A stretch of 64,000 nt of DNA from Lytechinus pictus (lineage: Eukaryota): the NCBI RefSeq assembly GCF_037042905.1, contig NC_087249.1, positions 49,972,001 to 50,036,000 on the forward strand, in the 5' to 3' direction. A program made the translations under genes and the position numbers. This document shows, piece after piece, positions 1 to 64,000 of the stretch (within the stretch, counting starts at the first letter, position 1; every line of letters starts with the position of its first letter). Below the pieces are notes generated by a model, which made no database searches, was not told the DNA's origin, and saw only the letters and a program-made list of their open reading frames with translations.

Positions 1-491
1 CATCATAACTTTGAAAGTTTATGGATCTGATTCATGAAACTTGGACATAATAGTAATCAAGTATTACTGAACATCCTGTGTAAGTTTCAGGTCACATGAT
101 CAAGGTCAAAGGTCATTTAGGGTCAATGAACTTTGGCCAAATTGGGGTATTTGTTGAATTACAGCCATAAATTTGAAAGTGTGTTGGTCTAGTTCATAAA
201 ACTTGGACATAATAGTAATCAAGTATCACTGAACATCCTGTGCGAGTTTCAGGTCACATGATCAAGGTCAAAGGTCATGTAAGGTCAAAGAACTTTGGCC
301 ACGTTGGGGGTATTTGTTGAATTGCCATCATATCTCTATAAGTGTATTGGTCTAGTTCATAAAACGTGGAAATAAGAGTAACCAAGTATCACTGAACATC
401 TTGTGCGAGTTATAGTAGTTTTCAAAATCAGCACTGCTGCTATATTGAATCGCGTGATGCAGGTGAGACGGCCAGAGGCATTCCACTTGTT
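1..491 (+). mobile_element. 3' part of a Helentron/Tsp(HINE)-like non-autonomous element with internal ~162-bp tandem repeats
   Basis: About 2.5 copies of a 162-163 bp unit containing AGGTCAAAGGTCA (aaacttggacataat recurs at ~37, ~199, ~362). They are followed by a unique end GCAGGTGAGAC..GGCCAGAGGC..CTTGTT. Family assignment is from architecture only. Confidence 0.6.
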
Positions 492-1104
492 CTATATTGG
501 ACTTCCATGGCTAGTCGGTAGATTGGGTCTGTTGGACGGCTTTGTACACCGCTTTGTACACCGAGAAACAGGAATTGGCAGCAAAGGGTTGTTATTATCC
601 GAAGCCTCCTTCTTCTTGGCTGGGTCCTAGCGGTGAACGCTCGATCATATTTCATCTGATTCAATCAACTTCTTACTCTTAGACCATTCGGTGGAAGACA
701 TCCCGTATAGAGTCTCCAAGTGGAAAAAATTTGCCCATTCCATGTTCAGAAGTGTCGGCGAAGGAACGGGTAGGTCTTTTTGTCCAGCGATACTTGAGTA
801 ATTTCTGTAAAATAATCCAGGACGTGTTCTGTTAGAGGACCAAGCGGTATAACAACCGATCTTGCGGTTCGGTCTTCTTCGGTACGATTGGCCATGTGGT
901 GAAACATAGTAAACTGGGATAAGTTCATGTTTGGTTTCTTGATGAATCGGACTTGATGAATTTATCAAGGGATGTTTGAATGATAGGTCGGTCTCGGTCA
1001 GATTAGGTGGCGGTTCGTTCCTTCAAATCGTTCCAAACACTAATGATGGCGGGAGATGATCATCACTCTTGGGGCTTAGCCCAACATCTTTTCCGCCTCC
1101 ATAA

Positions 1105-2669
1105 CAGTGGCGTAACAGGCGGGGGGGGGGCAGGGGGGGCAAGCTGCCCCCCTTGCGGAGCTCACCGGGAAAAGAAAAAAAGGGGGGAAGAAAGGGAAAG
1201 GGAAAGGAAAGAAAAAAGGGGAAAGGAAAAGGGAAAAGAAAACTAAGAAAAAACAAAAAAAGGGAAAACGGGAAGATAACGGGAAAAGGAAGGAAAGAAG
1301 AACAAGTGAGAAAGAACAATCCTCCCCGATATACAAATACATTAGCATGATTAGTAAGACAGGGAAATAAATTAAAGATGACAAAAAGGCAAACAAAAGC
1401 GGGAAATAAAGGCAGAATGGAATTAGCCAAAATCTAAATTGGAAAATAAAGAATAGGGACAAGATAACGTACACTATATACCGGGCTGCCGAGGATTGAA
1501 ATAACGAGCGGGAAGAAAAATGGATGGTATATAGCATAATGTCGTATGAAAGTCTATCATAAACTTGCTAAATCTCCAAAGGCTCTGTCCAAGAGTCAAG
1601 ACCCCATGCAGTGGGGGCTCTTCATCTGTAACCTTTAATGGGTTCTATAACGGGCCCCTATATGGACCCTTCCTGCATTAAGCTTCACGTTGAAGCACTG
1701 GCGTACCGGGGGGTGGTTCCACAGCCAAGGGGAAATAAAAGAAAATAAAGGAGCCAGCGAACTGAGATGAATGAAAAAAAATATATGACATGATATTTGC
1801 TATAATGATGTAAAAATATATCATATAATTAGAATTTCATTTTAACAGGCCATTTTTTTTCTGGCTCGCTTCGCTTGCTGGCGACTTTTTACAAATTTTT
1901 CCCACATTTGCTATGGTGTGCCCCTCACAATATTTGGATGATTACGATACACAACTGCATTGAATTTATGTGTTGTGTGAAAGCTATATAAATATACACG
2001 CACTTTGATTAAAATAAGTGACCATCTGTAAGGTTTAAAATGGCTTTGATATCAAGAGGTTCCGGGGCTTTGCCCTGGACCCCACCCATAAAGCACTGTT
2101 ATATGGATGAGTTTGGACCATGGCCCCCAAAAGTTCTACAACCAAACAAATAAAATGAGGAAAGAAAGGAAAGTGTATTATATTTTTCTGAATATCACGT
2201 TAAAATCTATCTTCATGTTAGATTCTCATGAAAAGGTGATTTTTTTTTCTCGCTCGCTTCGCTCGTTCGGGACCCATATTAAGCTACTTCTTGCCACAAG
2301 CGCCATACTCGGCCCCCTCGAGCATATAGAGCTTCGCCCTGATGCTCACAATCATAACAAAAATCCTGTTCACCGTGGCGTACAAAAAAAGGGAAAGAGC
2401 GGAGGGTGAAATATGATATCATATTTTTAACATTATGTCGAAATCTATCACGAAATTTGATTTTTGCAATAAAAATGTCAAAATTTTTTGCTCGCTCGCT
2501 TCGCTCGCTTATATATATATATATAAATATATGCCCGATACACCATATCGCTCCCTCAAAATGTTTGCCTTATGACGCCATTGCCTGTTCCATGATATGA
2601 CCGGGAAATTTTTGGCTCTTGCCCCCCCCCCCCCCCCCTGCATGGCAACCGATCCCTGTTACGCCGCTG
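1105..2669. mobile_element. Non-autonomous hAT-like DNA transposon
   Basis: 15-bp TIR CAGTGGCGTAACAGG / CCTGTTACGCCGCTG (1 mismatch). Perfect 8-bp TSD CTCCATAA (1097-1104, 2670-2677). Interior has a purine-rich tract and repeated GCTCGCTTCGCTCG motifs. Confidence 0.9.
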
Positions 2670-2884
2670 CTCCATAATTATTATCGCCCCCGTTTTTAAG
2701 TTGTCCCCCCGTTTACCCTATTTGGGAAGGGTCGGTACCTCACACCCTTTCCCCTTAATTGCCACTGTGACTGATTCGATATTCTCCAATTTGATTTGAT
2801 GTTAGTCAGTCTCTTGTCTCGAGACCTAGGGTCAAGGATCCGTAAGTTCGTGTCTACAAAACATGCATTTCCTCGGAGATACTA

Positions 2885-3263
2885 CAGTACGTATAAAAAA
2901 ACTGAACAGTTTTGAAAAGTCTATCAAAATTTTATTTCAAATTATGATGTCTATATTTTGTTGTTAATAGATGCTCTGAAGTCTTATCTGTCAAATACAA
3001 TAAAAAGAAGAAGTTTCGTTCATGCTTGAGCGAACACCGAACATTTTTGTCAGGGGTTTAATAAAGAGGCTTTTTTTCTAACCCCTGACAAAAACGTTCC
3101 GTGTTTGCTCAAGCGTGTACGAAATTCATTTTTTAATGGCATTTGAAAGATAAGACATCAGAGCATCTATTAACATCAAAGCATAGACATCATAATTTGA
3201 AACATTTGAAACCAAATTTTGATTGATTTTCCAAACCCGTCCCCCTTTTTTTGATACGCACTG
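2885..3263. mobile_element. Tc1/mariner-type foldback MITE
   Basis: TA|CAGT...ACTG|TA termini; the two ~175-bp halves are imperfect inverted repeats. Confidence 0.88.
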
Positions 3264-3970
3264 TATGATAAAGAAACATTGAAATCATACTAGCCTCCAA
3301 GTAACAGATATTTGACACGTTAAATGTATTCGATATTTCGATTATAGTTCGTTTTTTATATTAGGTTGGCATAATGTTTTACATTACGTTTGTTTTCTCT
3401 TAGTTGTCTCAGATATAAACAAGAAAAGAATATGATTCCATTGCATTTATATTCAGGGAAATGATATATTCAATTCTTACCTTCGTATAAGAGAATGGTC
3501 TTTGTTGGCAGCATGAATTTTAAACAGTGGTCAATTCCACCACATACGAAATGTATGGTAAACTAGGCAATAAAAGAAACAAAATGTTTCTTATTTATTC
3601 AATGTTAATGTTGCCACATCGATGGTAATGCAAATACGCTATATTGTTGCGTCATTTTGCGCTCTAATATATACGCATCTGATTGGTTGAAAAGTAAATG
3701 CGCACGCATCCATAAGAGTGCATGACGACACAATGATGAAGCGTAATGGGCATAACCTGGGTATAATTAAAAGTGGTGGATCCGGGGAGGGGGGGGGGGG
3801 GTTCATCCGGCCCCCTTGAGAGTATGCATAGTCAATATTTTTAATGCAAATATGCCGCTCATACACAAGTGTGCCCCCCCCCTTAAGAGTCACAGCCAAT
3901 GCTATTAATGAGACTTTTTTTTTACTTGTCAAATTTTCCGAGGGAAAATGTGCTCCCCCCTTTGCAAGGA

Positions 3971-4166
3971 GGCGCGATAGCTCAGTCGGTAGAGCGGGGG
4001 ACTCGTATTCCGGTGACCCGGGTTCGATTCTCACTTGGTACGCTAGTGCCCTTTGGTAAGGCATTAATCCTCAGTACCAGGTCCTTCGGAGAGGACCTTA
4101 AGCCGTCGGTCCTCTGGTTGCTTGCTTACAAGTATTCATGCTTTCTTAGCAATCAGGTAAAAAATC
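3971..4166 (+). mobile_element. tRNA-derived SINE
   Basis: A-box TAGCTCAGTCGG and B-box GGTTCGATTCT. Acceptor stem does not close. Followed by a non-tRNA body with a Meta-like motif (TCGGAGAGGACCTTAAGCCGTCGGTCC) and an A-rich end. Confidence 0.8.
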
Positions 4167-6493
4167 ACCACCAATATTTCCACAAAACCCTGGAACCGCT
4201 CCTGCCTTATATGGGTAACTATATTCTAGGGAAGAATAAAAATGCGTTTCTGCGTTTCTTGGTGCTGTTGACTAATAAATTCATCATTTCCTGATGAAGC
4301 CCTATGGGCGAAAATTTGATCAATTTTTCTATCTACGTTTGTTTTATTCACCTTGTATTTTGCTTTGCTTATATTCTAGGGAGCCGAGGGAAAGCTTTGC
4401 TCTCCCCGGGGACTTCACTGGAGAATGAAAGGGGGGGGGGGTGCACTGTACGTGTCCCACCTTTTGGCATGTCGGAAAAATCGTAAGTGCATGCCCTTGC
4501 CCCCCCCTCCTCTGAAGAGAAATATGTTATCGGTTATCGGGTAAAACATACATGAGACCTATGCAATGGATATACAAGAGTACTGGTATTCAATTAAAGT
4601 ATTAGGTCTACAGTCTTTCCCGATGTTAAGCTGAATATAGCTTTTTATAAAAAAAAAAGAAGAAGAAGACGAGAAACGTACAAACGTGTAGTATAGGAAA
4701 ATTTCTTAATTGAATGAAAATCTCTAAAATAGGCGAAAATATAATGATCAGTAGGCATCTACCATTCATGCCTATACTATATAAAGGCAAGTGCACCCCA
4801 ACAGAAAAAAAAAAATTTTTAAACGAGAATATCGTTAACAATTTCATCGAAATTTAATATAAAATAAGAAAGTCATGACAATGCAAAATTTTGCGTATTA
4901 TAAAATTAACATGTGGTCAAGGAAGAATCAAAGTTTGTTTTGCGTTATGGGGGAAAAAAAACCATATCTCTTATACTAATTAATGAAATAATGAAATTTA
5001 GCGAAATTTTCAAACGTCACAAAACTCTCATTTTTACATCTGATTTTTATAAAATTTTCAGCATTAAAATTATTCGATATTTCATTTTTTATTCAAATGA
5101 AAACTTGTATGTAGGGGACTGTTGTAATTATGTACAAACGTGGACGGGGATGTTGTAAGAATTTAAAAAAATGATTGAGGAAAGGATGGCGGAGCCTGAA
5201 TAGCAACTGGTGTATGATGGTTTGGGGGTGATTGACCTCCGAAAGTCCCATAACCAAGAACAAAAAAGGGAAGACGAAAAAGAAAGCAAAGGAAACGGAA
5301 ACGGATGAGTAATATGATTTAACAAACAGTATTTTAATATCTATCACAAAATATTTTTAATCTGAAAAAAATATCAAAATATTACTTTTGTTTATTTTGT
5401 CCCATGCGCCATGCATCTTTCCCTCAAAATGTTGGGCTCATTACCACATTTTACCCACCCCCCCTCCATCGATATAGCCAGGGCCCTGGGAACGATTTTC
5501 TTTGCAGGGGCCGGGGGTGCTGATGTAAATTTGACAAGCAAGGGAGGAAAAGGGTTTCACTACAAAATGTACGTCATTTTGCTTACATGTCTCATTTGCC
5601 TCACCTACCAGAATTCCAGGGGTAGTGCCAGCATGCAGCACTCAGCACCCCGGGTCGGCACCCCCAGCACCTTTGCTTCCCAGGGCCATTTATAGCCCCC
5701 ATCGTAAGAAGCAATATACAAGAGAAGCATATTGGACTGAAAAAGAATCTTGATCATGATTATTATTAGTAGATATTCTGTTCAGAGTTGGCCGGAGTGT
5801 GAATTACAGGTAGTAAATACCGCCTCAAATAATTTTTTGAGGAAAATGCAAAATAGTAAGAAGTGCAAGGGAAATACTGCGAAATTTTTATTTATTGAAC
5901 ATTTTCAGGTATTGCCTATAATAGGTGTTCTGTACTAGCTGTATAATTTTTCCCTGTGCCTCCGTGTAGGCCTACATCTTATTACATCCCAGCATTTACA
6001 AGTTTTTCCCAGTATTTCCAAAATGGGCAGGAAATACGCAAATTTCCTGAATATTTGCCAATCCTGGTTTTATGCTACTTTTGTTATATACACTCTAAAC
6101 ACTCATGACTGAGCAGTGACCGATTTATAGAAAAAAAAATCCTGCCGAGGAAATCAGTCTTTATTGTAAACCTAGTAAATAACAAACCATTATCGTGTTT
6201 AATCTAGCATTTTCAAAATGAAAATCTCAATTGAAATATGATTACTTATCTGATCTGCCCTGGAATTGAACTGGAACTGACTTTACAACCATGCCTAGTT
6301 CTGTATACTGTTTTTATGAAAGTTCTTTTGAAATTGGCAATATATGTCCATTTCGCTGGTAAACCTCTTCTCCCCAAAATATCTGCAATTTCTTATGACC
6401 AATAGAAAATATTGGTAATATGATCCATGATCCATATGATCCATAATTATGATCGAAGTCAGAAGAATTGAGGGGAAAATCCCCTGTGCGTGT

Positions 6494-6514
6494 TTGCCGT
6501 TAGAGGGCGCGCTC
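6494..6514 (+). promoter_or_regulatory. CTCF-like motif in ZCCHC10 promoter/5'UTR
   Basis: TTGCCGTTAGAGGGCGCGCTC resembles the CCASYAGRKGGCRS consensus, ~20 nt before the ATG. Motif match only. Confidence 0.3.
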
Positions 6515-6530
6515 ACTCAAAGCAGCAGAT

Positions 6531-6568
6531 ATGGCGACGAGGATTGCATTGTTAAACGCCAAAAGAAA
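6531..6568 (+). CDS. ZCCHC10: Zinc finger CCHC domain-containing protein 10, coding exon 1
   Basis: ATG..MATRIALLNAKR, then AA|gtaaga donor (phase 2). Resembles the vertebrate ZCCHC10 start MATPMHRLIARRQ, and the phase fits exon 2. Confidence 0.8.
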
Positions 6569-6876
6569 GTAAGAAAACTCGATTTTTATCACATTATTTT
6601 AGTCTAATGTACGACATTTATTGATGGGTAATGTTAGTATGGACTAACGTGTGATTTTGCAAGTTTTATGTGGTGTTTTGTGTTGTTTATCTGGGGTGTG
6701 AATGAAAATTGGTGTGTCTGTGTGACAAATGAATGAAAGCTGACCGGAAATTACACGGGAAAAAAATGTATTTGATTCTGCATACAAAATTATCGTCCTT
6801 TCTGTTGGTTATTTTGGCCTGGCCAAGCCAGTGAGCTGTGGATGGATGTATGAAATCATGAAAGTATTCAAATTAA

Positions 6877-9800
6877 AGGAGAATGAAACCCTTGAAACCA
6901 GCTGAATCCATATCAAAGAGAAAAATCAAAGAAACATATTGTTGAAAGTTTGAGGAAGATCAAGATTGGATAAATAATAAGAAAGTTATGAGCATTTGAA
7001 TATTGAGATCACTAATGCCATGTAGATCCTCCTATTGGCAATGCGACCAAGATCTGTGATGTCACCATAGAGATGTATACTAACTACGCTAGAGTGCGGA
7101 GTCGCCATAGGCGCGCGTACTTAACGTCTGTGATTGTGTGGAGCGTGGCGGCCATTGCTCGATAGGTATAGATTCGCAAAAGTACCCGGATGTACACATA
7201 GCTCGTACGTTGTAACGCTGTGAAAAGGGGTGCCGTCTCCGGCCTTTATCTTGAAGAAAAGAACACAACCTCATAAAAATCGAAAATATGAATGACAAAT
7301 TGCATCTCAATACACTATTAGAGTGATTACATGGGGATTATGCTATTAATTTGGCATTTTAAAAACCTGATTTCTCGGGATGAAATTCTAAATAATTTGC
7401 ATTTACCTGTCCGTTTATAGGCCTGTAATAGATAACAATGTTGATATACTATCATATAAACAATCATATAAAAATAAAAACATACAGCGGACATTAATAG
7501 AAAGATTGACAATTAATTCAAAAGACTGCAGTGAATTAGCCCTTCTCTGGATTTCCCTACCTTTAACTGCATCGTCCTCCTCAAGTTCCATCCTTCCCAC
7601 ATATACGTCCTTTGATTCTATGTTTATGTTGGATATAATTTTGTAATTTCTATATAGGCCTACATGATATGTAACTTGCTTTAATTTGTATGAAATATAG
7701 GCCTATCATTTTTATATATTAAGTTGTACAATAATTCTGTATAAGTTAGTGTTTTGATCTACATGCACTATTAAAGGGCATCTCATTATTGTTCTTGGTG
7801 AGCCTCCCGTTACACCATCAATGTTGAAATTTGTGTTATTTGGTGAAGGTGCTGATTTTGTTCTTATAGGAACATAATAAATTCCCCAAAATCTGCAGGC
7901 CTATATGGCCCGAAAATAAAATATTGATTTAAAATGTCGAGAATATAGCCTAATTTGTTCAAACTTTTCAAAAATGACAGTTTTAATTCCCTTCACTTTA
8001 AGTTAGATTTGTTTTAATTCGCTTTTTAGGGGCCGTGTGTGCAATTAAAATAACAAACACACCTAAGCAAATTCGCTTTAACATACTGATCAAAATAAAA
8101 TACAGGGGGCGCGACCGGACCCCTCCCTGAAATGAAAATGAACATTACACATAATAAATGATTGTGATTTTATACACCCCATCACTTTCAAAATCATTCC
8201 GCGACGCCGTAACATAATATAATAATTTTGTTCATCCATGGAAATCTTATTTAAAAAAAACTGATCGAATAACCAAACTCAGGTCCATAGGCCAGCAAAT
8301 GACATTAAAGGAAGAAAACTAGAAAATCAAATTCAGTTATACTTTTAAAATGAAAAACAAAACTGGATATTCAAAACGCGTGTTTATCTGTTTATATGTT
8401 AGGCCGGTGCCAGTGCTTACAAATATTTGCCATAAAGTTCATTTATTCAAGCGACACAGACACAGTTAATTAACACAATTTCAAGGCAGGTATCAAATTT
8501 GAGATTAAATTAGGATTTTTAATATCTTATTCCAAGTATTGTCACTTTTGCAATATTATTGTTTCATAATTATGTTTGGTTTTAGTACTCACAATTTTGC
8601 AACCGTTTTCATAATTATGATAAGTTTGCATTGATGTCTTTCATGATATTAGTTTTATACACTCTTGCAGTAGTAATAATATTCTTTATAGTATAATACA
8701 AATTATATATCATAATCCCGCCCCTTTTCTTCTCTCCTTCTCCCCCTTCTTCCTCTCCTTATTATTCTATCCTTGATTTGTTCACATGATATTGGTCCAA
8801 TCATTATAGGATCAGAAACAACGGCGATAAACAAAATATTTCAGCCAGTTTGCCGATCAGCATATTTTCAGCCGGGGAGAATCAAGTCTATACTTTCCAG
8901 AAAATCAAAGTAAAATTGTTTTGCGCATTGTGATTTGTTTACTCTCCGAAGTTTTAAAATGTTTGCAAGGCAATAACACTGTACATAAACATCCAACCCC
9001 CCATTAGGCCTCCTGTACATTGCAAAATTGTACGACTGCATGCGCGCATTTGATATGCAAATTTTGCTGTCAACAAACTTTTCTATACATTGATCGCAAG
9101 TAAGAAAGTATACTTTTATATACATATTTATAAATATGATGGGATGGTTGCCAGCAAAGGAAATCTAAATCATCAATTTTTAACTGAATCAATGCGTAAA
9201 TCATTTCCAAATATCAATAAAAAGTCATTTTATGATTCGCGAGTTTTTGTGATGTTGGTTTACATCAGCGTGTAAGACATGGGGAAAAGGAATCGAGTTA
9301 TTATAGGCCCTATTGTGTAGATATATATGGAAAATGAATTATAACAATTATCTAAAGTGAAGAAATAAATTATCAGCAATCAGCATAATAGTAATTAGGA
9401 AACTATGAACTATAAAAATACAATCGTGTTTTTTTTTTCGATACAGCGTCTCAGATGCATCAGACACTGTGATATGGCCTATGAATTTTCTTAGGTTAAT
9501 GTACATCAAATCATATTAAAACACATTAAATTTATTTATCAGGACCTAGGCCTAAATGTTATTTTTGATATTCATCTCTTCCAAATCATTAGAAAATAGA
9601 AGTCATATTAATGTATCGAAATTTTACCTAAGCAAAAACAATTGGGACTTTAAATCGTTTGCCTGTATTATAGCTGTATCGGCCTATATTATGCGCTATA
9701 GATAGGCCTATATAGGCCTTTTGACCTCAGTTTTGCTAGATTTTTGTTGTATTTGAACTTTAATCCAGTGCAATATTTACAATTTTGCTTTTCCATATGC

Positions 9801-10398
9801 TTTCGTGCTCATATGTCATCAATTTGTCATGTTCTGTGCTCATCCGTGTACATGCCCCATAGGTACTGTACGCGCATGGCAGGCTGCGAATACCTATCGA
9901 GCAATGGCGGACGGTCTCCACGTAATCACAGCGATTTGACGAAGTACGCCCTCTAGCGTTACTAGTATACATCTCTATGGATGTCACCCACGTACAACTC
10001 CCTCATTACTTTAGTACTTATTTCACTTATATATTCTCACTTTTATAGAGTCTATCACAAGGTGAGGTGTTCTCTTTATGAGAGGACAAGTACAGAGGTT
10101 TCACAACATTATATCATTGATGAATCGTTTGTCATATGATTAGAATGAGCAAAAAGAGATGTTTTGGGGTATATTTTCAGTGTCCAAAAGGGGAGAGTTG
10201 TTCATCTGTGACATCATAGATCTTGGTCGCATTGCCAATGGGAGGATCTCCATAGCATTAGTGATCTCGACATTCAAATGCTCATAACTCTTCTATTGCT
10301 AGTCCTATTAAAGTATTATACTCAAACTTTTGTTGATCTTATTCTTTGATTTTTCTGCTTTCACAAAAGCTAACTTGCTCCAAGAGTTTCATTCTCCT
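6877..10398. mobile_element. TTAA-flanked Kolobok-type MITE (~600 bp) interrupted by a 2.9-kb insertion
   Basis: TTAA|AGGAGAATGAAAC ... GTTTCATTCTCCT|TTAA, with ~190-bp imperfect inverted arms. Confidence 0.85.
7066..9979. mobile_element. Non-autonomous P-element-like transposon nested in the MITE
   Basis: TIR CATAGAGATGTATACTA (17 bp perfect, 29 bp with 3 mismatches). 8-bp TSD GATGTCAC (7058-7065, 9980-9987). 19-bp perfect subterminal inverted repeat (7151-7169 / 9890-9908). No transposase ORF. Confidence 0.85.
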
Positions 10399-12333
10399 TT
10401 AATGAACTAACTAGCGCCTGCTAGACTCCCCTACTACTAGACTGTCGGCATGTCGCCAGATGTAGGCCCTAAAGGCCTAATTTGACTTTGCAAAACTATC
10501 ATAAAAATTCATAGACATAGACATAGTATCAAATTTCAAACTAGACCGAGGCGATAAACATTTTATTTTAATAACTTAATTTAGGCCTAAAACCCCAAAA
10601 CATCTTTTCCTACATTTTCGTCGTAAATTTTGTGTTTTTGTCCCCCCAAATCTTGGCCAAAGTGCCCACAACGCCACGGCATTAACCAGTCATGCCAGTC
10701 ATGTCAGTCACCATGGTAAAAAGACTTCGGTCCAGAGCAAGTCAAAGTTTAGTCAAGTGACAAGTTTCTTTTTTTTGCTGGGTCCAATTTATCTTTGAAA
10801 AGAAGTCAGTCAAATCAGGTGAAGATTTGAAGTTGTGCCATTACATCAGTGCGACTGCGATGTAACAATTTGAATTTTAGACCACAAGCAAATACATCTA
10901 GATAATGTAGATTTGTATCCTCTGCTCCGGCCTCTAGAAATTCTTTGTCTCCATTTTGCTAAAAAAAAATTTCATGATATCTAATTCCGGTGTTGAATTC
11001 TTGGCAAATTTGTTAGCCCAAATTCAATGCTTTAAAGCCACAAGTGAAAGTTTTTGTTTCAAGCTTCACAATTTCTTATTCAGACTACAAAAAAAATATA
11101 TCAAAATTTTTTTTGGGAGGATGGGGCTGCCACTTTCGTTATTTCTTCTAAAGCATATTATTTTGCCAAAGACAATGGTTCATTTCAAATTTAAGGCAGC
11201 ATGGTATTAGGAGTGCATGAGTTCTTTCAGAGCACATATTTTAGAGCTCAGTTTTGTCTATTAATCTCTCTAATCAGTTGGAGAACATTGCCAAGATAAG
11301 AAATTAAGAGTCTCCCTACCACAATATCATCTCCAAAAAGGAGCCTAATATATAAATTTGAGTAATGCTATCCAATTTCACATGTAGTCTTAAATTTGAG
11401 AGACCATTTTTAAAAACATTTAGTGCAAAATGATTACTTTGGCCTCTCATAAAAACACAGATAGATGTTTGTGGTTAATTGTGCAAAATTGGTACTCAAA
11501 TCTGTTTGCTCAGAATGGACAAAAAAGGTTGTATAAACAATATAGGGATTTTTTTAGATTCGTAAGTTGACAAGTGAACTGCTACAGTGTGTAGTGACTA
11601 GTAGCTGATGTCATGTTAAGGTCCTCAACAAAAAGTTGATTTGAATAATATAGAGAAATATTTATTGAACATTTGGATGAAATTTCAAAGGTTTATTGAA
11701 ATTACGATTATGACGTTTGAAATTTTGCTTATTTTTCTCATAACTAACAACTTGGTGAATACTGTGCATACTCCTAAATTTAGGAATTTCCCTGAAAAAG
11801 TCTTTTTTTGGTTGGGTATGAATGTGCTATTAATTATCAGGTACCTCTATTTTGCCTGAATTCTCATAAATTTGTGGGTATTCTTGTAATTAAGTGTGTA
11901 TGAAAGCAACTCTTGAAACTTTAAAACTTTTCCTTTCGTAAAGAGATAACAGGCACAGCGCATAATGATTTATATTTTATGTAAACAGAGCAGGTATTTT
12001 GTGGGTTCTTTGCCTTCTACTGCTCCATGAAATACATGTAGTCTCCTTTTGTTCCCTTGAAAATGAGCTACAGTACCCTTTATATGTGGGACCAAGCTCT
12101 TCACTTTCTACTGCAATGTTTTATAAATTCATCTACTAGATGGGTGTTTATACAGGGTCCATTGTTTCATGTCATTAGTTCTGTTTGGAAACAGTATGGG
12201 TCTTGTGCCTTGATCAGCACTGCAAATAAATGGCAGGGACTGTATAAACAAAGACACTACCCTCATTTAATAAAATCATAAACCTGAATGCAAACACAAA
12301 ACATGTAGGAGAACAATTGACTGCAGTGATTAA

Positions 12334-12871
12334 AGGTCAAGTCCACCCCAGAAAAAAGGTTGATTTGAAGAAAAAGAGAAAAATCAAAGAAGCATAACAC
12401 TGAACATTTCATCAAAATCGGATGTGAAATAAGAAAGTTATGACATTTTAAAGTTTCGCTTACTTTTCACAAAAAAAGTTATACATGTATACATGTACAA
12501 CTCAGTGACATGCAACTACATGTATTTCTTTTGTTTTTTACAGATTTGACAATAAGGCCCTCTTGTTAGAACCACAAAATGTTGAAATAATTGCACATGA
12601 TCCGGGAGGAATAACTCTGTTTCACATGACAACGAGGAGAAAATGAGAATATTACATATTCCATGTAATGAAATACAAAGAAATAGAGAGTGGATGATGT
12701 CATCAGTCCCCTCATTTGCATACCGACCAGGATGTGAATAAATTATTACGTGAAATTAGGCAAAACTTTAAAATGTCATAACTTATTTTACATCTGATTT
12801 TGATGAAATTTTCAGTGTTACCCTGTATGCCTGTTTGATTTTTCTCTTTTTTGAAGGGCTGGACTTCTCCT
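12334..12871. mobile_element. TTAA-flanked Kolobok-type MITE
   Basis: TTAA|AGGTCAAGTCCA ... TGGACTTCTCCT|TTAA with long imperfect arms; same family as 14870-15456. Confidence 0.8.
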
Positions 12872-13026
12872 TTAAATAGATTTAGGGTAAGGCAAGGGCA
12901 CATTTTTTATCACATTTACAGCACACATGGAAAATATTTTTATAAGGGTGCAAAAAAATATTAAGGCAAGAGAAATGGCATTGGGCTAATCAGTATGGCA
13001 TGCCATGCATACTTATTTAAACTTAA

Positions 13027-13621
13027 AGGGGAATCCAGCCTTGGCCATAAAATGTTGTGTTGGGAAGGAGAAAAATAAATTAAACAGAATGGTGAAAGTA
13101 TGAAAGAAATCGGACAAGCAATAGGAAAGTTATAGCTGCTTTAAAATTGAGATCACTAATACTATGTAGATTTCAAATTGGCAACTGGGTAATTAAATTA
13201 TGACAAGGGGCAAGGACAACTTTCCCATAGGCCATGTATTTTATTATCAGGGATTTGTGGTTTTCTCTTAAGTACCCATTCCCCTGGGGCAGTAATCTGA
13301 ATATAACCCAGGTAGTATATCGTTTTATGTCCTGATGAAATAAAAATATAATTTGAAATAAAACTTATGGGAAAAATGACATTTTAGCCATAATATGTAT
13401 TGGAGTACATGGAAGAGTAGTCCTTGCCTTACATAACTATGACATCCCATATGCGGCCAATTTGAAGTCTCCATGGGTATAGTGATTACCAATATTTATA
13501 TCTTTTAAAAATTCATAACTTTCTTGTTTTTTGTCCAATATTGTTCAAACTTTCACCCATTAACTTGTCTGATTTTTGTTTTCTTTATAAAAACAAGTTT
13601 TTATTTGGGTTGGATTCCCCT
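13027..13621. mobile_element. TTAA-flanked Kolobok-type MITE
   Basis: TTAA|AGGGGAATCCA ... TGGATTCCCCT|TTAA. Confidence 0.85.
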
Positions 13622-13687
13622 TTAAAGGCATGGGTTAAAATTACAAAGGTCTTAAAAAATACTGAACTATGATGAAAAATCACCTAG

Positions 13688-13758
13688 GAAGAGGAAGAAG
13701 AGGAAGAAGAAGAGGAAGAAGAAGAAGAGGAGGAAGAGGAAGAAGAAGAAGAGGAGGA
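13688..13758 (+). repeat. (GAA/GAG)n microsatellite
   Basis: Direct reading; intronic. Confidence 0.95.
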
Positions 13759-14056
13759 AATTGTCATGCTAAAGCCAGGCTCACAATATGTGCCTTTGGA
13801 AGGTGACATTATTATGCTCCTGCAACATTTGCTCTGGACAGTCTTAATATCTCGGAGGGCATAGGGTTAGAGTTAGGATTGTATTTGTAATAGAGTTTTT
13901 GGTTCAGAATTATGTAAAGATACGGAAAAGGGTTTATTTAGTTTTGGAGGTATGTAGGATTTATGCTCCGCTTAATGTGCAGATTTTCCATCGGAGCAAT
14001 TGTCGCCGGAGCATATGTCATGGAGCCCTTTGGAAGCACATAGAGACTTTGAATGA

Positions 14057-14329
<273 letters not shown>

Positions 14330-14869
14330 TAATCGCTAATTTGAAAGAATAATTCTGATAGGTTCCTGGTCAGTCCCCTGAGCAAAATGCGCATGCAACA
14401 ACGATTTTGATAGGCTATTTAATTTTAGCGATTAATTGCTAACCTTCGTGTCATGGGAAACTGGGGATATTTCACAAAGAGTTGAATGTGACTTTGAGTC
14501 GTGCTTGAATACCGATTGGCATGATATGTAACACGCAATCTTCTTGGTTAATGCACAGTAGTGCACAGCCTCTTTTAGCATGATTTGATCATTGCGGTGA
14601 TTCCTTTTATACTGCATGCAACTGGGAATTTAAGTTGCACTTAAATCTTTGTGATACACCTCCTTTTTCCAGAGCATTTGGGCCGGAATGGCCAGGAGCC
14701 TTTAACATCAATCTTAGAGATTGACCGTGGGGCTGATTTTTATGATTGATCTCACAAAATAATCAATGCAATCAATCATAGAAATCAGTCACATGATCTA
14801 TCGCTAAGCTTTATGTTAGAGGGCCCTGGTTGGACGAAAGGTTTCAAGGGGTGAGCTATTGAGTGTTAG

Positions 14870-15456
14870 AGGACAAGTCCAACCCAACAAAAAGGTCGAT
14901 TTGAATAAAAAGAGAAAAATCCAACAAGTATAACACTGAAAATTTCATGAAAATCGGATGTAAAATAAAGTTATGACATTTTAAAGTTTTGCTTAATTTC
15001 ACAAAACAGTTATATGCACATCCTGGTCAGTATGCAAATGAGGAGACTGATGATGTCATCCACTCACTATTTATTTTTTGTTTTATGAAATATGCTAATT
15101 TTCTCATTGTCAAGTGAAACAACAATTAATTTCTCCCTGAACATGTGGAATTAGCATATTTTAGTCAAGTTGGTCGCTATTGTCAAATTTGTAAAAAAAT
15201 TGAAATATTGTATAATTCAAACAATAATAAACAAAAGAAATAGTGAGCAAGGGACATCATCAACTATCTCATTTGCATGTCACTGACTATCTCATTTGCA
15301 TGTCACTGAGTGGTGCATATAACTATTTTGTGAAAAATAAGCGAAACTTTTAAATGTCATAACTTTCTTATTTTACATCTGATTTTGATGAAATTTTCAG
15401 TGATTGTTTTTTCTCTATTTATTAAAATTAACATTTTTCTGTGGTGGACTTGACCT
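14870..15456. mobile_element. Kolobok-type MITE, second copy of the 12334 family (opposite orientation)
   Basis: TTAG|AGGACAAGTCCA ... TGGACTTGACCT|TTAT; internal homology to 12334-12871. Confidence 0.8.
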
Positions 15457-15641
15457 TTATTAATGGTTTGACCCCTCCCTCAGCCTTTCTCTGCAGGGCA
15501 CCTTTCAGTAAATACATGTACTACCCTACTGGCTAAATTGAACTTGCATACATGTACCCCCCCCCTCTTTTTAATGGGGGGGGGGGATGCTGTTATCCTG
15601 TACCCTTCTAAACATGTCATTTTTAATGAAAGAGAAGTAGG

Positions 15642-15889
15642 CCCAAGGTAAACAGAAAAAAAAAGGAAGGTTGCCTTCATAGACAGATTTCAAATTTCAA
15701 ATGGGAGATAATTTTTGTGGCCATTGATGTACAGGTATTAAAGTACATAAAAGTATTTAACTATAACCCAAGGTAAACAGAAAAAAAAGGAAGGTTGCCT
15801 TTATAGACAGATTTCAAATTTCAAATGGGAGATAATTTTTGTGGCCTTTGATGTACAGATATTAAAGTACATAAAAGTATTTAACTATA
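15642..15889 (+). repeat. Recent tandem duplication, ~125-bp unit x2
   Basis: CCCAAGGTAAACAG...TTAACTATA starts at 15642 and at 15767, with few substitutions. Confidence 0.95.
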
Positions 15890-15914
15890 GACAGGTGGCC
15901 ACTATATTAAAGAC

Positions 15915-16185
15915 TAGGCCCGTTTCGGGTACATGTGTACACGCAGGGTCAAGTCAGTGCACGTGTACTAAATTCCATCACCGTGTATTGGTATGAAGTG
16001 ATAGGGAATTGCAGCCTTGTGGAATTGGAAGGCTCGCACTGTGCATGCTTACTGTACTTTCATTCATAAATTTGTAATGAATACATTACGCAATTTGTTT
16101 ATATCCTACAACGTGTACACGTGTACCCGACCGAAAAATACGCCGTGTACACGTGCTTCAAAAATGGACTTTCAAAACAGGCCTA
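15915..16185. mobile_element. hAT-like MITE
   Basis: TAGGCCCGTTTCG / CAAAACAGGCCTA TIR (11/13). Perfect 8-bp TSD TTAAAGAC. Internal repeated GTGTACAC motifs. Confidence 0.85.
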
Positions 16186-16428
16186 TTAAAGACAGCTTTG
16201 ACTGTTCGTATTACGTCATTGGCCGAGTCAAAGCAATGTTTTAGAGCAGATTGAATGCAACGTATGAGTTATTTACCTCTCCTAATTAGTCAAATTTTGC
16301 TCTTGCCCCCAAATATTTCATGACCAAGAAAAAAAATATTATTTTCTGATTATGTCAAAATCTATCACAAACTTGGATTTTTGTAATAAAACTGTCAAAA
16401 TTTTTTTTTCTTTTATTGCTCATTTCAG

Positions 16429-16651
16429 GCTAGAGAATTCTAGGAGTGACAGTAGCTCTGATGATGAAAGCGACGAGACTTCCTCAGGAACCATCGATTC
16501 TGATTCTTCTTCCACGATCAGCTCCGAAGACGAATCAAGCGACGACGACCTCAGCTCCAAAGAGGATTCCGATTTCGACTCGTCCGGTACTAGCGACTCG
16601 GATTCAGACAGCAGCGATGATAGCGTGCCTCGGAAAAAGCGCAAACGGTGA
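16429..16651 (+). CDS. ZCCHC10: ZCCHC10 coding exon 3 (Ser/Asp-rich tail, basic C-terminus)
   Basis: catttcag acceptor in matching phase; LENSRSDSSSDDE...DDSVPRKKRKR-stop. Total CDS 423 nt. Confidence 0.92.
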
Positions 16652-19600
16652 AAGGATGCAAGTGGGATGCAGCAACGTTTGCAGCATTGCCGAACTGCCT
16701 CTGATGGCAATTGGACAAGATTGATATTCATCAACACTATATCAATAGGCTGGATCGGAATTCGGCCAAGAAACTTTTGCACAGGGCTGCGTTGTTCCCG
16801 CTCAGAGCACCGAAAGCATTTGGGTACTCTGCCGTTGAAGCCAATGATTACATTCGCTTTGGTGCAATATTTTAGAAGATCAAGCAATTTTTGTATACCA
16901 GGGACCCTTTGCCGTGTTTCCGTCTTTTGAATGTATTTTGATATTATTGTATAGTAAGTTGAATTTTCAATTTGAATCAATATTATAATGAATGTGTCCA
17001 CATTACATGGATATGCCATTTCATGTAATGTCATTGTAAACAATGTAATTATGGGGGCAACCGACAAGTCTGCTGGGACTGGGGCCCGGCTTGGGGTTGG
17101 TGCTTAGGAAGTTTGGTTAGTAACACAAATTGATGAAGAAATGCAAGTGAATAAGCTGAAGTCAAAATTGTCTCTTTTGACAAGAGATATGAGTTATTTT
17201 GGAAATTAATTTCATGAATCATCCATTGCAAAACACATTCATAAATATCCCAACACGATAATCGTGTTTATATTATAATTCAAATAATTGAAAAGAAATT
17301 CAACAGACATTGCTACCAAAATTGTTGTCTCGACACAGGAGGCAGTAATATTGTCCATGCAGAAATAATTACTGTATGGCCACTTTTAAAAAGGGACAAT
17401 GTATTTGATTTAAATGCAGATTTCAGTCAATAATTATTCATGTACTCAAATTTTGATTTAAACGTTTCTATTTTGATCTTGTCATACCCCTAGGGCCCCA
17501 ATGCATGATAACAATGCTCAACAGCTAATTGAAAATTAAGGATTTCATGGAAATTATTCAAGTTAGCATAGCATAGCTGATTAGCTGATAAACTTTTATG
17601 CTATTGCTAACATTCAAAATTATTGAAAAAATCTATTAAAATAACCAACCCGCTAAAAGTTACCAGGCATGTCTACAGATCCCCCCATCCATTCCATATA
17701 CATTTTACCATGTAAACATGAATATTTTTCAAAGGAAAGCTCTATACAACCTTTTGATTTGATTTTTTATGTGTATAATCATATATTTCACACATATATA
17801 CTACCAAAAGGGTAAAATTTTATATAATCATATTACATTTTTTTTTCTTTTTTGGAGGGGTGGGGGGGGGGGGGGGGTAGACAAAAAAAAAATGATATTG
17901 AATAGAAATACATTGTAGCAGTAGAAAAGATGAAATGATAATTGGGTACCCGATCAAAATAAAATGTCATGCACTTTTTCTCCTTTTTATATGATACATA
18001 ATTTTCTGTGATGAGGAATCAATTGATATGAATTGCAATTGTAATAAACACCATAATTAGCATAATAATATGCAATAGGGATATATGTGGACCTCTGTGT
18101 ATATCCATAAAGGCTGAAAAACATATTTGTAAGTCAAGTTCTCAAGGGTTTTCTATGACGAGGAATTTATTGCAGTCATCATGAATGGCATAACTGGCAC
18201 ACTGAGCCAACAAGCATTTGTATGGACTTCTTTGTCATTGTATATCTCCCCAAATTGAATAATACAACTCTAATCGGGCGTTCTATAAGGATTAATTTAT
18301 TCATCACATCAGATTATAGCACTTTTACCTGATGCAATTTTCCTCAAAGTAACAGAATGAGCTAACACGTTATGTTGACTTAATCTCAAGAATCATGCCT
18401 TCAAAAATCAAACCAAGATCTGGCATAAGAAATGAAAAAAAACGTAATTATTTTTTAATATTGTATACATCTTAAATTTTTTAATAGTCATCACCCATTG
18501 GTCTGATTGGCTGCCTGTTGGGGAGCTGGTGTCCTCATTTGCTAGAGCTCCTGTGAGTAGTGAGCTGACCGGGCTTGTCCCTTAAATTGTCGGTGAACGG
18601 AGCAGCAAGCATGAGGGCACCGGGCTCAACAGGATGTAGCTAAGAATTCCGAGAAGTGATGCAAATATACAATCAAATGCGTTTAACTTTTGCATGACAG
18701 AATTTTTAGGTTATGAAGTTTAAGTTGTAGATTTGTTTATATTTGTAGCTTGTTAAAGAAAAGAAATTTTGCTGAGCCATTGGATGAGCAAGCTTTGATG
18801 GTACAATATGTGCGTTCTATAAATCTACACTATTATCATTATATATTTTTTTGTTTATCTAGAAGGAATGAAAAAAATAAGAAATATACATGCCAGATAT
18901 ACATGAGAATAAACTGTCAAGTTAAAGTAAAATTTACATCTGTCATTTATAAATGAAATCCTTGTCAGTGAAAGTTGTATTTTTCAAGATTTTTTTAAAA
19001 GCAATGACAAGAAGTCCACATACATGTACTTATGCTATTCATCATTAAATTAACTATTACATATATTACATATAAATGAAGTCCTTGTTAGAGAAATCAC
19101 CAGAGGAGCTGTATCATTTATGTTTTAGGATTGGTGGTGATTGCATTTAATATTTACATTCATAAATTAATTCCTCATCAGAGAAAGGCTTAGGAGAGCA
19201 GTGTTTTTCCTGAATTTAAAACCTCATAATGTGTACAAATTCTATTCATGATAAAAATCTTAATGATGACACCGCAAAACCGATCAATATCCAAATATTT
19301 GCATTTATTCTTGACTGAGGTGTAGTAGACTCTACAGAGATTGCAGATATTGTACAATCCCCGTGTGTGGATTGCATGGTGCTGCTACGATGTTTTTTCA
19401 GGGCTATTATCTTAAGTGTTTGAAAATTTGTCTGAGTCTGCACTGAACAAAATCATGGACCGTACTGTACAATGATTTTGAATCTGTATTATCATCATAC
19501 GATCATTGTGTATCGCCCTCAGGAAGTTGTATGATTTACAGGGATGCAATCACCCTACGAGCACCTTATTGTGACCATTGACCGAATATATATGTCATGA

Positions 19601-22600
19601 ATATCAGATAAGAAAGGGTGAGGTAATTTGTTACAGGGGGCATTTCTTTATTGCAGCACAAGTGGGACAATTATAAAGGGCATCAAAAGTATCCCAGAGA
19701 TAATGATAAAGCTGCCAAGTAGTACTGAAATTTCACTATTTAGTACTAAAAAGTGAGGAGAATACTGGAAAATATTGATTTCTAAAATTCAAGTTTTATG
19801 AGTTGTCCTAGGATGGTATTTCTTTGAAAATACTTTTATTACCAAAAGAATGATTTAAGCTTTTAAAATACTGAAATATTCTTCTTAAGGTTGGCAGTTT
19901 AGCTTTTTTTTTGGGGGGGGGAGGGGGGGGGTGGGGTATTCAGGCCAGTCAATTGAGCATCCACATCTTCCCCCTCACGATCTTGGGTTATTACATTAAT
20001 AAGGTTTAATAAAAAGGAAAAGTGGTTAATATTTCAAGGTCGCAGAGTCAATACTCTAACTATATTGCATTGTGTAATGCAGTCAAGACCTGCCAAGGTT
20101 TCTCCACTTGTTTTATATTAAATACAGGAGATTTTTGTCATGTAAATCAAATTGAATGAACTATAAATGTCGGTTAAGACCTTCTGGCCCGTTTTCTGAA
20201 TTCTGGTTTAGTTTTATATAAACCCTTGTCCAAACTTGTATTTTAAATATGACACATTCTGACACTTGCTCTATAACAGTAGAGGTTCAATCCTGAATAC
20301 ATTTGGTGCCCAAATCCATGATTTTCTGGGAATAAATATTTCTTCACCATTAATTTTTATGAGGAATGAATACAATTTAAAAAGAAATATTCAATGTAAA
20401 CAAAATTTTGTAATTTTTGGCTTCATGTTATTTCAGTACCGAGTTCAATAGACCAAGGTCAAACTCGACTTCAGAATATGGGCCAATGTCAATTTGTCCA
20501 AAATATGTTCATTATCATATACACATGTATACATGTGACTTTTTATGCATTTGCTGCTCATGAACCCATTTCTTTTCTGTGATTTATGATAATTGTAAGG
20601 AGCAGGTCCAAGCTATTATTATTTTGCTGACAGTTCAAAGCATCTGATTTTCAATTATATTAATGGATGCATACTATGTAGGTGGCACTAGGAGTATTAA
20701 GCAAGAACAATTTGTGTGTAAGGTTGGAAATGATTTGCAAGTATTGTCCGGCTTAGATTTAAGATGGTGTGGTAATAAGGCTTAATAGATAATTGTAGAG
20801 TTAACTCTAATAGTCCTGGGGTTGGGTTTCCCATAATGGCTCTCTGAATATTTTTAGTGATATTTATCTGTAACTTTAAAGGACTGCGCCATGCCGTTTG
20901 GTGACTATTTCCTTTCAAGTGTCAAATTCATATTTTTCAAAAAGAAAAGGGCAATCTACACATACGAATTATGGAAAAAAAAACAATTAAGTACATAAGA
21001 AATCGATTTAATAACAGAATCTTTTTCAAGTACAATTGTTCAGAATGCTATTATGAATAATTTTAAAAACTCAAACATTTGGCACTATAGGAGCTTTAAT
21101 ATTAAGTGACCTGAAGCAAAAAAAGAATGATTCATGCCAAAATTAGTTAATTCATTCATGTAAACAAATATAGAGATTGAGAGAAATTTAGCTACGCAAT
21201 CGCATAATTTATGTCATTTTTCTACCATCATGCAAATTTTGTTGTGATTCCACAATCTGTGGTTGAGATCTGACTAGGGGCATAATGGCCCAACCGGACA
21301 AAACTCAAAATACCCCAGGATTATTAAGGTTGGTTTTGCCACTTTTTCTTGATGAAGTTAGTACTGTAAAAGTTGAAATTTCTTGCACGATTAATTTTTT
21401 TGCGCTTCTAATTTTGCGGTCATCACCTGATGCACTTGAACATTATATAGTACGTGTACACTGGACTAGCGTCTGATACATGTGTGATGGATAAGCACAT
21501 ACAAAGTGTGTTACGTGCACTAAAGATAAGGGGAAAAGTACATGTACAATACACCCAACACTTCAGGAGAAGGTTTTTCTTGCGCATTTCGCTTACGCAT
21601 TTTGGCATTATATTTATTCATTTTTGTTTTTGCGCCTTACATGTTTCGTGCAAAATTTTCCACTTTTACAGTATCTGTGTTGACTAATTCTGCAAAAGTG
21701 AATCCAAAGGTTTTCCAGAGTTTTTGCCAATTGAGTTTTGTCTCCGGTTTTTTACCCTGGACCTACTTGTCGTCGAATTGTTTGACACAGATACCTCCCC
21801 CCCCCCCCGAAAAAAAAAATTGTTCACGATATACTATTATAAAATTTATTTTTATTCTGTATAATTTTGGTATCAAACTGAATTTTTGATATTTAGAGTA
21901 CAAGCAGATACTATTTTAAGCGCACTTTAAATATACCCTCTACTCCCATAAATTGAGATTTTGTTGGTTTGGGGAGTTGCACTGATATTCTTGCAATTTT
22001 TGCTATTTTAGAAAAATATGAAGTTTGAACATGAAAAATATATGTAATCTTTTTTTTACAAAGTTATCAACAATTTCTATTTTTAAGCTGTCCTAATGCT
22101 AATGTACATAATTTAGGAATAATTTCGATTTTATTTTTCAAATTATCAGTAGACCCAGTAATACGGTGCCACTCCTGTGATTCTGTTTTTATTCAGACAA
22201 CCCATTACGTAGAGTTGGAAATGTGCTTATGTACATGTATACATGTATTATCATATTTAAAATCTTAAATTGTTAATGATACTAGCAAAACAATTTGGGG
22301 GTGTTTCAAAGATAATTATATCTGACTTCAAAGTCATGCTTAAGTGTTGATGTGCACATGATACTTAATGAGCATTTTAATTAATTTATTATACAGTAAA
22401 GCACATCCCATGAATGGGATCCAACATATACATGTATGGAGATCCATTATTTTCCATATGCAACTTGGAATTTAAAACACCCCTTTGAATTGTTCTCTTG
22501 TGTCACATTAATGTCAGATAGCTTGGACCTGCTCTGTATTATTTGATTATCTGTACTATATACTTTGCTTTATAACCATATTATTTTTTCTTTCTCGAAG

Positions 22601-25600
22601 AAAATTGTAAGACCAGCAGCTGAGAAGATTCATTCAAGTGACAGGACCATAGCAGTTGACCTCATTGATTGATGGTGGTACTAGGCCCGACACCTCACAA
22701 ACATGGCTTGCTGTCTGGTTTGAGCTGGGGTCTTCCTGTCAGAATCACACAATTAGTGACATCACTACTGAAAGATCTACTTTTTAGTGTGCAAAGAGGG
22801 GCACTGGACACTGTTGTGCATGGTATACAGCTTCCATAATGTAAGCGCTTTATTCATGATTTTAATGATATTCTGTGTAGCCTAGAGTATGCAAGACAAT
22901 GCCATTGGTTTTCCAGAAATGATTGCTCTGAGGGTAGAATTATTTTAGAGGTAGAAAGTATTGTGCAGCAATCTCAAACACAGGCTTTTAAAATTCTTGA
23001 AGGCAACTTGGATATTGCTGTCTTTCTTTATATACCTCTCTGTACTATCTGCTCTAGCTGTTGGTCAAATGTTATCTTTGTTTCACACTGTCCCAACATG
23101 ATATCTGACATGACTGATTTAATAATGTGGTAAATAAGACATTAAAAAATCGTTTACAAGGAAATTTATATATTTTTTCAGACTTTGATCTCATTTTTTA
23201 TATAAATTGCAGAGCTATGATACATATAGAGCAGTGCAAAAAATGTTGCAATAAATCTTCCCTTTTTCTGTACATTTTAATTTTTGGACAGACTAATATG
23301 AGTTAATTTTTCAATCATTTTGGTCCTTTCCCCATTCACCATGAACCTAATTTTTTTTTTAAAAATGCCGAGTGTGTATCCATCATGTAAACACAGAATG
23401 CGAGAGATTTAGCCAGACCTGTGTTGGATGATAATGATATTGTGATGAAGGTGGCTTCTCAATATCGGTTCGTCTGCCACAAAAATAAAAACCAAACAAA
23501 ACAAAAAGACAAAAACTTTTGTCTTCTATACTCAGTCTCCGATAAAAAGTTTAACTCATTTTATGAGGACTGTGCGCTTCAATGGTTTTTCCACAATGCT
23601 CCTTAAACATTGCAATACAAGTTAGTATGGAATCTAGTCTTAGAAGTGCAATGTCAAATGTTTATTTCTATCTGCCAGCAAGTGTTACTTGCTTTTCAAG
23701 AGCCTTGCCTACTGTAGTGTTTCTAGTTGACCCTTATCACTATTTTGTATTGGGCCTTTTGCACGTTTGATGGAGCAGTTTAGCCGAGATGGCTTTGGAG
23801 CTTAGTGGCAGTGTTCAAGGTCAATCAAGAACCGGTCTGCATTGCAAAGAAGAGAAGAAAGGAACTGTTGACCTACGTTTGAAGAGAGCGCTGTTGACTT
23901 CTGGAAATACATTTCAATTGCCTGTGACATTCTAGTACTCTCTGATCAAAAGGAATAGTGTTCTTTAACCTATGTGTTGGTATCCATAGCTCTTGAAAAC
24001 ATGATGTAAGTGACTTACCACCCCAAAACCAACAATAAGTTGCCAGAGAAGGCTCTTTGTAAATAACCAACATAGCATTTGGTCTTTAAAAAAAAAAAAA
24101 ATTAGTTATCTTAATAAGTATTACTTTTTCTTCATACTCTCATAATTTGAAGTCTTAAAATTGAAAAGACAAGATACAACAATTTCTTGACACCATTTTT
24201 TGCGGACTGCTTGGAATTTTCAGCGAGATTGCAGTGTTCACATATCATGCTTGAGTGAACCCCGAAATTCAAACCTTGTTTTCTCTGAACTTCTGCATTC
24301 AATCAAGTACTTGAAAGGATTATTGTTGATCAACTTTGAAAAGTTTAATATCATTTTAAAGCTTAGGGTGTGCTTTTTCGAGCTCAATGAAAATCTCAAA
24401 ATTCATTTAGGGTGACTTATTGTCGGTTTTAGGGTGGCTGGTCACATTTGGTAGATATTACAGCACTCTGATATGCATGGCTCTTCCTAGCATAGTGCAA
24501 CCTGGATTTGACTCTTGTTTTATCCACATTTCCGTCTGTGAGTGATCCACCAGATTTTCAACCTTCTAAATTCTACATTTTCCATTCTTTCCACGTTTAT
24601 TCAATCATTGCATCGTCTGGTATTTTTTCCTCAGGGAACATTTTTAGTAAGTTATATCCTGTGTGAATGAGAATTGCATTTATTCATGTGACTGAATTCA
24701 AAAGGGGTTGCTGTATTTGGGAAGGCATTTGATGGAACTTGCCATTATCTGATTTGGTTGATCCAGTTGTCTTTCAAATTCACATTTCTTTACTCGGCTT
24801 CAAAAAAACTTATTCGGTTCAAACCAGAGCTGCTTCTTGAACAAAGCTGAAAAATTGGTTGTAGTCGGGCTTTGTGTACTGTGGTCATAGAGGATTGTGA
24901 CATTGCCTATGGGAAGGAACTAGCGTGGGACGATCTGACTATGATGATCAATGAAAGATGCTTGTAATTCCTTCAACAGACCCGTCAGCATTCTCACATG
25001 GTGTTGCTATCCTCAAGGAGTTATAACAAGATTCTTCAAGACCTGAACATGGTATTCAATGAAAGAGGAGTGTTGTACCTTGAACAGCCTCAGCAGGATT
25101 CTCACAGGGATTGTGGCAGGGAGTAAAGGGCACTCTGGCCTATTGTAACCAAGTTTTCAAAGTTTATGTTTGAAGATAAGGAGTGTAATTGGATGACTCT
25201 CTCTAGCAGATTGTTACAACGATTTCTGACATCCAGTCTCGAGCGAGTTTTTGACATTCTATTTGATGCTCACTGTGAAATTTGACATTTCTTCTTCCGG
25301 ATGATTGTTACATTTGTTATTGACCTTTTGCCGAAAGAAGTGGATTTCCGCATCCAGTCTGGAATGAGCTGTGGAAATTTGTATTTGGTGCCATTTCTGC
25401 AATTCAATTTTTAGCTGAAGAAAGTGTTTCCTACATCTATTCTGGAAGGAGTTTTGGAAATTTTCTTGGGTGCTCTCTCAGAAATTTTGACATTTTGCGC
25501 TTCACTACTAGGGAACATGCATTGCACTGTGATGATTGATGGTGCATTGTGGGATATAAAGTGCACTTTCTCAGGATGAGCCTATCTTGAGGGTTCGACC

Positions 25601-26984
25601 TGTTAGATCTAGATTCGCATATATCTTGTCATTCTGAATGCAATAGCTCTATCTCTCAAAATTCTGTGGAAGAAGTGATGGATGCATACGCAACCCACAT
25701 TTGGTTCTTGTAAAATGGTGAATAAATAAAATGACCTTGAAGGGAAACAATGAAAACAAAGAAGAAAGAAACCATCAATTTATTAAATATTAACCAAAAA
25801 TTCAGTGTTCATTGATGTTTGTAGGAACACAATTGTTTTATGTACAGAAAGACGGTGCATTTATTTGTAAAATTGTTTTCATATATCTCATCTGCTCAGG
25901 CTACTGCTCATTCGAAAAGAAAAAGACATTCCCCCCCCAAAAAAAAAAAAGTGATAAAGACAATGATGAAATGATACAATAGATTATTTGTTAAAAGTGA
26001 AAAATATTTTGACAATTATTAGTCATAATACGGTATAATGAAATTATTTGGAACATTTTAATATCAGTCATGTACATAAATGTTGAAACGATGTGAAACG
26101 AAGGAAGATTGGCAGATTTGGGGAGCATTTCATGGAGAGATTTGTCAGTGCTTATCACCGGCTTATTTGCTATTGACCAATCAGATGCAGTGATTTACAT
26201 TAGCTCGTAACATCAGTTGGTGAAAATCACCGATAAAATCTTCATGAAAGGCTCACCTGGATGGATAGTACAGGGAGGTATGGAGAGAAAGCACAATTAA
26301 TGGATTAACTGGTAAAGCTGTAGGAAGGAGAGGTGGGGAGGGATAGAGGGGAGATGGTAGTGAGGAAGGGAGCAGATTTAAGGAAATTAAGCAGTGGCTT
26401 TGTTCAAGGATGAATAAAGGGACTACAAAGGAGATTAACAGACCGATTCAGATGGTAAAGAAGAGAATAGGGGAGGGGATGGGAGAAGGAAGCAAAAAGC
26501 CAATGTATTGTCTTGCATACCACACAGTGTCATTGAAATTGTAAATAAAGCACCTACATTATGGATGTTGTATGTCATGCATGGCAGTGTCCATTGCCCC
26601 ACCCTGTACACTTAAAAATAGGACAATTGGTAGTGATGTCATGTATTGTGTGATTTTGTCAAGGAGACCTCAGCTCGGACTGGCGGCCATGTTGTGAGGG
26701 TTAGGGTTTGCCCCATTGTATCACGAGGTCATTTGCTGTGGTACCCTGTTTACTTGAGTGAATCTTCTTGGCTGCTGGTCATTTTTTTTTAATGTATTTT
26801 TCTTTGACAAAAAATAATAAATCCATGGAAAATGAAAAATTCTTACTCTGCATTTATGCTCATTTGTGTATGTGGATATTCATCTCTATATTGTGAAACA
26901 TTGAACTTGCCCTGTCCCCTCTTTTATCCATTGTGACCCCCCCTGTTGCAAGCCAAAATTGACATTGTTCCTGCCCCCCCCCCC

Positions 26985-27268
26985 CCTCGTTGCATAAAAG
27001 TTACTGGTACCTTCCATGGAATTCTTGAATTTGATTGGCTGTTGAGCAATGTTGTCATGGTAGTTACCATTGGATGGCATATTTACCATAATAGTAACTT
27101 TTATGTAACGGGGCCCATTTCATAAAGGACTTACAGCTTTTGTAACTTTTCCATTATGGCAACTACCATGGAAACCTTGATTCTGATTGGCTGTTGAGCC
27201 CTGTTACTATGGAAGTTGCCTTAATGACCAAGTTACAACAGTTGCAAGTCCTTTATGAAACGGGGCCC
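26985..27268. mobile_element. Two adjacent Harbinger-like palindromic MITEs
   Basis: Two foldback units joined at GGGGCCC (27110-27116); the second ends TTTATGAAACGGGGCCC-CAG. Confidence 0.65.
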
Positions 27269-27634
27269 CAGGTCTGGTATTCTGAAAATTGTGTTATACT
27301 ACGTCATTGGCCCACGTTTTTGTCTCAAACCAACCATAAAAACCCGCTTTTGAATTTGTTACGAGTCAACGTGGAAAAGATAACAGGATTTTCAGAATAA
27401 CATCCCAGCTGTTAGGAACTGTACAATGTAAAGAAGGTAATCTCAATTCTAAGGCTGTTCATTTCTTTTAAAATTCAAAAGAAAACTTCCAGATAATATC
27501 TACATTATATTCCCAGTTTTAACATGTGCCTTTAATAATCCAGTAATTTGATATAATTAGAAAGCCATGGAATTCCTTTTATTTTTATCATCAGCCCTCA
27601 TGATTTAGATCACCTTGTTCACACTATATATTAA

Positions 27635-28009
27635 GGCCTCCGCGCACCTTGCGACTGGTCCACGATCCAATTTTGGAACATTAAAATTTTGCTCATTTTC
27701 TGAAAATGTGAATGAAAAATCTTTTTCTTCGAGGTTCAAATAAATGCATGAATACTAATATTTTTTTGGGGGACGATTGCTAGCTTTTATTTTGGGCTAA
27801 AGGCCAAATTGTACAATTGCTCCGATGCAATTAGAACTACATTCAATTAAATTTTATTTATTAAGGATGGTAGCATAGTCACAGCTTTGAACAAAAGTAT
27901 TCAATGATTTAGATCTTTTAAACAGGAAGATGCTCTATTCTAAATATTTGTATCAAATTTTTAAATTCCAAAATCGGGTCTCAGACCTATCGTAAAGTGT
28001 GCAGTGGCT
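27635..28009. mobile_element. Degenerate MITE
   Basis: Imperfect ~45-bp inverted ends (GCACCTTGCGA..ATTTTGGAA / TTCCAAAAT..TCGTAAAGTGTGC). Confidence 0.55.
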
Positions 28010-30777
28010 AAGTCAAATGATTTAGCACACCAGAAGCCTGTCTCAAGCTTTGGTATAGGGTCAATAATGTGAACGATACTCAAATAATTATCCAACATTC
28101 CAATCATAAGTTTATTGGCCATAATTTTTTTAATTAAAATTTTGTATTGTCGTTTCCTATCTGGTGCCCTCTTGTGGCAAAGGTTTTTTTCTTTAGATGA
28201 GGTCTCTTGCAATATCTTTCAAATTTTTGTGAAACAATTTTTTTTTTAAACGTGATACTTTGATTGGGCACCTGATAAATATTTTGATGTAAAATCACAA
28301 AATTCAACATTAAATTACTTCTTTATTTCATATAATTGAAATATTGAATAGAAAAAAAAATCACGTCCTCAACATCAATTAGCTTGGGGCATATGCTTTC
28401 ATATAAACTAGTAGTAATGGATTGGAATAGTGATAGTCACATTAGGGGTATTTACCAAAGCTGGAGACAAGCTTAAAGGATAATGTCACATTTTGGCTTG
28501 CAACAGGTAAGGGTTAGGTTTATAGTCACCCCTCCTTGAGCATTGCACATTCACAAAAATCACTTTGGAATTAAGGAAAGATCCTATTCTTTGAATTAAA
28601 TAGTATCACCTACATTTATGTCTCTATGCACTTTCTAACATTTAATTGTTAGAATTTTCAATAAAAAAAATAAAAAATAAGTGGATATTTATTTTTATCG
28701 TAGGAAAGTGAACTCCACAAAATACTTTTCTTTTTAGTGAAATGTTAACTAGTTCCACTATAAAACTGTTGATTAATGTAATAGAGAAAAATTGTTTTTT
28801 TGTGGATGTGCAACTCTCAATTAGTCCCCCCCCCCCAACAAATCATGGACATGGTAAAATGTTGCAAAATGGATTGAAAAAGATGGGAAACTTTTCCTTC
28901 TTTAAAATGATAGTTATAATACCCTAACATTCATAGCTGCATTATTCTGTTATTTTGAGATTAAATATTCCAATATCTATCCAAAGAAAAGCTGGGTTAA
29001 CCCCTAAAATTTTCCAAAATCCAAAAGAAACACCATTAAAAGTTAAGCGCTTATTGAAAGTCTCAATTAAACAAAATGTCTCAATTACAATGCACCTTGC
29101 AACATTTCAAGTTATATTTTCAATTATTAATAGAGGATATTTTATTTTACTGTATAAGAGTGAACTTCACAAAATGAAAATAATGTTTTAATTATAGATT
29201 TTGAGTTTGGTAACGTAAGTTAGATTTGTTTGAAAAGTATTTTCTGACGATGTGCTGTATAATTGTGCCAGACAATTCATCACTGCATTAACTTTAGAGA
29301 TACAAAGCATAAAGAATCAATGAAATTTCACAAAGCAAGAATAAATATTACTTCAAATTGGCAATGCTAAAAGTTGCATATCTAACTTCGATAAAGTTTT
29401 CAAACGAAAATGTTTCTTACAAAGATAATTGGAAGTTTGCTCAATTCTTTTGTTAAATGTATACAAGCATTTCATGAAGTTCACTCTATTTTCCAATGGC
29501 CATGTGGTAAGATGGCTGAGAGTATAGAGGGGCTTGTTGAAAGAATAATAAAATGAATTTGAAATTCACGATATACAGAAAAGAAAATGAATGAATATTG
29601 TAATGATTCAGTTAAGGGAGTTTAGATGAAAGATCATCTTATATACAGGAGATAGATATACTCTTATGACAAATGATTTTGTAAAATTTATATTGAAATG
29701 AAATGTTTTGTGAAAATGCAAGAAAATAATTGTTTATTTGAATTGAAATAAAATCATAAAGGGTGATGATTAATACGAGTGTTGTGTTGAAATGATGAAT
29801 GCAAGTTAATGAATATGCAGAGAAGGAAGTACAAAGACGGAGGGACAGGAATACATTCAAACACAATCATAGGCAATATAGAATGAAATGAATGTGATGA
29901 GTTTTGTGATGAAAATTCAACAAATTTTAAGTCAGAAAAGAAAAAGAAAGAGAGAGATGGGGGGGGGGGAGGGGATTGAGAGAGGAACGATAATAAATAC
30001 AAGTAGCCAAAAGAAGGTGTAACATGATCATTTATGATCACTCATCCAGGCCAAAAAAATAAATAAATAAAAAATAAATAAAATTCAGCCAAAAATATCA
30101 TTTCCAGTGTCTTACTAGTACATGTAAAGTTCAAATTTACCAAACACAATTCAGTATTATGCTCACAAAATTTCATTCTTAACCAAGGTTGTAGGAGATA
30201 CTAGCAACTAAAAGCATGATTTTTTTTTTACATTTCAAATTCTTTTCATAATTTCTAGTCAGGCAGCTAGGTGACTTGTGATCAAAGTTACAGCATTGGA
30301 ACATATACGGAGGAATCGCACATTTACTAAACTTAACGTCTGGCAGTGCAGATGTGCTGTATGTGCCTTGTATTCATGTGGTTCCTTGATCATTGATCAA
30401 CATACATCTGGGGCTCCTTTTAAGACGCATAAGCAGATCAAAGGGGGCTTTAGTGGCCATGCGAAAAGAAAGGAAGAAAGTAGAGAAAAGGAGGAAAGGA
30501 AAATAGAGGAGAAAGAAAAGAAGATCCCAGCGAGAGTTACGTGTAACACAGCAATTAGATAGATGTTTCACGGTACACCATGTATTCTTTCATGGGCATG
30601 TGTTGGTCCTGAAAAGGTCCACCCAAACTTGACGTTTCAACAAGTGTGTTCTTGTTGTCTTCGACAATTATGATTGTTATACTGCTGCTCGACTTACTCT
30701 GTCAAAATTAAACATCAGTGATTTGAGTGTCACTTTCTTCAAGAAGACCTTATTATACACAGAACAATTTATTCCAG

Positions 30778-31035
30778 GGGCCCATGTGACAAAGAGTTGT
30801 GATTGATCCAATCTATGAAAAGCCAGAAACGGCAACATGTAAAATGCATGTTGCTTCAAAATGTTTTCTAGATATGAATGTATATTCATACATTCATCAT
30901 TTTGGCAATTCATTATGCTCCTCTGTTTCCAAAAAGTCATTGCGCAATTTTCATGCGGGAAGAATTATGACATAGATGGATTTCCATATAGTTGAGGTTG
31001 ATCGCATCAATTACAACTCTTTGTAAGACGGGACC
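30778..31035. mobile_element. Harbinger-like ~270-bp MITE family, copy 1
   Basis: CAG TSD; GG(C/T)CCCGTCTTACAAAGAG-type TIR; homologous to the copies at 46006, 46612 and 55430. Confidence 0.8.
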
Positions 31036-31520
31036 CAGATCACAATATCAATATAAAGAGACACACAAGTGTAGTTTTTATAGTTTTAATTGTATCATAA
31101 ATAAAATTGATAGTATACACTGTACAATATATTATTTTTTTAATGCATTTTGATATTGTATTGTGAAGTGAAATCAATGGAATGTATATTTGTGCTTTTT
31201 AAATATTGTGATGACATGCATTTCACTTTGTCAACTGCAATATGTGAAGAATTCAATAAATACCATTTATCTTTATACCTAATGGGGCATTGCAAGAAAC
31301 TAGCGACAATTGCCTCTTGAAACAAGGAGTGTAATCTGTTTTGCTGGCGTTAAAATTGACACCAATTGTAAAATTGCAGCAGAATATTTGCAATTGATTG
31401 GAAATATTTTCTTGCAACACCTCCTTCATGCATCTATGACTTGCGACTCTCTTACCGCTGAACTAGTGAAACTCCTGGTAAAGGAAATTACATGTAATGA
31501 CTCACGGGCATTACGACTTG

Positions 31521-31649
31521 GGTCCTGTAACACAAAGGTTAGCGATTAATCGTACGCTTGATTTTCACGATTGATTGTAAATTGTGTTCTCTGCAATCAA
31601 TTGTAGAAATATGTCTTACGATCATTGTTAAGCTTTGTGTTACGGGCTC
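31521..31649. mobile_element. ~130-bp Harbinger-like MITE
   Basis: GGTCCTGTAACACAAAG / CTTTGTGTTACGGGC TIR; relatives at ~14690-14826, 36849-36977 and 40634-40767. Confidence 0.75.
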
Positions 31650-32516
31650 TAGCAGTCCTTATGACTAGCGGGTGTACCTGCACATGGCATGGCAGTGACA
31701 TTGTTTCACTTGACATGTATTTTGATTTCCTCAGACTTCAATGTTTATCCACTTCTGATTCTAAGAGAGGATCTTAAACGGCAAGTCCACCCCTCCCCCT
31801 AAGAAAAAGCAAGAATCCATGGGGGGCAATGTCATTACAAGGTGGACAATATGCTTGTCCATGGATTTTCAAAAGGGAACCTAAATAAAAGTATTCTTGC
31901 TTTGATCTCCGAGTACCCTAAACACATTTTCCCCACCATAAATAATGTATAGAATATTCTTTTTCTATGATAGGGTGAATTTATATATTTTTCTGCTCTA
32001 GGAAAATGGTTTTAGTATGAAGAATAGGGACTATACTGCAGGTCTTGAATTTTGCACAGGATATGAAAATATTGAAAATCAGGAATTAGCCTTATAGTTT
32101 TTGGCAATTGCACTTATAATGGTATTACCCATTGACCTAAAGAATATAAAGGCAAAATGGTCTGGATATTCTGTATTGGTGTCATATGAATGTTGATGAG
32201 TTACTCATGCACATAAGTTCCTCCCATAATAATATCATTTTGTCTTTATTTGTCAGCCATTACAAGTAGTGGAGGGTCCATCACCCATTAGGAGGTCTAG
32301 GGTCCACCAGGCCAAGTGTTACGGACGTTTGTCAAAATATACATATAAACATTTTCTGTATAGCCTGATCTTGAATGTAAACTGAAATATACAATCTAGA
32401 AAACAAAGTACGGTAGTCATTTTTAGAAACCGGAAGCAAGGTTTATAAGGCTAAGCAGAAAACAATTTTGACGAAGATCAAATGAATGTAATCCTCAGCT
32501 TTGTGAACCCTATGCC

Positions 32517-32668
32517 TTTTGGAGAAACCCAATTTCCCAGCCATTTCAAAGGTGTATAGCTTTTGTCGAGGCACACAGTATTTGGGTGAGTGATTTTGGA
32601 GAAACCCAATTTCCCTGCCATTCCCAAAGTGTATAGTTTTTGTCGAGGCACGCAGTATTTGGTTGAGT
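32517..32668. repeat. 77-bp tandem duplication in the TTC6 3'UTR
   Basis: TTTTGGAGAAACCCAATTTCCC...CAGTATTTGG occurs twice, starting ~10 nt after the stop codon. Confidence 0.9.
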
Positions 32669-32678
32669 TATATCACTA

Positions 32679-32812
32679 TCATAAATGCTTCTTGCTCTGT
32701 ATTTCGATAGCTCTCTTGTAATCATGAATCGCCTCTTTCCTCCTTCCAAGTCGACCTCTGACCTCGGCTCTTCGCTTGTGAACCAGCGGGTCATCAGGTT
32801 GTAGCTTCAGAG
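32679..32812 (-). CDS. TTC6: TTC6-like last coding exon
   Basis: ttcag|(A)LKLQPDDPLVHKRRAEVRGRLGRRKEAIHDYKRAIEIQSKKHL-TGA. Confidence 0.9.
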
Positions 32813-33228
32813 CTGAACAAAACAGAAAATTAGTTCAAAAGTTGTTTAAATTTTATTTCATTTCATTTCCAGGAAAACAATCCTGTTATAATGCCCATGT
32901 ATATCTAGCTATGACACTCATTCTACCACAATATATTTCACTTTGTTTCTATCTAAGAAAAAAAGTATAAATTTCATTAATTAGATCTACTGAAATTCAA
33001 TATAAACATTTTCTAAAATTAATGAAGAAAAATTTATGAATATAAGAAAAAGTCAAATTCAATTTATCTGTTTGGACATCTTATCTTTAAAATCTTCTCA
33101 CCATTTTGTAAATTTTCCCTTATAAATTGGAATCGATACTTAAAATGCCTACAACATGTTCATTTATCGGGGGGGGGGGGGGGGGGGGGGGGGGTCTAGT
33201 GCTGTCAAACGACACACATAAATCATAC

Positions 33229-33376
33229 CTTCACTGTAATCTTTCTCAGCCAGTTTATATCGTTTGAGTGAGGTGTACAGGTTACCTCTGTTGAAGTAGA
33301 GGTGAGCAGAGAGTGGACTGAGTTTGACAGCCTTGAAGAAATCTTCCAGAGCTCCTTTGCTATCTCTCATCAAAAC
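33229..33376 (-). CDS. TTC6: TTC6-like exon
   Basis: VLMRDSKGALEDFFKAVKLSPLSAHLYFNRGNLY...DYSE; AG/GT. Confidence 0.92.
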
Positions 33377-33751
33377 CTACAAAGGCAAAGATAGTGTGAT
33401 ACATTCAGAGTGAGCATTTGGAAAAAATGTTAATTTTCATACTTTTGCAATATAATTTAGCAAACAGAAGTGAGTACACCCCATGCAGATATTTGAATAT
33501 TTCATTCTAAACCTGTTTGAATTATATTATATTTTAATATCACCATTGATTTATTAACTTTTGCATGGGATGTACTCTTTTACATGTATGTTGGTTCCTG
33601 AGTATATCATATTCTAAACTTTGTAATCATGAACACGCAAGTATCTTGCCGTGACAAAATACAATTGTTGAATGTCAACTTGGCAAGATACATGTAATGT
33701 GTCCAGCCATGACGACAAGCAATATTTTGTAAGTCGACATGGCAAAATAAT

Positions 33752-33908
33752 GGGAGCATTTCATGAAAGCACTTGGTGGAAGTTTTATCAGACAAGTCCC
33801 GTTTTATCTGACAGTTACTATAGTAACAGTACTTCTCAAACAATCATAATCAAGGAAAGTTGTCAGATCAGACAACTCGTCAGACAAAAGTGTTGATGAA
33901 ACACTTCC
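33752..33908. mobile_element. Small palindromic MITE
   Basis: GGAGCATTTCATGAA ... TTGATGAAACACTTCC ends; partial relative at ~55885-55972. Confidence 0.6.
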
Positions 33909-34389
33909 AAATCTCCCCATGTTGACATTGTAAGGATTCATGTAATTAGTTGACTTGGCAAGATAACATGTCTCGTCATCTCATCAAGTCAGTGGCACTT
34001 TAAAGCTTCTAGAGATAACATCCAGGAGTGAGGGAGAAATGTTGGAAGTTGAAGAAAGGCTGGGAAAGAAAAAATAGGGAGTTTTTGCTCTGCTTTGCAG
34101 AGCGCTCTATAGAACACAGAAACGCCCTTTATGACGAAGGGCAACTAAGAAGTCTTTGTCAAAAACTGGTGAATCACTTTCCTCCTTGACTCTGGACAAA
34201 CGGGATGCTTACAAATTTTCGCCAGCTCTGAAGCTTGGAACAAAATGCTGTTCCGGTTCACCAATTTTCGACAAACACCTCTCAGCTGTTTATTGTTTTT
34301 TCACCAGCATTTTCAATACATTTTCTAAGTTCATAAAAGTGATCTGCATGGGGGTGTGAAAACTTAGTAATATCATTGAATAGTGATAC

Positions 34390-34467
34390 CTTAGTGATGG
34401 CTCTGTTCAGGAGAGCAGACTCGTCTGTTTCATTCAGTTCCAGGGTCTTGTCATAAAACTGTAATGC
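34390..34467 (-). CDS. TTC6: TTC6-like exon
   Basis: ALQFYDKTLELNETDESALLNRAITK; AG/GT. Confidence 0.9.
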
Positions 34468-35067
34468 CTGTAAAAAAATAAATAAGGGTCAAATAATGAT
34501 CAATTGAATATCACGCCAAATGACTGTACCAAAAGCCTACATCCCAGAAGAAAGTGGATTTAGAATATCAGAATTAGCATAAATACTTCAAATTGTCAAC
34601 AACAAAAAAATCTTATGATATAGAATATGAATTTAGTACTGTTTTCTAGTGTTTAATTAAAATTGGTAATTTTTATTTAATCGTGAAAAGCTCCAGAAAA
34701 TTGATTCCCCCCCCCACCATATTACGACCCTGTGACCTCTTGTCTAATTTCTTTTAAATTAAGGTACCAAAACCCCATTTGGAGTAAATAAAGACACATC
34801 TGCACGAATTGAAACCCCTGAGACCACATTAAACTATTTACTGAACTAAAGCAAAACATTATACATGTAAATACACCATTAAACTAGTAAAACCATTCTG
34901 TGTAACTGCTCTCATTTAAGAGTGTATCACAGCATAGGGTGGTTGCAAATTTTGTTGGGGGGGGGGGGGGTCAGGGACGCCCTCTTATGCCCGTTCAAGG
35001 TGTTAGGTAGCAAAGAGATACAAAATGTCATTGAATGACAAAGACTAAAAGATATACATGTAGATTC

Positions 35068-35247
35068 ACTGGGCATTGTGGCATGCACCTGTAATCCAAG
35101 CTATGTGGGGGAAGTTACAAATTGATGTAGGGGTTTGAGGTTCTAGCCCTGGTCACGTTTTCGGATGGTGACGTTAAAGGTCGGTCCCAGACGTAAATAA
35201 TCATATCTGATTGATACATGTATGACAAAAACTCAATTACACACACT
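35068..35247 (+). mobile_element. Candidate 7SL-RNA-headed chimeric SINE, copy 1
   Basis: CTGGGCATTGTGGCATGCACCTGTAATCCAAGCTA matches the 5' end of the 7SL Alu domain. B-box-like GGTTCTAGCCC, Meta-like core, (CA)n-like tail. Second copy at 41439. Confidence 0.7.
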
Positions 35248-35262
35248 CCAATGGCTCCTCAC

Positions 35263-35525
35263 CTGCATAAACTGCCTGTTGCTGAAGTAGAGATTAGCTG
35301 CATTGAAGTATGCCAAGGCGTATCTCTTATCCTTCTTGATGGCTGCTCGGTAATCAGTCATCGCACTCTCGTAATCCTGCAGAAACTGGTTGACCACGCC
35401 CCTGTTGACGAAGAGTTCTGCAGACTTGCCGATGCGCAAGGCACTGTTCATGTCGAGGAGGGCAGCGTAGGGGTCATTCATCTGCAGGGATACGATGGCA
35501 CGCCCCTCGAGGGCGGGGCGGTAGT
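35263..35525 (-). CDS. TTC6: TTC6-like exon
   Basis: YRPALEGRAIVSLQM...AYFNAANLYFSNRQFMQ; AG/GT. Confidence 0.93.
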
Positions 35526-36070
35526 CTGTGTATGGAGAAACGAGAGGGTTCAAGTTTTAAAGACTTATAAAGGGTTCCAAGATGATGATAGCATATGGTG
35601 GTGCGTGGCTGGGAAGAGGAATGTCAGCATTTGTTTATCTAATTGAATACATAAACAAGAGTAAAAGAGAGACATTCTATTCAGCTCGGCTATGTCACAA
35701 TGATGACATGTATGTAGAGAATCCTTTTTACACCATTTCTTGTACCATCAAACTCATCTCATACCTATTTGCTATTCGGATATTTCCGCTTAACAGGGGG
35801 AAGATTTGAAAACTATCAAATATTCCTGTTTCAATAATTTCATGCAATGGGGTATACAGCATAAATTTTCTCAATAAACCTCTAGGTACATGTACTTCTT
35901 CCATAATTGTAGCATGCAAATTATTTTGCCATGACTACAAATAATTCTACATACATCTTCAGCAAGTCATTACCATTGTGATTTGTCAAACAAAATTGGA
36001 TGTTGTATGGGACACACGTACAGAAAAATTCCTCCATCATTTCTGTAACTACAAGAGAAAGAGTACTCAC

Positions 36071-36207
36071 TTGGATTTAGTTTGAGGCACGCAGTGAATA
36101 GGTTCCAGGCTACCTTGTAGAAGCCACTGATCTGCATGTTATATGCCAGGTTCACCCGGGCTACCAGACTACCAGGCTCGAGGTGGATAGCGCGCTCGTA
36201 ATCTCGC
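36071..36207 (-). CDS. TTC6: TTC6-like exon
   Basis: RDYERAIHLEPGSLVARVNLAYNMQ...LKLNP; AG/GT. Confidence 0.92.
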
Positions 36208-36219
36208 CTGAAATGAAAA

Positions 36220-36470
36220 ATAATAATGAAAATAATAACAATAATAATAATGATAATAATAAAAGGCATTTATATAGCGCCATCTATCTAGAAATATTAT
36301 ATTTCGAGGCGCGTTGTTATTATTATTACCCCGGCTTTAGCTCGAGCTGCCTTTCAGCACTCATGCATTCAAGGAATTAATCCTACCGGGTATCCATTCA
36401 CCTCACCTGGATTGAGTGCAGCACAATGTGGACAAATTTCTTGCTGAAGGAAATTACGCCATGGCTGGGC
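36220..36470 (-). mobile_element. 5'-truncated Nin/Deu-core SINE
   Basis: Minus strand reads CACTCAATCCAGGTGAGGTGAATGGATACC core, then GGCGCTATATAAATGCC and a (TTA)n tail. Confidence 0.7.
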
Positions 36471-36848
36471 TCAAAACAATAACAACAACAACAATAATAT
36501 AGTGCGTTCATTTTGTGCACATATCGACCTTGTAAGGTTTTCAAGGCGCTTATTTATTACCCCCTGCTAGCCACCGATCGACAATAAAGGATACCGATAT
36601 AAGATTTATAGAATCGTTGCATTGTCTGGCTCTGAAGGTGGAACTGGGAGGGGTTCAAATTGGTTGAAGGACAAAAAGTGCCCCCTCTCTTCCACTGCCT
36701 GTGCATCGTATTCCACTGTCTTTCAATCATCTGTTTGCAAATATGTTACAATACTCAAAACTTGATTCTTAATCATTTATGTCTTGCTACTGTCATTTCT
36801 TCTGTTTCATTTGTGTTGCCATGCATGCAATGCATTAGTTCATGACCT

Positions 36849-36977
36849 GGGCCCGTAACACAAAGCTTAGCAATGATCGTAGAACATTTTTCTACAATCG
36901 ATTCCATTGACTACAATGTACAATCAATCGTGAAAATCAAGTGTACGAATAATTGGTAACCTGTGTGTTACGGGACC
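36849..36977. mobile_element. ~130-bp Harbinger-like MITE
   Basis: GGGCCCGTAACACA / TGTGTTACGGGACC TIR, CTG flanks. Confidence 0.75.
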
Positions 36978-37316
36978 CTGGTGGGTGTTTCATGAAGATG
37001 TTCGGAAGTTACGATCCACTTCATGAATGACTGGTGACCCTTTCTTACGAACTGATACTAAACAAATGAAAGTCATTTGTATATTGTTTCAAAAAGAAAA
37101 GAAAAGAAAATGTGACTATAAGAAAATCTTTCTGAAATAGAACCCTGGATTGAATTTGATTGGAAAGTAAACTCTGTGAGAGGTCTTGGACTACGGAGCT
37201 ATTAGACCAAATGTTTATCAGACAAAAAGCAATCAGGCAAAGAGATGGCAGGAGACTAATAAGAGAGACAAAATTAGATTCAAGAATGATCATCCAATAT
37301 TCTGGATCATCCTGGT

Positions 37317-37495
37317 GGGTGTTTCATAAAGCTGTTCGTAAGTTAAGGGAGACTTTAAGAACGACTGGTGAACCTTTCTTACTCGCTAAACCATCGCCAA
37401 TGAACATTTTGGCGTATACCATTTACCACGAAAAAAGGATCACCAGTCGTTCTTAAAGTCGCTCTTAACTTACGAACAACTTTATGAAACAGCCA
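37317..37495. mobile_element. Palindromic MITE
   Basis: ~55-bp inverted arms TGTTTCATAAAGCTGTTCGTAAGTTAAG..ACTTTAAGAACGACTGGTGA; decayed partial copy at ~36982-37060. Confidence 0.8.
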
Positions 37496-38168
37496 TCCGA
37501 AATGATTCATCAACGCTTCCTGCTTCACATGAAAAGATGTAATGCTCTAAAATCATCATGGCTCATGCAGTTCATAAAGTGAAGTAAAAACTGAGATAAT
37601 TGGGGGTCAGGCAAACAAAAGAGTTTTTATTTTATGGCATCGCCACAGTGGCATTCTGCAACTATCCCACATATAAAGGACTGATAATCGCTAAGCTAGT
37701 TTTTCCAAAATCAAAATGAAATAGAAAAAAACGTTGGAGGTATGTATGCATTAAAGGGGTGGTCCAGGCCAGGTTTAATTTATATCCACTAGATAGACAA
37801 AAACCTTCTCTTTCCTATACTATATTTTTTTTAAGAAATAAGAGGCACAGTTATTTTTTATTGAATTTTCAATTTTGCCAAAATCATATTCTGGCACGAG
37901 TCTGTACGATCCCAGAATGCAATGCGCAGCTTTTTCTGTGACGTAGCATCTCCACTTTGGCTTCGCTGGCTGCTGCTACGAGCGCGAGCGAGTAGCTAGC
38001 TAGCTAGCTATCGCTCGCACGTATGCGTATAGATCATCAGCGCCGGCCGCATACGTACGGTATTAGCTACATGTAGTTTTCGACTTGCATTGATTGCGGC
38101 CACCGTCGACCCTGTAATTCACAATTTGTTTGTTTCTCGCCGTTTATTTCATAATTTGAACAATTAAT

Positions 38169-38363
38169 ATGTCGGGTCCTGCGGGATATGCATTCCAACC
38201 AAGGTGGAATGCGGAAGAGTTGGAGAACCGTCGAAGAATAGAAGAAGAAGAGGTGGAGGAAGATCCGATCGTACCGCAGCCAGCGGCCGATCGAGTGGGG
38301 AGAAATGATCTGGTGTCGGTGCGGGAACTGCCCGGTGATGCCGACGGCCAGAGAGAGCATTTG
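38169..38363 (+). pseudogene. KolX-like (P2X7-ballast-type Cys-cluster) gene 5' fragment, frameshifted and truncated
   Basis: MSGPAGYAFQP..acidic linker..DRVGRND / WCRCGNCPVMPTARESI. Confidence 0.65.
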
Positions 38364-38554
38364 GTCCTCGCAAACGACTCTACTCGCGTTATATTTTATA
38401 TGTTTTTATGTCAAACTTGTCAGTCCCAATATTGTGAAGCCACTGGGCACATCTCTCTCGATCTCGGATCGGATTTGGTATAGAAAACGCACTTTTATGG
38501 TTATTTTCTCCCGGCCGAACCGAGCAGCCGTATGCCTGACACATAGCTAGGCAT
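38362..38554 (-). pseudogene. THAP-domain transposase 5' fragment, frameshifted and truncated
   Basis: MP/MCQAYGC..FSIP..RCAQWLHNIG..TYK/YNASRVVCED. This is a THAP C2CH motif cut within the final His codon. Confidence 0.8.
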
Positions 38555-38816
38555 ATTGCAGCTGTGAGACGTCGTGCGCTGGATTGTTGCGAAACCAAAG
38601 TGGAGATGGTACGTCACAGTCACGTGACCGATCTCGCTACATGTGCGCGAAATTTAATTCTTTTTGCCCCAAATAACCGTTACAAGAAATGCTCTTAAAA
38701 ATCTCCAAAGTCGAGTAAGGAGATAATACTTTTTGAAATGGCTCCTGTAATTATTTACTACGGGCTAAATATTTTTTGGAGCTGGCCTGGACCACCCCTT
38801 TAATAAGATTCCATAC

Positions 38817-38951
38817 CTGGCCAGAAGGACCGTTTGAGGGTGACCATAGTCCATGAAGGCGTTTCCCCTTCCCAGGTAGGCATCAATGAAGTAGGGATTT
38901 ACTTCCAACGCACTGGTGTAGATGGCTACTGCATCCTCCAATCGGTTCAAC
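38817..38951 (-). CDS. TTC6: TTC6-like exon
   Basis: LNRLEDAVAIYTSALEVNPYFIDAYLGRGNAFMDYG; AG/GT. Confidence 0.92.
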
Positions 38952-39181
38952 CTACATCACACAAAACAAAAACACAAAGCAATTATCAAAGGGGTACTCC
39001 AGGCTGAAATAAATTATATCATATTAAATAGAGTAAAATGCACCAAGCAAAACGCTGAAAACTTGTGTTACTGGGCCTATGTGTCAAAAGTTAAATTATT
39101 AATCCATTAGTGAAATGAATACATATATGTATAATTTCAGTTGCTTTACTGTTCCAACTAAATATTTATGGTGCTCTAATA

Positions 39182-39605
39182 CAGCGCTTCTCAACCTTTT
39201 TTTGCTCGAGGACCACTTTGACTCTCAGATTTTTTCGAGGCCCACCTACCAAAATTTTAAGAAAATTTCAATTTTGATGAAAAAAAAATGTTTCGTAAAA
39301 ATTTGAACACAAAGCTCTGAATCACATTTGAAACAAACAGTTTGAGAACTAATCTGCATTTGCAAATGTCCGGTAAATGGGCGACAATTGCATTACAACC
39401 ATCAGCGTACATGTGCATGCTTTGCAACATGCATGATACCTAAGTGTGCTTTAGTTTTGTTTGACCCGCATAGACTGATCGGACATACCATGTTCGGACA
39501 GGTCTGTGAATTATACTATAGTTTTTCTCTTATTTTTTTCTCCCCCTGGAGCTTCTCGCGGCCCACCTAAGAGAGCTTCGAGGCCCACCAGTTTGAGAAG
39601 CGCTG
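39182..39605. mobile_element. hAT (Charlie-like) MITE
   Basis: 13-bp TIR CAGCGCTTCTCAA; TSD CTCTAATA / CTCTAGTA (7/8). Confidence 0.88.
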
Positions 39606-39668
39606 CTCTAGTACATATGGAGTTCTGTTAATAATTTATGTCACTGAAATGACAATGAAATAACTTAC

Positions 39669-39721
39669 TTGTGACAGCACAATCCTAATGTGTGTCTGAT
39701 CTTTGGATCTCTTGGACTCAC
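39669..39721 (-). CDS. TTC6: TTC6-like exon
   Basis: VSPRDPKIRHTLGLCCH; AG/GT; phase 0 to 2, as its neighbours require. Confidence 0.88.
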
Positions 39722-40300
39722 CTGTATATGTACACAAATGAGACAATATAAAAAAATCAATAATTATATTCAACACATTTTTTTGCAACTGTCTTTTTAT
39801 CATAAACATGAAATCTGTTCATTTCAATCATTAAGACTACACTAATCATACATTTACAAACTTTGAATAGTGAAAAAACTGTTTGCATATGAAATGATGG
39901 CTTTATGCCATTAAAAAATAATATATGGATACACAATTACATTTGGATATGAAATACAAATAAAATATTAAAGCAATTTTTGTTCTGTGCAAGCAAGAAA
40001 ATTTCATTCTATTTGGAAGCACCAGCGTAAATGTCCCAAAACTTGGTATCATAAGACCAACTTTACCCCAAATGAAATTGCCATTTAATGAAATTAATGA
40101 AGGATTTGAAAGCTCAATTTTACTTTTGTCTTGCTTTCATTTTTGTATGATTAAAAAAATACTAAATTAATGTACCATTTATCAAACAACAAATGATGTC
40201 TTTATGCATTTTATTTTTTCCATGCAAGGAAAAAAATTGTAATTTTTTTGGAAACAATTTTTCCATAATTAAAAAAATATATAATTAATGTATCATTTAC

Positions 40301-40381
40301 CTCTACAGCCTGTGAGAAATCATCCCTTGCATTCTTGTAATCCTTCTGAGCAAAGTACATTAGCCCTCGGTTGATCAAAAC
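40301..40381 (-). CDS. TTC6: TTC6-like exon
   Basis: VLINRGLMYFAQKDYKNARDDFSQAVE; AG/GT. Confidence 0.9.
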
Positions 40382-41039
40382 CTAAATAAACGAGATAAGA
40401 GACAGATATGGTATCATTTCTAGCTTAAGAAACCAAAACAATTTAACTCAATCCAGTTTCTTTTAAACTATCATCTGAATCTGCCCCATAGGTAGAAATG
40501 CAGGGGACTGACAGCAATTAATCGTACGCTTGTTTTTTTTTTAAATCGATTGTACATAGTTACTGTCAATGCAATTAATGATAATTTTTGTTCTACTACT
40601 AGCAATTGCTAAGTATTGTAATACAAGGTTCTGGGGTTCCGTAACACAAACCTTAGAAATTGGCTATGCTGATTTTCATAATTGATTGTATATCGTATTC
40701 AATGCAAATAATCATAGAAATCTGTTATATACATGTAATCGATTGCTAAGCACTGTGTTACAGACTCATGTCTTGGAAGATTCCTCCTTTAGAAAAACCA
40801 CATCAACCTCATTAGTGGAATTAATCTTTTATTAAACGAAGTCATACCATTATTTTTCCTTTCCTGTAAAGTCTCCTAAAAAACAATTATTTATCCTAAA
40901 TTCTTGATTTTTATATTTTCATTGGACCCCAAAACACAACTTTGGATGAAGGTCGCAATAATGAACTCATATACAATGCAGACTAAGAAGGTTAAAAAAA
41001 ACAGAGGCCTCAACCATAAATGTGCAATGTCAACTGGGT

Positions 41040-41429
41040 TTTGTTATTTATTATTATTATTTGTAAGGCATCATCTGTGCCTGGAAGGCGGACTGAAGCA
41101 AACTGAATCACTATGACCGGAGGTCTCTCCTCCCAATGTAAATGATTTGGGGAGTGCAGGTGGACCGCTACACCAGGGTTCCCCCCACTCTTATACAAAT
41201 AGTGCAGTGGGTTCTTGTGCAAAGGTGGTGACTCTCCTCTACATGGGGCCTCCATTTAACGTCCTATCCGGGGGACGGAGGGTTGTCCACTTTAACATAG
41301 CCTGCATCTACATCTATGGAACAGGGGAGGGGCACGTATACACACAATGTAGGTTTCAGTCATCTGCCCAGGTGGACTTGAACACATTACAGGCAGATGA
41401 TGCTTTACTGACTGAGCTAACTAAGCTCC
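41040..41429 (-). mobile_element. tRNA-derived Meta-domain SINE
   Basis: Minus strand: A-box TAGCTCAGTCAG, GTTCAAGTCC, core GGATAGGACGTTAAATGGAGGCCCC..AAGAACCCACTGCACTATTTGTATAAGAGT, (AAT)n tail. Confidence 0.8.
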
Positions 41430-41438
41430 TTATAATCA

Positions 41439-41577
41439 ATGCACCTGTAATCCAAGCTACATGGGGAGGTTCAATTTCGGGTCCTGGGTTATGTCTTCAT
41501 TCCCAGGTTGGTTCCAGACACAAATCATATTTGATTGATAAATGTCCATCAAAACTCCGTTTATACACACATACATA
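41439..41577 (+). mobile_element. Candidate 7SL-headed SINE, copy 2 (5'-truncated, internally diverged)
   Basis: Shares ATGCACCTGTAATCCAAGCTA and GGTYGGTYCCAGAC..AATCATATYTGATTGATA..AAAACTC..ACACA with copy 1. Confidence 0.65.
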
Positions 41578-41710
41578 GTATTCAGACATCATGGAACACA
41601 CACAATTCAATAACAATACCCAACATACATGTATATAGTTTTCATGCTCAAAAACCTCAATTTCAAGGAGAATTTGACACCTCTAAACAAATTAAAAGAA
41701 GCTTTGTTAC

Positions 41711-41903
41711 CTTGAGTGAGTTCTCATCACCCAGCATGAGGACAATGCCGTAGTCCCTCTGAGCCTTCTGGTAATCTCCTATGGTGTGGTAGCAAACAGC
41801 CCTGTTGAAATAGGCCAAGGAACAGGTGGTATCCAGTTCTATGGCTTGACATAGATCCTTGACGGCCAGAGTGTGTGCCTTGATGTAGTACTTCAGGGCT
41901 CCT
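41711..41903 (-). CDS. TTC6: TTC6-like exon
   Basis: GALKYYIKAHTLAVKDLCQAIELDTTCSLAYFNRAVCYH...NSLK; AG/GT. Confidence 0.92.
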
Positions 41904-41949
41904 CTGCAGAAAAAAAGGGGTAACATAGATAAAAGTGTGATAAACATAG

Positions 41950-42605
41950 AGGAATCAATATCGAAATGACACAATGGGACAGCAGGAAGTAGGAGACAGC
42001 TCGGTAGAAGTAGGCTAAGGAACAGGTGATATCGAGCTCTAAGGCTTTGCATAGGTCCTTGATGGCAAGGGTGTGTGCCTTGACATAGTACTTCAGTGCT
42101 CCTCTGTAGAAAGAAATCAATATAAACATGGAAAATAACATAATACAAGAAATAGATGGCAGCCAGGTACAAGTACATGTAGGCTAAGGAACACATGGTA
42201 TCTAGCTTGATGGTTTGACATACATGTAGATCCTTGACAGCTAGGGTGTGTGCCTTGATGTAGTACTTCAGGGCTCCTATGCAAACAGGAGGAAAAACAT
42301 AGAGGATTCAATATCAATATTGTACAATTGCAGGACAAGAAGTAGGAGACAGCCCTGCTGAAATAGGTCAAGGAACAGGTAGTATCGAGCTCTATTGCTT
42401 GACATACGTCTTTGACAGCTAGGGTATTTGATGTAGTACAGTACTTCAGGGAACCAGAATCAATATCAACATGACAAAATCACATGATACAGGAAGTAGA
42501 AGACAGCCCATTGAAGTAGGCTAAGGAAGAGGTAGTATCGAGCTCTATGGTGTTACATACATGTACATGTGACAGGTAGGGTATTTCAGAGCTCCTCTGC
42601 ATCTG
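41950..42605 (-). repeat. Four tandem partial duplicates of the acceptor + 5' half of TTC6 exon 41711-41903
   Basis: Nearest copy (200 bp upstream) reads tacag|RGALKYYVKAHTLAIKDLCKALELDITCSLAYFYRAV. The further copies are decayed. Confidence 0.92.
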
Positions 42606-42911
42606 ATAACACAATGGAAAACAGATGGTCGTTTTGCGCCCCGCACAGACGAACATGTGGGACTGTAATGAGGATTAACGCAATAGGATGCAATGGATCG
42701 GAACTAAATTTTTTTACTTTATTTCGCACCATTCAGATAAACTTGTTTATTTTATTTATCATTCATTCTATCACTTGAAATTGATCAGATTTTATGAAAC
42801 AGGGTCCTTACATGTACCTCTCAAGGTACAAGAACATGTAAGCTCTGAATCCGTTGGGCAAAGTTATCATTGATTATATCACATACAATTAATAACAAAC
42901 ATGGTCCCCAC

Positions 42912-43126
42912 CTGTAGAGGTAGGCTCTGACACTGTTGGGTTGCAGACGGATCGCCTGGTTACAATTGTAGATTCCTTTGGAATAGCGCCCCCTCTGTCC
43001 ATAGTAAGCCGCTCGACTCAGATAGGCCTGGAACAGCTTGGGGTCGAGGGCCAGGGCCCGGTTGAAGTCCAAGATCCCCTTGGCTTGGTGTAGTCTGGTC
43101 CGAGTAAGACCTCTCTGGTAGTAAGC
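42912..43126 (-). CDS. TTC6: TTC6-like exon
   Basis: AYYQRGLTRTRLHQAKGILDFNRALALDPKLFQAYLSRA...RAYLYR; AG/GT. Confidence 0.93.
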
Positions 43127-43617
43127 CTAAATGAAAGGGATAAATGTAGGTCCCATACATTGATTCTTTGTACTGTGATATTTCAAACACCGTGTATAAT
43201 GTAAGTGTGATAAGATGTATCAGAGAGAATCATAATTAATCATTATTTCTTGTTATACATTCAATTTTCAAAATGGCAGGGCAGCTAAAAGTAATAGGAC
43301 AACTTAATTTGACATGTTATTTGAATACAAATTTTCATGTATTTATTCAAGTGAAAAACTTTTAACAAATCATGCTACAGAATCTTTACAAGGCAATATG
43401 CATACATAATAATCAATAATGCAAAAATACACATTTCTTTAATAGTACATGAACTGACTGCCCCCCAGAAATGTTGGGTGGTTTCATAAAGCAATCAGTG
43501 TCCTATTTGTCCAAATCGAAAAGAAAATGAAAGTATGAGCAAACAAATCAATAGTTGATCTAGCAAACAACAAATGAATGAACAGACAAACAAAATCTCA
43601 GCAAATGATATATCTAC

Positions 43618-43764
43618 CTCAGGGTATTCTGGATTGATCTTGATTGCACTGTTGAATGCTTCATACGCCTTGAGGATGTTTGGAATCTCCATGTGGCACA
43701 TGCCTATCAGGTAGTAGACCTCAGCTGCTTCTATGGGCCAGCTCTGTCTCTCCTGCCAAGGTTT
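43618..43764 (-). CDS. TTC6: TTC6-like exon
   Basis: KPWQERQSWPIEAAEVYYLIGMCHME...INPEYPE; AG/GT. Confidence 0.9.
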
Positions 43765-43911
43765 CTGAAAGGCATAAGGTATTACTAACTTTAAAGAGAC
43801 CTTTTTAAAATCACAAGGTTACTATGAGATAAATTATCATAACATTTGTCTTCAATAATGTAAAAAAAATCTAGCTTGCATGGTGTGAATTAGATTGCAA
43901 GCTTGATCGGG

Positions 43912-44220
43912 NNNNNNNNNNNNNNNNNNNNNNNNNNNNNNNNNNNNNNNNNNNNNNNNNNNNNNNNNNNNNNNNNNNNNNNNNNNNNNNNNNNNNNNNN
44001 NNNNNNNNNNNNNNNNNNNNNNNNNNNNNNNNNNNNNNNNNNNNNNNNNNNNNNNNNNNNNNNNNNNNNNNNNNNNNNNNNNNNNNNNNNNNNNNNNNNN
44101 NNNNNNNNNNNNNNNNNNNNNNNNNNNNNNNNNNNNNNNNNNNNNNNNNNNNNNNNNNNNNNNNNNNNNNNNNNNNNNNNNNNNNNNNNNNNNNNNNNNN
44201 NNNNNNNNNNNNNNNNNNNN
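43912..44220. other. Assembly gap (309 N)
   Basis: Run of n. Both flanking exons are phase 0, so no exon is required inside the gap. Confidence 0.99.
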
Positions 44221-44230
44221 TTGTACTTAC

Positions 44231-44450
44231 CATCAACTCAAGGGCTTTCTCAAGGCTCTCAACGGCTGGTTGATATTTCTTGGCCTTGATTTCAGTCTTT
44301 CCCAACAGGATATATAGCGGTGCTGTGGGGTTGACCTTAGCTGAACTGGACAGAACATCAATCGCCTTGCCGTAGTTGTGCAAGAAGCTCTGGACAGCGG
44401 CCTGTTGGGTCGGTGAAGAGCCTAAACCATGAGCTAGTTCTGCAGCATGT
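44231..44450 (-). CDS. TTC6: TTC6-like exon
   Basis: HAAELAHGLGSSPTQQAAVQSFL...LEKALELM; AG/GT. Confidence 0.92.
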
Positions 44451-45074
44451 CTGAAGGAAGACAATTGTGACGCATGTTATTATTGTCAAACCCGGTTTAG
44501 AAATCAACAACCCAAGAGGCAAGGATTAAATCAAGGACACAGAATAGCCTTGTGGTGCTCCAAATAATCATGCCCTTTGGCCTACAAACTTCCACTTATG
44601 GGCCATTCCATAAACTACATACTTTTGACTCCTTTTTATGGTTGGACGTCCAAAAATATTGATTGTCCCCTGCAATTACCCTTATGTTACTCTGTAGTAT
44701 TTCTAAAAGTCCAAATAGGTCTGAGAATTACAATGAACCAATGGACCAGGATAGGAAAAATTTTATCATTTTCAGGGGATATCTTATTTTTTTAACAATG
44801 GGTGACTGTTGTATTTATGGGGCTATTTGTTTCATTTGAAGGCCTACTTTTGACTATGTGGTAAATACTATCATCATTTTGCCATATGTAGATTACTGAT
44901 TTTCAAGTTTATTGAATGTTTTATGTGGCAGATCTTGGGGAAACTCTGGAAAAGATGGTCACCCTACAGCATTCCATTTTGGCAAATTTTAGAGACGATT
45001 TAGGTTGTGATGAGGGCAAAATCGCTTGTTACCCTCAAATATTTCCTACGGTGTAATGGATATGTCAAACTTAC

Positions 45075-45202
45075 AAGACACAGAAGCTGGCGAGTTCCAA
45101 GTTCTTCATCCTGAGCAGTATCTGACCTCTAAGCATGTAGTAATGCTGTTGGTCTGGTCTGAGATGTATGGCACGGGTGAAGTCTTTCAAGGCATTCTTC
45201 AA
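45075..45202 (-). CDS. TTC6: TTC6-like exon
   Basis: LKNALKDFTRAIHLRPDQQHYYMLRGQILL...ASFCV; AG/GT. Confidence 0.92.
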
Positions 45203-45410
45203 CTGAGGATAATAACAGAAAGGAATATCAAATAAAGAGAGGAAAACACCTAATATTAGAATTGTCAGTCATGAAAATTTTATTTTCAACAAGGTTTCAA
45301 TGACAAACACCAACAGGTACATGTTCATGAAATGGCAATGAAGAATTTTCTTCAAACTTTTCATCCCTATTTTGCTGAGTAAAACAAAACATATTTTCAC
45401 AAGTCAATAA

Positions 45411-45763
45411 GGAGGAGGCGTGTGTAGTGGTTCTGACTCTCCCCCAGTAACAGAGGGTCGTGTGTTCGAATCCCACCACGGTCTGGCTTCCTTTTGCAAG
45501 GCGTTAATCCACACTTTGCCACTCTCAACCCAGGTGCTAAATGGGTACCCGGTAGGATGTGAAAGTCATTGTAGCTTGTCCAGTACTGTGTGCGCCTCAC
45601 TAGCGACTGACTGGAATACTCCCCAGGGAGTGGCAGATGAACACACATTGTGTGCAGGAATGACTGATTGAATCCAATGACCGTTGTAACAATATAACTG
45701 TACAGCGCTTAGATACGTCATTCCGATGTATTAAGCGCTATATAAAAGTGGATTATTATTATT
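45411..45763 (+). mobile_element. Full-length tRNA-derived Nin/Deu-core SINE with L2-like tail
   Basis: B-box GTTCGAATCCC, core CTCAACCCAGGTGCTAAATGGGTACC, tail CAGCGCTTAG..AAGCGCTATATAAA..(ATT)n. Confidence 0.85.
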
Positions 45764-46005
45764 AATAAAAGTGAAAATATCCTTGAACTGAAATAAATGT
45801 CAAACTCCAAATTTCTCTCCTTTCATTTTAAGTAAACAGAGGTTGAAGTGATATGCAGGATAAAATTAGTATTTATAAATACGCAATGTAGAATAACTAT
45901 ATCTGTTGTCTTCATTATACTGAATGATTCTTTCAAGGCAAAAACTGGAAGTTTGAAAATAAAATGCTTCGCTCATCGCTCAACATCCCAAGTCAAGCAT
46001 TTCTG

Positions 46006-46276
46006 GGCCCTGTCTTACAAAGACTTGCAATTAATCCAATCAACCACAACTATGGAAAGCCAGCAACATCAACATCTAAAATGCATGTTTGTTTAAAATA
46101 TTTTCTAGATGTGATGTATATTCATACATTCACTGTTTTCACTGGCAATTCAGTGTTTCTCTTTGTTTTCAAAGGACATTGTGCAAATTTCCTGTAGAAA
46201 AAATTATTACAATGATGGATTTCCATACAGAGTTGAGATTGATTGGATCAATTGTAACTCTTTGTAAGACGGGGCC
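46006..46276. mobile_element. Harbinger-like ~270-bp MITE, copy 2
   Basis: CTG TSD; TIR GGCCCTGTCTTACAAAG / CTTTGTAAGACGGGGCC. Confidence 0.85.
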
Positions 46277-46325
46277 CTGGAAAACATAAACATGGCACCT
46301 CCCATGGTACACAGCAATACCATAC

Positions 46326-46419
46326 CTCATGTATCTTATGGTAAGCTTCCCCTCTGCATACAAACGCCCTCACATAGGTTGGGTCCACCTTGACTGCATT
46401 GGTGAATTTCTGAATGGCC
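46326..46419 (-). CDS. TTC6: TTC6-like exon
   Basis: AIQKFTNAVKVDPTYVRAFVCRGEAYHKIHE; AG/GT. Confidence 0.92.
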
Positions 46420-46611
46420 CTAAAAAGAGTGAAAGAGAACAAAATTATTTTCTCATGTTTAAGGAACATCTAGCATACAATGACAAACTATATGAAGTAT
46501 TGTTATCCAACTCTTGAGTAATATAAGTTTTTAATCAATTTGAATTACAGGTTCATGTATATATATCTGACAAGATGTAATGGCCCCGTCACATTTTTCT
46601 GTGCAAACCAG

Positions 46612-46875
46612 GGCCCCGTCTGACAAAGAGTAACGATTGATCTGATTGACCATAACTATGGAAGGCCAGCAAAGTCAACATATAAAATGCATGTTTGTTC
46701 AAAATATTTTCTGGTAATGAAGTAAATTCATACATTTATCATTCTCTTGAAGATTCAGTGTGATTCTTTTTGTTTACTAGGGACATTGTGCAAACTCTCT
46801 GAAGAAAAAATGATGATATTGATTGATTTCCATGTACTTGATCAGATCAATTGTAACTCCTTGTAAGATGGGACC
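46612..46875. mobile_element. Harbinger-like ~270-bp MITE, copy 3
   Basis: CAG/CTG flanks; same TIR and body. Confidence 0.8.
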
Positions 46876-46970
46876 CTGATATGTGACTGGGGGAAACAAT
46901 TTTTGCTACCTGCAGATTGCCTGCACATGACAGTTCTTTGCAATTTCTCCTTTAATAACTGTTTACATAC

Positions 46971-47173
46971 TTGTGATAGTTCTCTAACTTGGTCATGTAG
47001 ACGAGACCAAGGTTGACGTGAGCAGCTGCGATGGTCCTGTCCAGTTTGAGAACACTGTCAAAGTCTGTGATAGCGTCTTCATGCCGATCCATGGTCATAT
47101 AGAGGATCCCTCGATGAAAGAAGGCCATGACGTTACTGAAGCCGTCATCAAGGAGGATGGACACGCTAAGGTC
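46971..47173 (-). CDS. TTC6: TTC6-like exon
   Basis: DLSVSILLDDGFSNVMAFFHRGILY...AHVNLGLVYMTKLENYH; AG/GT. Confidence 0.92.
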
Positions 47174-47880
47174 CTGGAAGAGTCAGTGATAAGATTACAA
47201 TTAGCAGTCTAGAGGGGTGCTGCAAGGAACTTATATTTAGTTCTCCCTATCTCATATAGCTGTCTGAATCTGGCTGCATGTGGCAATGTAATCATTTTAC
47301 TTTTAATTCTTGGGATGTATTCTTTCTGGTTATGAACGTGCGCTTTATTCACTCATGTTGTGTAACAAAAATAACTTAGTTACAATCTTGCAAATAATAA
47401 AAATATTTTTCAATTTAACATTTCATTCGCTAAAACATTTTCTGTGAAGCAGCCCAATGCTGGGCCCGGGCTGGGCCGATGAAACCAAATGCAGTTACTA
47501 TGGGAAATTTCACTGGATAAGGACCATTACTTGGGTGAATTTCAAGTGGACAAAAGTTTGCATCCCGAAAGCAATCAATTAGATAATGGTATCGCAGGTT
47601 GATATTGCTTGATACCGGCTATATGCGATAGGGAGAATGGTAAATGAAGCATAAGTCTCAAAATCAAGTGTAACGAGGAGTAAATTTAAGATCATTGTTA
47701 ATGTAGTAAAGAGGTGTGAAGTCATGAGTTATCGATAATGGAATCTGTATCACACTTCTGAACCAGGCTCGATGTTGAAGCTTGGTTCAGCAGCATTTAT
47801 CACGCTCTCAATACCGACACCAAACTTGAAATCCCCTTATGAGGTCATGAAAAGGATAAGCATAGAACAACTTTCCATAC

Positions 47881-48103
47881 CTGCAAGGCCTGCTTTGGAT
47901 GAGCTTTTCTCAGCAGACACCCTCTATGGTAGAAGGCCACGCTGTTGTTGGGATCAAGGTGTATCGCTGCCGAGAGGTCCGCCACTGCTTCGGGGTACAT
48001 GCCCTGCTTGGCGAAGGCCCGCCCCCTGTAGGTGTGGCCTAGGGCATTGTTAGGCTCCTGCACCAGCAGTTCTGAGAAATCTTTGATGGCTGCCATCCAA
48101 TTC
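47881..48103 (-). CDS. TTC6: TTC6-like exon
   Basis: NWMAAIKDFSELLVQEPNNALGHTYRGRA...HPKQALQ; AG/GT. Confidence 0.93.
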
Positions 48104-48640
48104 CTAAAAAGGAGAGGGGGGGGGGGGGAGTGACAAGTCTAGTGCATAAATGGACATTTTACCAATGAAACAGTAAAAGAATAATACGAAGAAAAATAAT
48201 ATAGGGCATTTATACTGCGCTATTATCCAGAAGGTGCTTGGAGGCATTCCTACATTACCCTGGCTAAATTGATGCCAAGTTTAAATTCTAACATCTAAAA
48301 ACATCAAATATGAATTTTAATGGCTGAAAAGAACATTCAATGACAGCAACATTTTCAAAATATTGGAATGTTGGATGATACTGGTGTATAATTCACCTTG
48401 AGGGTGTGTTTCATTAAGATTTACTGTTATAACAAATAGGCAGTTTCTATAACATATTTATCATCAGCCAATCAAAGGGAATGATTTCAGTAGCTTTAAA
48501 CTGTTAAAGCAAATGTTACTCTAACAAGTTTCATAAAATGGGCCCAAGATGTAAATCAAGAGACATATTTTACAAGAAATGACACTTGATGTTACTTGCT
48601 TCATTTTGACAAAGGAGGGTAGTGTAGAACAATGGCTTAC

Positions 48641-48750
48641 TTGTTTGTATCAAACTGGTAGAGTCCTCTTTTCATGATGGCCTTAGTCATGTTTGGCATG
48701 AGACGTGTTGCTTCTCGGTAATCTTCTAATGCTAGCAGCATTTCACCTCT
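48641..48750 (-). CDS. TTC6: TTC6-like exon
   Basis: RGEMLLALEDYREATRLMPNMTKAIMKRGLYQFDTN; AG/GT. Confidence 0.9.
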
Positions 48751-49071
48751 CTGTTAAAGACAAACCAATTTTACAATCACACTTTTCTTCTCGTATCTCA
48801 TTCTACCTTTATGCATGTCATTCATTTACTATATATGACTTACAGATTCAGCATTTAATTTATTTTATTATTCATTTATTATAATTTCATTACAATTCTT
48901 GACCAATAGTAGCCTCTCTCGCAATATGAAGAAAAAAAAATTACATAAGAACTACAAGCAATACATCAAATAAACATGCTCCAGAAAAAATTCTTAATCA
49001 CCTGTCTGTGAGAAACAGTTTTAAAAAGAAAAGATCTTGATTATTTAACAACTCAAGAACATCTAACTCAC

Positions 49072-49192
49072 CGCTTCATAAAGCTCGGCCCGCTTGAAGA
49101 AAGCTTCATGGTCCTGTGGATCCAGTTTGACAGTCTGAGTGAAGTTCATGATTGCCATGGTCAGGTCACCCATAGCTGTGAAAATATCAGCC
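49072..49192 (-). CDS. TTC6: TTC6-like exon
   Basis: ADIFTAMGDLTMAIMNFTQTVKLDPQDHEAFFKRAELYEA; AG/GT. Confidence 0.92.
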
Positions 49193-49304
49193 CTGGAATG
49201 AAAAGTGGACGAATGAAACATATTGGAAATCAGGGAGGGGAGTTGTTTCATAACTTTTTTTCATGATTTATGCACCTTAAGGCACAAATAGTGACCTTTT
49301 TATA

Positions 49305-49775
49305 TTTTTTTATATCAATCTATCAAATGATAATAAAGCTCCTACATGATCCTTGTTGATCTTGATGATTGTGTTGAGGTCTTCCGGAGCCTTGATTTTT
49401 TTTTAAAATCAATCAATCAAATGACCCTACCTTGATTTGTAGGCTCCTACATGGTCTTTGTTAATCTAGAAGATTGTGATGAGGTCTTCCAGAGCCTTGT
49501 CGATCTTTGGTTTTTTTTTCTATATCAATCTATCAAACAGCCCTACCTTGATCTGTAGGCTCCTAAATGGTACTTGTTGATCTTGAGGATCGTGTTGAAG
49601 TCTTCGAGAGCCTGTTTGATCTTCAGATTTTTTTTATATCAATCTATCAAACTGCCCTACCTTGATCTGTAGGCTCCTACATGGTCCTTGTTGATCTTGA
49701 GGATCATGTTGAGGTCTTCGAGAGCCTGTTTGATCTTCAGATTTGTTTTTATATCAATCTATCAAACTGCCCTAC
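49305..49775 (-). repeat. Four ~115-bp tandem duplicates of the 3' part + donor of TTC6 exon 49776-49960
   Basis: GAAGACCTCAAC..GATCAAG|gtaggg is repeated with ends at 49661, 49547 and 49431, plus a donor-less copy at ~49340. Confidence 0.95.
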
Positions 49776-49960
49776 CTTGATCTGTAGGCTCCTACATGGT
49801 CCTTGTTGATCTTGAGGATCGTGTTGAGGTCTTCCAGGGCCTTGGTTGGCTTTTCCTTGAGAAGATACAGGAGATGGCGATTCCAGTAGGCATCCAAGAG
49901 AAGAGGCTCCAAGGCAATGGCCCGGTTGAAGTCGTCCCAGGATTGCTTAAGTTTACCAAG
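49776..49960 (-). CDS. TTC6: TTC6-like exon
   Basis: LGKLKQSWDDFNRAIALEPLLLDAYWNRHLLYLL...HVGAYRSR; AG/GT. Confidence 0.92.
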
Positions 49961-50524
49961 CTGTAAAGATGGAAAGAAATGGAATAAGTTATTTAAGATT
50001 TTGATGTAATGTACAATGTAATCTTAAGTTTATTATTCACCTAAAATGACTACATGTATGTACACTGATTTTGCAACCTACAATTGCTTGAGCCTACCAA
50101 GCTGTAAAGATGAAAAGCAATGGAAGAGAATTGGTAGAGATTTGATGTAACTACATGGTCTTTACTTTATTTTACAGACCGAACTATTGACATTGATTTT
50201 GTGACCTGAATTCATGTCAACTGATCAGCAAGTCTTGATTACCCTTGTGACCATGTTTCATGAAATACGACTTCATACGTAAATCATAACTTTTCCAAAA
50301 CTTATGCTCCGTTTACATCTGGTTTGGGAGCATCATAACGTATCCAAAGGGTGATCGTACATACCTTGATAATCAATATAACCTCCTTGAAAGTGGAGTG
50401 TGATGTATGGATTCACGATTATTGTAGGATCTACAATTTTGTTTAGTGAGGAGTCATACAAATATTTCAAAACCGTAAGTTTGTAGCCCTTAAACACATC
50501 ACAGGGTTATCGTACAATGTGTGG

Positions 50525-50650
50525 AGAGAGAGGGATGGATGGATGGGTAGACAGACAGACAGACAGATAGATAGATAGATAAATAGAAGAGAGATGGACA
50601 GAAAGAGTGAGAAGAGAGAGAGAGAGAAAGAGAGAAAGAAAAGAATAAGA
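50525..50650 (+). repeat. Compound microsatellite (GA/GATG/GACA/GATA)
   Basis: Direct reading. Confidence 0.9.
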
Positions 50651-50723
50651 AGCAAAGAGGGATATAAACTAAATGAAGAAATTAAAAACAGACGTTCTGA
50701 CTAGATGATTTCTTGATACATAC

Positions 50724-50822
50724 CTTACGGTAAATGATTCCTCGTCGAGTGAGGTCAAATGGCGATGGTTTAGGTTCACTTTCTAACTTTTCTGTCATGT
50801 AAAGTGCTTCTGTGTATAGCTC
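50724..50822 (-). CDS. TTC6: TTC6-like exon
   Basis: ELYTEALYMTEKLESEPKPSPFDLTRRGIIYRK; AG/GT. Confidence 0.88.
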
Positions 50823-51214
50823 CTGTTGGGTGGAATAAATAATTAAAGTAAAAGTAGTTTCTAAAGTGGCTTCAAAATCAGTCAGTGTCGTATTTACTGG
50901 ATGAAATATCTATAAATGAATTAAACTTCCCCAGTAAATAATTAGCATTCTAAGAATGACATCATGGATATAGTAGGAAGATTAGCAAAACAGAAATATT
51001 TCATGATCCTAAATCATACAATATATTCATGGAGCTCAGCACTCTTACCAAAAGATTCAAAGTGCAGTACACTAATATTAACAGAAAAAGATTACTTATT
51101 ACAACTATACATGACATTAGACTTAAATCAAAGAGAACAAAAGAGGAAATCCTTTAAAACCCAACAAATCTGAATATGGTGATTGATTAATGAATATAAA
51201 AATAGAATGATATA

Positions 51215-52160
51215 TGCAAATCAATCAGAAAAGCTAGCCTTACAATTAATCACTCAGTGATAGGCAAATGGACTTGATCATACAGCTGATTTCTACAAGG
51301 ATTGCAAACTGTGATCAAAGCAATCAATCATACAAATTATCCTTATGATCAATAACTTACACAAAACTTTGTGCTACTTGGAAATTGATCAAACAGTTGA
51401 TTTGTTCCACTGAACAAGGCAATCAATGATACAAATTAACCTCACATTCATTCACTCACGTGTTACATGGAATTCATCACAGTAGATTTGTACAATTGAT
51501 TGCACATAGCGATAAATTCAATCAAATCATAAAAGTCAACAATACAATCAATCACTTGGCTTTGTGTAACATGGAATTGATGACATAGTTGCTTTATACA
51601 AATGATTGCATGCAGTAGTAAATGCAATCAATCATAAGTCAACTTTATGATCGATCACTTGGCTCTATGTAACATGGAATTGATCACATAGTTGCTTTAT
51701 ACAAATGATTGCATGCAGTGGTAAATGCAATCAATCATAAAAGTCAACATTATGATCAATCACTTGGCTTTGTGTAACATGGAATTGATCACATACATGT
51801 AGTTGCTTTTATTGCATGCAGTGGTAGATGCAATTAATCATAAAAGTCAACTTTATGATCAATCACTTGGTTTGTGTAACATGGAACTGATCACATAGTT
51901 GCTTCATGCAAATGAATGCAATTAATCATAAAAGCCAGCATTATGATCAACAGCATAGCTCTGTGTAACATGGTTGCCTTATACAATGGATTGCATGTAG
52001 TGATACATGTAAATGAAATGGATAAGAAAAATAGGCTTGCAATCAATTGCTTAGCTTTTTATTCGATGTAACTGATCATGCAACTGATTGCACAGTGATA
52101 AAATGCAATCACTCACAAAATATGGCCTTACAATCAATCACTTAGCCTTGTGTTACTTGG
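51215..52160. repeat. ~103-bp minisatellite, ~9 diverged units
   Basis: GTGTAACATGGAATTGATCACATAG anchors at ~51377, 51466, 51570, 51673, 51778, 51880 and 51969. Confidence 0.9.
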
Positions 52161-52191
52161 TCTAGGTGTTCCAACATAAACATTGTTTTAC

Positions 52192-52282
52192 CTCCATGAG
52201 CTGCCCTTCTTCCTCCGTCTCTGCAGTAATGTTCAGGTTTTCAAGATGAACAGACATGGCTGTACTCAACGCAGACATCCCA
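52192..52282 (-). CDS. TTC6: TTC6-like exon
   Basis: GMSALSTAMSVHLENLNITAETEEEGQLME; AG/GT; phase fits. Confidence 0.8.
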
Positions 52283-53192
52283 CTGTACATAGAACAATAC
52301 AAAATTATATTAATAATAGACCAGTTCGGAGTTACCTCATGGGCAAGTTTGTACAATTGACCTTGAATTGCTTCCATTAGGATAGGCAAATTTCAAAGAT
52401 ATTACGCAAGCTAGCCTGACATAGCAGGATGCACAAAAAATGGCATAGACCGAGAGACTAGAATAGCACATCAATGAACACTTTATAAAAGTATTTGTTG
52501 CATTTCAACTTTGAATGTTGCTGTTACAATGTACTTTACCAACTGTTAAATACCACTGTTATTGAACGCATTGTTGCTTTCGAATGGAAACACATTTAAA
52601 AGGAATACCGGGTATATGAATAATCAAGACATCAGAGTTGGTGCTTATCTCATCAAATATTAAAACACCATTAAGAGTTCAAATAACCTTCTTCTGATCA
52701 TGTGCAGAATGGAACTCCGAACTTGCTTATAACAATAATATGGGACATTAATATGTAAAACTTTATACAATGTTTCTAGGCACTACACACTACATGTATC
52801 ATTCCGGCTTTAGCACGAAACTACCCTGATCAGTCACTTGGAACAATCAAGGAATTTCTTCCTACCAATTACCGATTTACTACAAGAATATTTGCCAGGC
52901 CTAGTAAATTTAATCTACATACAAACAAAATTGAGAAAACCAATTAAATTCAATAGAGGAAGAAAAGAAAAGATCTTAAATTCTTTACTTTTACAATCCC
53001 TCTTTCCATGGCACGATCATGATACATAATACACACAAAAAAATAAAAATACAGAAGAAAATGAAAAGAAAAAAGAGAAATAGAGAATACAGTGTAGGCC
53101 TAACGAAAATAAGAATAATGAACACGATCTACATGTAAGACTTTGCTAAATAAAATTCAGTATCAATTGACATGTTTCAAACAGTGGCTTAC

Positions 53193-53342
53193 CCTTTTGC
53201 GAGTGTTGCCGCACTGGTGACGGACTGTTGAGCGCCCTCTATCTGACTCCCCGCCTCACTGCCTTCTTCGCTCGGTGGGTAGACCTCATCAAACCATTCG
53301 TCCCAGAGGTCTCGTACCCACTCACGGACATTGATTGGTTTC
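53193..53342 (-). CDS. TTC6: TTC6-like exon
   Basis: KPINVREWVRDLWDEWFDEVYPPSEEGS...; AG/GT. Confidence 0.88.
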
Positions 53343-54845
53343 CTGTCATTATTAACAAAATGAAGTTATTGTGAAAGAGTCACCAGTCTACTGACTGCAA
53401 TTTATTCAGTCATTGCTAGTGACAATTTACTTTATGAAACACTCTCCTATACAGAACTTGAAATCAACTTTAAAATCTATGGATGTTTCTTCCCCCTAAG
53501 AATGAGGTATTCCTTTATCCTGTTGGTAACAAAGAATCTACAATACCAGGAATCTTGTTTGCATACATTACTTGTTGCTATGTCTTTCAAGCCTCTAAGC
53601 ATTCTCATTGTAAAAAAACAACTTTTATTCGAAAAGTATGCATAAAATTTGAATATGTTAGTAAACTGGTCTATTGTCAGGCAAGCCTCTAAAAAGCTTT
53701 CTGGTTGCCAAGAGCAGCTTTTGATATTAGAAATCAAAACAAACTTGTTAAAAGGTCTACTAGCATTTGATAAATCCTGATTCACAACAGCTGAATCCAG
53801 ACAATTATTTCAATAGCTCTTTATCCTTATCATCTAAGCTTATTCTTGCCAGCGCCAGGGTTGGAGGGGGATGGTGCATTATGCCCCCCACCCAAGATCT
53901 CTGCTGTGAATCACATAATGGCAATGGAAATTTGCAGAAGATAAAATAGCAAATTTTCCCAAAATTTGTATTTTATTCTATACAAATTATGCTAATTTAT
54001 GCATAATAATGGCATTTGGCTTCATTAAGCCCTCTTTGTGGGATTCTAATCAAATACACATAAAAACTGGTATCAAAATGAATTCTTATGTATTCATTTG
54101 TTGTTGAAAATTTTCTTATGCATTTCTTTGTTTTTACCATTATTTTGTATGGAAATTGCAATAAAAATTAATTGCTTTAAATCAGTAAAAGTAAAAACAA
54201 TGATAGTTGTTAATCTGGTTAGGAAAAGAATTTAAATCAATTGGATTTGTATATAAAATAACTTTTTGGACTGACAGGCACTTACAAAATGCGGCATAAT
54301 TTCATGATCATGTACCTTGGCATCGCAACTTTGGTCTCAAAAGTTGCGTGGGATAAGAAAGAAAATGATCATGATACAATATAGCGTGAACCTCTCATGT
54401 TATGGATTTATCACAAAAAATATTGAGGGGGCCATTATGCCCCCCCCCCCCTCCCCAGTATTATGGGCATAAACATGAGCTACTCTGCACTTATAATAGC
54501 TTCACATGGAAAATCATGACCTGATCAGCAATTAACACGAAGTTTGGCTTTAATCCATTGGTCACAAATATGACATTCGGTTTCACCAAACTTTATCATG
54601 GGTGATTATTGTTTGGTTTTGTTTGAACCCACTAGCCCAAGGCCAAGGATAACTTGGGAGGGATGTATGGATGTGTATCATACTAAAGTCAAATGATGGT
54701 CAAAGTTTATTCGAAATGAATTTGACATTGACAATTATGGCTGCCCTTACATATTTGGACCTATACTTTGAATTTTGCAACGCTGTGCAAATACAACCAA
54801 TAAAGTCAACAGTGAGAGGGAGACATGAAAGCAGAGAGAACTGAC

Positions 54846-54923
54846 CTTACAAAGTTTGACCTCAGGAACCCTTCAAAGTCCATGACATCTGGTACACTTT
54901 TCCTGCGTGGATGGCGAACTCTC
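54846..54923 (-). CDS. TTC6: TTC6-like exon
   Basis: RVRHPRRKSVPDVMDFEGFLRSNFV; in-phase donor is AAG|gtcagt. Confidence 0.78.
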
Positions 54924-55429
54924 CTAGAAGAAGGTGGATTATAAAAAAGGTATATTTACATGTGTCTAGTGGACTCCATATTTTATTTATCATGCCAATT
55001 CCTTTGCACTTGTGCTACATGTAGCTACCAACCTTTAGGTCTCGTCTCAAGATGCACCTTCGTCTGATTGCCTTTAATGAGTCATTATATTCATTTTTTG
55101 CAGTTATAATAATTAATATTCATTTTGGTAGGGGTTTTTTTTGGTCTCATCAGCTCATTAGGCAACTGCATTGTAGATACATGTACATGTATTTGCACTC
55201 TATAAAGTTTAGGACCGAGTATGATGTATAATAACAAATCATATTGGTAGTCTCATTTGAATATTCTACCTTCCCTTATACCAGGGAAGAGAGAGAGGGA
55301 GAGAGGAAATGTAAAGAGATAAATATATATATAGAGAAAGTAATAGACCAGCTTTACCAACAAAACTGATACCAAATCAACTGATGATGTTCCTTCATTG
55401 GAAACAATGTAATAGCTTGGGTTGGTCTG

Positions 55430-55700
55430 GGCCTCGTCTTACAGGGAGTTACAATTGATCCAATCAATTGTAACTCTATGGAAATCCATCAGTGTCATAA
55501 TTTTTTCTGCAGGTAATTTACACAATGTCCTTGGTAAACAAAGAGAAGCACAGTGAATTTTCAAGAAAACATTGAATGCATGATTATACATCATAGTTAG
55601 AAAATATTTTAGAACAAACATGCATAACAGATGTTGACGTTGCAGGCTTTCCATAGTTGGAATTGATCGGATCAATCGCAACTCTTTATAAGACAGGGCC
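55430..55700. mobile_element. Harbinger-like ~270-bp MITE, copy 4 (inverted)
   Basis: Reverse-complement homology to 46006-46276; CTG/CTA flanks. Confidence 0.82.
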
Positions 55701-56298
55701 CTAAAGTCAATTTAACTGGTGTGACTGTGACATGAAACTAAGAGACAAAGACAAAGAGAATAAATGATCCTGTCTCATATTAAGTGAGAAAGAAAGAATA
55801 AAAGAAAGAAAAGGAGAAACAGAACACAAGAGGGATTAAAAAAAGTTGAAAGGGGAAGGGAATATCAGATGAAAGGGGCAAAACGACAACAGTGTTTCTC
55901 AGCAAATCAAAATCAAGGAAAGTTGTCAGATCTGACAATTTGTCGGACAAAAATATTGATGAAACGCTCCCCTGATAAATCAAAGAAGACGTTTTGTCCC
56001 AAACAAAGTTAGGTAGAAAGAGAAATCGAACAAACATGGGAGTTACAAAGCTTTGGGAAGAAGGGACAGGAAAGATTAGATGAAAGGGGTTAAGTAACAG
56101 TTCACTGTAATTTACAAATATCTGTTGAATCAAAGAAGGTATTCTGTCTCACACAAAGTGAGGTAGAAAGAGAGCAAACATGAAACTATAAAGGCTGGAA
56201 ATGAAAGGGGAAGAAAAGATTGGATGAAAGGGGTAAAATGACAGTGAAATGTATTATGTCACTTAATAATTTACCTGAGAAATAAAATGTAAACTCAC

Positions 56299-56355
56299 TT
56301 TGAAACTCTGACAAGTGTATCAACTGGCATTGTTATCTTTGGCAAACTCAAGGAC
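56299..56355 (-). CDS. TTC6: TTC6-like exon
   Basis: SLSLPKITMPVDTLVRVS; tgcag/gtgagt; phase fits. Confidence 0.78.
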
Positions 56356-57834
56356 CTGCAAAAAAATGTATGAAAGTAAGACCCACATTACTATACTTTA
56401 TTTTAAGCTGCTCTTACAAAGTAACATAAGCTTGATTTCATAATTCTCAACACACAGTTTTCAAGTATGAATGAATATACATAATGCCTATATTGAATCA
56501 AATGAATTTGAAATCAGAACAGCAAACATATTTTCTACTATGTTACATAAAACTTTGAATAATGAGCTCTTTATAATATGTGGTTTTTTTTCTTTGTGTA
56601 ATTGGTAAAATAATGGTCACTGCATGTTATATGTTTATTTTCTTTGTTATGTGTTTTTTATTGTAAACTCAAATTGTTAGTCTTTGGACTTTTTGATGAG
56701 TATTTTTTAATGAAACCGAATTGAATTTGAATTTGAATAAATGCTGATGATATCCGATTGTATTTAGTATCGATAGCTTTGTACATATATTATACAACAC
56801 AGAACAAGCTATCAAACATTACAAAGAGAAGTATTTCACACCTATTTTCACAAAATAAATCACAGGCCCTGGGTAAAGAAGGAAAACAAAAGCCCTCAGT
56901 AATATTGCAAATAGACTGTAGATTACATGTACCAGATAGTACTTAATTTAAGTAGAATGAAACCCAGGGGAAATGTCTATTTGAATGAAAAGAGAAAATA
57001 GAGAGAAGATATTTTTTAAGAAAAAAAAAAAATCAAAATTAAAAACATACGTTTTTTATGAAAGTTTGAAAATATGATTGACTTTCTCCAATGAACCTAT
57101 AATTAGCAGTTGCTTCAAAATGGAAGGTTCGGATGTGGAACTCTCAGTATTTTTTGTACAAATTTGATTTAATTTTTCCCCATTATTTCTCAAGATGTCG
57201 CATGCCTTTTTATGAACTTAACATGTTTGTTGTGTCAGATACACTTTACCCAAACATATCTTGAGCTAAGGAGACAAGCTGCACCTTCAGAGATAACACT
57301 GGGAAAAATAAGAAGTTTTGTGTAAAAAAACCCACAATAAGTTGTACTTCTAAACCTGTCTCTTTAGAGCAACATTGCCAATTTGAGGATCACCATAAAA
57401 AGTACCCAGTTCCCAATACAAGCAGTTGGACCACTTATGATATCTAATCTGAGTGTAATAACACATGGAGTAAACCCCTTTGGGCTACTCTCAATATGGT
57501 CTAATTGCTGTGCTTGGTCTTCAACCAACTAGGTCCAATACACAATTAGTCTAATTCTTATTTATTCTAACATCCAGTTAGTCTAATTTGAACTTATTTA
57601 CTTTTGGTTACTTATTTACAAAAATTTGGTTCATAAGTACACTGTACATGCAGTTAATTTAACTATATTGCCCAACTGGAAATTAGACAAAATGGAAAAT
57701 GGGCTCAATGGCAAGACTACATGTAAATGGTTAGTAGAAGAACTGGTTGTTGATGGAGAAGGAATATAGCATGTGGGATTAGACCAAATGGAAAGTGGAC
57801 CAAGTGGGTGTAGACCAAAGGGCAATTTAATTAC

Positions 57835-57890
57835 CTTGGAATAACGTTGGGTTCTTGTCTCAGGAAGTTATCGATCTGTTTCAAGCGTCT
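57835..57890 (-). CDS. TTC6: TTC6-like exon
   Basis: RRLKQIDNFLRQEPNVIP; AG/GT; phase fits. Confidence 0.75.
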
Positions 57891-58181
57891 CTAAAACATA
57901 AAAGATAGAAGGGAACAAATAATCTTAAAAAGAGGGCAAATACATTACATGTTTGAACAGAATATATATTTCAATGTTTGTCCTATGATGTGATGAATAT
58001 TTGGGATGAAAATAAACAAGAAATGCCATTACTTATAACCATCTTTAAACACTCAATTTTCATTCAAACATTAAAGATTTAATCAAAAGCAAGTGTTGAA
58101 TGAATATAATGTAAACATATATTGAGTACAGAAAGAAACCTGGGGTTTTTTTAAGGATCATTTAGGAGAGAAAAAAAAGTT

Positions 58182-58577
58182 CAGGGTTCCCAGCTTTTCA
58201 AGAAAACAAAATTCCCTGATGAAGTTTTAAAATTCCCTGATAATTATTTAAACCCATTCCCAGTTTCACATGTACTCTAAGCTGTTGCAGTGAATTATTA
58301 CATGTATTTTCAGTATAAAAACAATGATGTAAAACTAATTAGTACCACCATAACCAGTCATTCAATGGATGTTGTTTTGATATGCAAAAAAATATAACAG
58401 AGTCTGATTGACTACCGTGCTTTCGACTTTTGGGCTGATCAAAATTCCCTTATTTTTCCCTCAATTGAGGCATTTTTCCCTGATTTTAGGTATTTTTTAT
58501 CAAATTCCCTGATTTTTCCCTGACCGGAAAAAAGTAAAACAATTTTCCCTGATTTCCCTGATGGACTGGGAACCCTG
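58182..58577. mobile_element. MITE with 5-bp TSD (hAT5-like)
   Basis: 12-bp TIR CAGGGTTCCCAG; TSD AAGTT; many subterminal TTCCCTGA repeats. Confidence 0.8.
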
Positions 58578-58687
58578 AAGTTAAATATAAAAGTTCAAAA
58601 GCACTTTCTCCTTTCATCTGTTTTTCATTTGATATTGAAAGAATTTCACAGTACATAACTTTATGTTTAAAATAGTGAAATACTTAC

Positions 58688-58715
58688 GGGATCCCAATGC
58701 TTTTTCTTCTTTTTC
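58688..58715 (-). CDS. TTC6: TTC6-like 28-nt microexon
   Basis: tacag|G KKKKKHWDP|gtaagt; bridges phase 2 to 0 between its neighbours. Confidence 0.7.
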
Positions 58716-58874
58716 CTGTACAGTAGAAAGATATGTCAAAATATAAGTATCCAAGGTGACATGTCCATAAGGATAGCAGATGACAGAATGCATCAATAGA
58801 AATCTTACCCAATACTAATGGTTACTAACACATTAGAATTGTATGCATACCAGTTGTGCAAATAAATTTCTTAA

Positions 58875-59252
58875 AGTGATTGGTTAACATTGGTTTGACT
58901 TTTAGAAAATCTGAGCTAGAAGGTCACACTTGTCACCTGTGTCTGTGATATGTTACAAAAATGAAGCCCAGAAAAAATTGCGTTCGAAAATAATTATTTA
59001 GTGCTTCAAAAATTGAAATATAAAGTGACCGAAAACACCATCTTAATTTCATCCCATACACTTATGTGTACTATTTAGGCGTCTATAAGACGCCTATTTA
59101 CAAAATTGGGGTTTGCCTTGTAGTTTTAGCTTTTCATTCTCAATAATGGTTGTTTTCAGGGTTTATTAGTTCTAATACATGCACTTGTACACATGTTTCA
59201 TCTTGGTTTGAGAATTTTTTAAATCGGCTGCTCACAAAGTTAAACAATACCT
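58875..59252. mobile_element. TTAA-flanked Kolobok-type MITE with imperfect TIR
   Basis: TTAA|AGTGATTGGTTAACATTG ... CAAAGTTAAACAATACCT|TTAA. Confidence 0.6.
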
Positions 59253-59327
59253 TTAACAACTGATGTGTTTACACTGAACTACAAAACATAACTTGATGTT
59301 CTCTTGAAAAATGTGAACGTCACTCAC

Positions 59328-59400
59328 CCCTTGCGAGTGGGGTAGATGACATATTTCATGCCGGCATCTCTGGCTAACTGTGCAACAGATGGTCCCTCGC
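59328..59400 (-). CDS. TTC6: TTC6-like exon
   Basis: EGPSVAQLARDAGMKYVIYPTRK; catcag/gtgagt. Confidence 0.8.
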
Positions 59401-59689
59401 CTGATGGAGATAATAGACAAAATAAAAAACACGGAAATAATTACAGAGCTATTGTGAAAATTAAAGGGGACAGAGTATATTAAAGTTATATGATCATTAC
59501 ATGTCTGAAAAGTTACAAGTTATCTGAATTAATCCTTGGCACATTACTGTCGCAATTTTACACAATCAAACAATTAAACAACAATCAAAATAATTAGTTT
59601 TGTCCTTTACCTTTACCCTGGAGAATCTAGTAAATGACTAAAGTTCTTGGGTAATATCTATACAATATGGTAAAATATGGAAATCACAG

Positions 59690-60521
59690 GGGCCCGTTGC
59701 AGAAAGAGTTGCAATCAATCGCAACTCTAAAAATCATGCACAACTTGATTTTCAACAGACGTACTCGCCCATTTGTATTTTTATTTAATCCTTCCTCATA
59801 TCGACTACTGTTCAACTGTTCGGGGATCATTAAAAGTGAAAGATTTGCAGCGACTACAGAAGTGTCAAAACAAATATTGTTGTTTGGTATTAGATGCAGA
59901 CTACTATACCCCAGTCCAGAATATGTTGCACTCTCTGAAGTTACAATCTGTTAAGAAAAGAGTGGATTATGATTACCAAATACTTATGTATAAAACTTTA
60001 AATGGTCTTACTCCTGGTTATTTATTGCAAACAATGCCTCTGAGACCTAATCACTATCCTACGAGATCAATCTCATCACAACAATTGTATCTCGCAAAAC
60101 CAAGAACCGAGTATAAAAAACAGTCAGTCTCCTATATAGCAGCAAAACTAGTTAACTCATTACCAGTACCCATTATGTGCTCTGCTTCACTTCCTATCTT
60201 TAAACGAAACGTCCGTAAATTCCAAGCAAGCTAATTAATTATTTCTACTGTTTCTGTCATAGTACGTATAGGCCTTACCCCCCTCCCCTCATTGTTATTT
60301 GCTTATTATGTATATATTATTTTTGTATTGTGTATAATTGTGTATGTTATAATTGTGATTGTATAATGTTCCAATTGTGATTGATAGCAGGGCTCCCTTG
60401 TAAAGCAGGCCTCTGGCTTGAATGGGACTACCCTGCTTTTTATAAAGAAAACATGAATAAATAAATAAATAAATAAACAGCGCACATTTGGGACTTCCGA
60501 TTGATTTTCTGCAACGGACCC
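59690..60521. mobile_element. Small Harbinger-like MITE split by a LINE
   Basis: CAG|GGGCCCGTTGCAGAAA ... TTTCTGCAACGGACCC|CTG. Confidence 0.78.
59760..60476 (+). mobile_element. 5'-truncated L2/CR1-clade LINE (ORF2 C-terminus + 3'UTR)
   Basis: ORF 59773-60234 reads LILPHIDYCSTV..LQRLQKCQN..MYKTLNGLTPGYL..KLVNSLP. 3' GCAGGG..CCCTGC hairpin and (TAAA)n tail. Confidence 0.88.
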
Positions 60522-60533
60522 CTGGATTCATAT

Positions 60534-62653
60534 TTTTTTTTGTATTATTTTTTTATTTCCCTCCTATAGGGCATACATTTGCATAAACATTTTAATAATG
60601 AAATAAATGACATAATACAATGCATATCATACACACATAGTATAATTTTGAACAAAGTAGGCCTACAGGGCGTTTCAAACAAAAGGAAACCATCCCTAGA
60701 GTGGCCATGCCCACCTGCTCACATGCAACAGCAAAAACAAATGAGCTCCGAAAACGGCCCCTCCAACAATAATTGATCACCTCTCATACGAAACACACTG
60801 TATATACATCATGAAAATATGTTTACATTAAACAAAAATACATATCAAGGTCCGGAAATCTTATTACAAAATGACAAGTATTCTTTCGAAATTTACCCAT
60901 TTTCTATCAAATTTATGTGTTTTGTTTTCCATAATACTAATTTGCCTCTCATTTTTGTAACATTTTCTTATTTATTGTTTAATTTTCTCAAAAGTAGGTA
61001 TGATCTTTTTCACACGAGCAGAGTATACTTGTTGTTTCGTCCAAATTATCAAACAATTTAAAGCATCGTTTCTTTTTTCTATGAAACCAAACAAAACATG
61101 TAAATATACAACAGAAAGTTTTATTCTAAAGCTTGTTAAATTGTATAACCAGTCTGTAAATCATTCCCAGATAAGATTTATCACATGACATTGATAGAAA
61201 AAATGTACAGTGCTTTCTTCTTCCCTTCCACAAAAAGAGCATTTTGCATCTACAGTTATTTTCATCTTTACAAGATCCTTATCCAAATATAATATCTTAT
61301 TTAGTAGTCGGTACTGAAAGTACCTCATTGTAGTATAAGTTGTACATCGAAACATCATTTTAAAATAATTGCTCATATCTCTGGTGTCCATTGAAATGCC
61401 ATTGACAAGGGATCTATTGCACAATTTAATCAAGTTATCATCATTTTCTTTTAACATGATATGATATACATGTCTACATCCTTTTTTGTCCTTCAGCAAA
61501 TTATGTGAGATATAAGCAGGGCATAATGGTTCATTAGATTTCTTATTGCACTATTCAAATGAGCTTTATACTTACATTTAATGATCTGACATAGGGCATA
61601 ATAACGAAGAAACTGAATTTTCATTGAAAATCTTTTTTCACTCTTCTCTTTCCAAAAGTTTTCCATTCTCATCTAATAAATCGTTAATAAATCTAATGCC
61701 TTTGTCCCACCATTCCTTTAAGAATATACCTTTTCCACCAATTTTTACATAAGAATTGTACCATAAAGGAATAGCCGGCCAAAAAAGAGAAGTACACTGA
61801 ACATTTCAAATAAAGGAGGAAACTATAATAAAGATTTCCTTCCAAAAACTGTTTTGGACCATGAGTGATAGTTTAGTGAAATATATATCCCCTTTACCCC
61901 ATTCTAATGTTACTAACGGTTTTAAAAATGCATACATTAAATGAGAAACTTCTTCACATGAATTTGACAGTATTCTTCTTATCCAAGACAGCTTCAAAGC
62001 TCTAGAAAAATGTCCAACATCAATCATTTTAAGTCCACCATTTTCATAGTTACAAACATCTGTTTCCTGCTTATTTTGTTGGGTTTCCCCGGCCTTCCAT
62101 ATAAATTTATAGAAAGACACATTTACTGATTTAAGAAGATGTTCAGACGGATTAGGAATAGACATAAATAAATGATTGAATTGTGAAACAAGCAATGATT
62201 TGACAAGGATTACACGACCAAATACAGAAATATTACGCTTTGACCAAGATATTTGTCTTTTTAGTTTATCAAATGCTCTATCATAATTGAAATCAGGGAG
62301 ATTTTCAGATCAATACAGAAGTCGATTCCTAAATATCTAATTAATTTCATGTTAATCAACATTATATCGGTCCCAGGCAAGTCAATCTGAATAGTTTTTT
62401 TCAGAGACCCAATACACAATGTTTGCGTTTTAGTTGTGTTAACCTTTAAACCAGAATATTTCGAGAACATGTCTATAAGGTCTAGTGCATTTTGCAAACT
62501 TTCCTTACTATCGAGGAACAAAATGGTGTCATCTGCATATTGCAATAGTTTGTATTCTTTTTTTTTATCAATAACTATGCCTTTAATTCATTGAGATTTT
62601 CTTACTAACATTCCTAAGATCTCTGCACACAGCAGAAACAAATAGGGAGAATT
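60534..62653 (-). mobile_element. 5'-truncated, frameshifted L1/Tx1-clade LINE
   Basis: SPYLFLLCAEIL, RT motif QYADDT, YENGGLKMID and zinc motif CSFCGREEESTVHFFYQC. A-rich tail at ~60534-60558. TSD CTGGATTCA (60522-60530, 62654-62662). Confidence 0.9.
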
Positions 62654-63050
62654 CTGGATTCAAATAAAATGTCTTTATCATCACCCATAATTTTTTTCAG
62701 CATTAAAAGAGATATTTAAAAAAAAGGTATGAACAGAAATTTAAGACAGAGAGTGCCCCCAAATAGAATTATCAAGAATATAAAAGTTTGTAAAACAAGA
62801 CTGGAGGAGAGAGAAATAGAGAGAAGAATGGGGAGGGGAGAAGCAAGAAAGGAGGAAAGATAAAGAGAAGGATGAGTGGGGAAAGAGAACGACAGACAGA
62901 GGGAGAGAAAATAAGAAGAAGGAGTAAGAATAAGAGAAATAGGGAGAAAGAGAAAGTTGGAAGAGAGAAAGAGCGAGTCTTGATGAATACTAAATATTGA
63001 GAGTTCTTTCAACTGTTTAACACTGAATTAATCCTTATCAAGATACTTAC

Positions 63051-63114
63051 TGAGTTTCTTTTCTTCTTCCTTCGGCTGTGTTGATGTTTGATCAGGTCCA
63101 GTAAACATCTCAAG
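63051..63114 (-). CDS. TTC6: TTC6-like exon
   Basis: LEMFTGPDQTSTQPKEEEKKL; ttacag/gtaagt; phase fits. Confidence 0.72.
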
Positions 63115-63521
63115 CTGTAAGATTTAAAATAAAACAACACTTAATGACCTAAATGTATCATTCACTCCATGAAAAACAAATAAACACATGCATGATTCCA
63201 GTATTGCCTAATGTTATACAATGAGTCTGATTGCAACAATGGTAGGTTTAGTTTCAATATGTTGTATACAGATTCAAAAGCGCATTGACATTTTACTTTT
63301 GAAATGCTTTCAACAGCAGGCAACTTGCATAAACACTTTCAAGAAGATCAATCTTTTCACTTCAGTGACCTTGAATTACAGTAAAAGTTACACTTTAACT
63401 GACTTTTGTATTACATGTATGACCAACAGGCAACCCAGGGACAAAATTATTGTCTTTTTTTCAGAGGCTACTTGTCATAACCTACATGTACTGTGTCAAT
63501 CTGCAACATTGGATAAATTAC

Positions 63522-63599
63522 AGTGAAAAAGGTATTTTCCAGGGCTCTTTTGAGCACTTCGGGGGCCAAATTGCCAAGAGCCCCCGTGTAATTATTTCC
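63522..63599 (-). CDS. TTC6: Probable TTC6-like exon (most 5' in window)
   Basis: gttcag|GNNYTGALGNLAPEVLKRALENTFFT|gtaatt; phase 0 matches the next exon. Confidence 0.6.
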
Positions 63600-63774
63600 C
63601 TGAACAGGCCATAAAAATGATAACAAAGATGGCAGAGTAATAAGACCAAATGGTTCTACTGCAAACTTCTTGTAGCTGAATGGACTTAGACAACATGAAA
63701 AAAGACACACAAGCATGGTTCAAATAAGGGAACATTTGATTCAATAATTCCAAGAGAAGTATTTTAAAACCCTG

Positions 63775-63975
63775 GCTTGAACACAGCTACTCTGACCGGG
63801 CACTTGAGCATTCAAGGGATTCCTCCCTTCCTGGTATCCATTTACTACACCTGGGTGGAGAGTATGACCAACAGGCCCAAGGACAATTTTTTTTTTCAGA
63901 GGCTACTTTGGACTTTGAACCAGGGACCTTGTGGTTCAAAGTCTGAAGACCTATCCATTGAGCCACAAAACCTCT
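63775..63975 (-). mobile_element. Decayed tRNA-derived Nin-core SINE
   Basis: Minus strand TGGCTCAATGG, GGTTCAAAGTCC, CCACCCAGGTGTAGTAAATGGATACC. Confidence 0.65.
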
Positions 63976-64000
63976 ATAACAAGCATTTACCTCGCTAAAT

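Follow-up and report, generated by a model that had tools for sequence, protein, structure and literature searches.

Introduction

Excision by Tc1/mariner elements produces 3' overhangs of 2-3 nt, and end joining then leaves the overhang sequence between the TA duplications (PMC3878927). In reviews the Tc1/mariner footprint is described as TA plus 2-4 nt of overhang (PMC3878927; PMC7913693); the canonical excision footprint of Sleeping Beauty and Frog Prince is C(A/T)GTA (PMC3878927). Tc1 and Tc3 of C. elegans have 2-nt 3' overhangs and the target CAYATATRTG (PMC9635669; PMC3878927), the Tc1 target consensus being also written AYATATRT (PMC9635669). With CpG methylation, Sleeping Beauty, Frog Prince and Minos transposed at a more than 20-fold higher rate, and their excision also increased; the donors were plasmids in human cells, and Tc1 itself was unresponsive (Jursch et al. 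2013, PMC3680223). In an alignment of Asian and African rice, insertions and excisions of DNA transposons were counted, and excision was concluded to be a major source of variation; Harbinger terminal inverted repeats (TIRs) begin with GG(G/C)CC (PMC4423477).

Here we describe a 64-kb stretch of Lytechinus pictus DNA, referred to as the window, which contains ZCCHC10 (start at about 6531) and the 3' part of TTC6 as convergent genes. The octamer TACATGTA is strongly over-represented in it. Quite probably, a cut-and-paste DNA transposon of the IS630/Tc1/mariner type left these octamers as scars at its donor sites, and the word scar is used below in this sense. A mechanism of this kind is already known; the scale, the uniformity and the partition between domains appear to be undescribed. 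Literature searches on these octamers as footprints, or on genome-wide scars in echinoderms, returned nothing relevant.

Sequences compared

The sister-species comparison was made with the orthologous locus of L. variegatus (L008). The alignment of the two Lytechinus species comprises about 16-16.5 kb of columns with 10.8% substitutions and 412 indels, and 27-64 kb of the window lies outside it. Two copies of the S. purpuratus locus (L005 and L006) were also compared. Concerning outgroup polarity, L. pictus and S. purpuratus align over exons only; the introns do not align. Among the 120 of 160 matches listed in the homolog search for the TTC6 protein of L. variegatus there was no Lytechinus entry, and a representative search with TTC6 led to an amphioxus cluster head, not to L. 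variegatus. The Patiria look-up and the exact look-up of one window ORF gave no match, and loci L001-L003 of other species contained no informative TAC[AT]GTA polymorphism.

The window has an assembly gap at 43912-44220, and the nearest TACATGTA sites are at 42809 and 50051. The gap falls within a scar-free stretch of 7.2 kb, the real length of which is thus uncertain; no scar claim relies on continuity over the gap.

Abundance and flanks of the octamer

There are 39 exact copies of TACATGTA in the window, the first at 12033 and the last at 63483-63490, with a density of 0.75 per kb. All starts and the other features discussed are presented in Table 1. Dinucleotide shuffles give an expected number of 1.56 (maximum of 5 in 100 shuffles), and the Markov-2 and Markov-3 backgrounds give 2.9 and 4.0, respectively; the excess over the three backgrounds is 10- to 26-fold. 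Apart from G8, TACATGTA is the most deviant 8-mer of the window. A preliminary description of this DNA had put the count at about 35 against about 2 expected (about 15-fold): the enrichment stands, with 1.5-4 copies expected, and the count is revised to 39.

The CATG core is constant in 39/39 copies. The flanks of all 39 are different, and a repeat-family origin of the octamers was rejected on this ground. Based on the exon map, none of the 39 lies inside a functional TTC6 exon. Doubles are more frequent than expected (3 observed vs 0.28, P=0.002) and short gaps between sites are also in excess (P=0.02), a clustering that local hopping predicts. The overlapping double TACATGTACATGTA is expected if a later event used a TA of an earlier scar.

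Table 1. Positions of the octamers, of scars with an informative comparison and of related features in the window.
Feature	Position	Strand	Basis or comparison
TACATGTA field, 39 octamers	12033..63490	.	Exact word count
TACATGTA starts 1-13	12033, 12482, 12490, 12517, 15513, 15549, 19021, 21539, 22232, 22240, 22429, 30119, 31489		
TACATGTA starts 14-26	33581, 33689, 34862, 35055, 35215, 35887, 38068, 40730, 41626, 42174, 42221, 42558, 42809		
TACATGTA starts 27-39	50051, 51794, 52004, 52791, 53130, 55016, 55178, 55184, 56924, 57718, 58299, 63412, 63483		
CpG-rich scar-free domain	1..10500	.	CpG o/e 0.7-1.0; upstream intergenic DNA, ZCCHC10 start, first part of intron 1
TA-flanked foldback MITE, CAGT...ACTG termini (14/16 match)	2883..3265	.	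TIR scan; non-coding
TAGGCCTA cluster	5967..10589	.	Starts 5967, 7655, 7698, 9547, 9703, 10582
Two abutting scars in a MITE copy	12482..12497	.	Flanks fit a TATA struck at both TAs
L. pictus-specific scar	15513..15520	.	TA in L. variegatus, CATGTA lacking; flanks differ by one base
Variant scar TACATTGTA, +7, L. pictus-specific	17909..17917	.	L. variegatus has TA; one extra base at the central junction
L. pictus-specific scar	19021..19028	.	L. variegatus (L008 ~18571) has TA; +6
TACATGTA twice, abutting, L. pictus-specific	22232..22247	.	L. variegatus has TATA; +12, both TAs hit
Scar common to both Lytechinus	22429..22436	.	Identical octamer at orthologous L008 21301
TACATATA, ortholog of a perfect TACATGTA at L008 22214	23221..23228	.	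Equal length, one substitution
Scar in a CpG-rich mini-Kolobok element, TTC6 gene body	38068..38075	.	Only TACATGTA in a CpG-rich bin
Scar in the tandem array of 42221	42174..42181	.	Sister units aagTAggct; +6
Scar in a pseudo-exon, the intronic duplicate of a TTC6 exon	42221..42228	.	Clean +6 at TA vs the copy near 41827
Scar in one unit of the tandem array at 51.2-52.2 kb	51794..51801	.	Sister unit acaTAgttgc; +6
Scar in another unit of the 51.2-52.2 kb array	52004..52011	.	Sister units TA or GTA, no CATGTA
Overlapping double scar TACATGTACATGTA	55178..55191	.	Exact words, starts 55178 and 55184

Comparison of related copies inside the window

Several scars lie in sequences that have paralogs or sister tandem units in the window. 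The preliminary description had read the sites at 42221, 42174, 51794 and 52004 as insertions at TA, and each of them is indeed +6 at TA; the doubled site in a MITE copy (12482/12490) is consistent with a TATA of which both TAs were hit. The pair that it gave as an exon and its duplicate does differ by a clean +6 at TA, but on the exon map the real TTC6 exon is the unscarred copy (41708-41914) and the scarred copy at 42221 is an intronic pseudo-exon. A third scar is found near the MITE doublet (12517-12524), and the paralogous MITE copies (14907-15459 and an inverted arm within 12371-12851) are without the scars of 12482-12497.

Comparison between species

Scars at 15513, 19021, 22232 and 22240 are found only in L. 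pictus, and those at L008 10794, 11815, 17156, 17741, 17894, 17900, 23782 and 25468 only in L. variegatus. All 12 of these clear species-specific copies of TACATGTA are exact gains of 6 bases (12 in the doubles) where the other species has TA, or a one-base variant of it at two sites (CA at L008 17741 and CG at L008 25468). Together with five comparisons of paralogs or copies, they have TA as the empty allele (CA and CG in the two cases) and TA-CATG-TA as the filled one. The remaining compared sites are one that is shared and intact, one with a single-base difference and two that are ambiguous; no site in the alignment requires multiple substitutions. The octamer at 22429 is identical at the orthologous site, so this scar predates the species split. 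Most Lytechinus scars are younger than the split, and there is about one per 100 substitutions. Scars account for about 3-4% of all indels in the aligned DNA and for a large share of the 6-bp indels, which agrees with the gains of CATGTA at TA that the preliminary description expected from a tabulation of indels against a sister species. Seven of the eight S. purpuratus octamers of L005 are also present in L006, and the eighth (L005 13443) is plain TA in L006.

The direction of the change, probably insertion rather than deletion, rests on the multi-copy paralogs and on parsimony. Since the same six bases are inserted whatever the flanks, the template would be external; the sequence between the duplicated TAs is invariant and does not depend on the flanks, which points to the ends of an element as its origin.

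The preliminary description had named point substitution without a change of length, e.g. through CpG decay of TACGCGTA or TACGTGTA, as the scenario that would overturn its reading; such decay would take place in methylated DNA. The TACATGTA sites are in CpG-depleted DNA, TACGTGTA has 2 copies in the window vs 0.3-0.4 expected, and one ortholog pair, TACATATA vs TACATGTA, differs by a single base (TACATATA at 23221 is either a decayed shared scar or the counterpart of a chance octamer made by an L. variegatus substitution). However, TACGCGTA has no copies even when the CpG-rich part is included, and the three further products that decay would yield with equal likelihood stay at background level (TATGTGTA 2, TATGCATA 5 and TACACATA 4, vs 39). 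Also, the length differs by exactly 6 at 12/12 clear species-specific sites and in every paralog case. Substitution is thus refuted as the main source, explains only the 1.5-4 chance copies and keeps hardly any probability as an account of the rest.

It is very improbable, too, that TACATGTA owes its abundance to selection for a function, e.g. as the binding site of a protein or as a signal in introns. The motif is limited to particular domains, and the seven sites shared by the S. purpuratus copies are intact in both; but the flanks of these sites are also just 0-2% diverged, so that intactness is expected. Selection leaves unexplained why each gain is the same +6 at TA, and it fits poorly with the fast turnover between the Lytechinus species (1-2 of about 16 sites shared) and with the presence of TACATGTA also in the CpG-poor intergenic DNA that separates the two convergent genes.

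CpG domains and a second octamer

No scar is found in 1-12032 of the window (P=2e-4 given the TA content). The CpG o/e drops from 0.7-1.0 to 0.25 between 9.5 and 11 kb; in 12-64 kb the 2-kb bins are mostly at 0.2-0.5, with three CpG-rich ones (16-18 kb and 36-40 kb). The scar landscape of the preliminary description thus fills the CpG-depleted 12-64 kb but does not reach into the CpG-rich first 12 kb. A CpG-rich promoter-proximal block without TACATGTA is also seen in L. variegatus (none in L008 4-10 kb vs 14 beyond 10 kb) and S. purpuratus (none in L005 6-12 kb). CpG depletion may be taken as a proxy for past germline methylation.

A second octamer, TAGGCCTA, has 8 copies in the window vs 0.5 expected, and six of the eight lie within 5967-10589, alongside about 11 half sites (TAGGCC or GGCCTA). 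The copy at 5967 is common to L. variegatus. Both TACATGTA and TAGGCCTA are enriched octamers of the form TA-NNNN-TA with palindromic cores. A PIF/Harbinger footprint, with a 3-bp duplication TAA/TTA, was considered for TAGGCCTA on account of the GG(G/C)CC start of Harbinger TIRs and was rejected: flanks of the form t...a are found in 1/8 and the duplicated unit is TA.

Concerning the domain pattern only, the first 12 kb might be free of scars as young or constrained DNA and not by virtue of methylation or chromatin state, an explanation that we regard as unlikely but of some weight. The L. variegatus alignment covers only about 2.7 kb of window 1-10.4 kb, the blocks 411-3352 and 6876-10443 are present in L. 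pictus only, and promoter-proximal DNA may be constrained. Against this, the TACATGTA-free CpG-rich promoter-proximal block recurs in L. variegatus and S. purpuratus, and the young CpG-rich gene-body element bears the scar at 38068. TAGGCCTA and numerous half sites have also accumulated in the CpG-rich block, which therefore tolerates indels and does not consist of young DNA throughout.

Target bias and junction variants

Based on 126 half-sites, scarred TAs have A at -3 in 52% vs 34% in the background (p=0.0005) and A at -1 in 41% vs 34%, with T depleted (p=0.01); no enrichment of Y is seen at -2. The bias for A at -3 and -1 matches that of Tc1 and Sleeping Beauty. Junction variants are also found. 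The TACA-N-TGTA class has 8 members in the window vs 1.5-3.2 expected, and two variants, TACATTGTA (+7) and TACACATGTA (+8), are each inserted at TA in one species only. The one or two extra bases of the variants are located exactly at the central junction of CA and TG, and canonical junctions make up about 75-80%. The target bias and the centre-junction variants are independent support for a Tc1/mariner-type origin.

Such uniform junctions are unusual where non-complementary ends are joined, which counts against our best reading. Nor is there an excess in the window of the +4 forms TACATA and TATGTA, which are expected from overhang-annealing repair of 2-nt ends; this counts against it too. 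TACAGTA and TACTGTA together show no clear enrichment in the window (14 observed vs 7-12 expected). Where the preliminary description spoke of the classic Tc1 excision footprint, the Tc1/mariner-type origin is supported but the wording is loose: described footprints are TA plus 2-4 nt of overhang, and the +4 forms are unenriched.

The same +6 could be made by another enzyme, either that of a TA-targeting element outside Tc1/mariner or one with a Minos-like 4-nt stagger at CATG ends, the cohesive palindromic overhangs of which would ligate. Very uniform junctions and unenriched +4 forms would suit such an enzyme, as would Tc1/mariner footprints described as 2-4 bp (PMC7913693) and TIR scans of the window, L008, L005 and L006 that found no source element. 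Yet palindromic cores are automatic when two bases from each end are joined, whereas a 4-nt overhang needs self-complementary ends twice, roughly (1/16)^2; the extra bases of the variants sit exactly at the CA-TG centre, and the target bias fits Tc1 and Sleeping Beauty. We therefore give another enzyme a low probability. Retention of two bases per end is preferred over a 4-nt cohesive CATG overhang because both octamers have palindromic cores and the extra bases of the variants fall exactly between CA and TG.

Candidate source elements

The TA-flanked element with CAG..CTG ends that the preliminary description placed at 2885-3263 is real; it is the foldback MITE of Table 1, with termini matching at 14/16. 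L. variegatus carries it too, at the orthologous site (L008 ~4576-4729). It seems to be the only resident Tc1/mariner-like element and is a candidate source at most. The MITE is stable in both Lytechinus species, which counts against the best reading.

TIR scans for TA-CA...TG-TA and TA-GG...CC-TA in the window, L008, L005 and L006 returned this MITE and chance pairs only. Over about 140 kb from three species, none of the scars was occupied by, or polymorphic with, an element whose termini match. The large indels that separate L. pictus from L. variegatus (about 16 kb aligned) and the four-locus TIR scans yielded no occupied allele at a scar; these large indels are Kolobok-like TTAA-AGG insertions or unresolved blocks. 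A MITE family at 30766, 45999, 46608 and 55423 was considered as TA-CAAAG and rejected, as alignment gave true ends of the GGGCCC type.

Proposed origin and significance

The best reading of the octamers is that they are end-joined scars of a putative TA-targeting element with CA...TG termini. Such an element would integrate at TA and duplicate it. Its transposase would cleave a few bases inside each end, leaving the terminal CA and TG as 3' overhangs, and end joining that keeps both overhangs would give TA-CA-TG-TA, a net +6. Each transposition would leave one scar, so that scars would accumulate even with a rare element. The restriction to domains could be caused by a preference in integration or by methylation-enhanced excision, as in IR/DR Tc1/mariner elements. 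Tentatively, and with slightly less than even confidence, we suggest that two TA-targeting families split the sea-urchin germline genome by chromatin state: the TACATGTA family would mark only methylated, CpG-depleted gene bodies and the TAGGCCTA family only unmethylated promoter-proximal DNA. The scars would then record germline methylation boundaries at base resolution, as a fossil map, and would serve as an odometer of transposition (about 1 scar per 100 substitutions), with the source probably still active in Lytechinus.

If the pattern is genome-wide, one transposon family has left a countable record of its own activity, in which each scar is a place where an element landed and later left. 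The scars would expose the germline excision rate, target choice and repair outcome over evolutionary time, which are usually invisible. The sharp switch of scar type at the CpG-depletion boundary would make the steering of transposon integration or excision by methylation or chromatin testable from sequence in animals with mosaic methylation. Scars could also be used as homoplasy-poor presence/absence markers in echinoid phylogeny and population genetics, and the source element could be a highly active transposon for sea-urchin transgenesis.

Comparison with known systems

The work of Jursch et al. (2013) offers a tested mechanism for preferential scar formation in methylated DNA; in the window methylation is judged by CpG depletion only, and an integration preference explains the pattern equally well. 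Sleeping Beauty and Frog Prince resemble the window scars in the TA duplication with terminal bases from staggered cleavage, joined by NHEJ, and also in the preference for palindromic AT-rich targets and in local hopping. They differ in having 3 bases between the TAs (+5), whereas the window scars have 4 (CA and TG, +6). Tc1 and Tc3 share with the window scars a TA target with A at -3 and -1 and, for the putative element of the window, CA...TG termini. With a 2-nt stagger, precisely CA and TG would stay behind in the chromosome. Worm germline footprints of Tc1 were reportedly found by Plasterk in 1991 to be mostly +4 or heterogeneous, whereas in the window a single +6 form dominates, and neither a Tc1-like element nor a Tc1-like transposase was linked to it. 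The rice study, like ours, used an alignment of sister species. Its footprints are complex and lie beside known elements (PMC4423477), whereas the window scar, with its source unseen, is uniform, among the most over-represented 8-mers and far denser (0.75 per kb).

Abundance and gene setting of the octamer

The octamer TACATGTA, which can be read as CATGTA added at a TA, is found 39 times in the window, between 12033 and 63490. Its enrichment, claimed in the preliminary description, is confirmed: 100 dinucleotide-preserving shuffles gave a mean of 1.56 copies (maximum 5), and the Markov expectation is 2.9 at order 2 and 4.0 at order 3. Among the window's 8-mers only G8 deviates more. The 39 copies share no similarity in their 30-base flanks, which rules out that a repeat family carries the octamer. 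Concerning the homopolymers, G8 and C8 occur 66 and 38 times (about 4.5 expected); long G/C runs are common window-wide, often as pairs of a C-run, a spacer and a G-run (e.g. 15557-15590, 17860-17880). G7 and C7 are the top over-represented 7-mers of L002 and L003, two loci of relatives, and G8 ranks first among 8-mers at the Diadema locus.

The ZCCHC10 exon matched a L. pictus locus (L007) in which the same octamers recur with a fixed shift of 3470, placing the window on L. pictus CM073230.1 from 49,972,001 onward. ZCCHC10 and TTC6 are convergent, and the 16 kb between them is likewise CpG-poor. No functional TTC6 exon contains any of the 39 octamers; the 'exon' that bears the scar at 42221 belongs to a set of three pseudo-exon duplicates in an intron, the real exon being 41708-41914. 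In each of two minus-strand stretches, 41708-42455 and 49051-49963, a TTC6 exon is followed by three to four tandem diverged pseudo-exon copies in the adjoining intron, and residues 1802-1870 and 1256-1318 of Diadema TTC6 each give several matches at these arrays. Minus-strand ORFs at 59.7-62.6 kb resemble a non-LTR retrotransposon reverse transcriptase (YADD motif) and sit within a 5.1-kb scar-free stretch (58306-63412), which would fit a young insertion. Every octamer lies more than 1 kb from the assembly gap at 43912-44220, so no claim needs continuity across it; ORFs spanning it (43871-44464 minus, 43903-44289 plus) are artefacts of translated N.

Features of the locus and species-specific octamers (window coordinates unless marked L008, the L. 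variegatus ZCCHC10 locus)
Feature	Position	Strand	Basis
ZCCHC10	6531-16651	plus	gene layout
ZCCHC10 exon	14057-14329	plus	matched annotated L. pictus and S. purpuratus proteins
TTC6, 3' part	32682 to beyond 59.4 kb	minus	gene layout
Octamers in L. pictus only	15513, 19021, double 22232/22240		L008 alignment
Octamers in L. variegatus only	L008 10794, 11815, 17156, 17741, double 17894/17900, 23782, 25468		L008 alignment
Kolobok-like elements and MITEs	6874-10401, 12331-15459, 13024-13624, 14862-15459, 37752-38802		TTAA-AGG... termini
Blocks missing from L. variegatus	6876-10443, 14795-15462		

Gain of six bases at TA

The paralog cases of the preliminary description were borne out by self-alignment of the window: the octamer at 42221 shows a clean 6-base gap when aligned to the exon copy, those at 42174, 51794 and 52004 are +6 relative to sister tandem-array units, and 12482/12490 fit a TATA struck at both TAs. 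A stronger test is the sister-species alignment, also proposed there. L008, found via a 90% protein cluster that contains both the L. pictus and the L. variegatus ZCCHC10 proteins, was compared with window 1-27.5 kb (16.5 kb of aligned columns, 10.8% substitutions, 412 indels). Each of the 12 clear species-specific octamers corresponds to the absence of exactly CATGTA from the other species, whose allele is TA in ten (CA at L008 17741, CG at L008 25468). One intact octamer is common to both Lytechinus species (window 22429, L008 21301); TACATATA at window 23221 faces TACATGTA at L008 22214, a one-base difference that may have arisen in either direction; 12033 and 15549 are ambiguous. No Lytechinus site requires more than one substitution. 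Origin by CpG decay, the scenario named beforehand as contrary to a footprint reading, is rejected: TACGCGTA has no copies in the window, and the three other decay products, which should be equally common, do not exceed background (TATGTGTA 2, TATGCATA 5, TACACATA 4).

The S. purpuratus assembly contains two diverged copies of the locus, L005 and L006, with eight and seven octamers respectively (about 1 expected each); seven are common to both, and L005 13443 faces plain TA in L006. The whole LIAS-ZCCHC10-TTC6 locus occurs twice in AAGJ06000011.1, at 7.07 Mb (L005) and 4.71 Mb (L006), 2.4 Mb apart on one scaffold with BLAST segments 81-96% identical; a retained haplotig and a recent segmental duplication are the two readings of this pair.

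Of about 16 Lytechinus octamers that could be aligned, just 1-2 are older than the species split. Each lineage has thus gained 4-8 new scars across about 13.7 kb of aligned CpG-poor sequence, a rate of about 1 for every 100 substitutions, and the scars make up 3-4% of the indels overall. The mild excess of one-mismatch neighbours (66 vs 37-53 expected) fits young scars. Also, octamer density drops with phylogenetic distance, from 0.75 per kb in the L. pictus field to 0.6 in L. variegatus, 0.3 in S. purpuratus and 0.14 at Diadema antillarum TTC6 (8 vs 1.4-2.6 expected in 57 kb); the loci of three relatives (L001-L003) contain no octamers above chance.

Distribution across CpG domains

Positions 1-12032 are free of octamers, an outcome with P=2e-4 for their TA content. 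Over roughly the first 10 kb the CpG o/e lies at 0.7-1.0; by 11 kb, some 4 kb inside ZCCHC10 intron 1, it has fallen to 0.25, and nearly all of the remaining window has values of about 0.2-0.5. In 1-kb bins, 33 sites are CpG-poor and one is CpG-rich (p=0.009). L008 lacks octamers in 4-10 kb and has 14 farther on, and L005 has none in 6-12 kb. The pattern may come from sequence age, the CpG-rich block being young, and much of this block is indeed unaligned to L. variegatus; however, age alone is opposed by the repetition of the scar-free CpG-rich pattern in the other two species and by the sole CpG-rich young element within the gene body, which bears a scar (38068). Past methylation in the germline is usually gauged by CpG depletion, and by this proxy the scarred domains are putatively methylated. 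Integration preference fits the pattern, as does methylation-enhanced transposition or excision of IR/DR Tc1/mariner elements; CpG-methylated donors of such elements show transposition raised more than 20-fold and increased excision (PMC3680223).

A second palindromic octamer, TAGGCCTA, is found 8 times (0.5 expected). Six copies lie in 5967-10582, within the CpG-rich part or on its border, and the others at 53095 and 60658; the CpG-rich promoter-proximal stretch 5967-10589 also contains about 11 half sites (TAGGCC or GGCCTA). The copy at 5967 is common to both Lytechinus species. These data hold no clean +6 case for TAGGCCTA, L008 11014 and window 10463 being complex insertions. A Harbinger footprint was rejected, as the flanks misfit the 3-bp Harbinger target.

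Type of event and comparison with known systems

The same six bases are inserted whatever the flanks, so their template is external and does not lie in the neighbouring sequence. Three features of the sequence point to a Tc1/mariner-type element: duplicated TA, target bias and junction variants. A TA target-site duplication is typical of the Tc1/mariner superfamily, and the scars likewise show duplicated TA. Scarred TAs carry A at -3 in 52% of cases, compared with 34% for the TAs of these domains as a whole (p=0.0005), and at -1 A is enriched and T depleted (p=0.01); the same two positions are the strongest of the Tc1 target consensus CAYATATRTG / AYATATRT (PMC9635669). Rarer junction forms have 1-2 extra bases exactly at the octamer centre: the TACA-N-TGTA class occurs 8 times (1.5-3.2 expected), and TACATTGTA (window 17909) and TACACATGTA (L008 11682) are species-specific insertions at TA.

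According to reviews, excision of Tc1/mariner elements produces 3' overhangs of 2-3 nt, and end joining then places overhang sequence between duplicated TAs, the Sleeping Beauty footprint being C(A/T)GTA (PMC3878927); footprints of 2-4 bp are on record (PMC7913693). Here each transposon end would leave two bases, CA and TG. We prefer this to a 4-nt cohesive CATG overhang because a 2+2 join necessarily yields a palindrome, which both enriched TA-NNNN-TA words are, and because the variants carry their extra bases between CA and TG. Neither +4 form (TACATA, TATGTA) shows enrichment, which suggests that repair retains both overhangs. Doubles (two abutting and one overlapping, 3 vs 0.28 expected, P=0.002) and inter-octamer gaps of 100 bp or less (7 vs 3.0 expected, P=0.02) are in excess and fit local hopping. 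L001, like L002 an ENA metagenome-labelled assembly with a TTC6 ortholog, is enriched instead in the Sleeping Beauty-type words TACAGTA and TACTGTA (14 in 20 kb, where about 2.3 are expected); each copy has unique flanks, and CpG o/e at this locus is about 0.8-0.9. L002 vs L003 gave no informative polymorphism of these words.

The excision reading of the preliminary description is supported: the event is of a known kind, a Tc1/mariner-type footprint as judged from sequence, left by an inferred source element. In about 140 kb from three species, no element with matching termini was found at or near any scar, nor did the large indels between the two Lytechinus species include an occupied allele. 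A rare, very mobile element would scar at every jump while its copy number stays low, so the source may be absent from 64 kb. The TA-CAG..CTG-TA element described beforehand is real: 2883-3265 is a TA-CAGT...ACTG-TA foldback MITE (near-complete, 379 bp, halves 78% complementary over the full length), and L. variegatus retains it at the orthologous position.

A full-text literature search found neither octamer described as a footprint, and no genome-scale scars in echinoderms. The form appears undescribed: one uniform scar, nearly one per kb and mostly recent, with TACATGTA and TAGGCCTA scars apparently split along the CpG-depletion boundary. Its nearest precedent is the sister-species survey of excision footprints in rice (PMC4423477).

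Follow-up and report, generated by a model that had tools for sequence, protein, structure and literature searches.

Architecture of the Element in the Window

The window analysed here, a stretch of 64,000 nucleotides of Lytechinus pictus DNA, raises the question of whether a SINE with a head derived from 7SL RNA could have arisen in an invertebrate, as the preliminary description had proposed for a short segment at 35068-35247. The analysis described below indicates that the window very probably contains a copy of a recently active echinoderm SINE composed of four modules, namely a 7SL head, a B box, a hairpin body, and a LINE-like 3' end. The 7SL origin of the head, its pairing, the uniform junction between head and body, the number of copies, their young age, and the traces left by retroposition are direct results of the analysis.

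The copy in the window (35068-35246, plus strand) is full-length but decayed. It belongs to the subfamily with two B boxes and shows 92.8% identity (blastn) to a consensus of 30 copies, from which it differs mostly by CpG decay. Its head (35068-35115, plus strand) corresponds to the 5' domain of the Alu domain, with helices 2, 3, and 4 and the GUAAU turn; it contains the 7SL box-A region and carries one extra G in this copy. Further downstream, a doubled B box of the tRNA type (35132-35149, plus strand) reads GGTTTGA followed by GGTTCTAGCCC, corresponding in the copy alignment to GGTTCGA followed by GGTTCGAGCCC in the consensus. The B box that had been described at 35139-35149 is present, GGTTCTAGCCC being a decayed form of the consensus box. 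The body (35150-35186, plus strand) is composed of a GTCAC/GTGAC hairpin and a GACGTTAAAGGTCGG core, and a 1-base deletion in the window copy generates TTTT (35158-35161), where Pol III might terminate; no such run is present in the consensus. The 3' stem-loop (35188-35224, plus strand) has a stem of 7 bp in the consensus (CAGACGT ... ACGTCTG), the 3' arm of which has decayed to ATGTATG in the window, and the element ends in a (CA)n microsatellite tail (35240-35246, plus strand).

A second copy with both head and tail had also been reported in the window, and this is true of 41440-41577 (plus strand), where an older, 5'-truncated copy with a short body starts at consensus base 17. Its blastn matches fall into two pieces, 41440-41471 (consensus 17-48) and 41505-41571 (consensus 111-177), with 74-88% identity in the matching parts, and the same comparison shows that the head and tail modules are common to the two copies. 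The deletion in its body is like that of the short-body variant L040. A separate large family was considered as an identity for this second copy and rejected, as its search gave one relative only; the copy is an old member of the SINE family described here.

Origin of the Head from the Host 7SL RNA

A genome search with the Rfam Metazoa_SRP model detected seven full-length 7SL genes (272-283 bits), together with many partial matches of approximately 95 nt (32-35 bits); those of the partial matches that were checked (L038; C1:1208253 and C2:61992460) are copies of the SINE. Comparison of the consensus with the native genes showed that bases 1-36 are identical at 34 of 36 positions to six of the seven, including an exact run of 27 nt, which bears out the earlier assignment of the head to the 5' end of 7SL. 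With small gaps allowed, the homology reaches approximately base 47, the alignment of bases 1-48 having matches in 40 of its 51 columns. When the first 60 nt are forced into a global alignment with 7SL, 45 identities are obtained in 64 columns, the matches past base 47 being at chance level. The SINEBase rule for 7SL SINEs calls for at least 60% identity with 7SL over an overlap of at least 60 nt, and the true homology of approximately 47 nt is shorter than this overlap.

The search with the Metazoa_SRP model that had been suggested as a check gave a divided outcome, with a weak match for the window copy (16.8 bits, E 0.53) and clear matches to RF00017 for the copies identical to the consensus (30-35 bits, E 2.8e-6, Infernal). 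The consensus head is also far closer to the native 7SL than to tRNA or 5S RNA, neither of which was matched by a consensus copy at E <= 10 (cmscan), and no tRNA was called by ARAGORN in the consensus copy L015. The source of the 47-nt head of the SINE is the 7SL RNA of the host itself. Consensus bases 48-178 have no significant similarity to the 7SL 3' region, and the helix-5 alignment forced on them by Infernal contains many non-standard pairs; the 7SL 3' end and helix 5, the 3' strand of the Alu domain, are absent from the SINE.

The seventh 7SL gene, L037 (G000:C12:4895279-4895577, minus strand; 272 bits), has a helix 2 of the form ACT...AAGT, as opposed to ACC...AGGT in the others. Since the SINE head has the same U...A state in helix 2, a gene of the L037 type is the likeliest source. 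The SINE is also found in the vicinity of other 7SL genes: an older copy (81-91% identical to the consensus) ends approximately 36-40 nt upstream of each of three tandemly duplicated genes on contig 10 (L031:1290-1460, L035:1294-1464, and L036:1315-1464), where it was presumably inserted once, before the duplication of the gene cluster.

Alu-Domain Fold and Possible Binding of SRP9/14

Placed on the Rfam structure, the 47-nt head comprises a GUAAU turn surrounded by helices 2, 3, and 4, which have 3, 6, and 3 pairs, respectively, with standard pairs in 12 of 12 cases. The U-turn and helix 3 pairing noticed earlier are both present, and pairing is possible throughout helices 2-4. At the third pair in helix 2, the SINE has U3-A45 and six 7SL genes have C-G, i.e., the pair has changed on both sides, and L037 also has U-A at this place. 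The fold stability of the whole element did not differ from that of shuffled sequences (z -1.1), and the minimum-energy fold by itself does not yield the Alu fold, so the named Alu structure was evaluated directly. The copies and 7SL genes compared in this study also show that the consensus has U in place of the second C in the loop of helix 4; in mammals, this C forms a loop-loop pair.

Deletion mutagenesis of human Alu found a 46-nt 5' Alu domain to be necessary and sufficient, and in HeLa cells this piece both bound SRP9/14 and was enough to support a single round of retrotransposition (Moldovan, Yin and Moran 2024, PMC11760393). The 7SL piece of the SINE, with helices 2-4 and the U-turn in 47 nt, has the same extent as this minimal domain. 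The latter was an engineered human construct, expressed from a Pol II promoter and mobilised by L1. This shared extent is the main reason to think that the head does more than serve as a promoter and, by analogy with the human domain, the SINE head may bind SRP9/14. As helix 5 is not retained, the affinity for SRP9/14 may be lower than that of Alu or B1. The minimal domain corresponds to SA50, the RNA in the crystal structure of the Alu domain.

A serious possibility, if somewhat short of an even chance, is that the role of the 7SL head is confined to providing box A and a start for Pol III, with no SRP9/14 binding or ribosome targeting, so that mobility would come wholly from the 3' stem-loop and (CA)n through a stringent LINE. 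The element does carry a 3' hairpin of the LINE type and a microsatellite tail of its own, which are all that LINEs with stringent 3'-end recognition need (Kojima 2020, PMC7245038), and the missing helix 5 of the Alu domain, as well as the U in the helix-4 loop, point in the same direction. However, the copied piece ends exactly with the self-contained 5' domain and not with box A, and all 12 pairs have been kept, including the one in helix 2 that changed on both sides. In addition, SRP9/14 binding has been shown in human cells for the equivalent 46-nt piece (PMC11760393), and the pairing of the Alu domain has been kept independently in the hagfish, supraprimate, and shrew-mole lineages.

B Box, Body, and 3' End

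In the consensus, the head is followed by a 16-nt linker and then by GGTTCGAGCCC, a perfect match to the B-box consensus GGTTCGANNCC. Between the 7SL box-A region and this downstream box there are 53-60 nt, a spacing that is workable in type-2 Pol III promoters.

A conserved B-box-like element, GGTTCGAGTC, is also found 25-50 nt past the T-run in six of the seven 7SL genes (L031-L036, on contigs 1 and 10), L037 being the one without it. In the contig 10 genes, the element lies inside a small T-arm-like hairpin with a second T-run after it. No tRNA was called by ARAGORN at these flanks, and the element may, by comparison with yeast U6, represent a downstream TFIIIC site. SINE bases 54-86 align with the flank in the contig 10 genes with a score of 33, a similarity on which the B-box segment might come from the 7SL locus itself.

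Extended to the whole 5' half of the SINE, this would mean that a read-through transcript or a DNA deletion joined 7SL bases 1-47 to a 3' flank carrying the B-box-like element. Such an origin is unlikely, with the recurrence of GGTTCGAGTC in six of seven flanks and the score of the two-box form, reached by 2-6 of 2000 shuffles with the B-box core fixed, in its favour. For the one-box subfamily, however, which is equally abundant and no younger, approximately 560-740 of 2000 shuffles reach the score, which is not significant, and twelve comparisons were made in all. Moreover, the flanks of L032, L033, and L037 show no similarity past the box, and B boxes converge on one consensus anyway. With the flank similarity suggestive in one subfamily only, the origin from a 7SL flank is kept here as a rival explanation and not as a finding.

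Beyond the B box, the body motif occurs 1786 times in the genome, and some variants, among them L040 and the second copy in the window, have lost the hairpin and core through a deletion between GGTC repeats. A search of the full text of the literature with body strings gave no relevant match. The last 60 nt of the element contain the 7-bp stem CAGACGT/ACGTCTG, which appears in the minimum-energy fold predicted for a consensus copy as well as in the centroid fold, followed by AAAACTCAAATA(CA)n, with a tail that varies from approximately 3 to more than 10 repeats among the copies of the 30-copy alignment. The stem-loop is presumed to act as the recognition hairpin for the reverse transcriptase of a partner LINE.

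Family Size, Age, and Subfamilies

A genome-wide DNA search with the window copy produced 1431 first-look candidates, and all 40 of those scored were 87-93% identical to it over the same stretch of approximately 178 bases. Thirty copies were aligned with their flanks and used to build the majority consensus. Similarity among them starts sharply at ACTGGGCG and ends in the variable (CA)n, the flanks being unrelated on both sides. Identity to the consensus is 98-100% for most of the sampled copies, and three of them (L015, L016, and L017, each at 1501-1678) match it exactly. Motif counts across the genome with up to 3 mismatches were similar for the three parts of the element (1539 for the head 26-mer, 1786 for the body, and 1665 for the tail), with 0 for the reversed-pattern controls, and the SINE-specific head 26-mer occurs exactly 485 times. 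The genome thus contains about 1,500-1,800 copies of this SINE family, distributed over all large contigs and mostly as dispersed singles with unrelated flanks. The earlier reading of the locus as a member of an interspersed family, and not a one-off 7SL pseudogene, agrees with this number and with the many copies that are nearly identical to the consensus. The linkage of head and body, which had also been put up for checking, was observed at the same junction in 30 of 30 best matches and in 13 of 16 places anchored by the tail, the remaining three being 5' truncations.

Two co-abundant subfamilies were distinguished, a one-box form of 171 bp (625 matches) and a two-box form of 178 bp (747 matches), the latter arising from a 7-bp duplication that produces two overlapping B boxes. 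The family is young and has been recently active. Its youth and its two clear subfamilies could make it useful as an insertion marker among related urchins. All of the sampled body and tail 31-mers were also present in sequencing runs of two further coded species labels, and nearly half of the sampled 31-mers were found in RNA sets labelled sea urchin or echinoderm metagenome.

Some copies are not dispersed. Arrays in which 2-6 SINE units follow one another head to tail, each abutting the (CA)n of its neighbour, were observed at L008:1340-2354, L007:1164-1679, L012:1504-1859, and G000:C19:10865352-10865950, and tandem SINE multimers of the same kind have been reported in bivalves (PMC11481361). 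At L051 (G000:C1:22736000-22745000), a tandem repeat of approximately 2.53 kb comprises four units, each with one SINE copy and identical flanks.

Retroposition and the Putative Partner LINE

Pattern searches that excluded the body identified dozens of copies truncated at their 5' ends at many different internal points, each with unrelated upstream DNA. Target duplications, which had been suggested as a check, were recovered in part: exact duplications of 8-12 bp flank approximately six independent copies among 54, compared with approximately 0.15 expected by chance, and they are short or absent in most of the 54. The scattered 5' truncations, the variable length of the (CA)n tail, and the occasional target duplications indicate retroposition mediated by a LINE. 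Such a pattern, which differs from that of L1, is given by LINE clades with recognition of a hairpin and a simple repeat at the 3' end. Spread of the family as DNA, through satellite or segmental duplication and not retroposition, is very improbable, since the arrays of 2-6 units (L008, L007, and L012) and the 2.5-kb tandem repeat with one copy per unit (L051) would suit it, but approximately 1,500 single copies dispersed over all large contigs with unrelated flanks, varying 5' truncation points, tails of variable length, and some target duplications would not.

With regard to the LINE that would have mobilised the SINE by retroposition, two pattern searches for the tail preceded by sequence other than the SINE gave only SINE copies bearing indels or truncated at the 5' end, and no recurrent non-SINE sequence preceding the tail was found in them. 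The 3' region of one LINE, 3 kb in length, showed no similarity to the tail. A genome scan with RVT_1 gave 12,239 first-look reverse-transcriptase candidates. Many of these are uninterrupted and of recurring length (1258-1269, 1021-1022, 1008, and 1047 aa), with intact open reading frames of 1,000-1,300 aa, which suggests that several LINE families have been recently active.

Comparison with Known SINEs

SINEs derived from 7SL RNA are known only from supraprimates, hagfish, and shrew mole, and all those described keep both 7SL ends around a central deletion (Kojima 2020, PMC7245038; Kojima 2024; Kosushkin et al. 2026). The 7SL 3' end is present in Alu, B1, Tu, Urop, and the hagfish element alike. 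The preliminary description had confined such SINEs to Euarchontoglires and hagfish, which holds for these two groups but leaves out the shrew mole, described in 2026. In the papers searched, which were published up to 2026, no 7SL-headed SINE from a sea urchin or other invertebrate is reported, and the same papers gave no listing of the present family in answer to whether it had already been catalogued. Surveys of mollusc and bivalve SINEs describe tRNA heads only. The birth of a SINE from 7SL RNA is a very rare event. Judged by the homology of its head from base 1 and the fit to the 5'-domain structure, the urchin element appears to work like SINE1, but it differs from every described SINE1 in having no 7SL 3' end and a B box from elsewhere.

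The element SINE1-1_EBu (Ebu1-1) of the hagfish Eptatretus burgeri is likewise an independent, non-mammalian birth of a 7SL-headed SINE, and it is also a chimera, in which a 7SL piece is joined to body and tail modules of non-7SL origin (Kojima 2020, PMC7245038). Both elements have a microsatellite tail and no poly(A), which implies a stringent LINE partner other than L1, and their copy numbers are 2363 for the hagfish element (PMC7245038) and approximately 1,500-1,800 for that of the urchin. However, SINE1-1_EBu keeps the 5' and 3' regions of 7SL, with a complete Alu domain after the central deletion, whereas the urchin SINE has bases 1-47 only. The RTE partner and the origins of the body have been identified for the hagfish element (PMC7245038), whose host is a hagfish, whereas the urchin SINE resides in an invertebrate.

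Among the other 7SL SINEs, Alu, B1, FLAM-PB1, and Urop resemble the urchin SINE in having a head that begins at 7SL base 1 and comprises helices 2-4, the U-turn, and the box-A region, and in forming young families of high copy number (PMC13023118). Internal duplications involving the B-box region are also found in B1, as in the urchin SINE. In contrast, the mammalian elements are wholly 7SL, with a central deletion of approximately 183 nt, the 7SL 3' end, a 7SL-derived B box, and poly(A), and are moved by L1 (PMC13023118), whereas in the urchin SINE both the tRNA-type B box and the body are foreign, and the 3' end is formed by a hairpin and (CA)n.

The tRNA-headed SINEs of invertebrates, such as Meta/MESC, Deu, CORE, and V (PMC4824008, PMC4758252, PMC11481361), share with the urchin SINE the modular organisation of head, body, and tail, the tRNA-type B box, and microsatellite tails, and bivalve SINEs also share its tendency to form tandem arrays (PMC11481361). 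The head of the urchin SINE, unlike theirs, is not tRNA-like. Membership in the tRNA-derived SINE2 was considered and rejected, as no tRNA head was found by ARAGORN (L015) or by cmscan at E <= 10. The SINE2 A box is TRGCNNAGTGG, and the Meta domain is 66 bp long. It is scarcely conceivable that the head derives from something other than 7SL, whether as a head of the tRNA type that has diverged or as a likeness due to chance or convergence, because the tRNA type of the B box and the 16.8 bits (E 0.53) of the window copy alone against the SRP model are opposed by the 27-nt exact run and 34/36 identity with the species' own 7SL, by a 7SL match that improves when the consensus removes CpG decay, and by the absence of any tRNA according to Infernal or ARAGORN.

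Proposed Mechanism and Its Wider Reading

For the four-module SINE with a head copied from 7SL, we infer transcription by Pol III, binding of SRP9/14, and a partner LINE. RNA polymerase III would start at base 1 by means of the 7SL-derived A region and the internal B box. A LINE recognising the end formed by the 3' stem-loop and (CA)n would reverse-transcribe the transcript into new sites. It is also possible that the 7SL head binds SRP9/14 and so carries the RNA to ribosomes that are making the LINE protein, as has been proposed for Alu.

More speculatively, and with the balance of probability against it, sea urchins may have come independently to an Alu-like strategy based solely on the minimal 5' domain that binds SRP9/14, the 47-nt head docking the RNA on ribosomes and capturing the enzyme of a non-L1, hairpin-recognising LINE, in an element perhaps born from a 7SL gene and its downstream B box. 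If this were true, hijacking of the ribosome would be ancient and general and no peculiarity of L1 or of mammals. An invertebrate lineage that keeps the 5' domain alone represents an independent natural experiment, pointing to the same piece of approximately 46 nt as Alu mutagenesis. The pairing of this domain with a tail not of the L1 type allows the docking on ribosomes through SRP9/14 to be tested for other LINE clades, and sea-urchin eggs and embryos, in which RNA injection and biochemistry are routine, could be used as a test system.

Other Features of the Window

On the minus strand of the window, an open coding stretch with the appearance of a TPR-type repeat was observed at 35263-35560, ending ...NAANLYFSNRQFMQ at a GT donor. 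The SINE at 35068-35246 lies antisense in an intron, and the end of its tail is just 16 nt from the GT splice donor of this TPR-like stretch. A long hairpin at 37322-37487, also on the minus strand, matches the Rfam family MIR8007 with 55 bits (E 2e-8), against a family cut-off of 195, and probably represents an inverted-repeat transposon as opposed to a miRNA gene.
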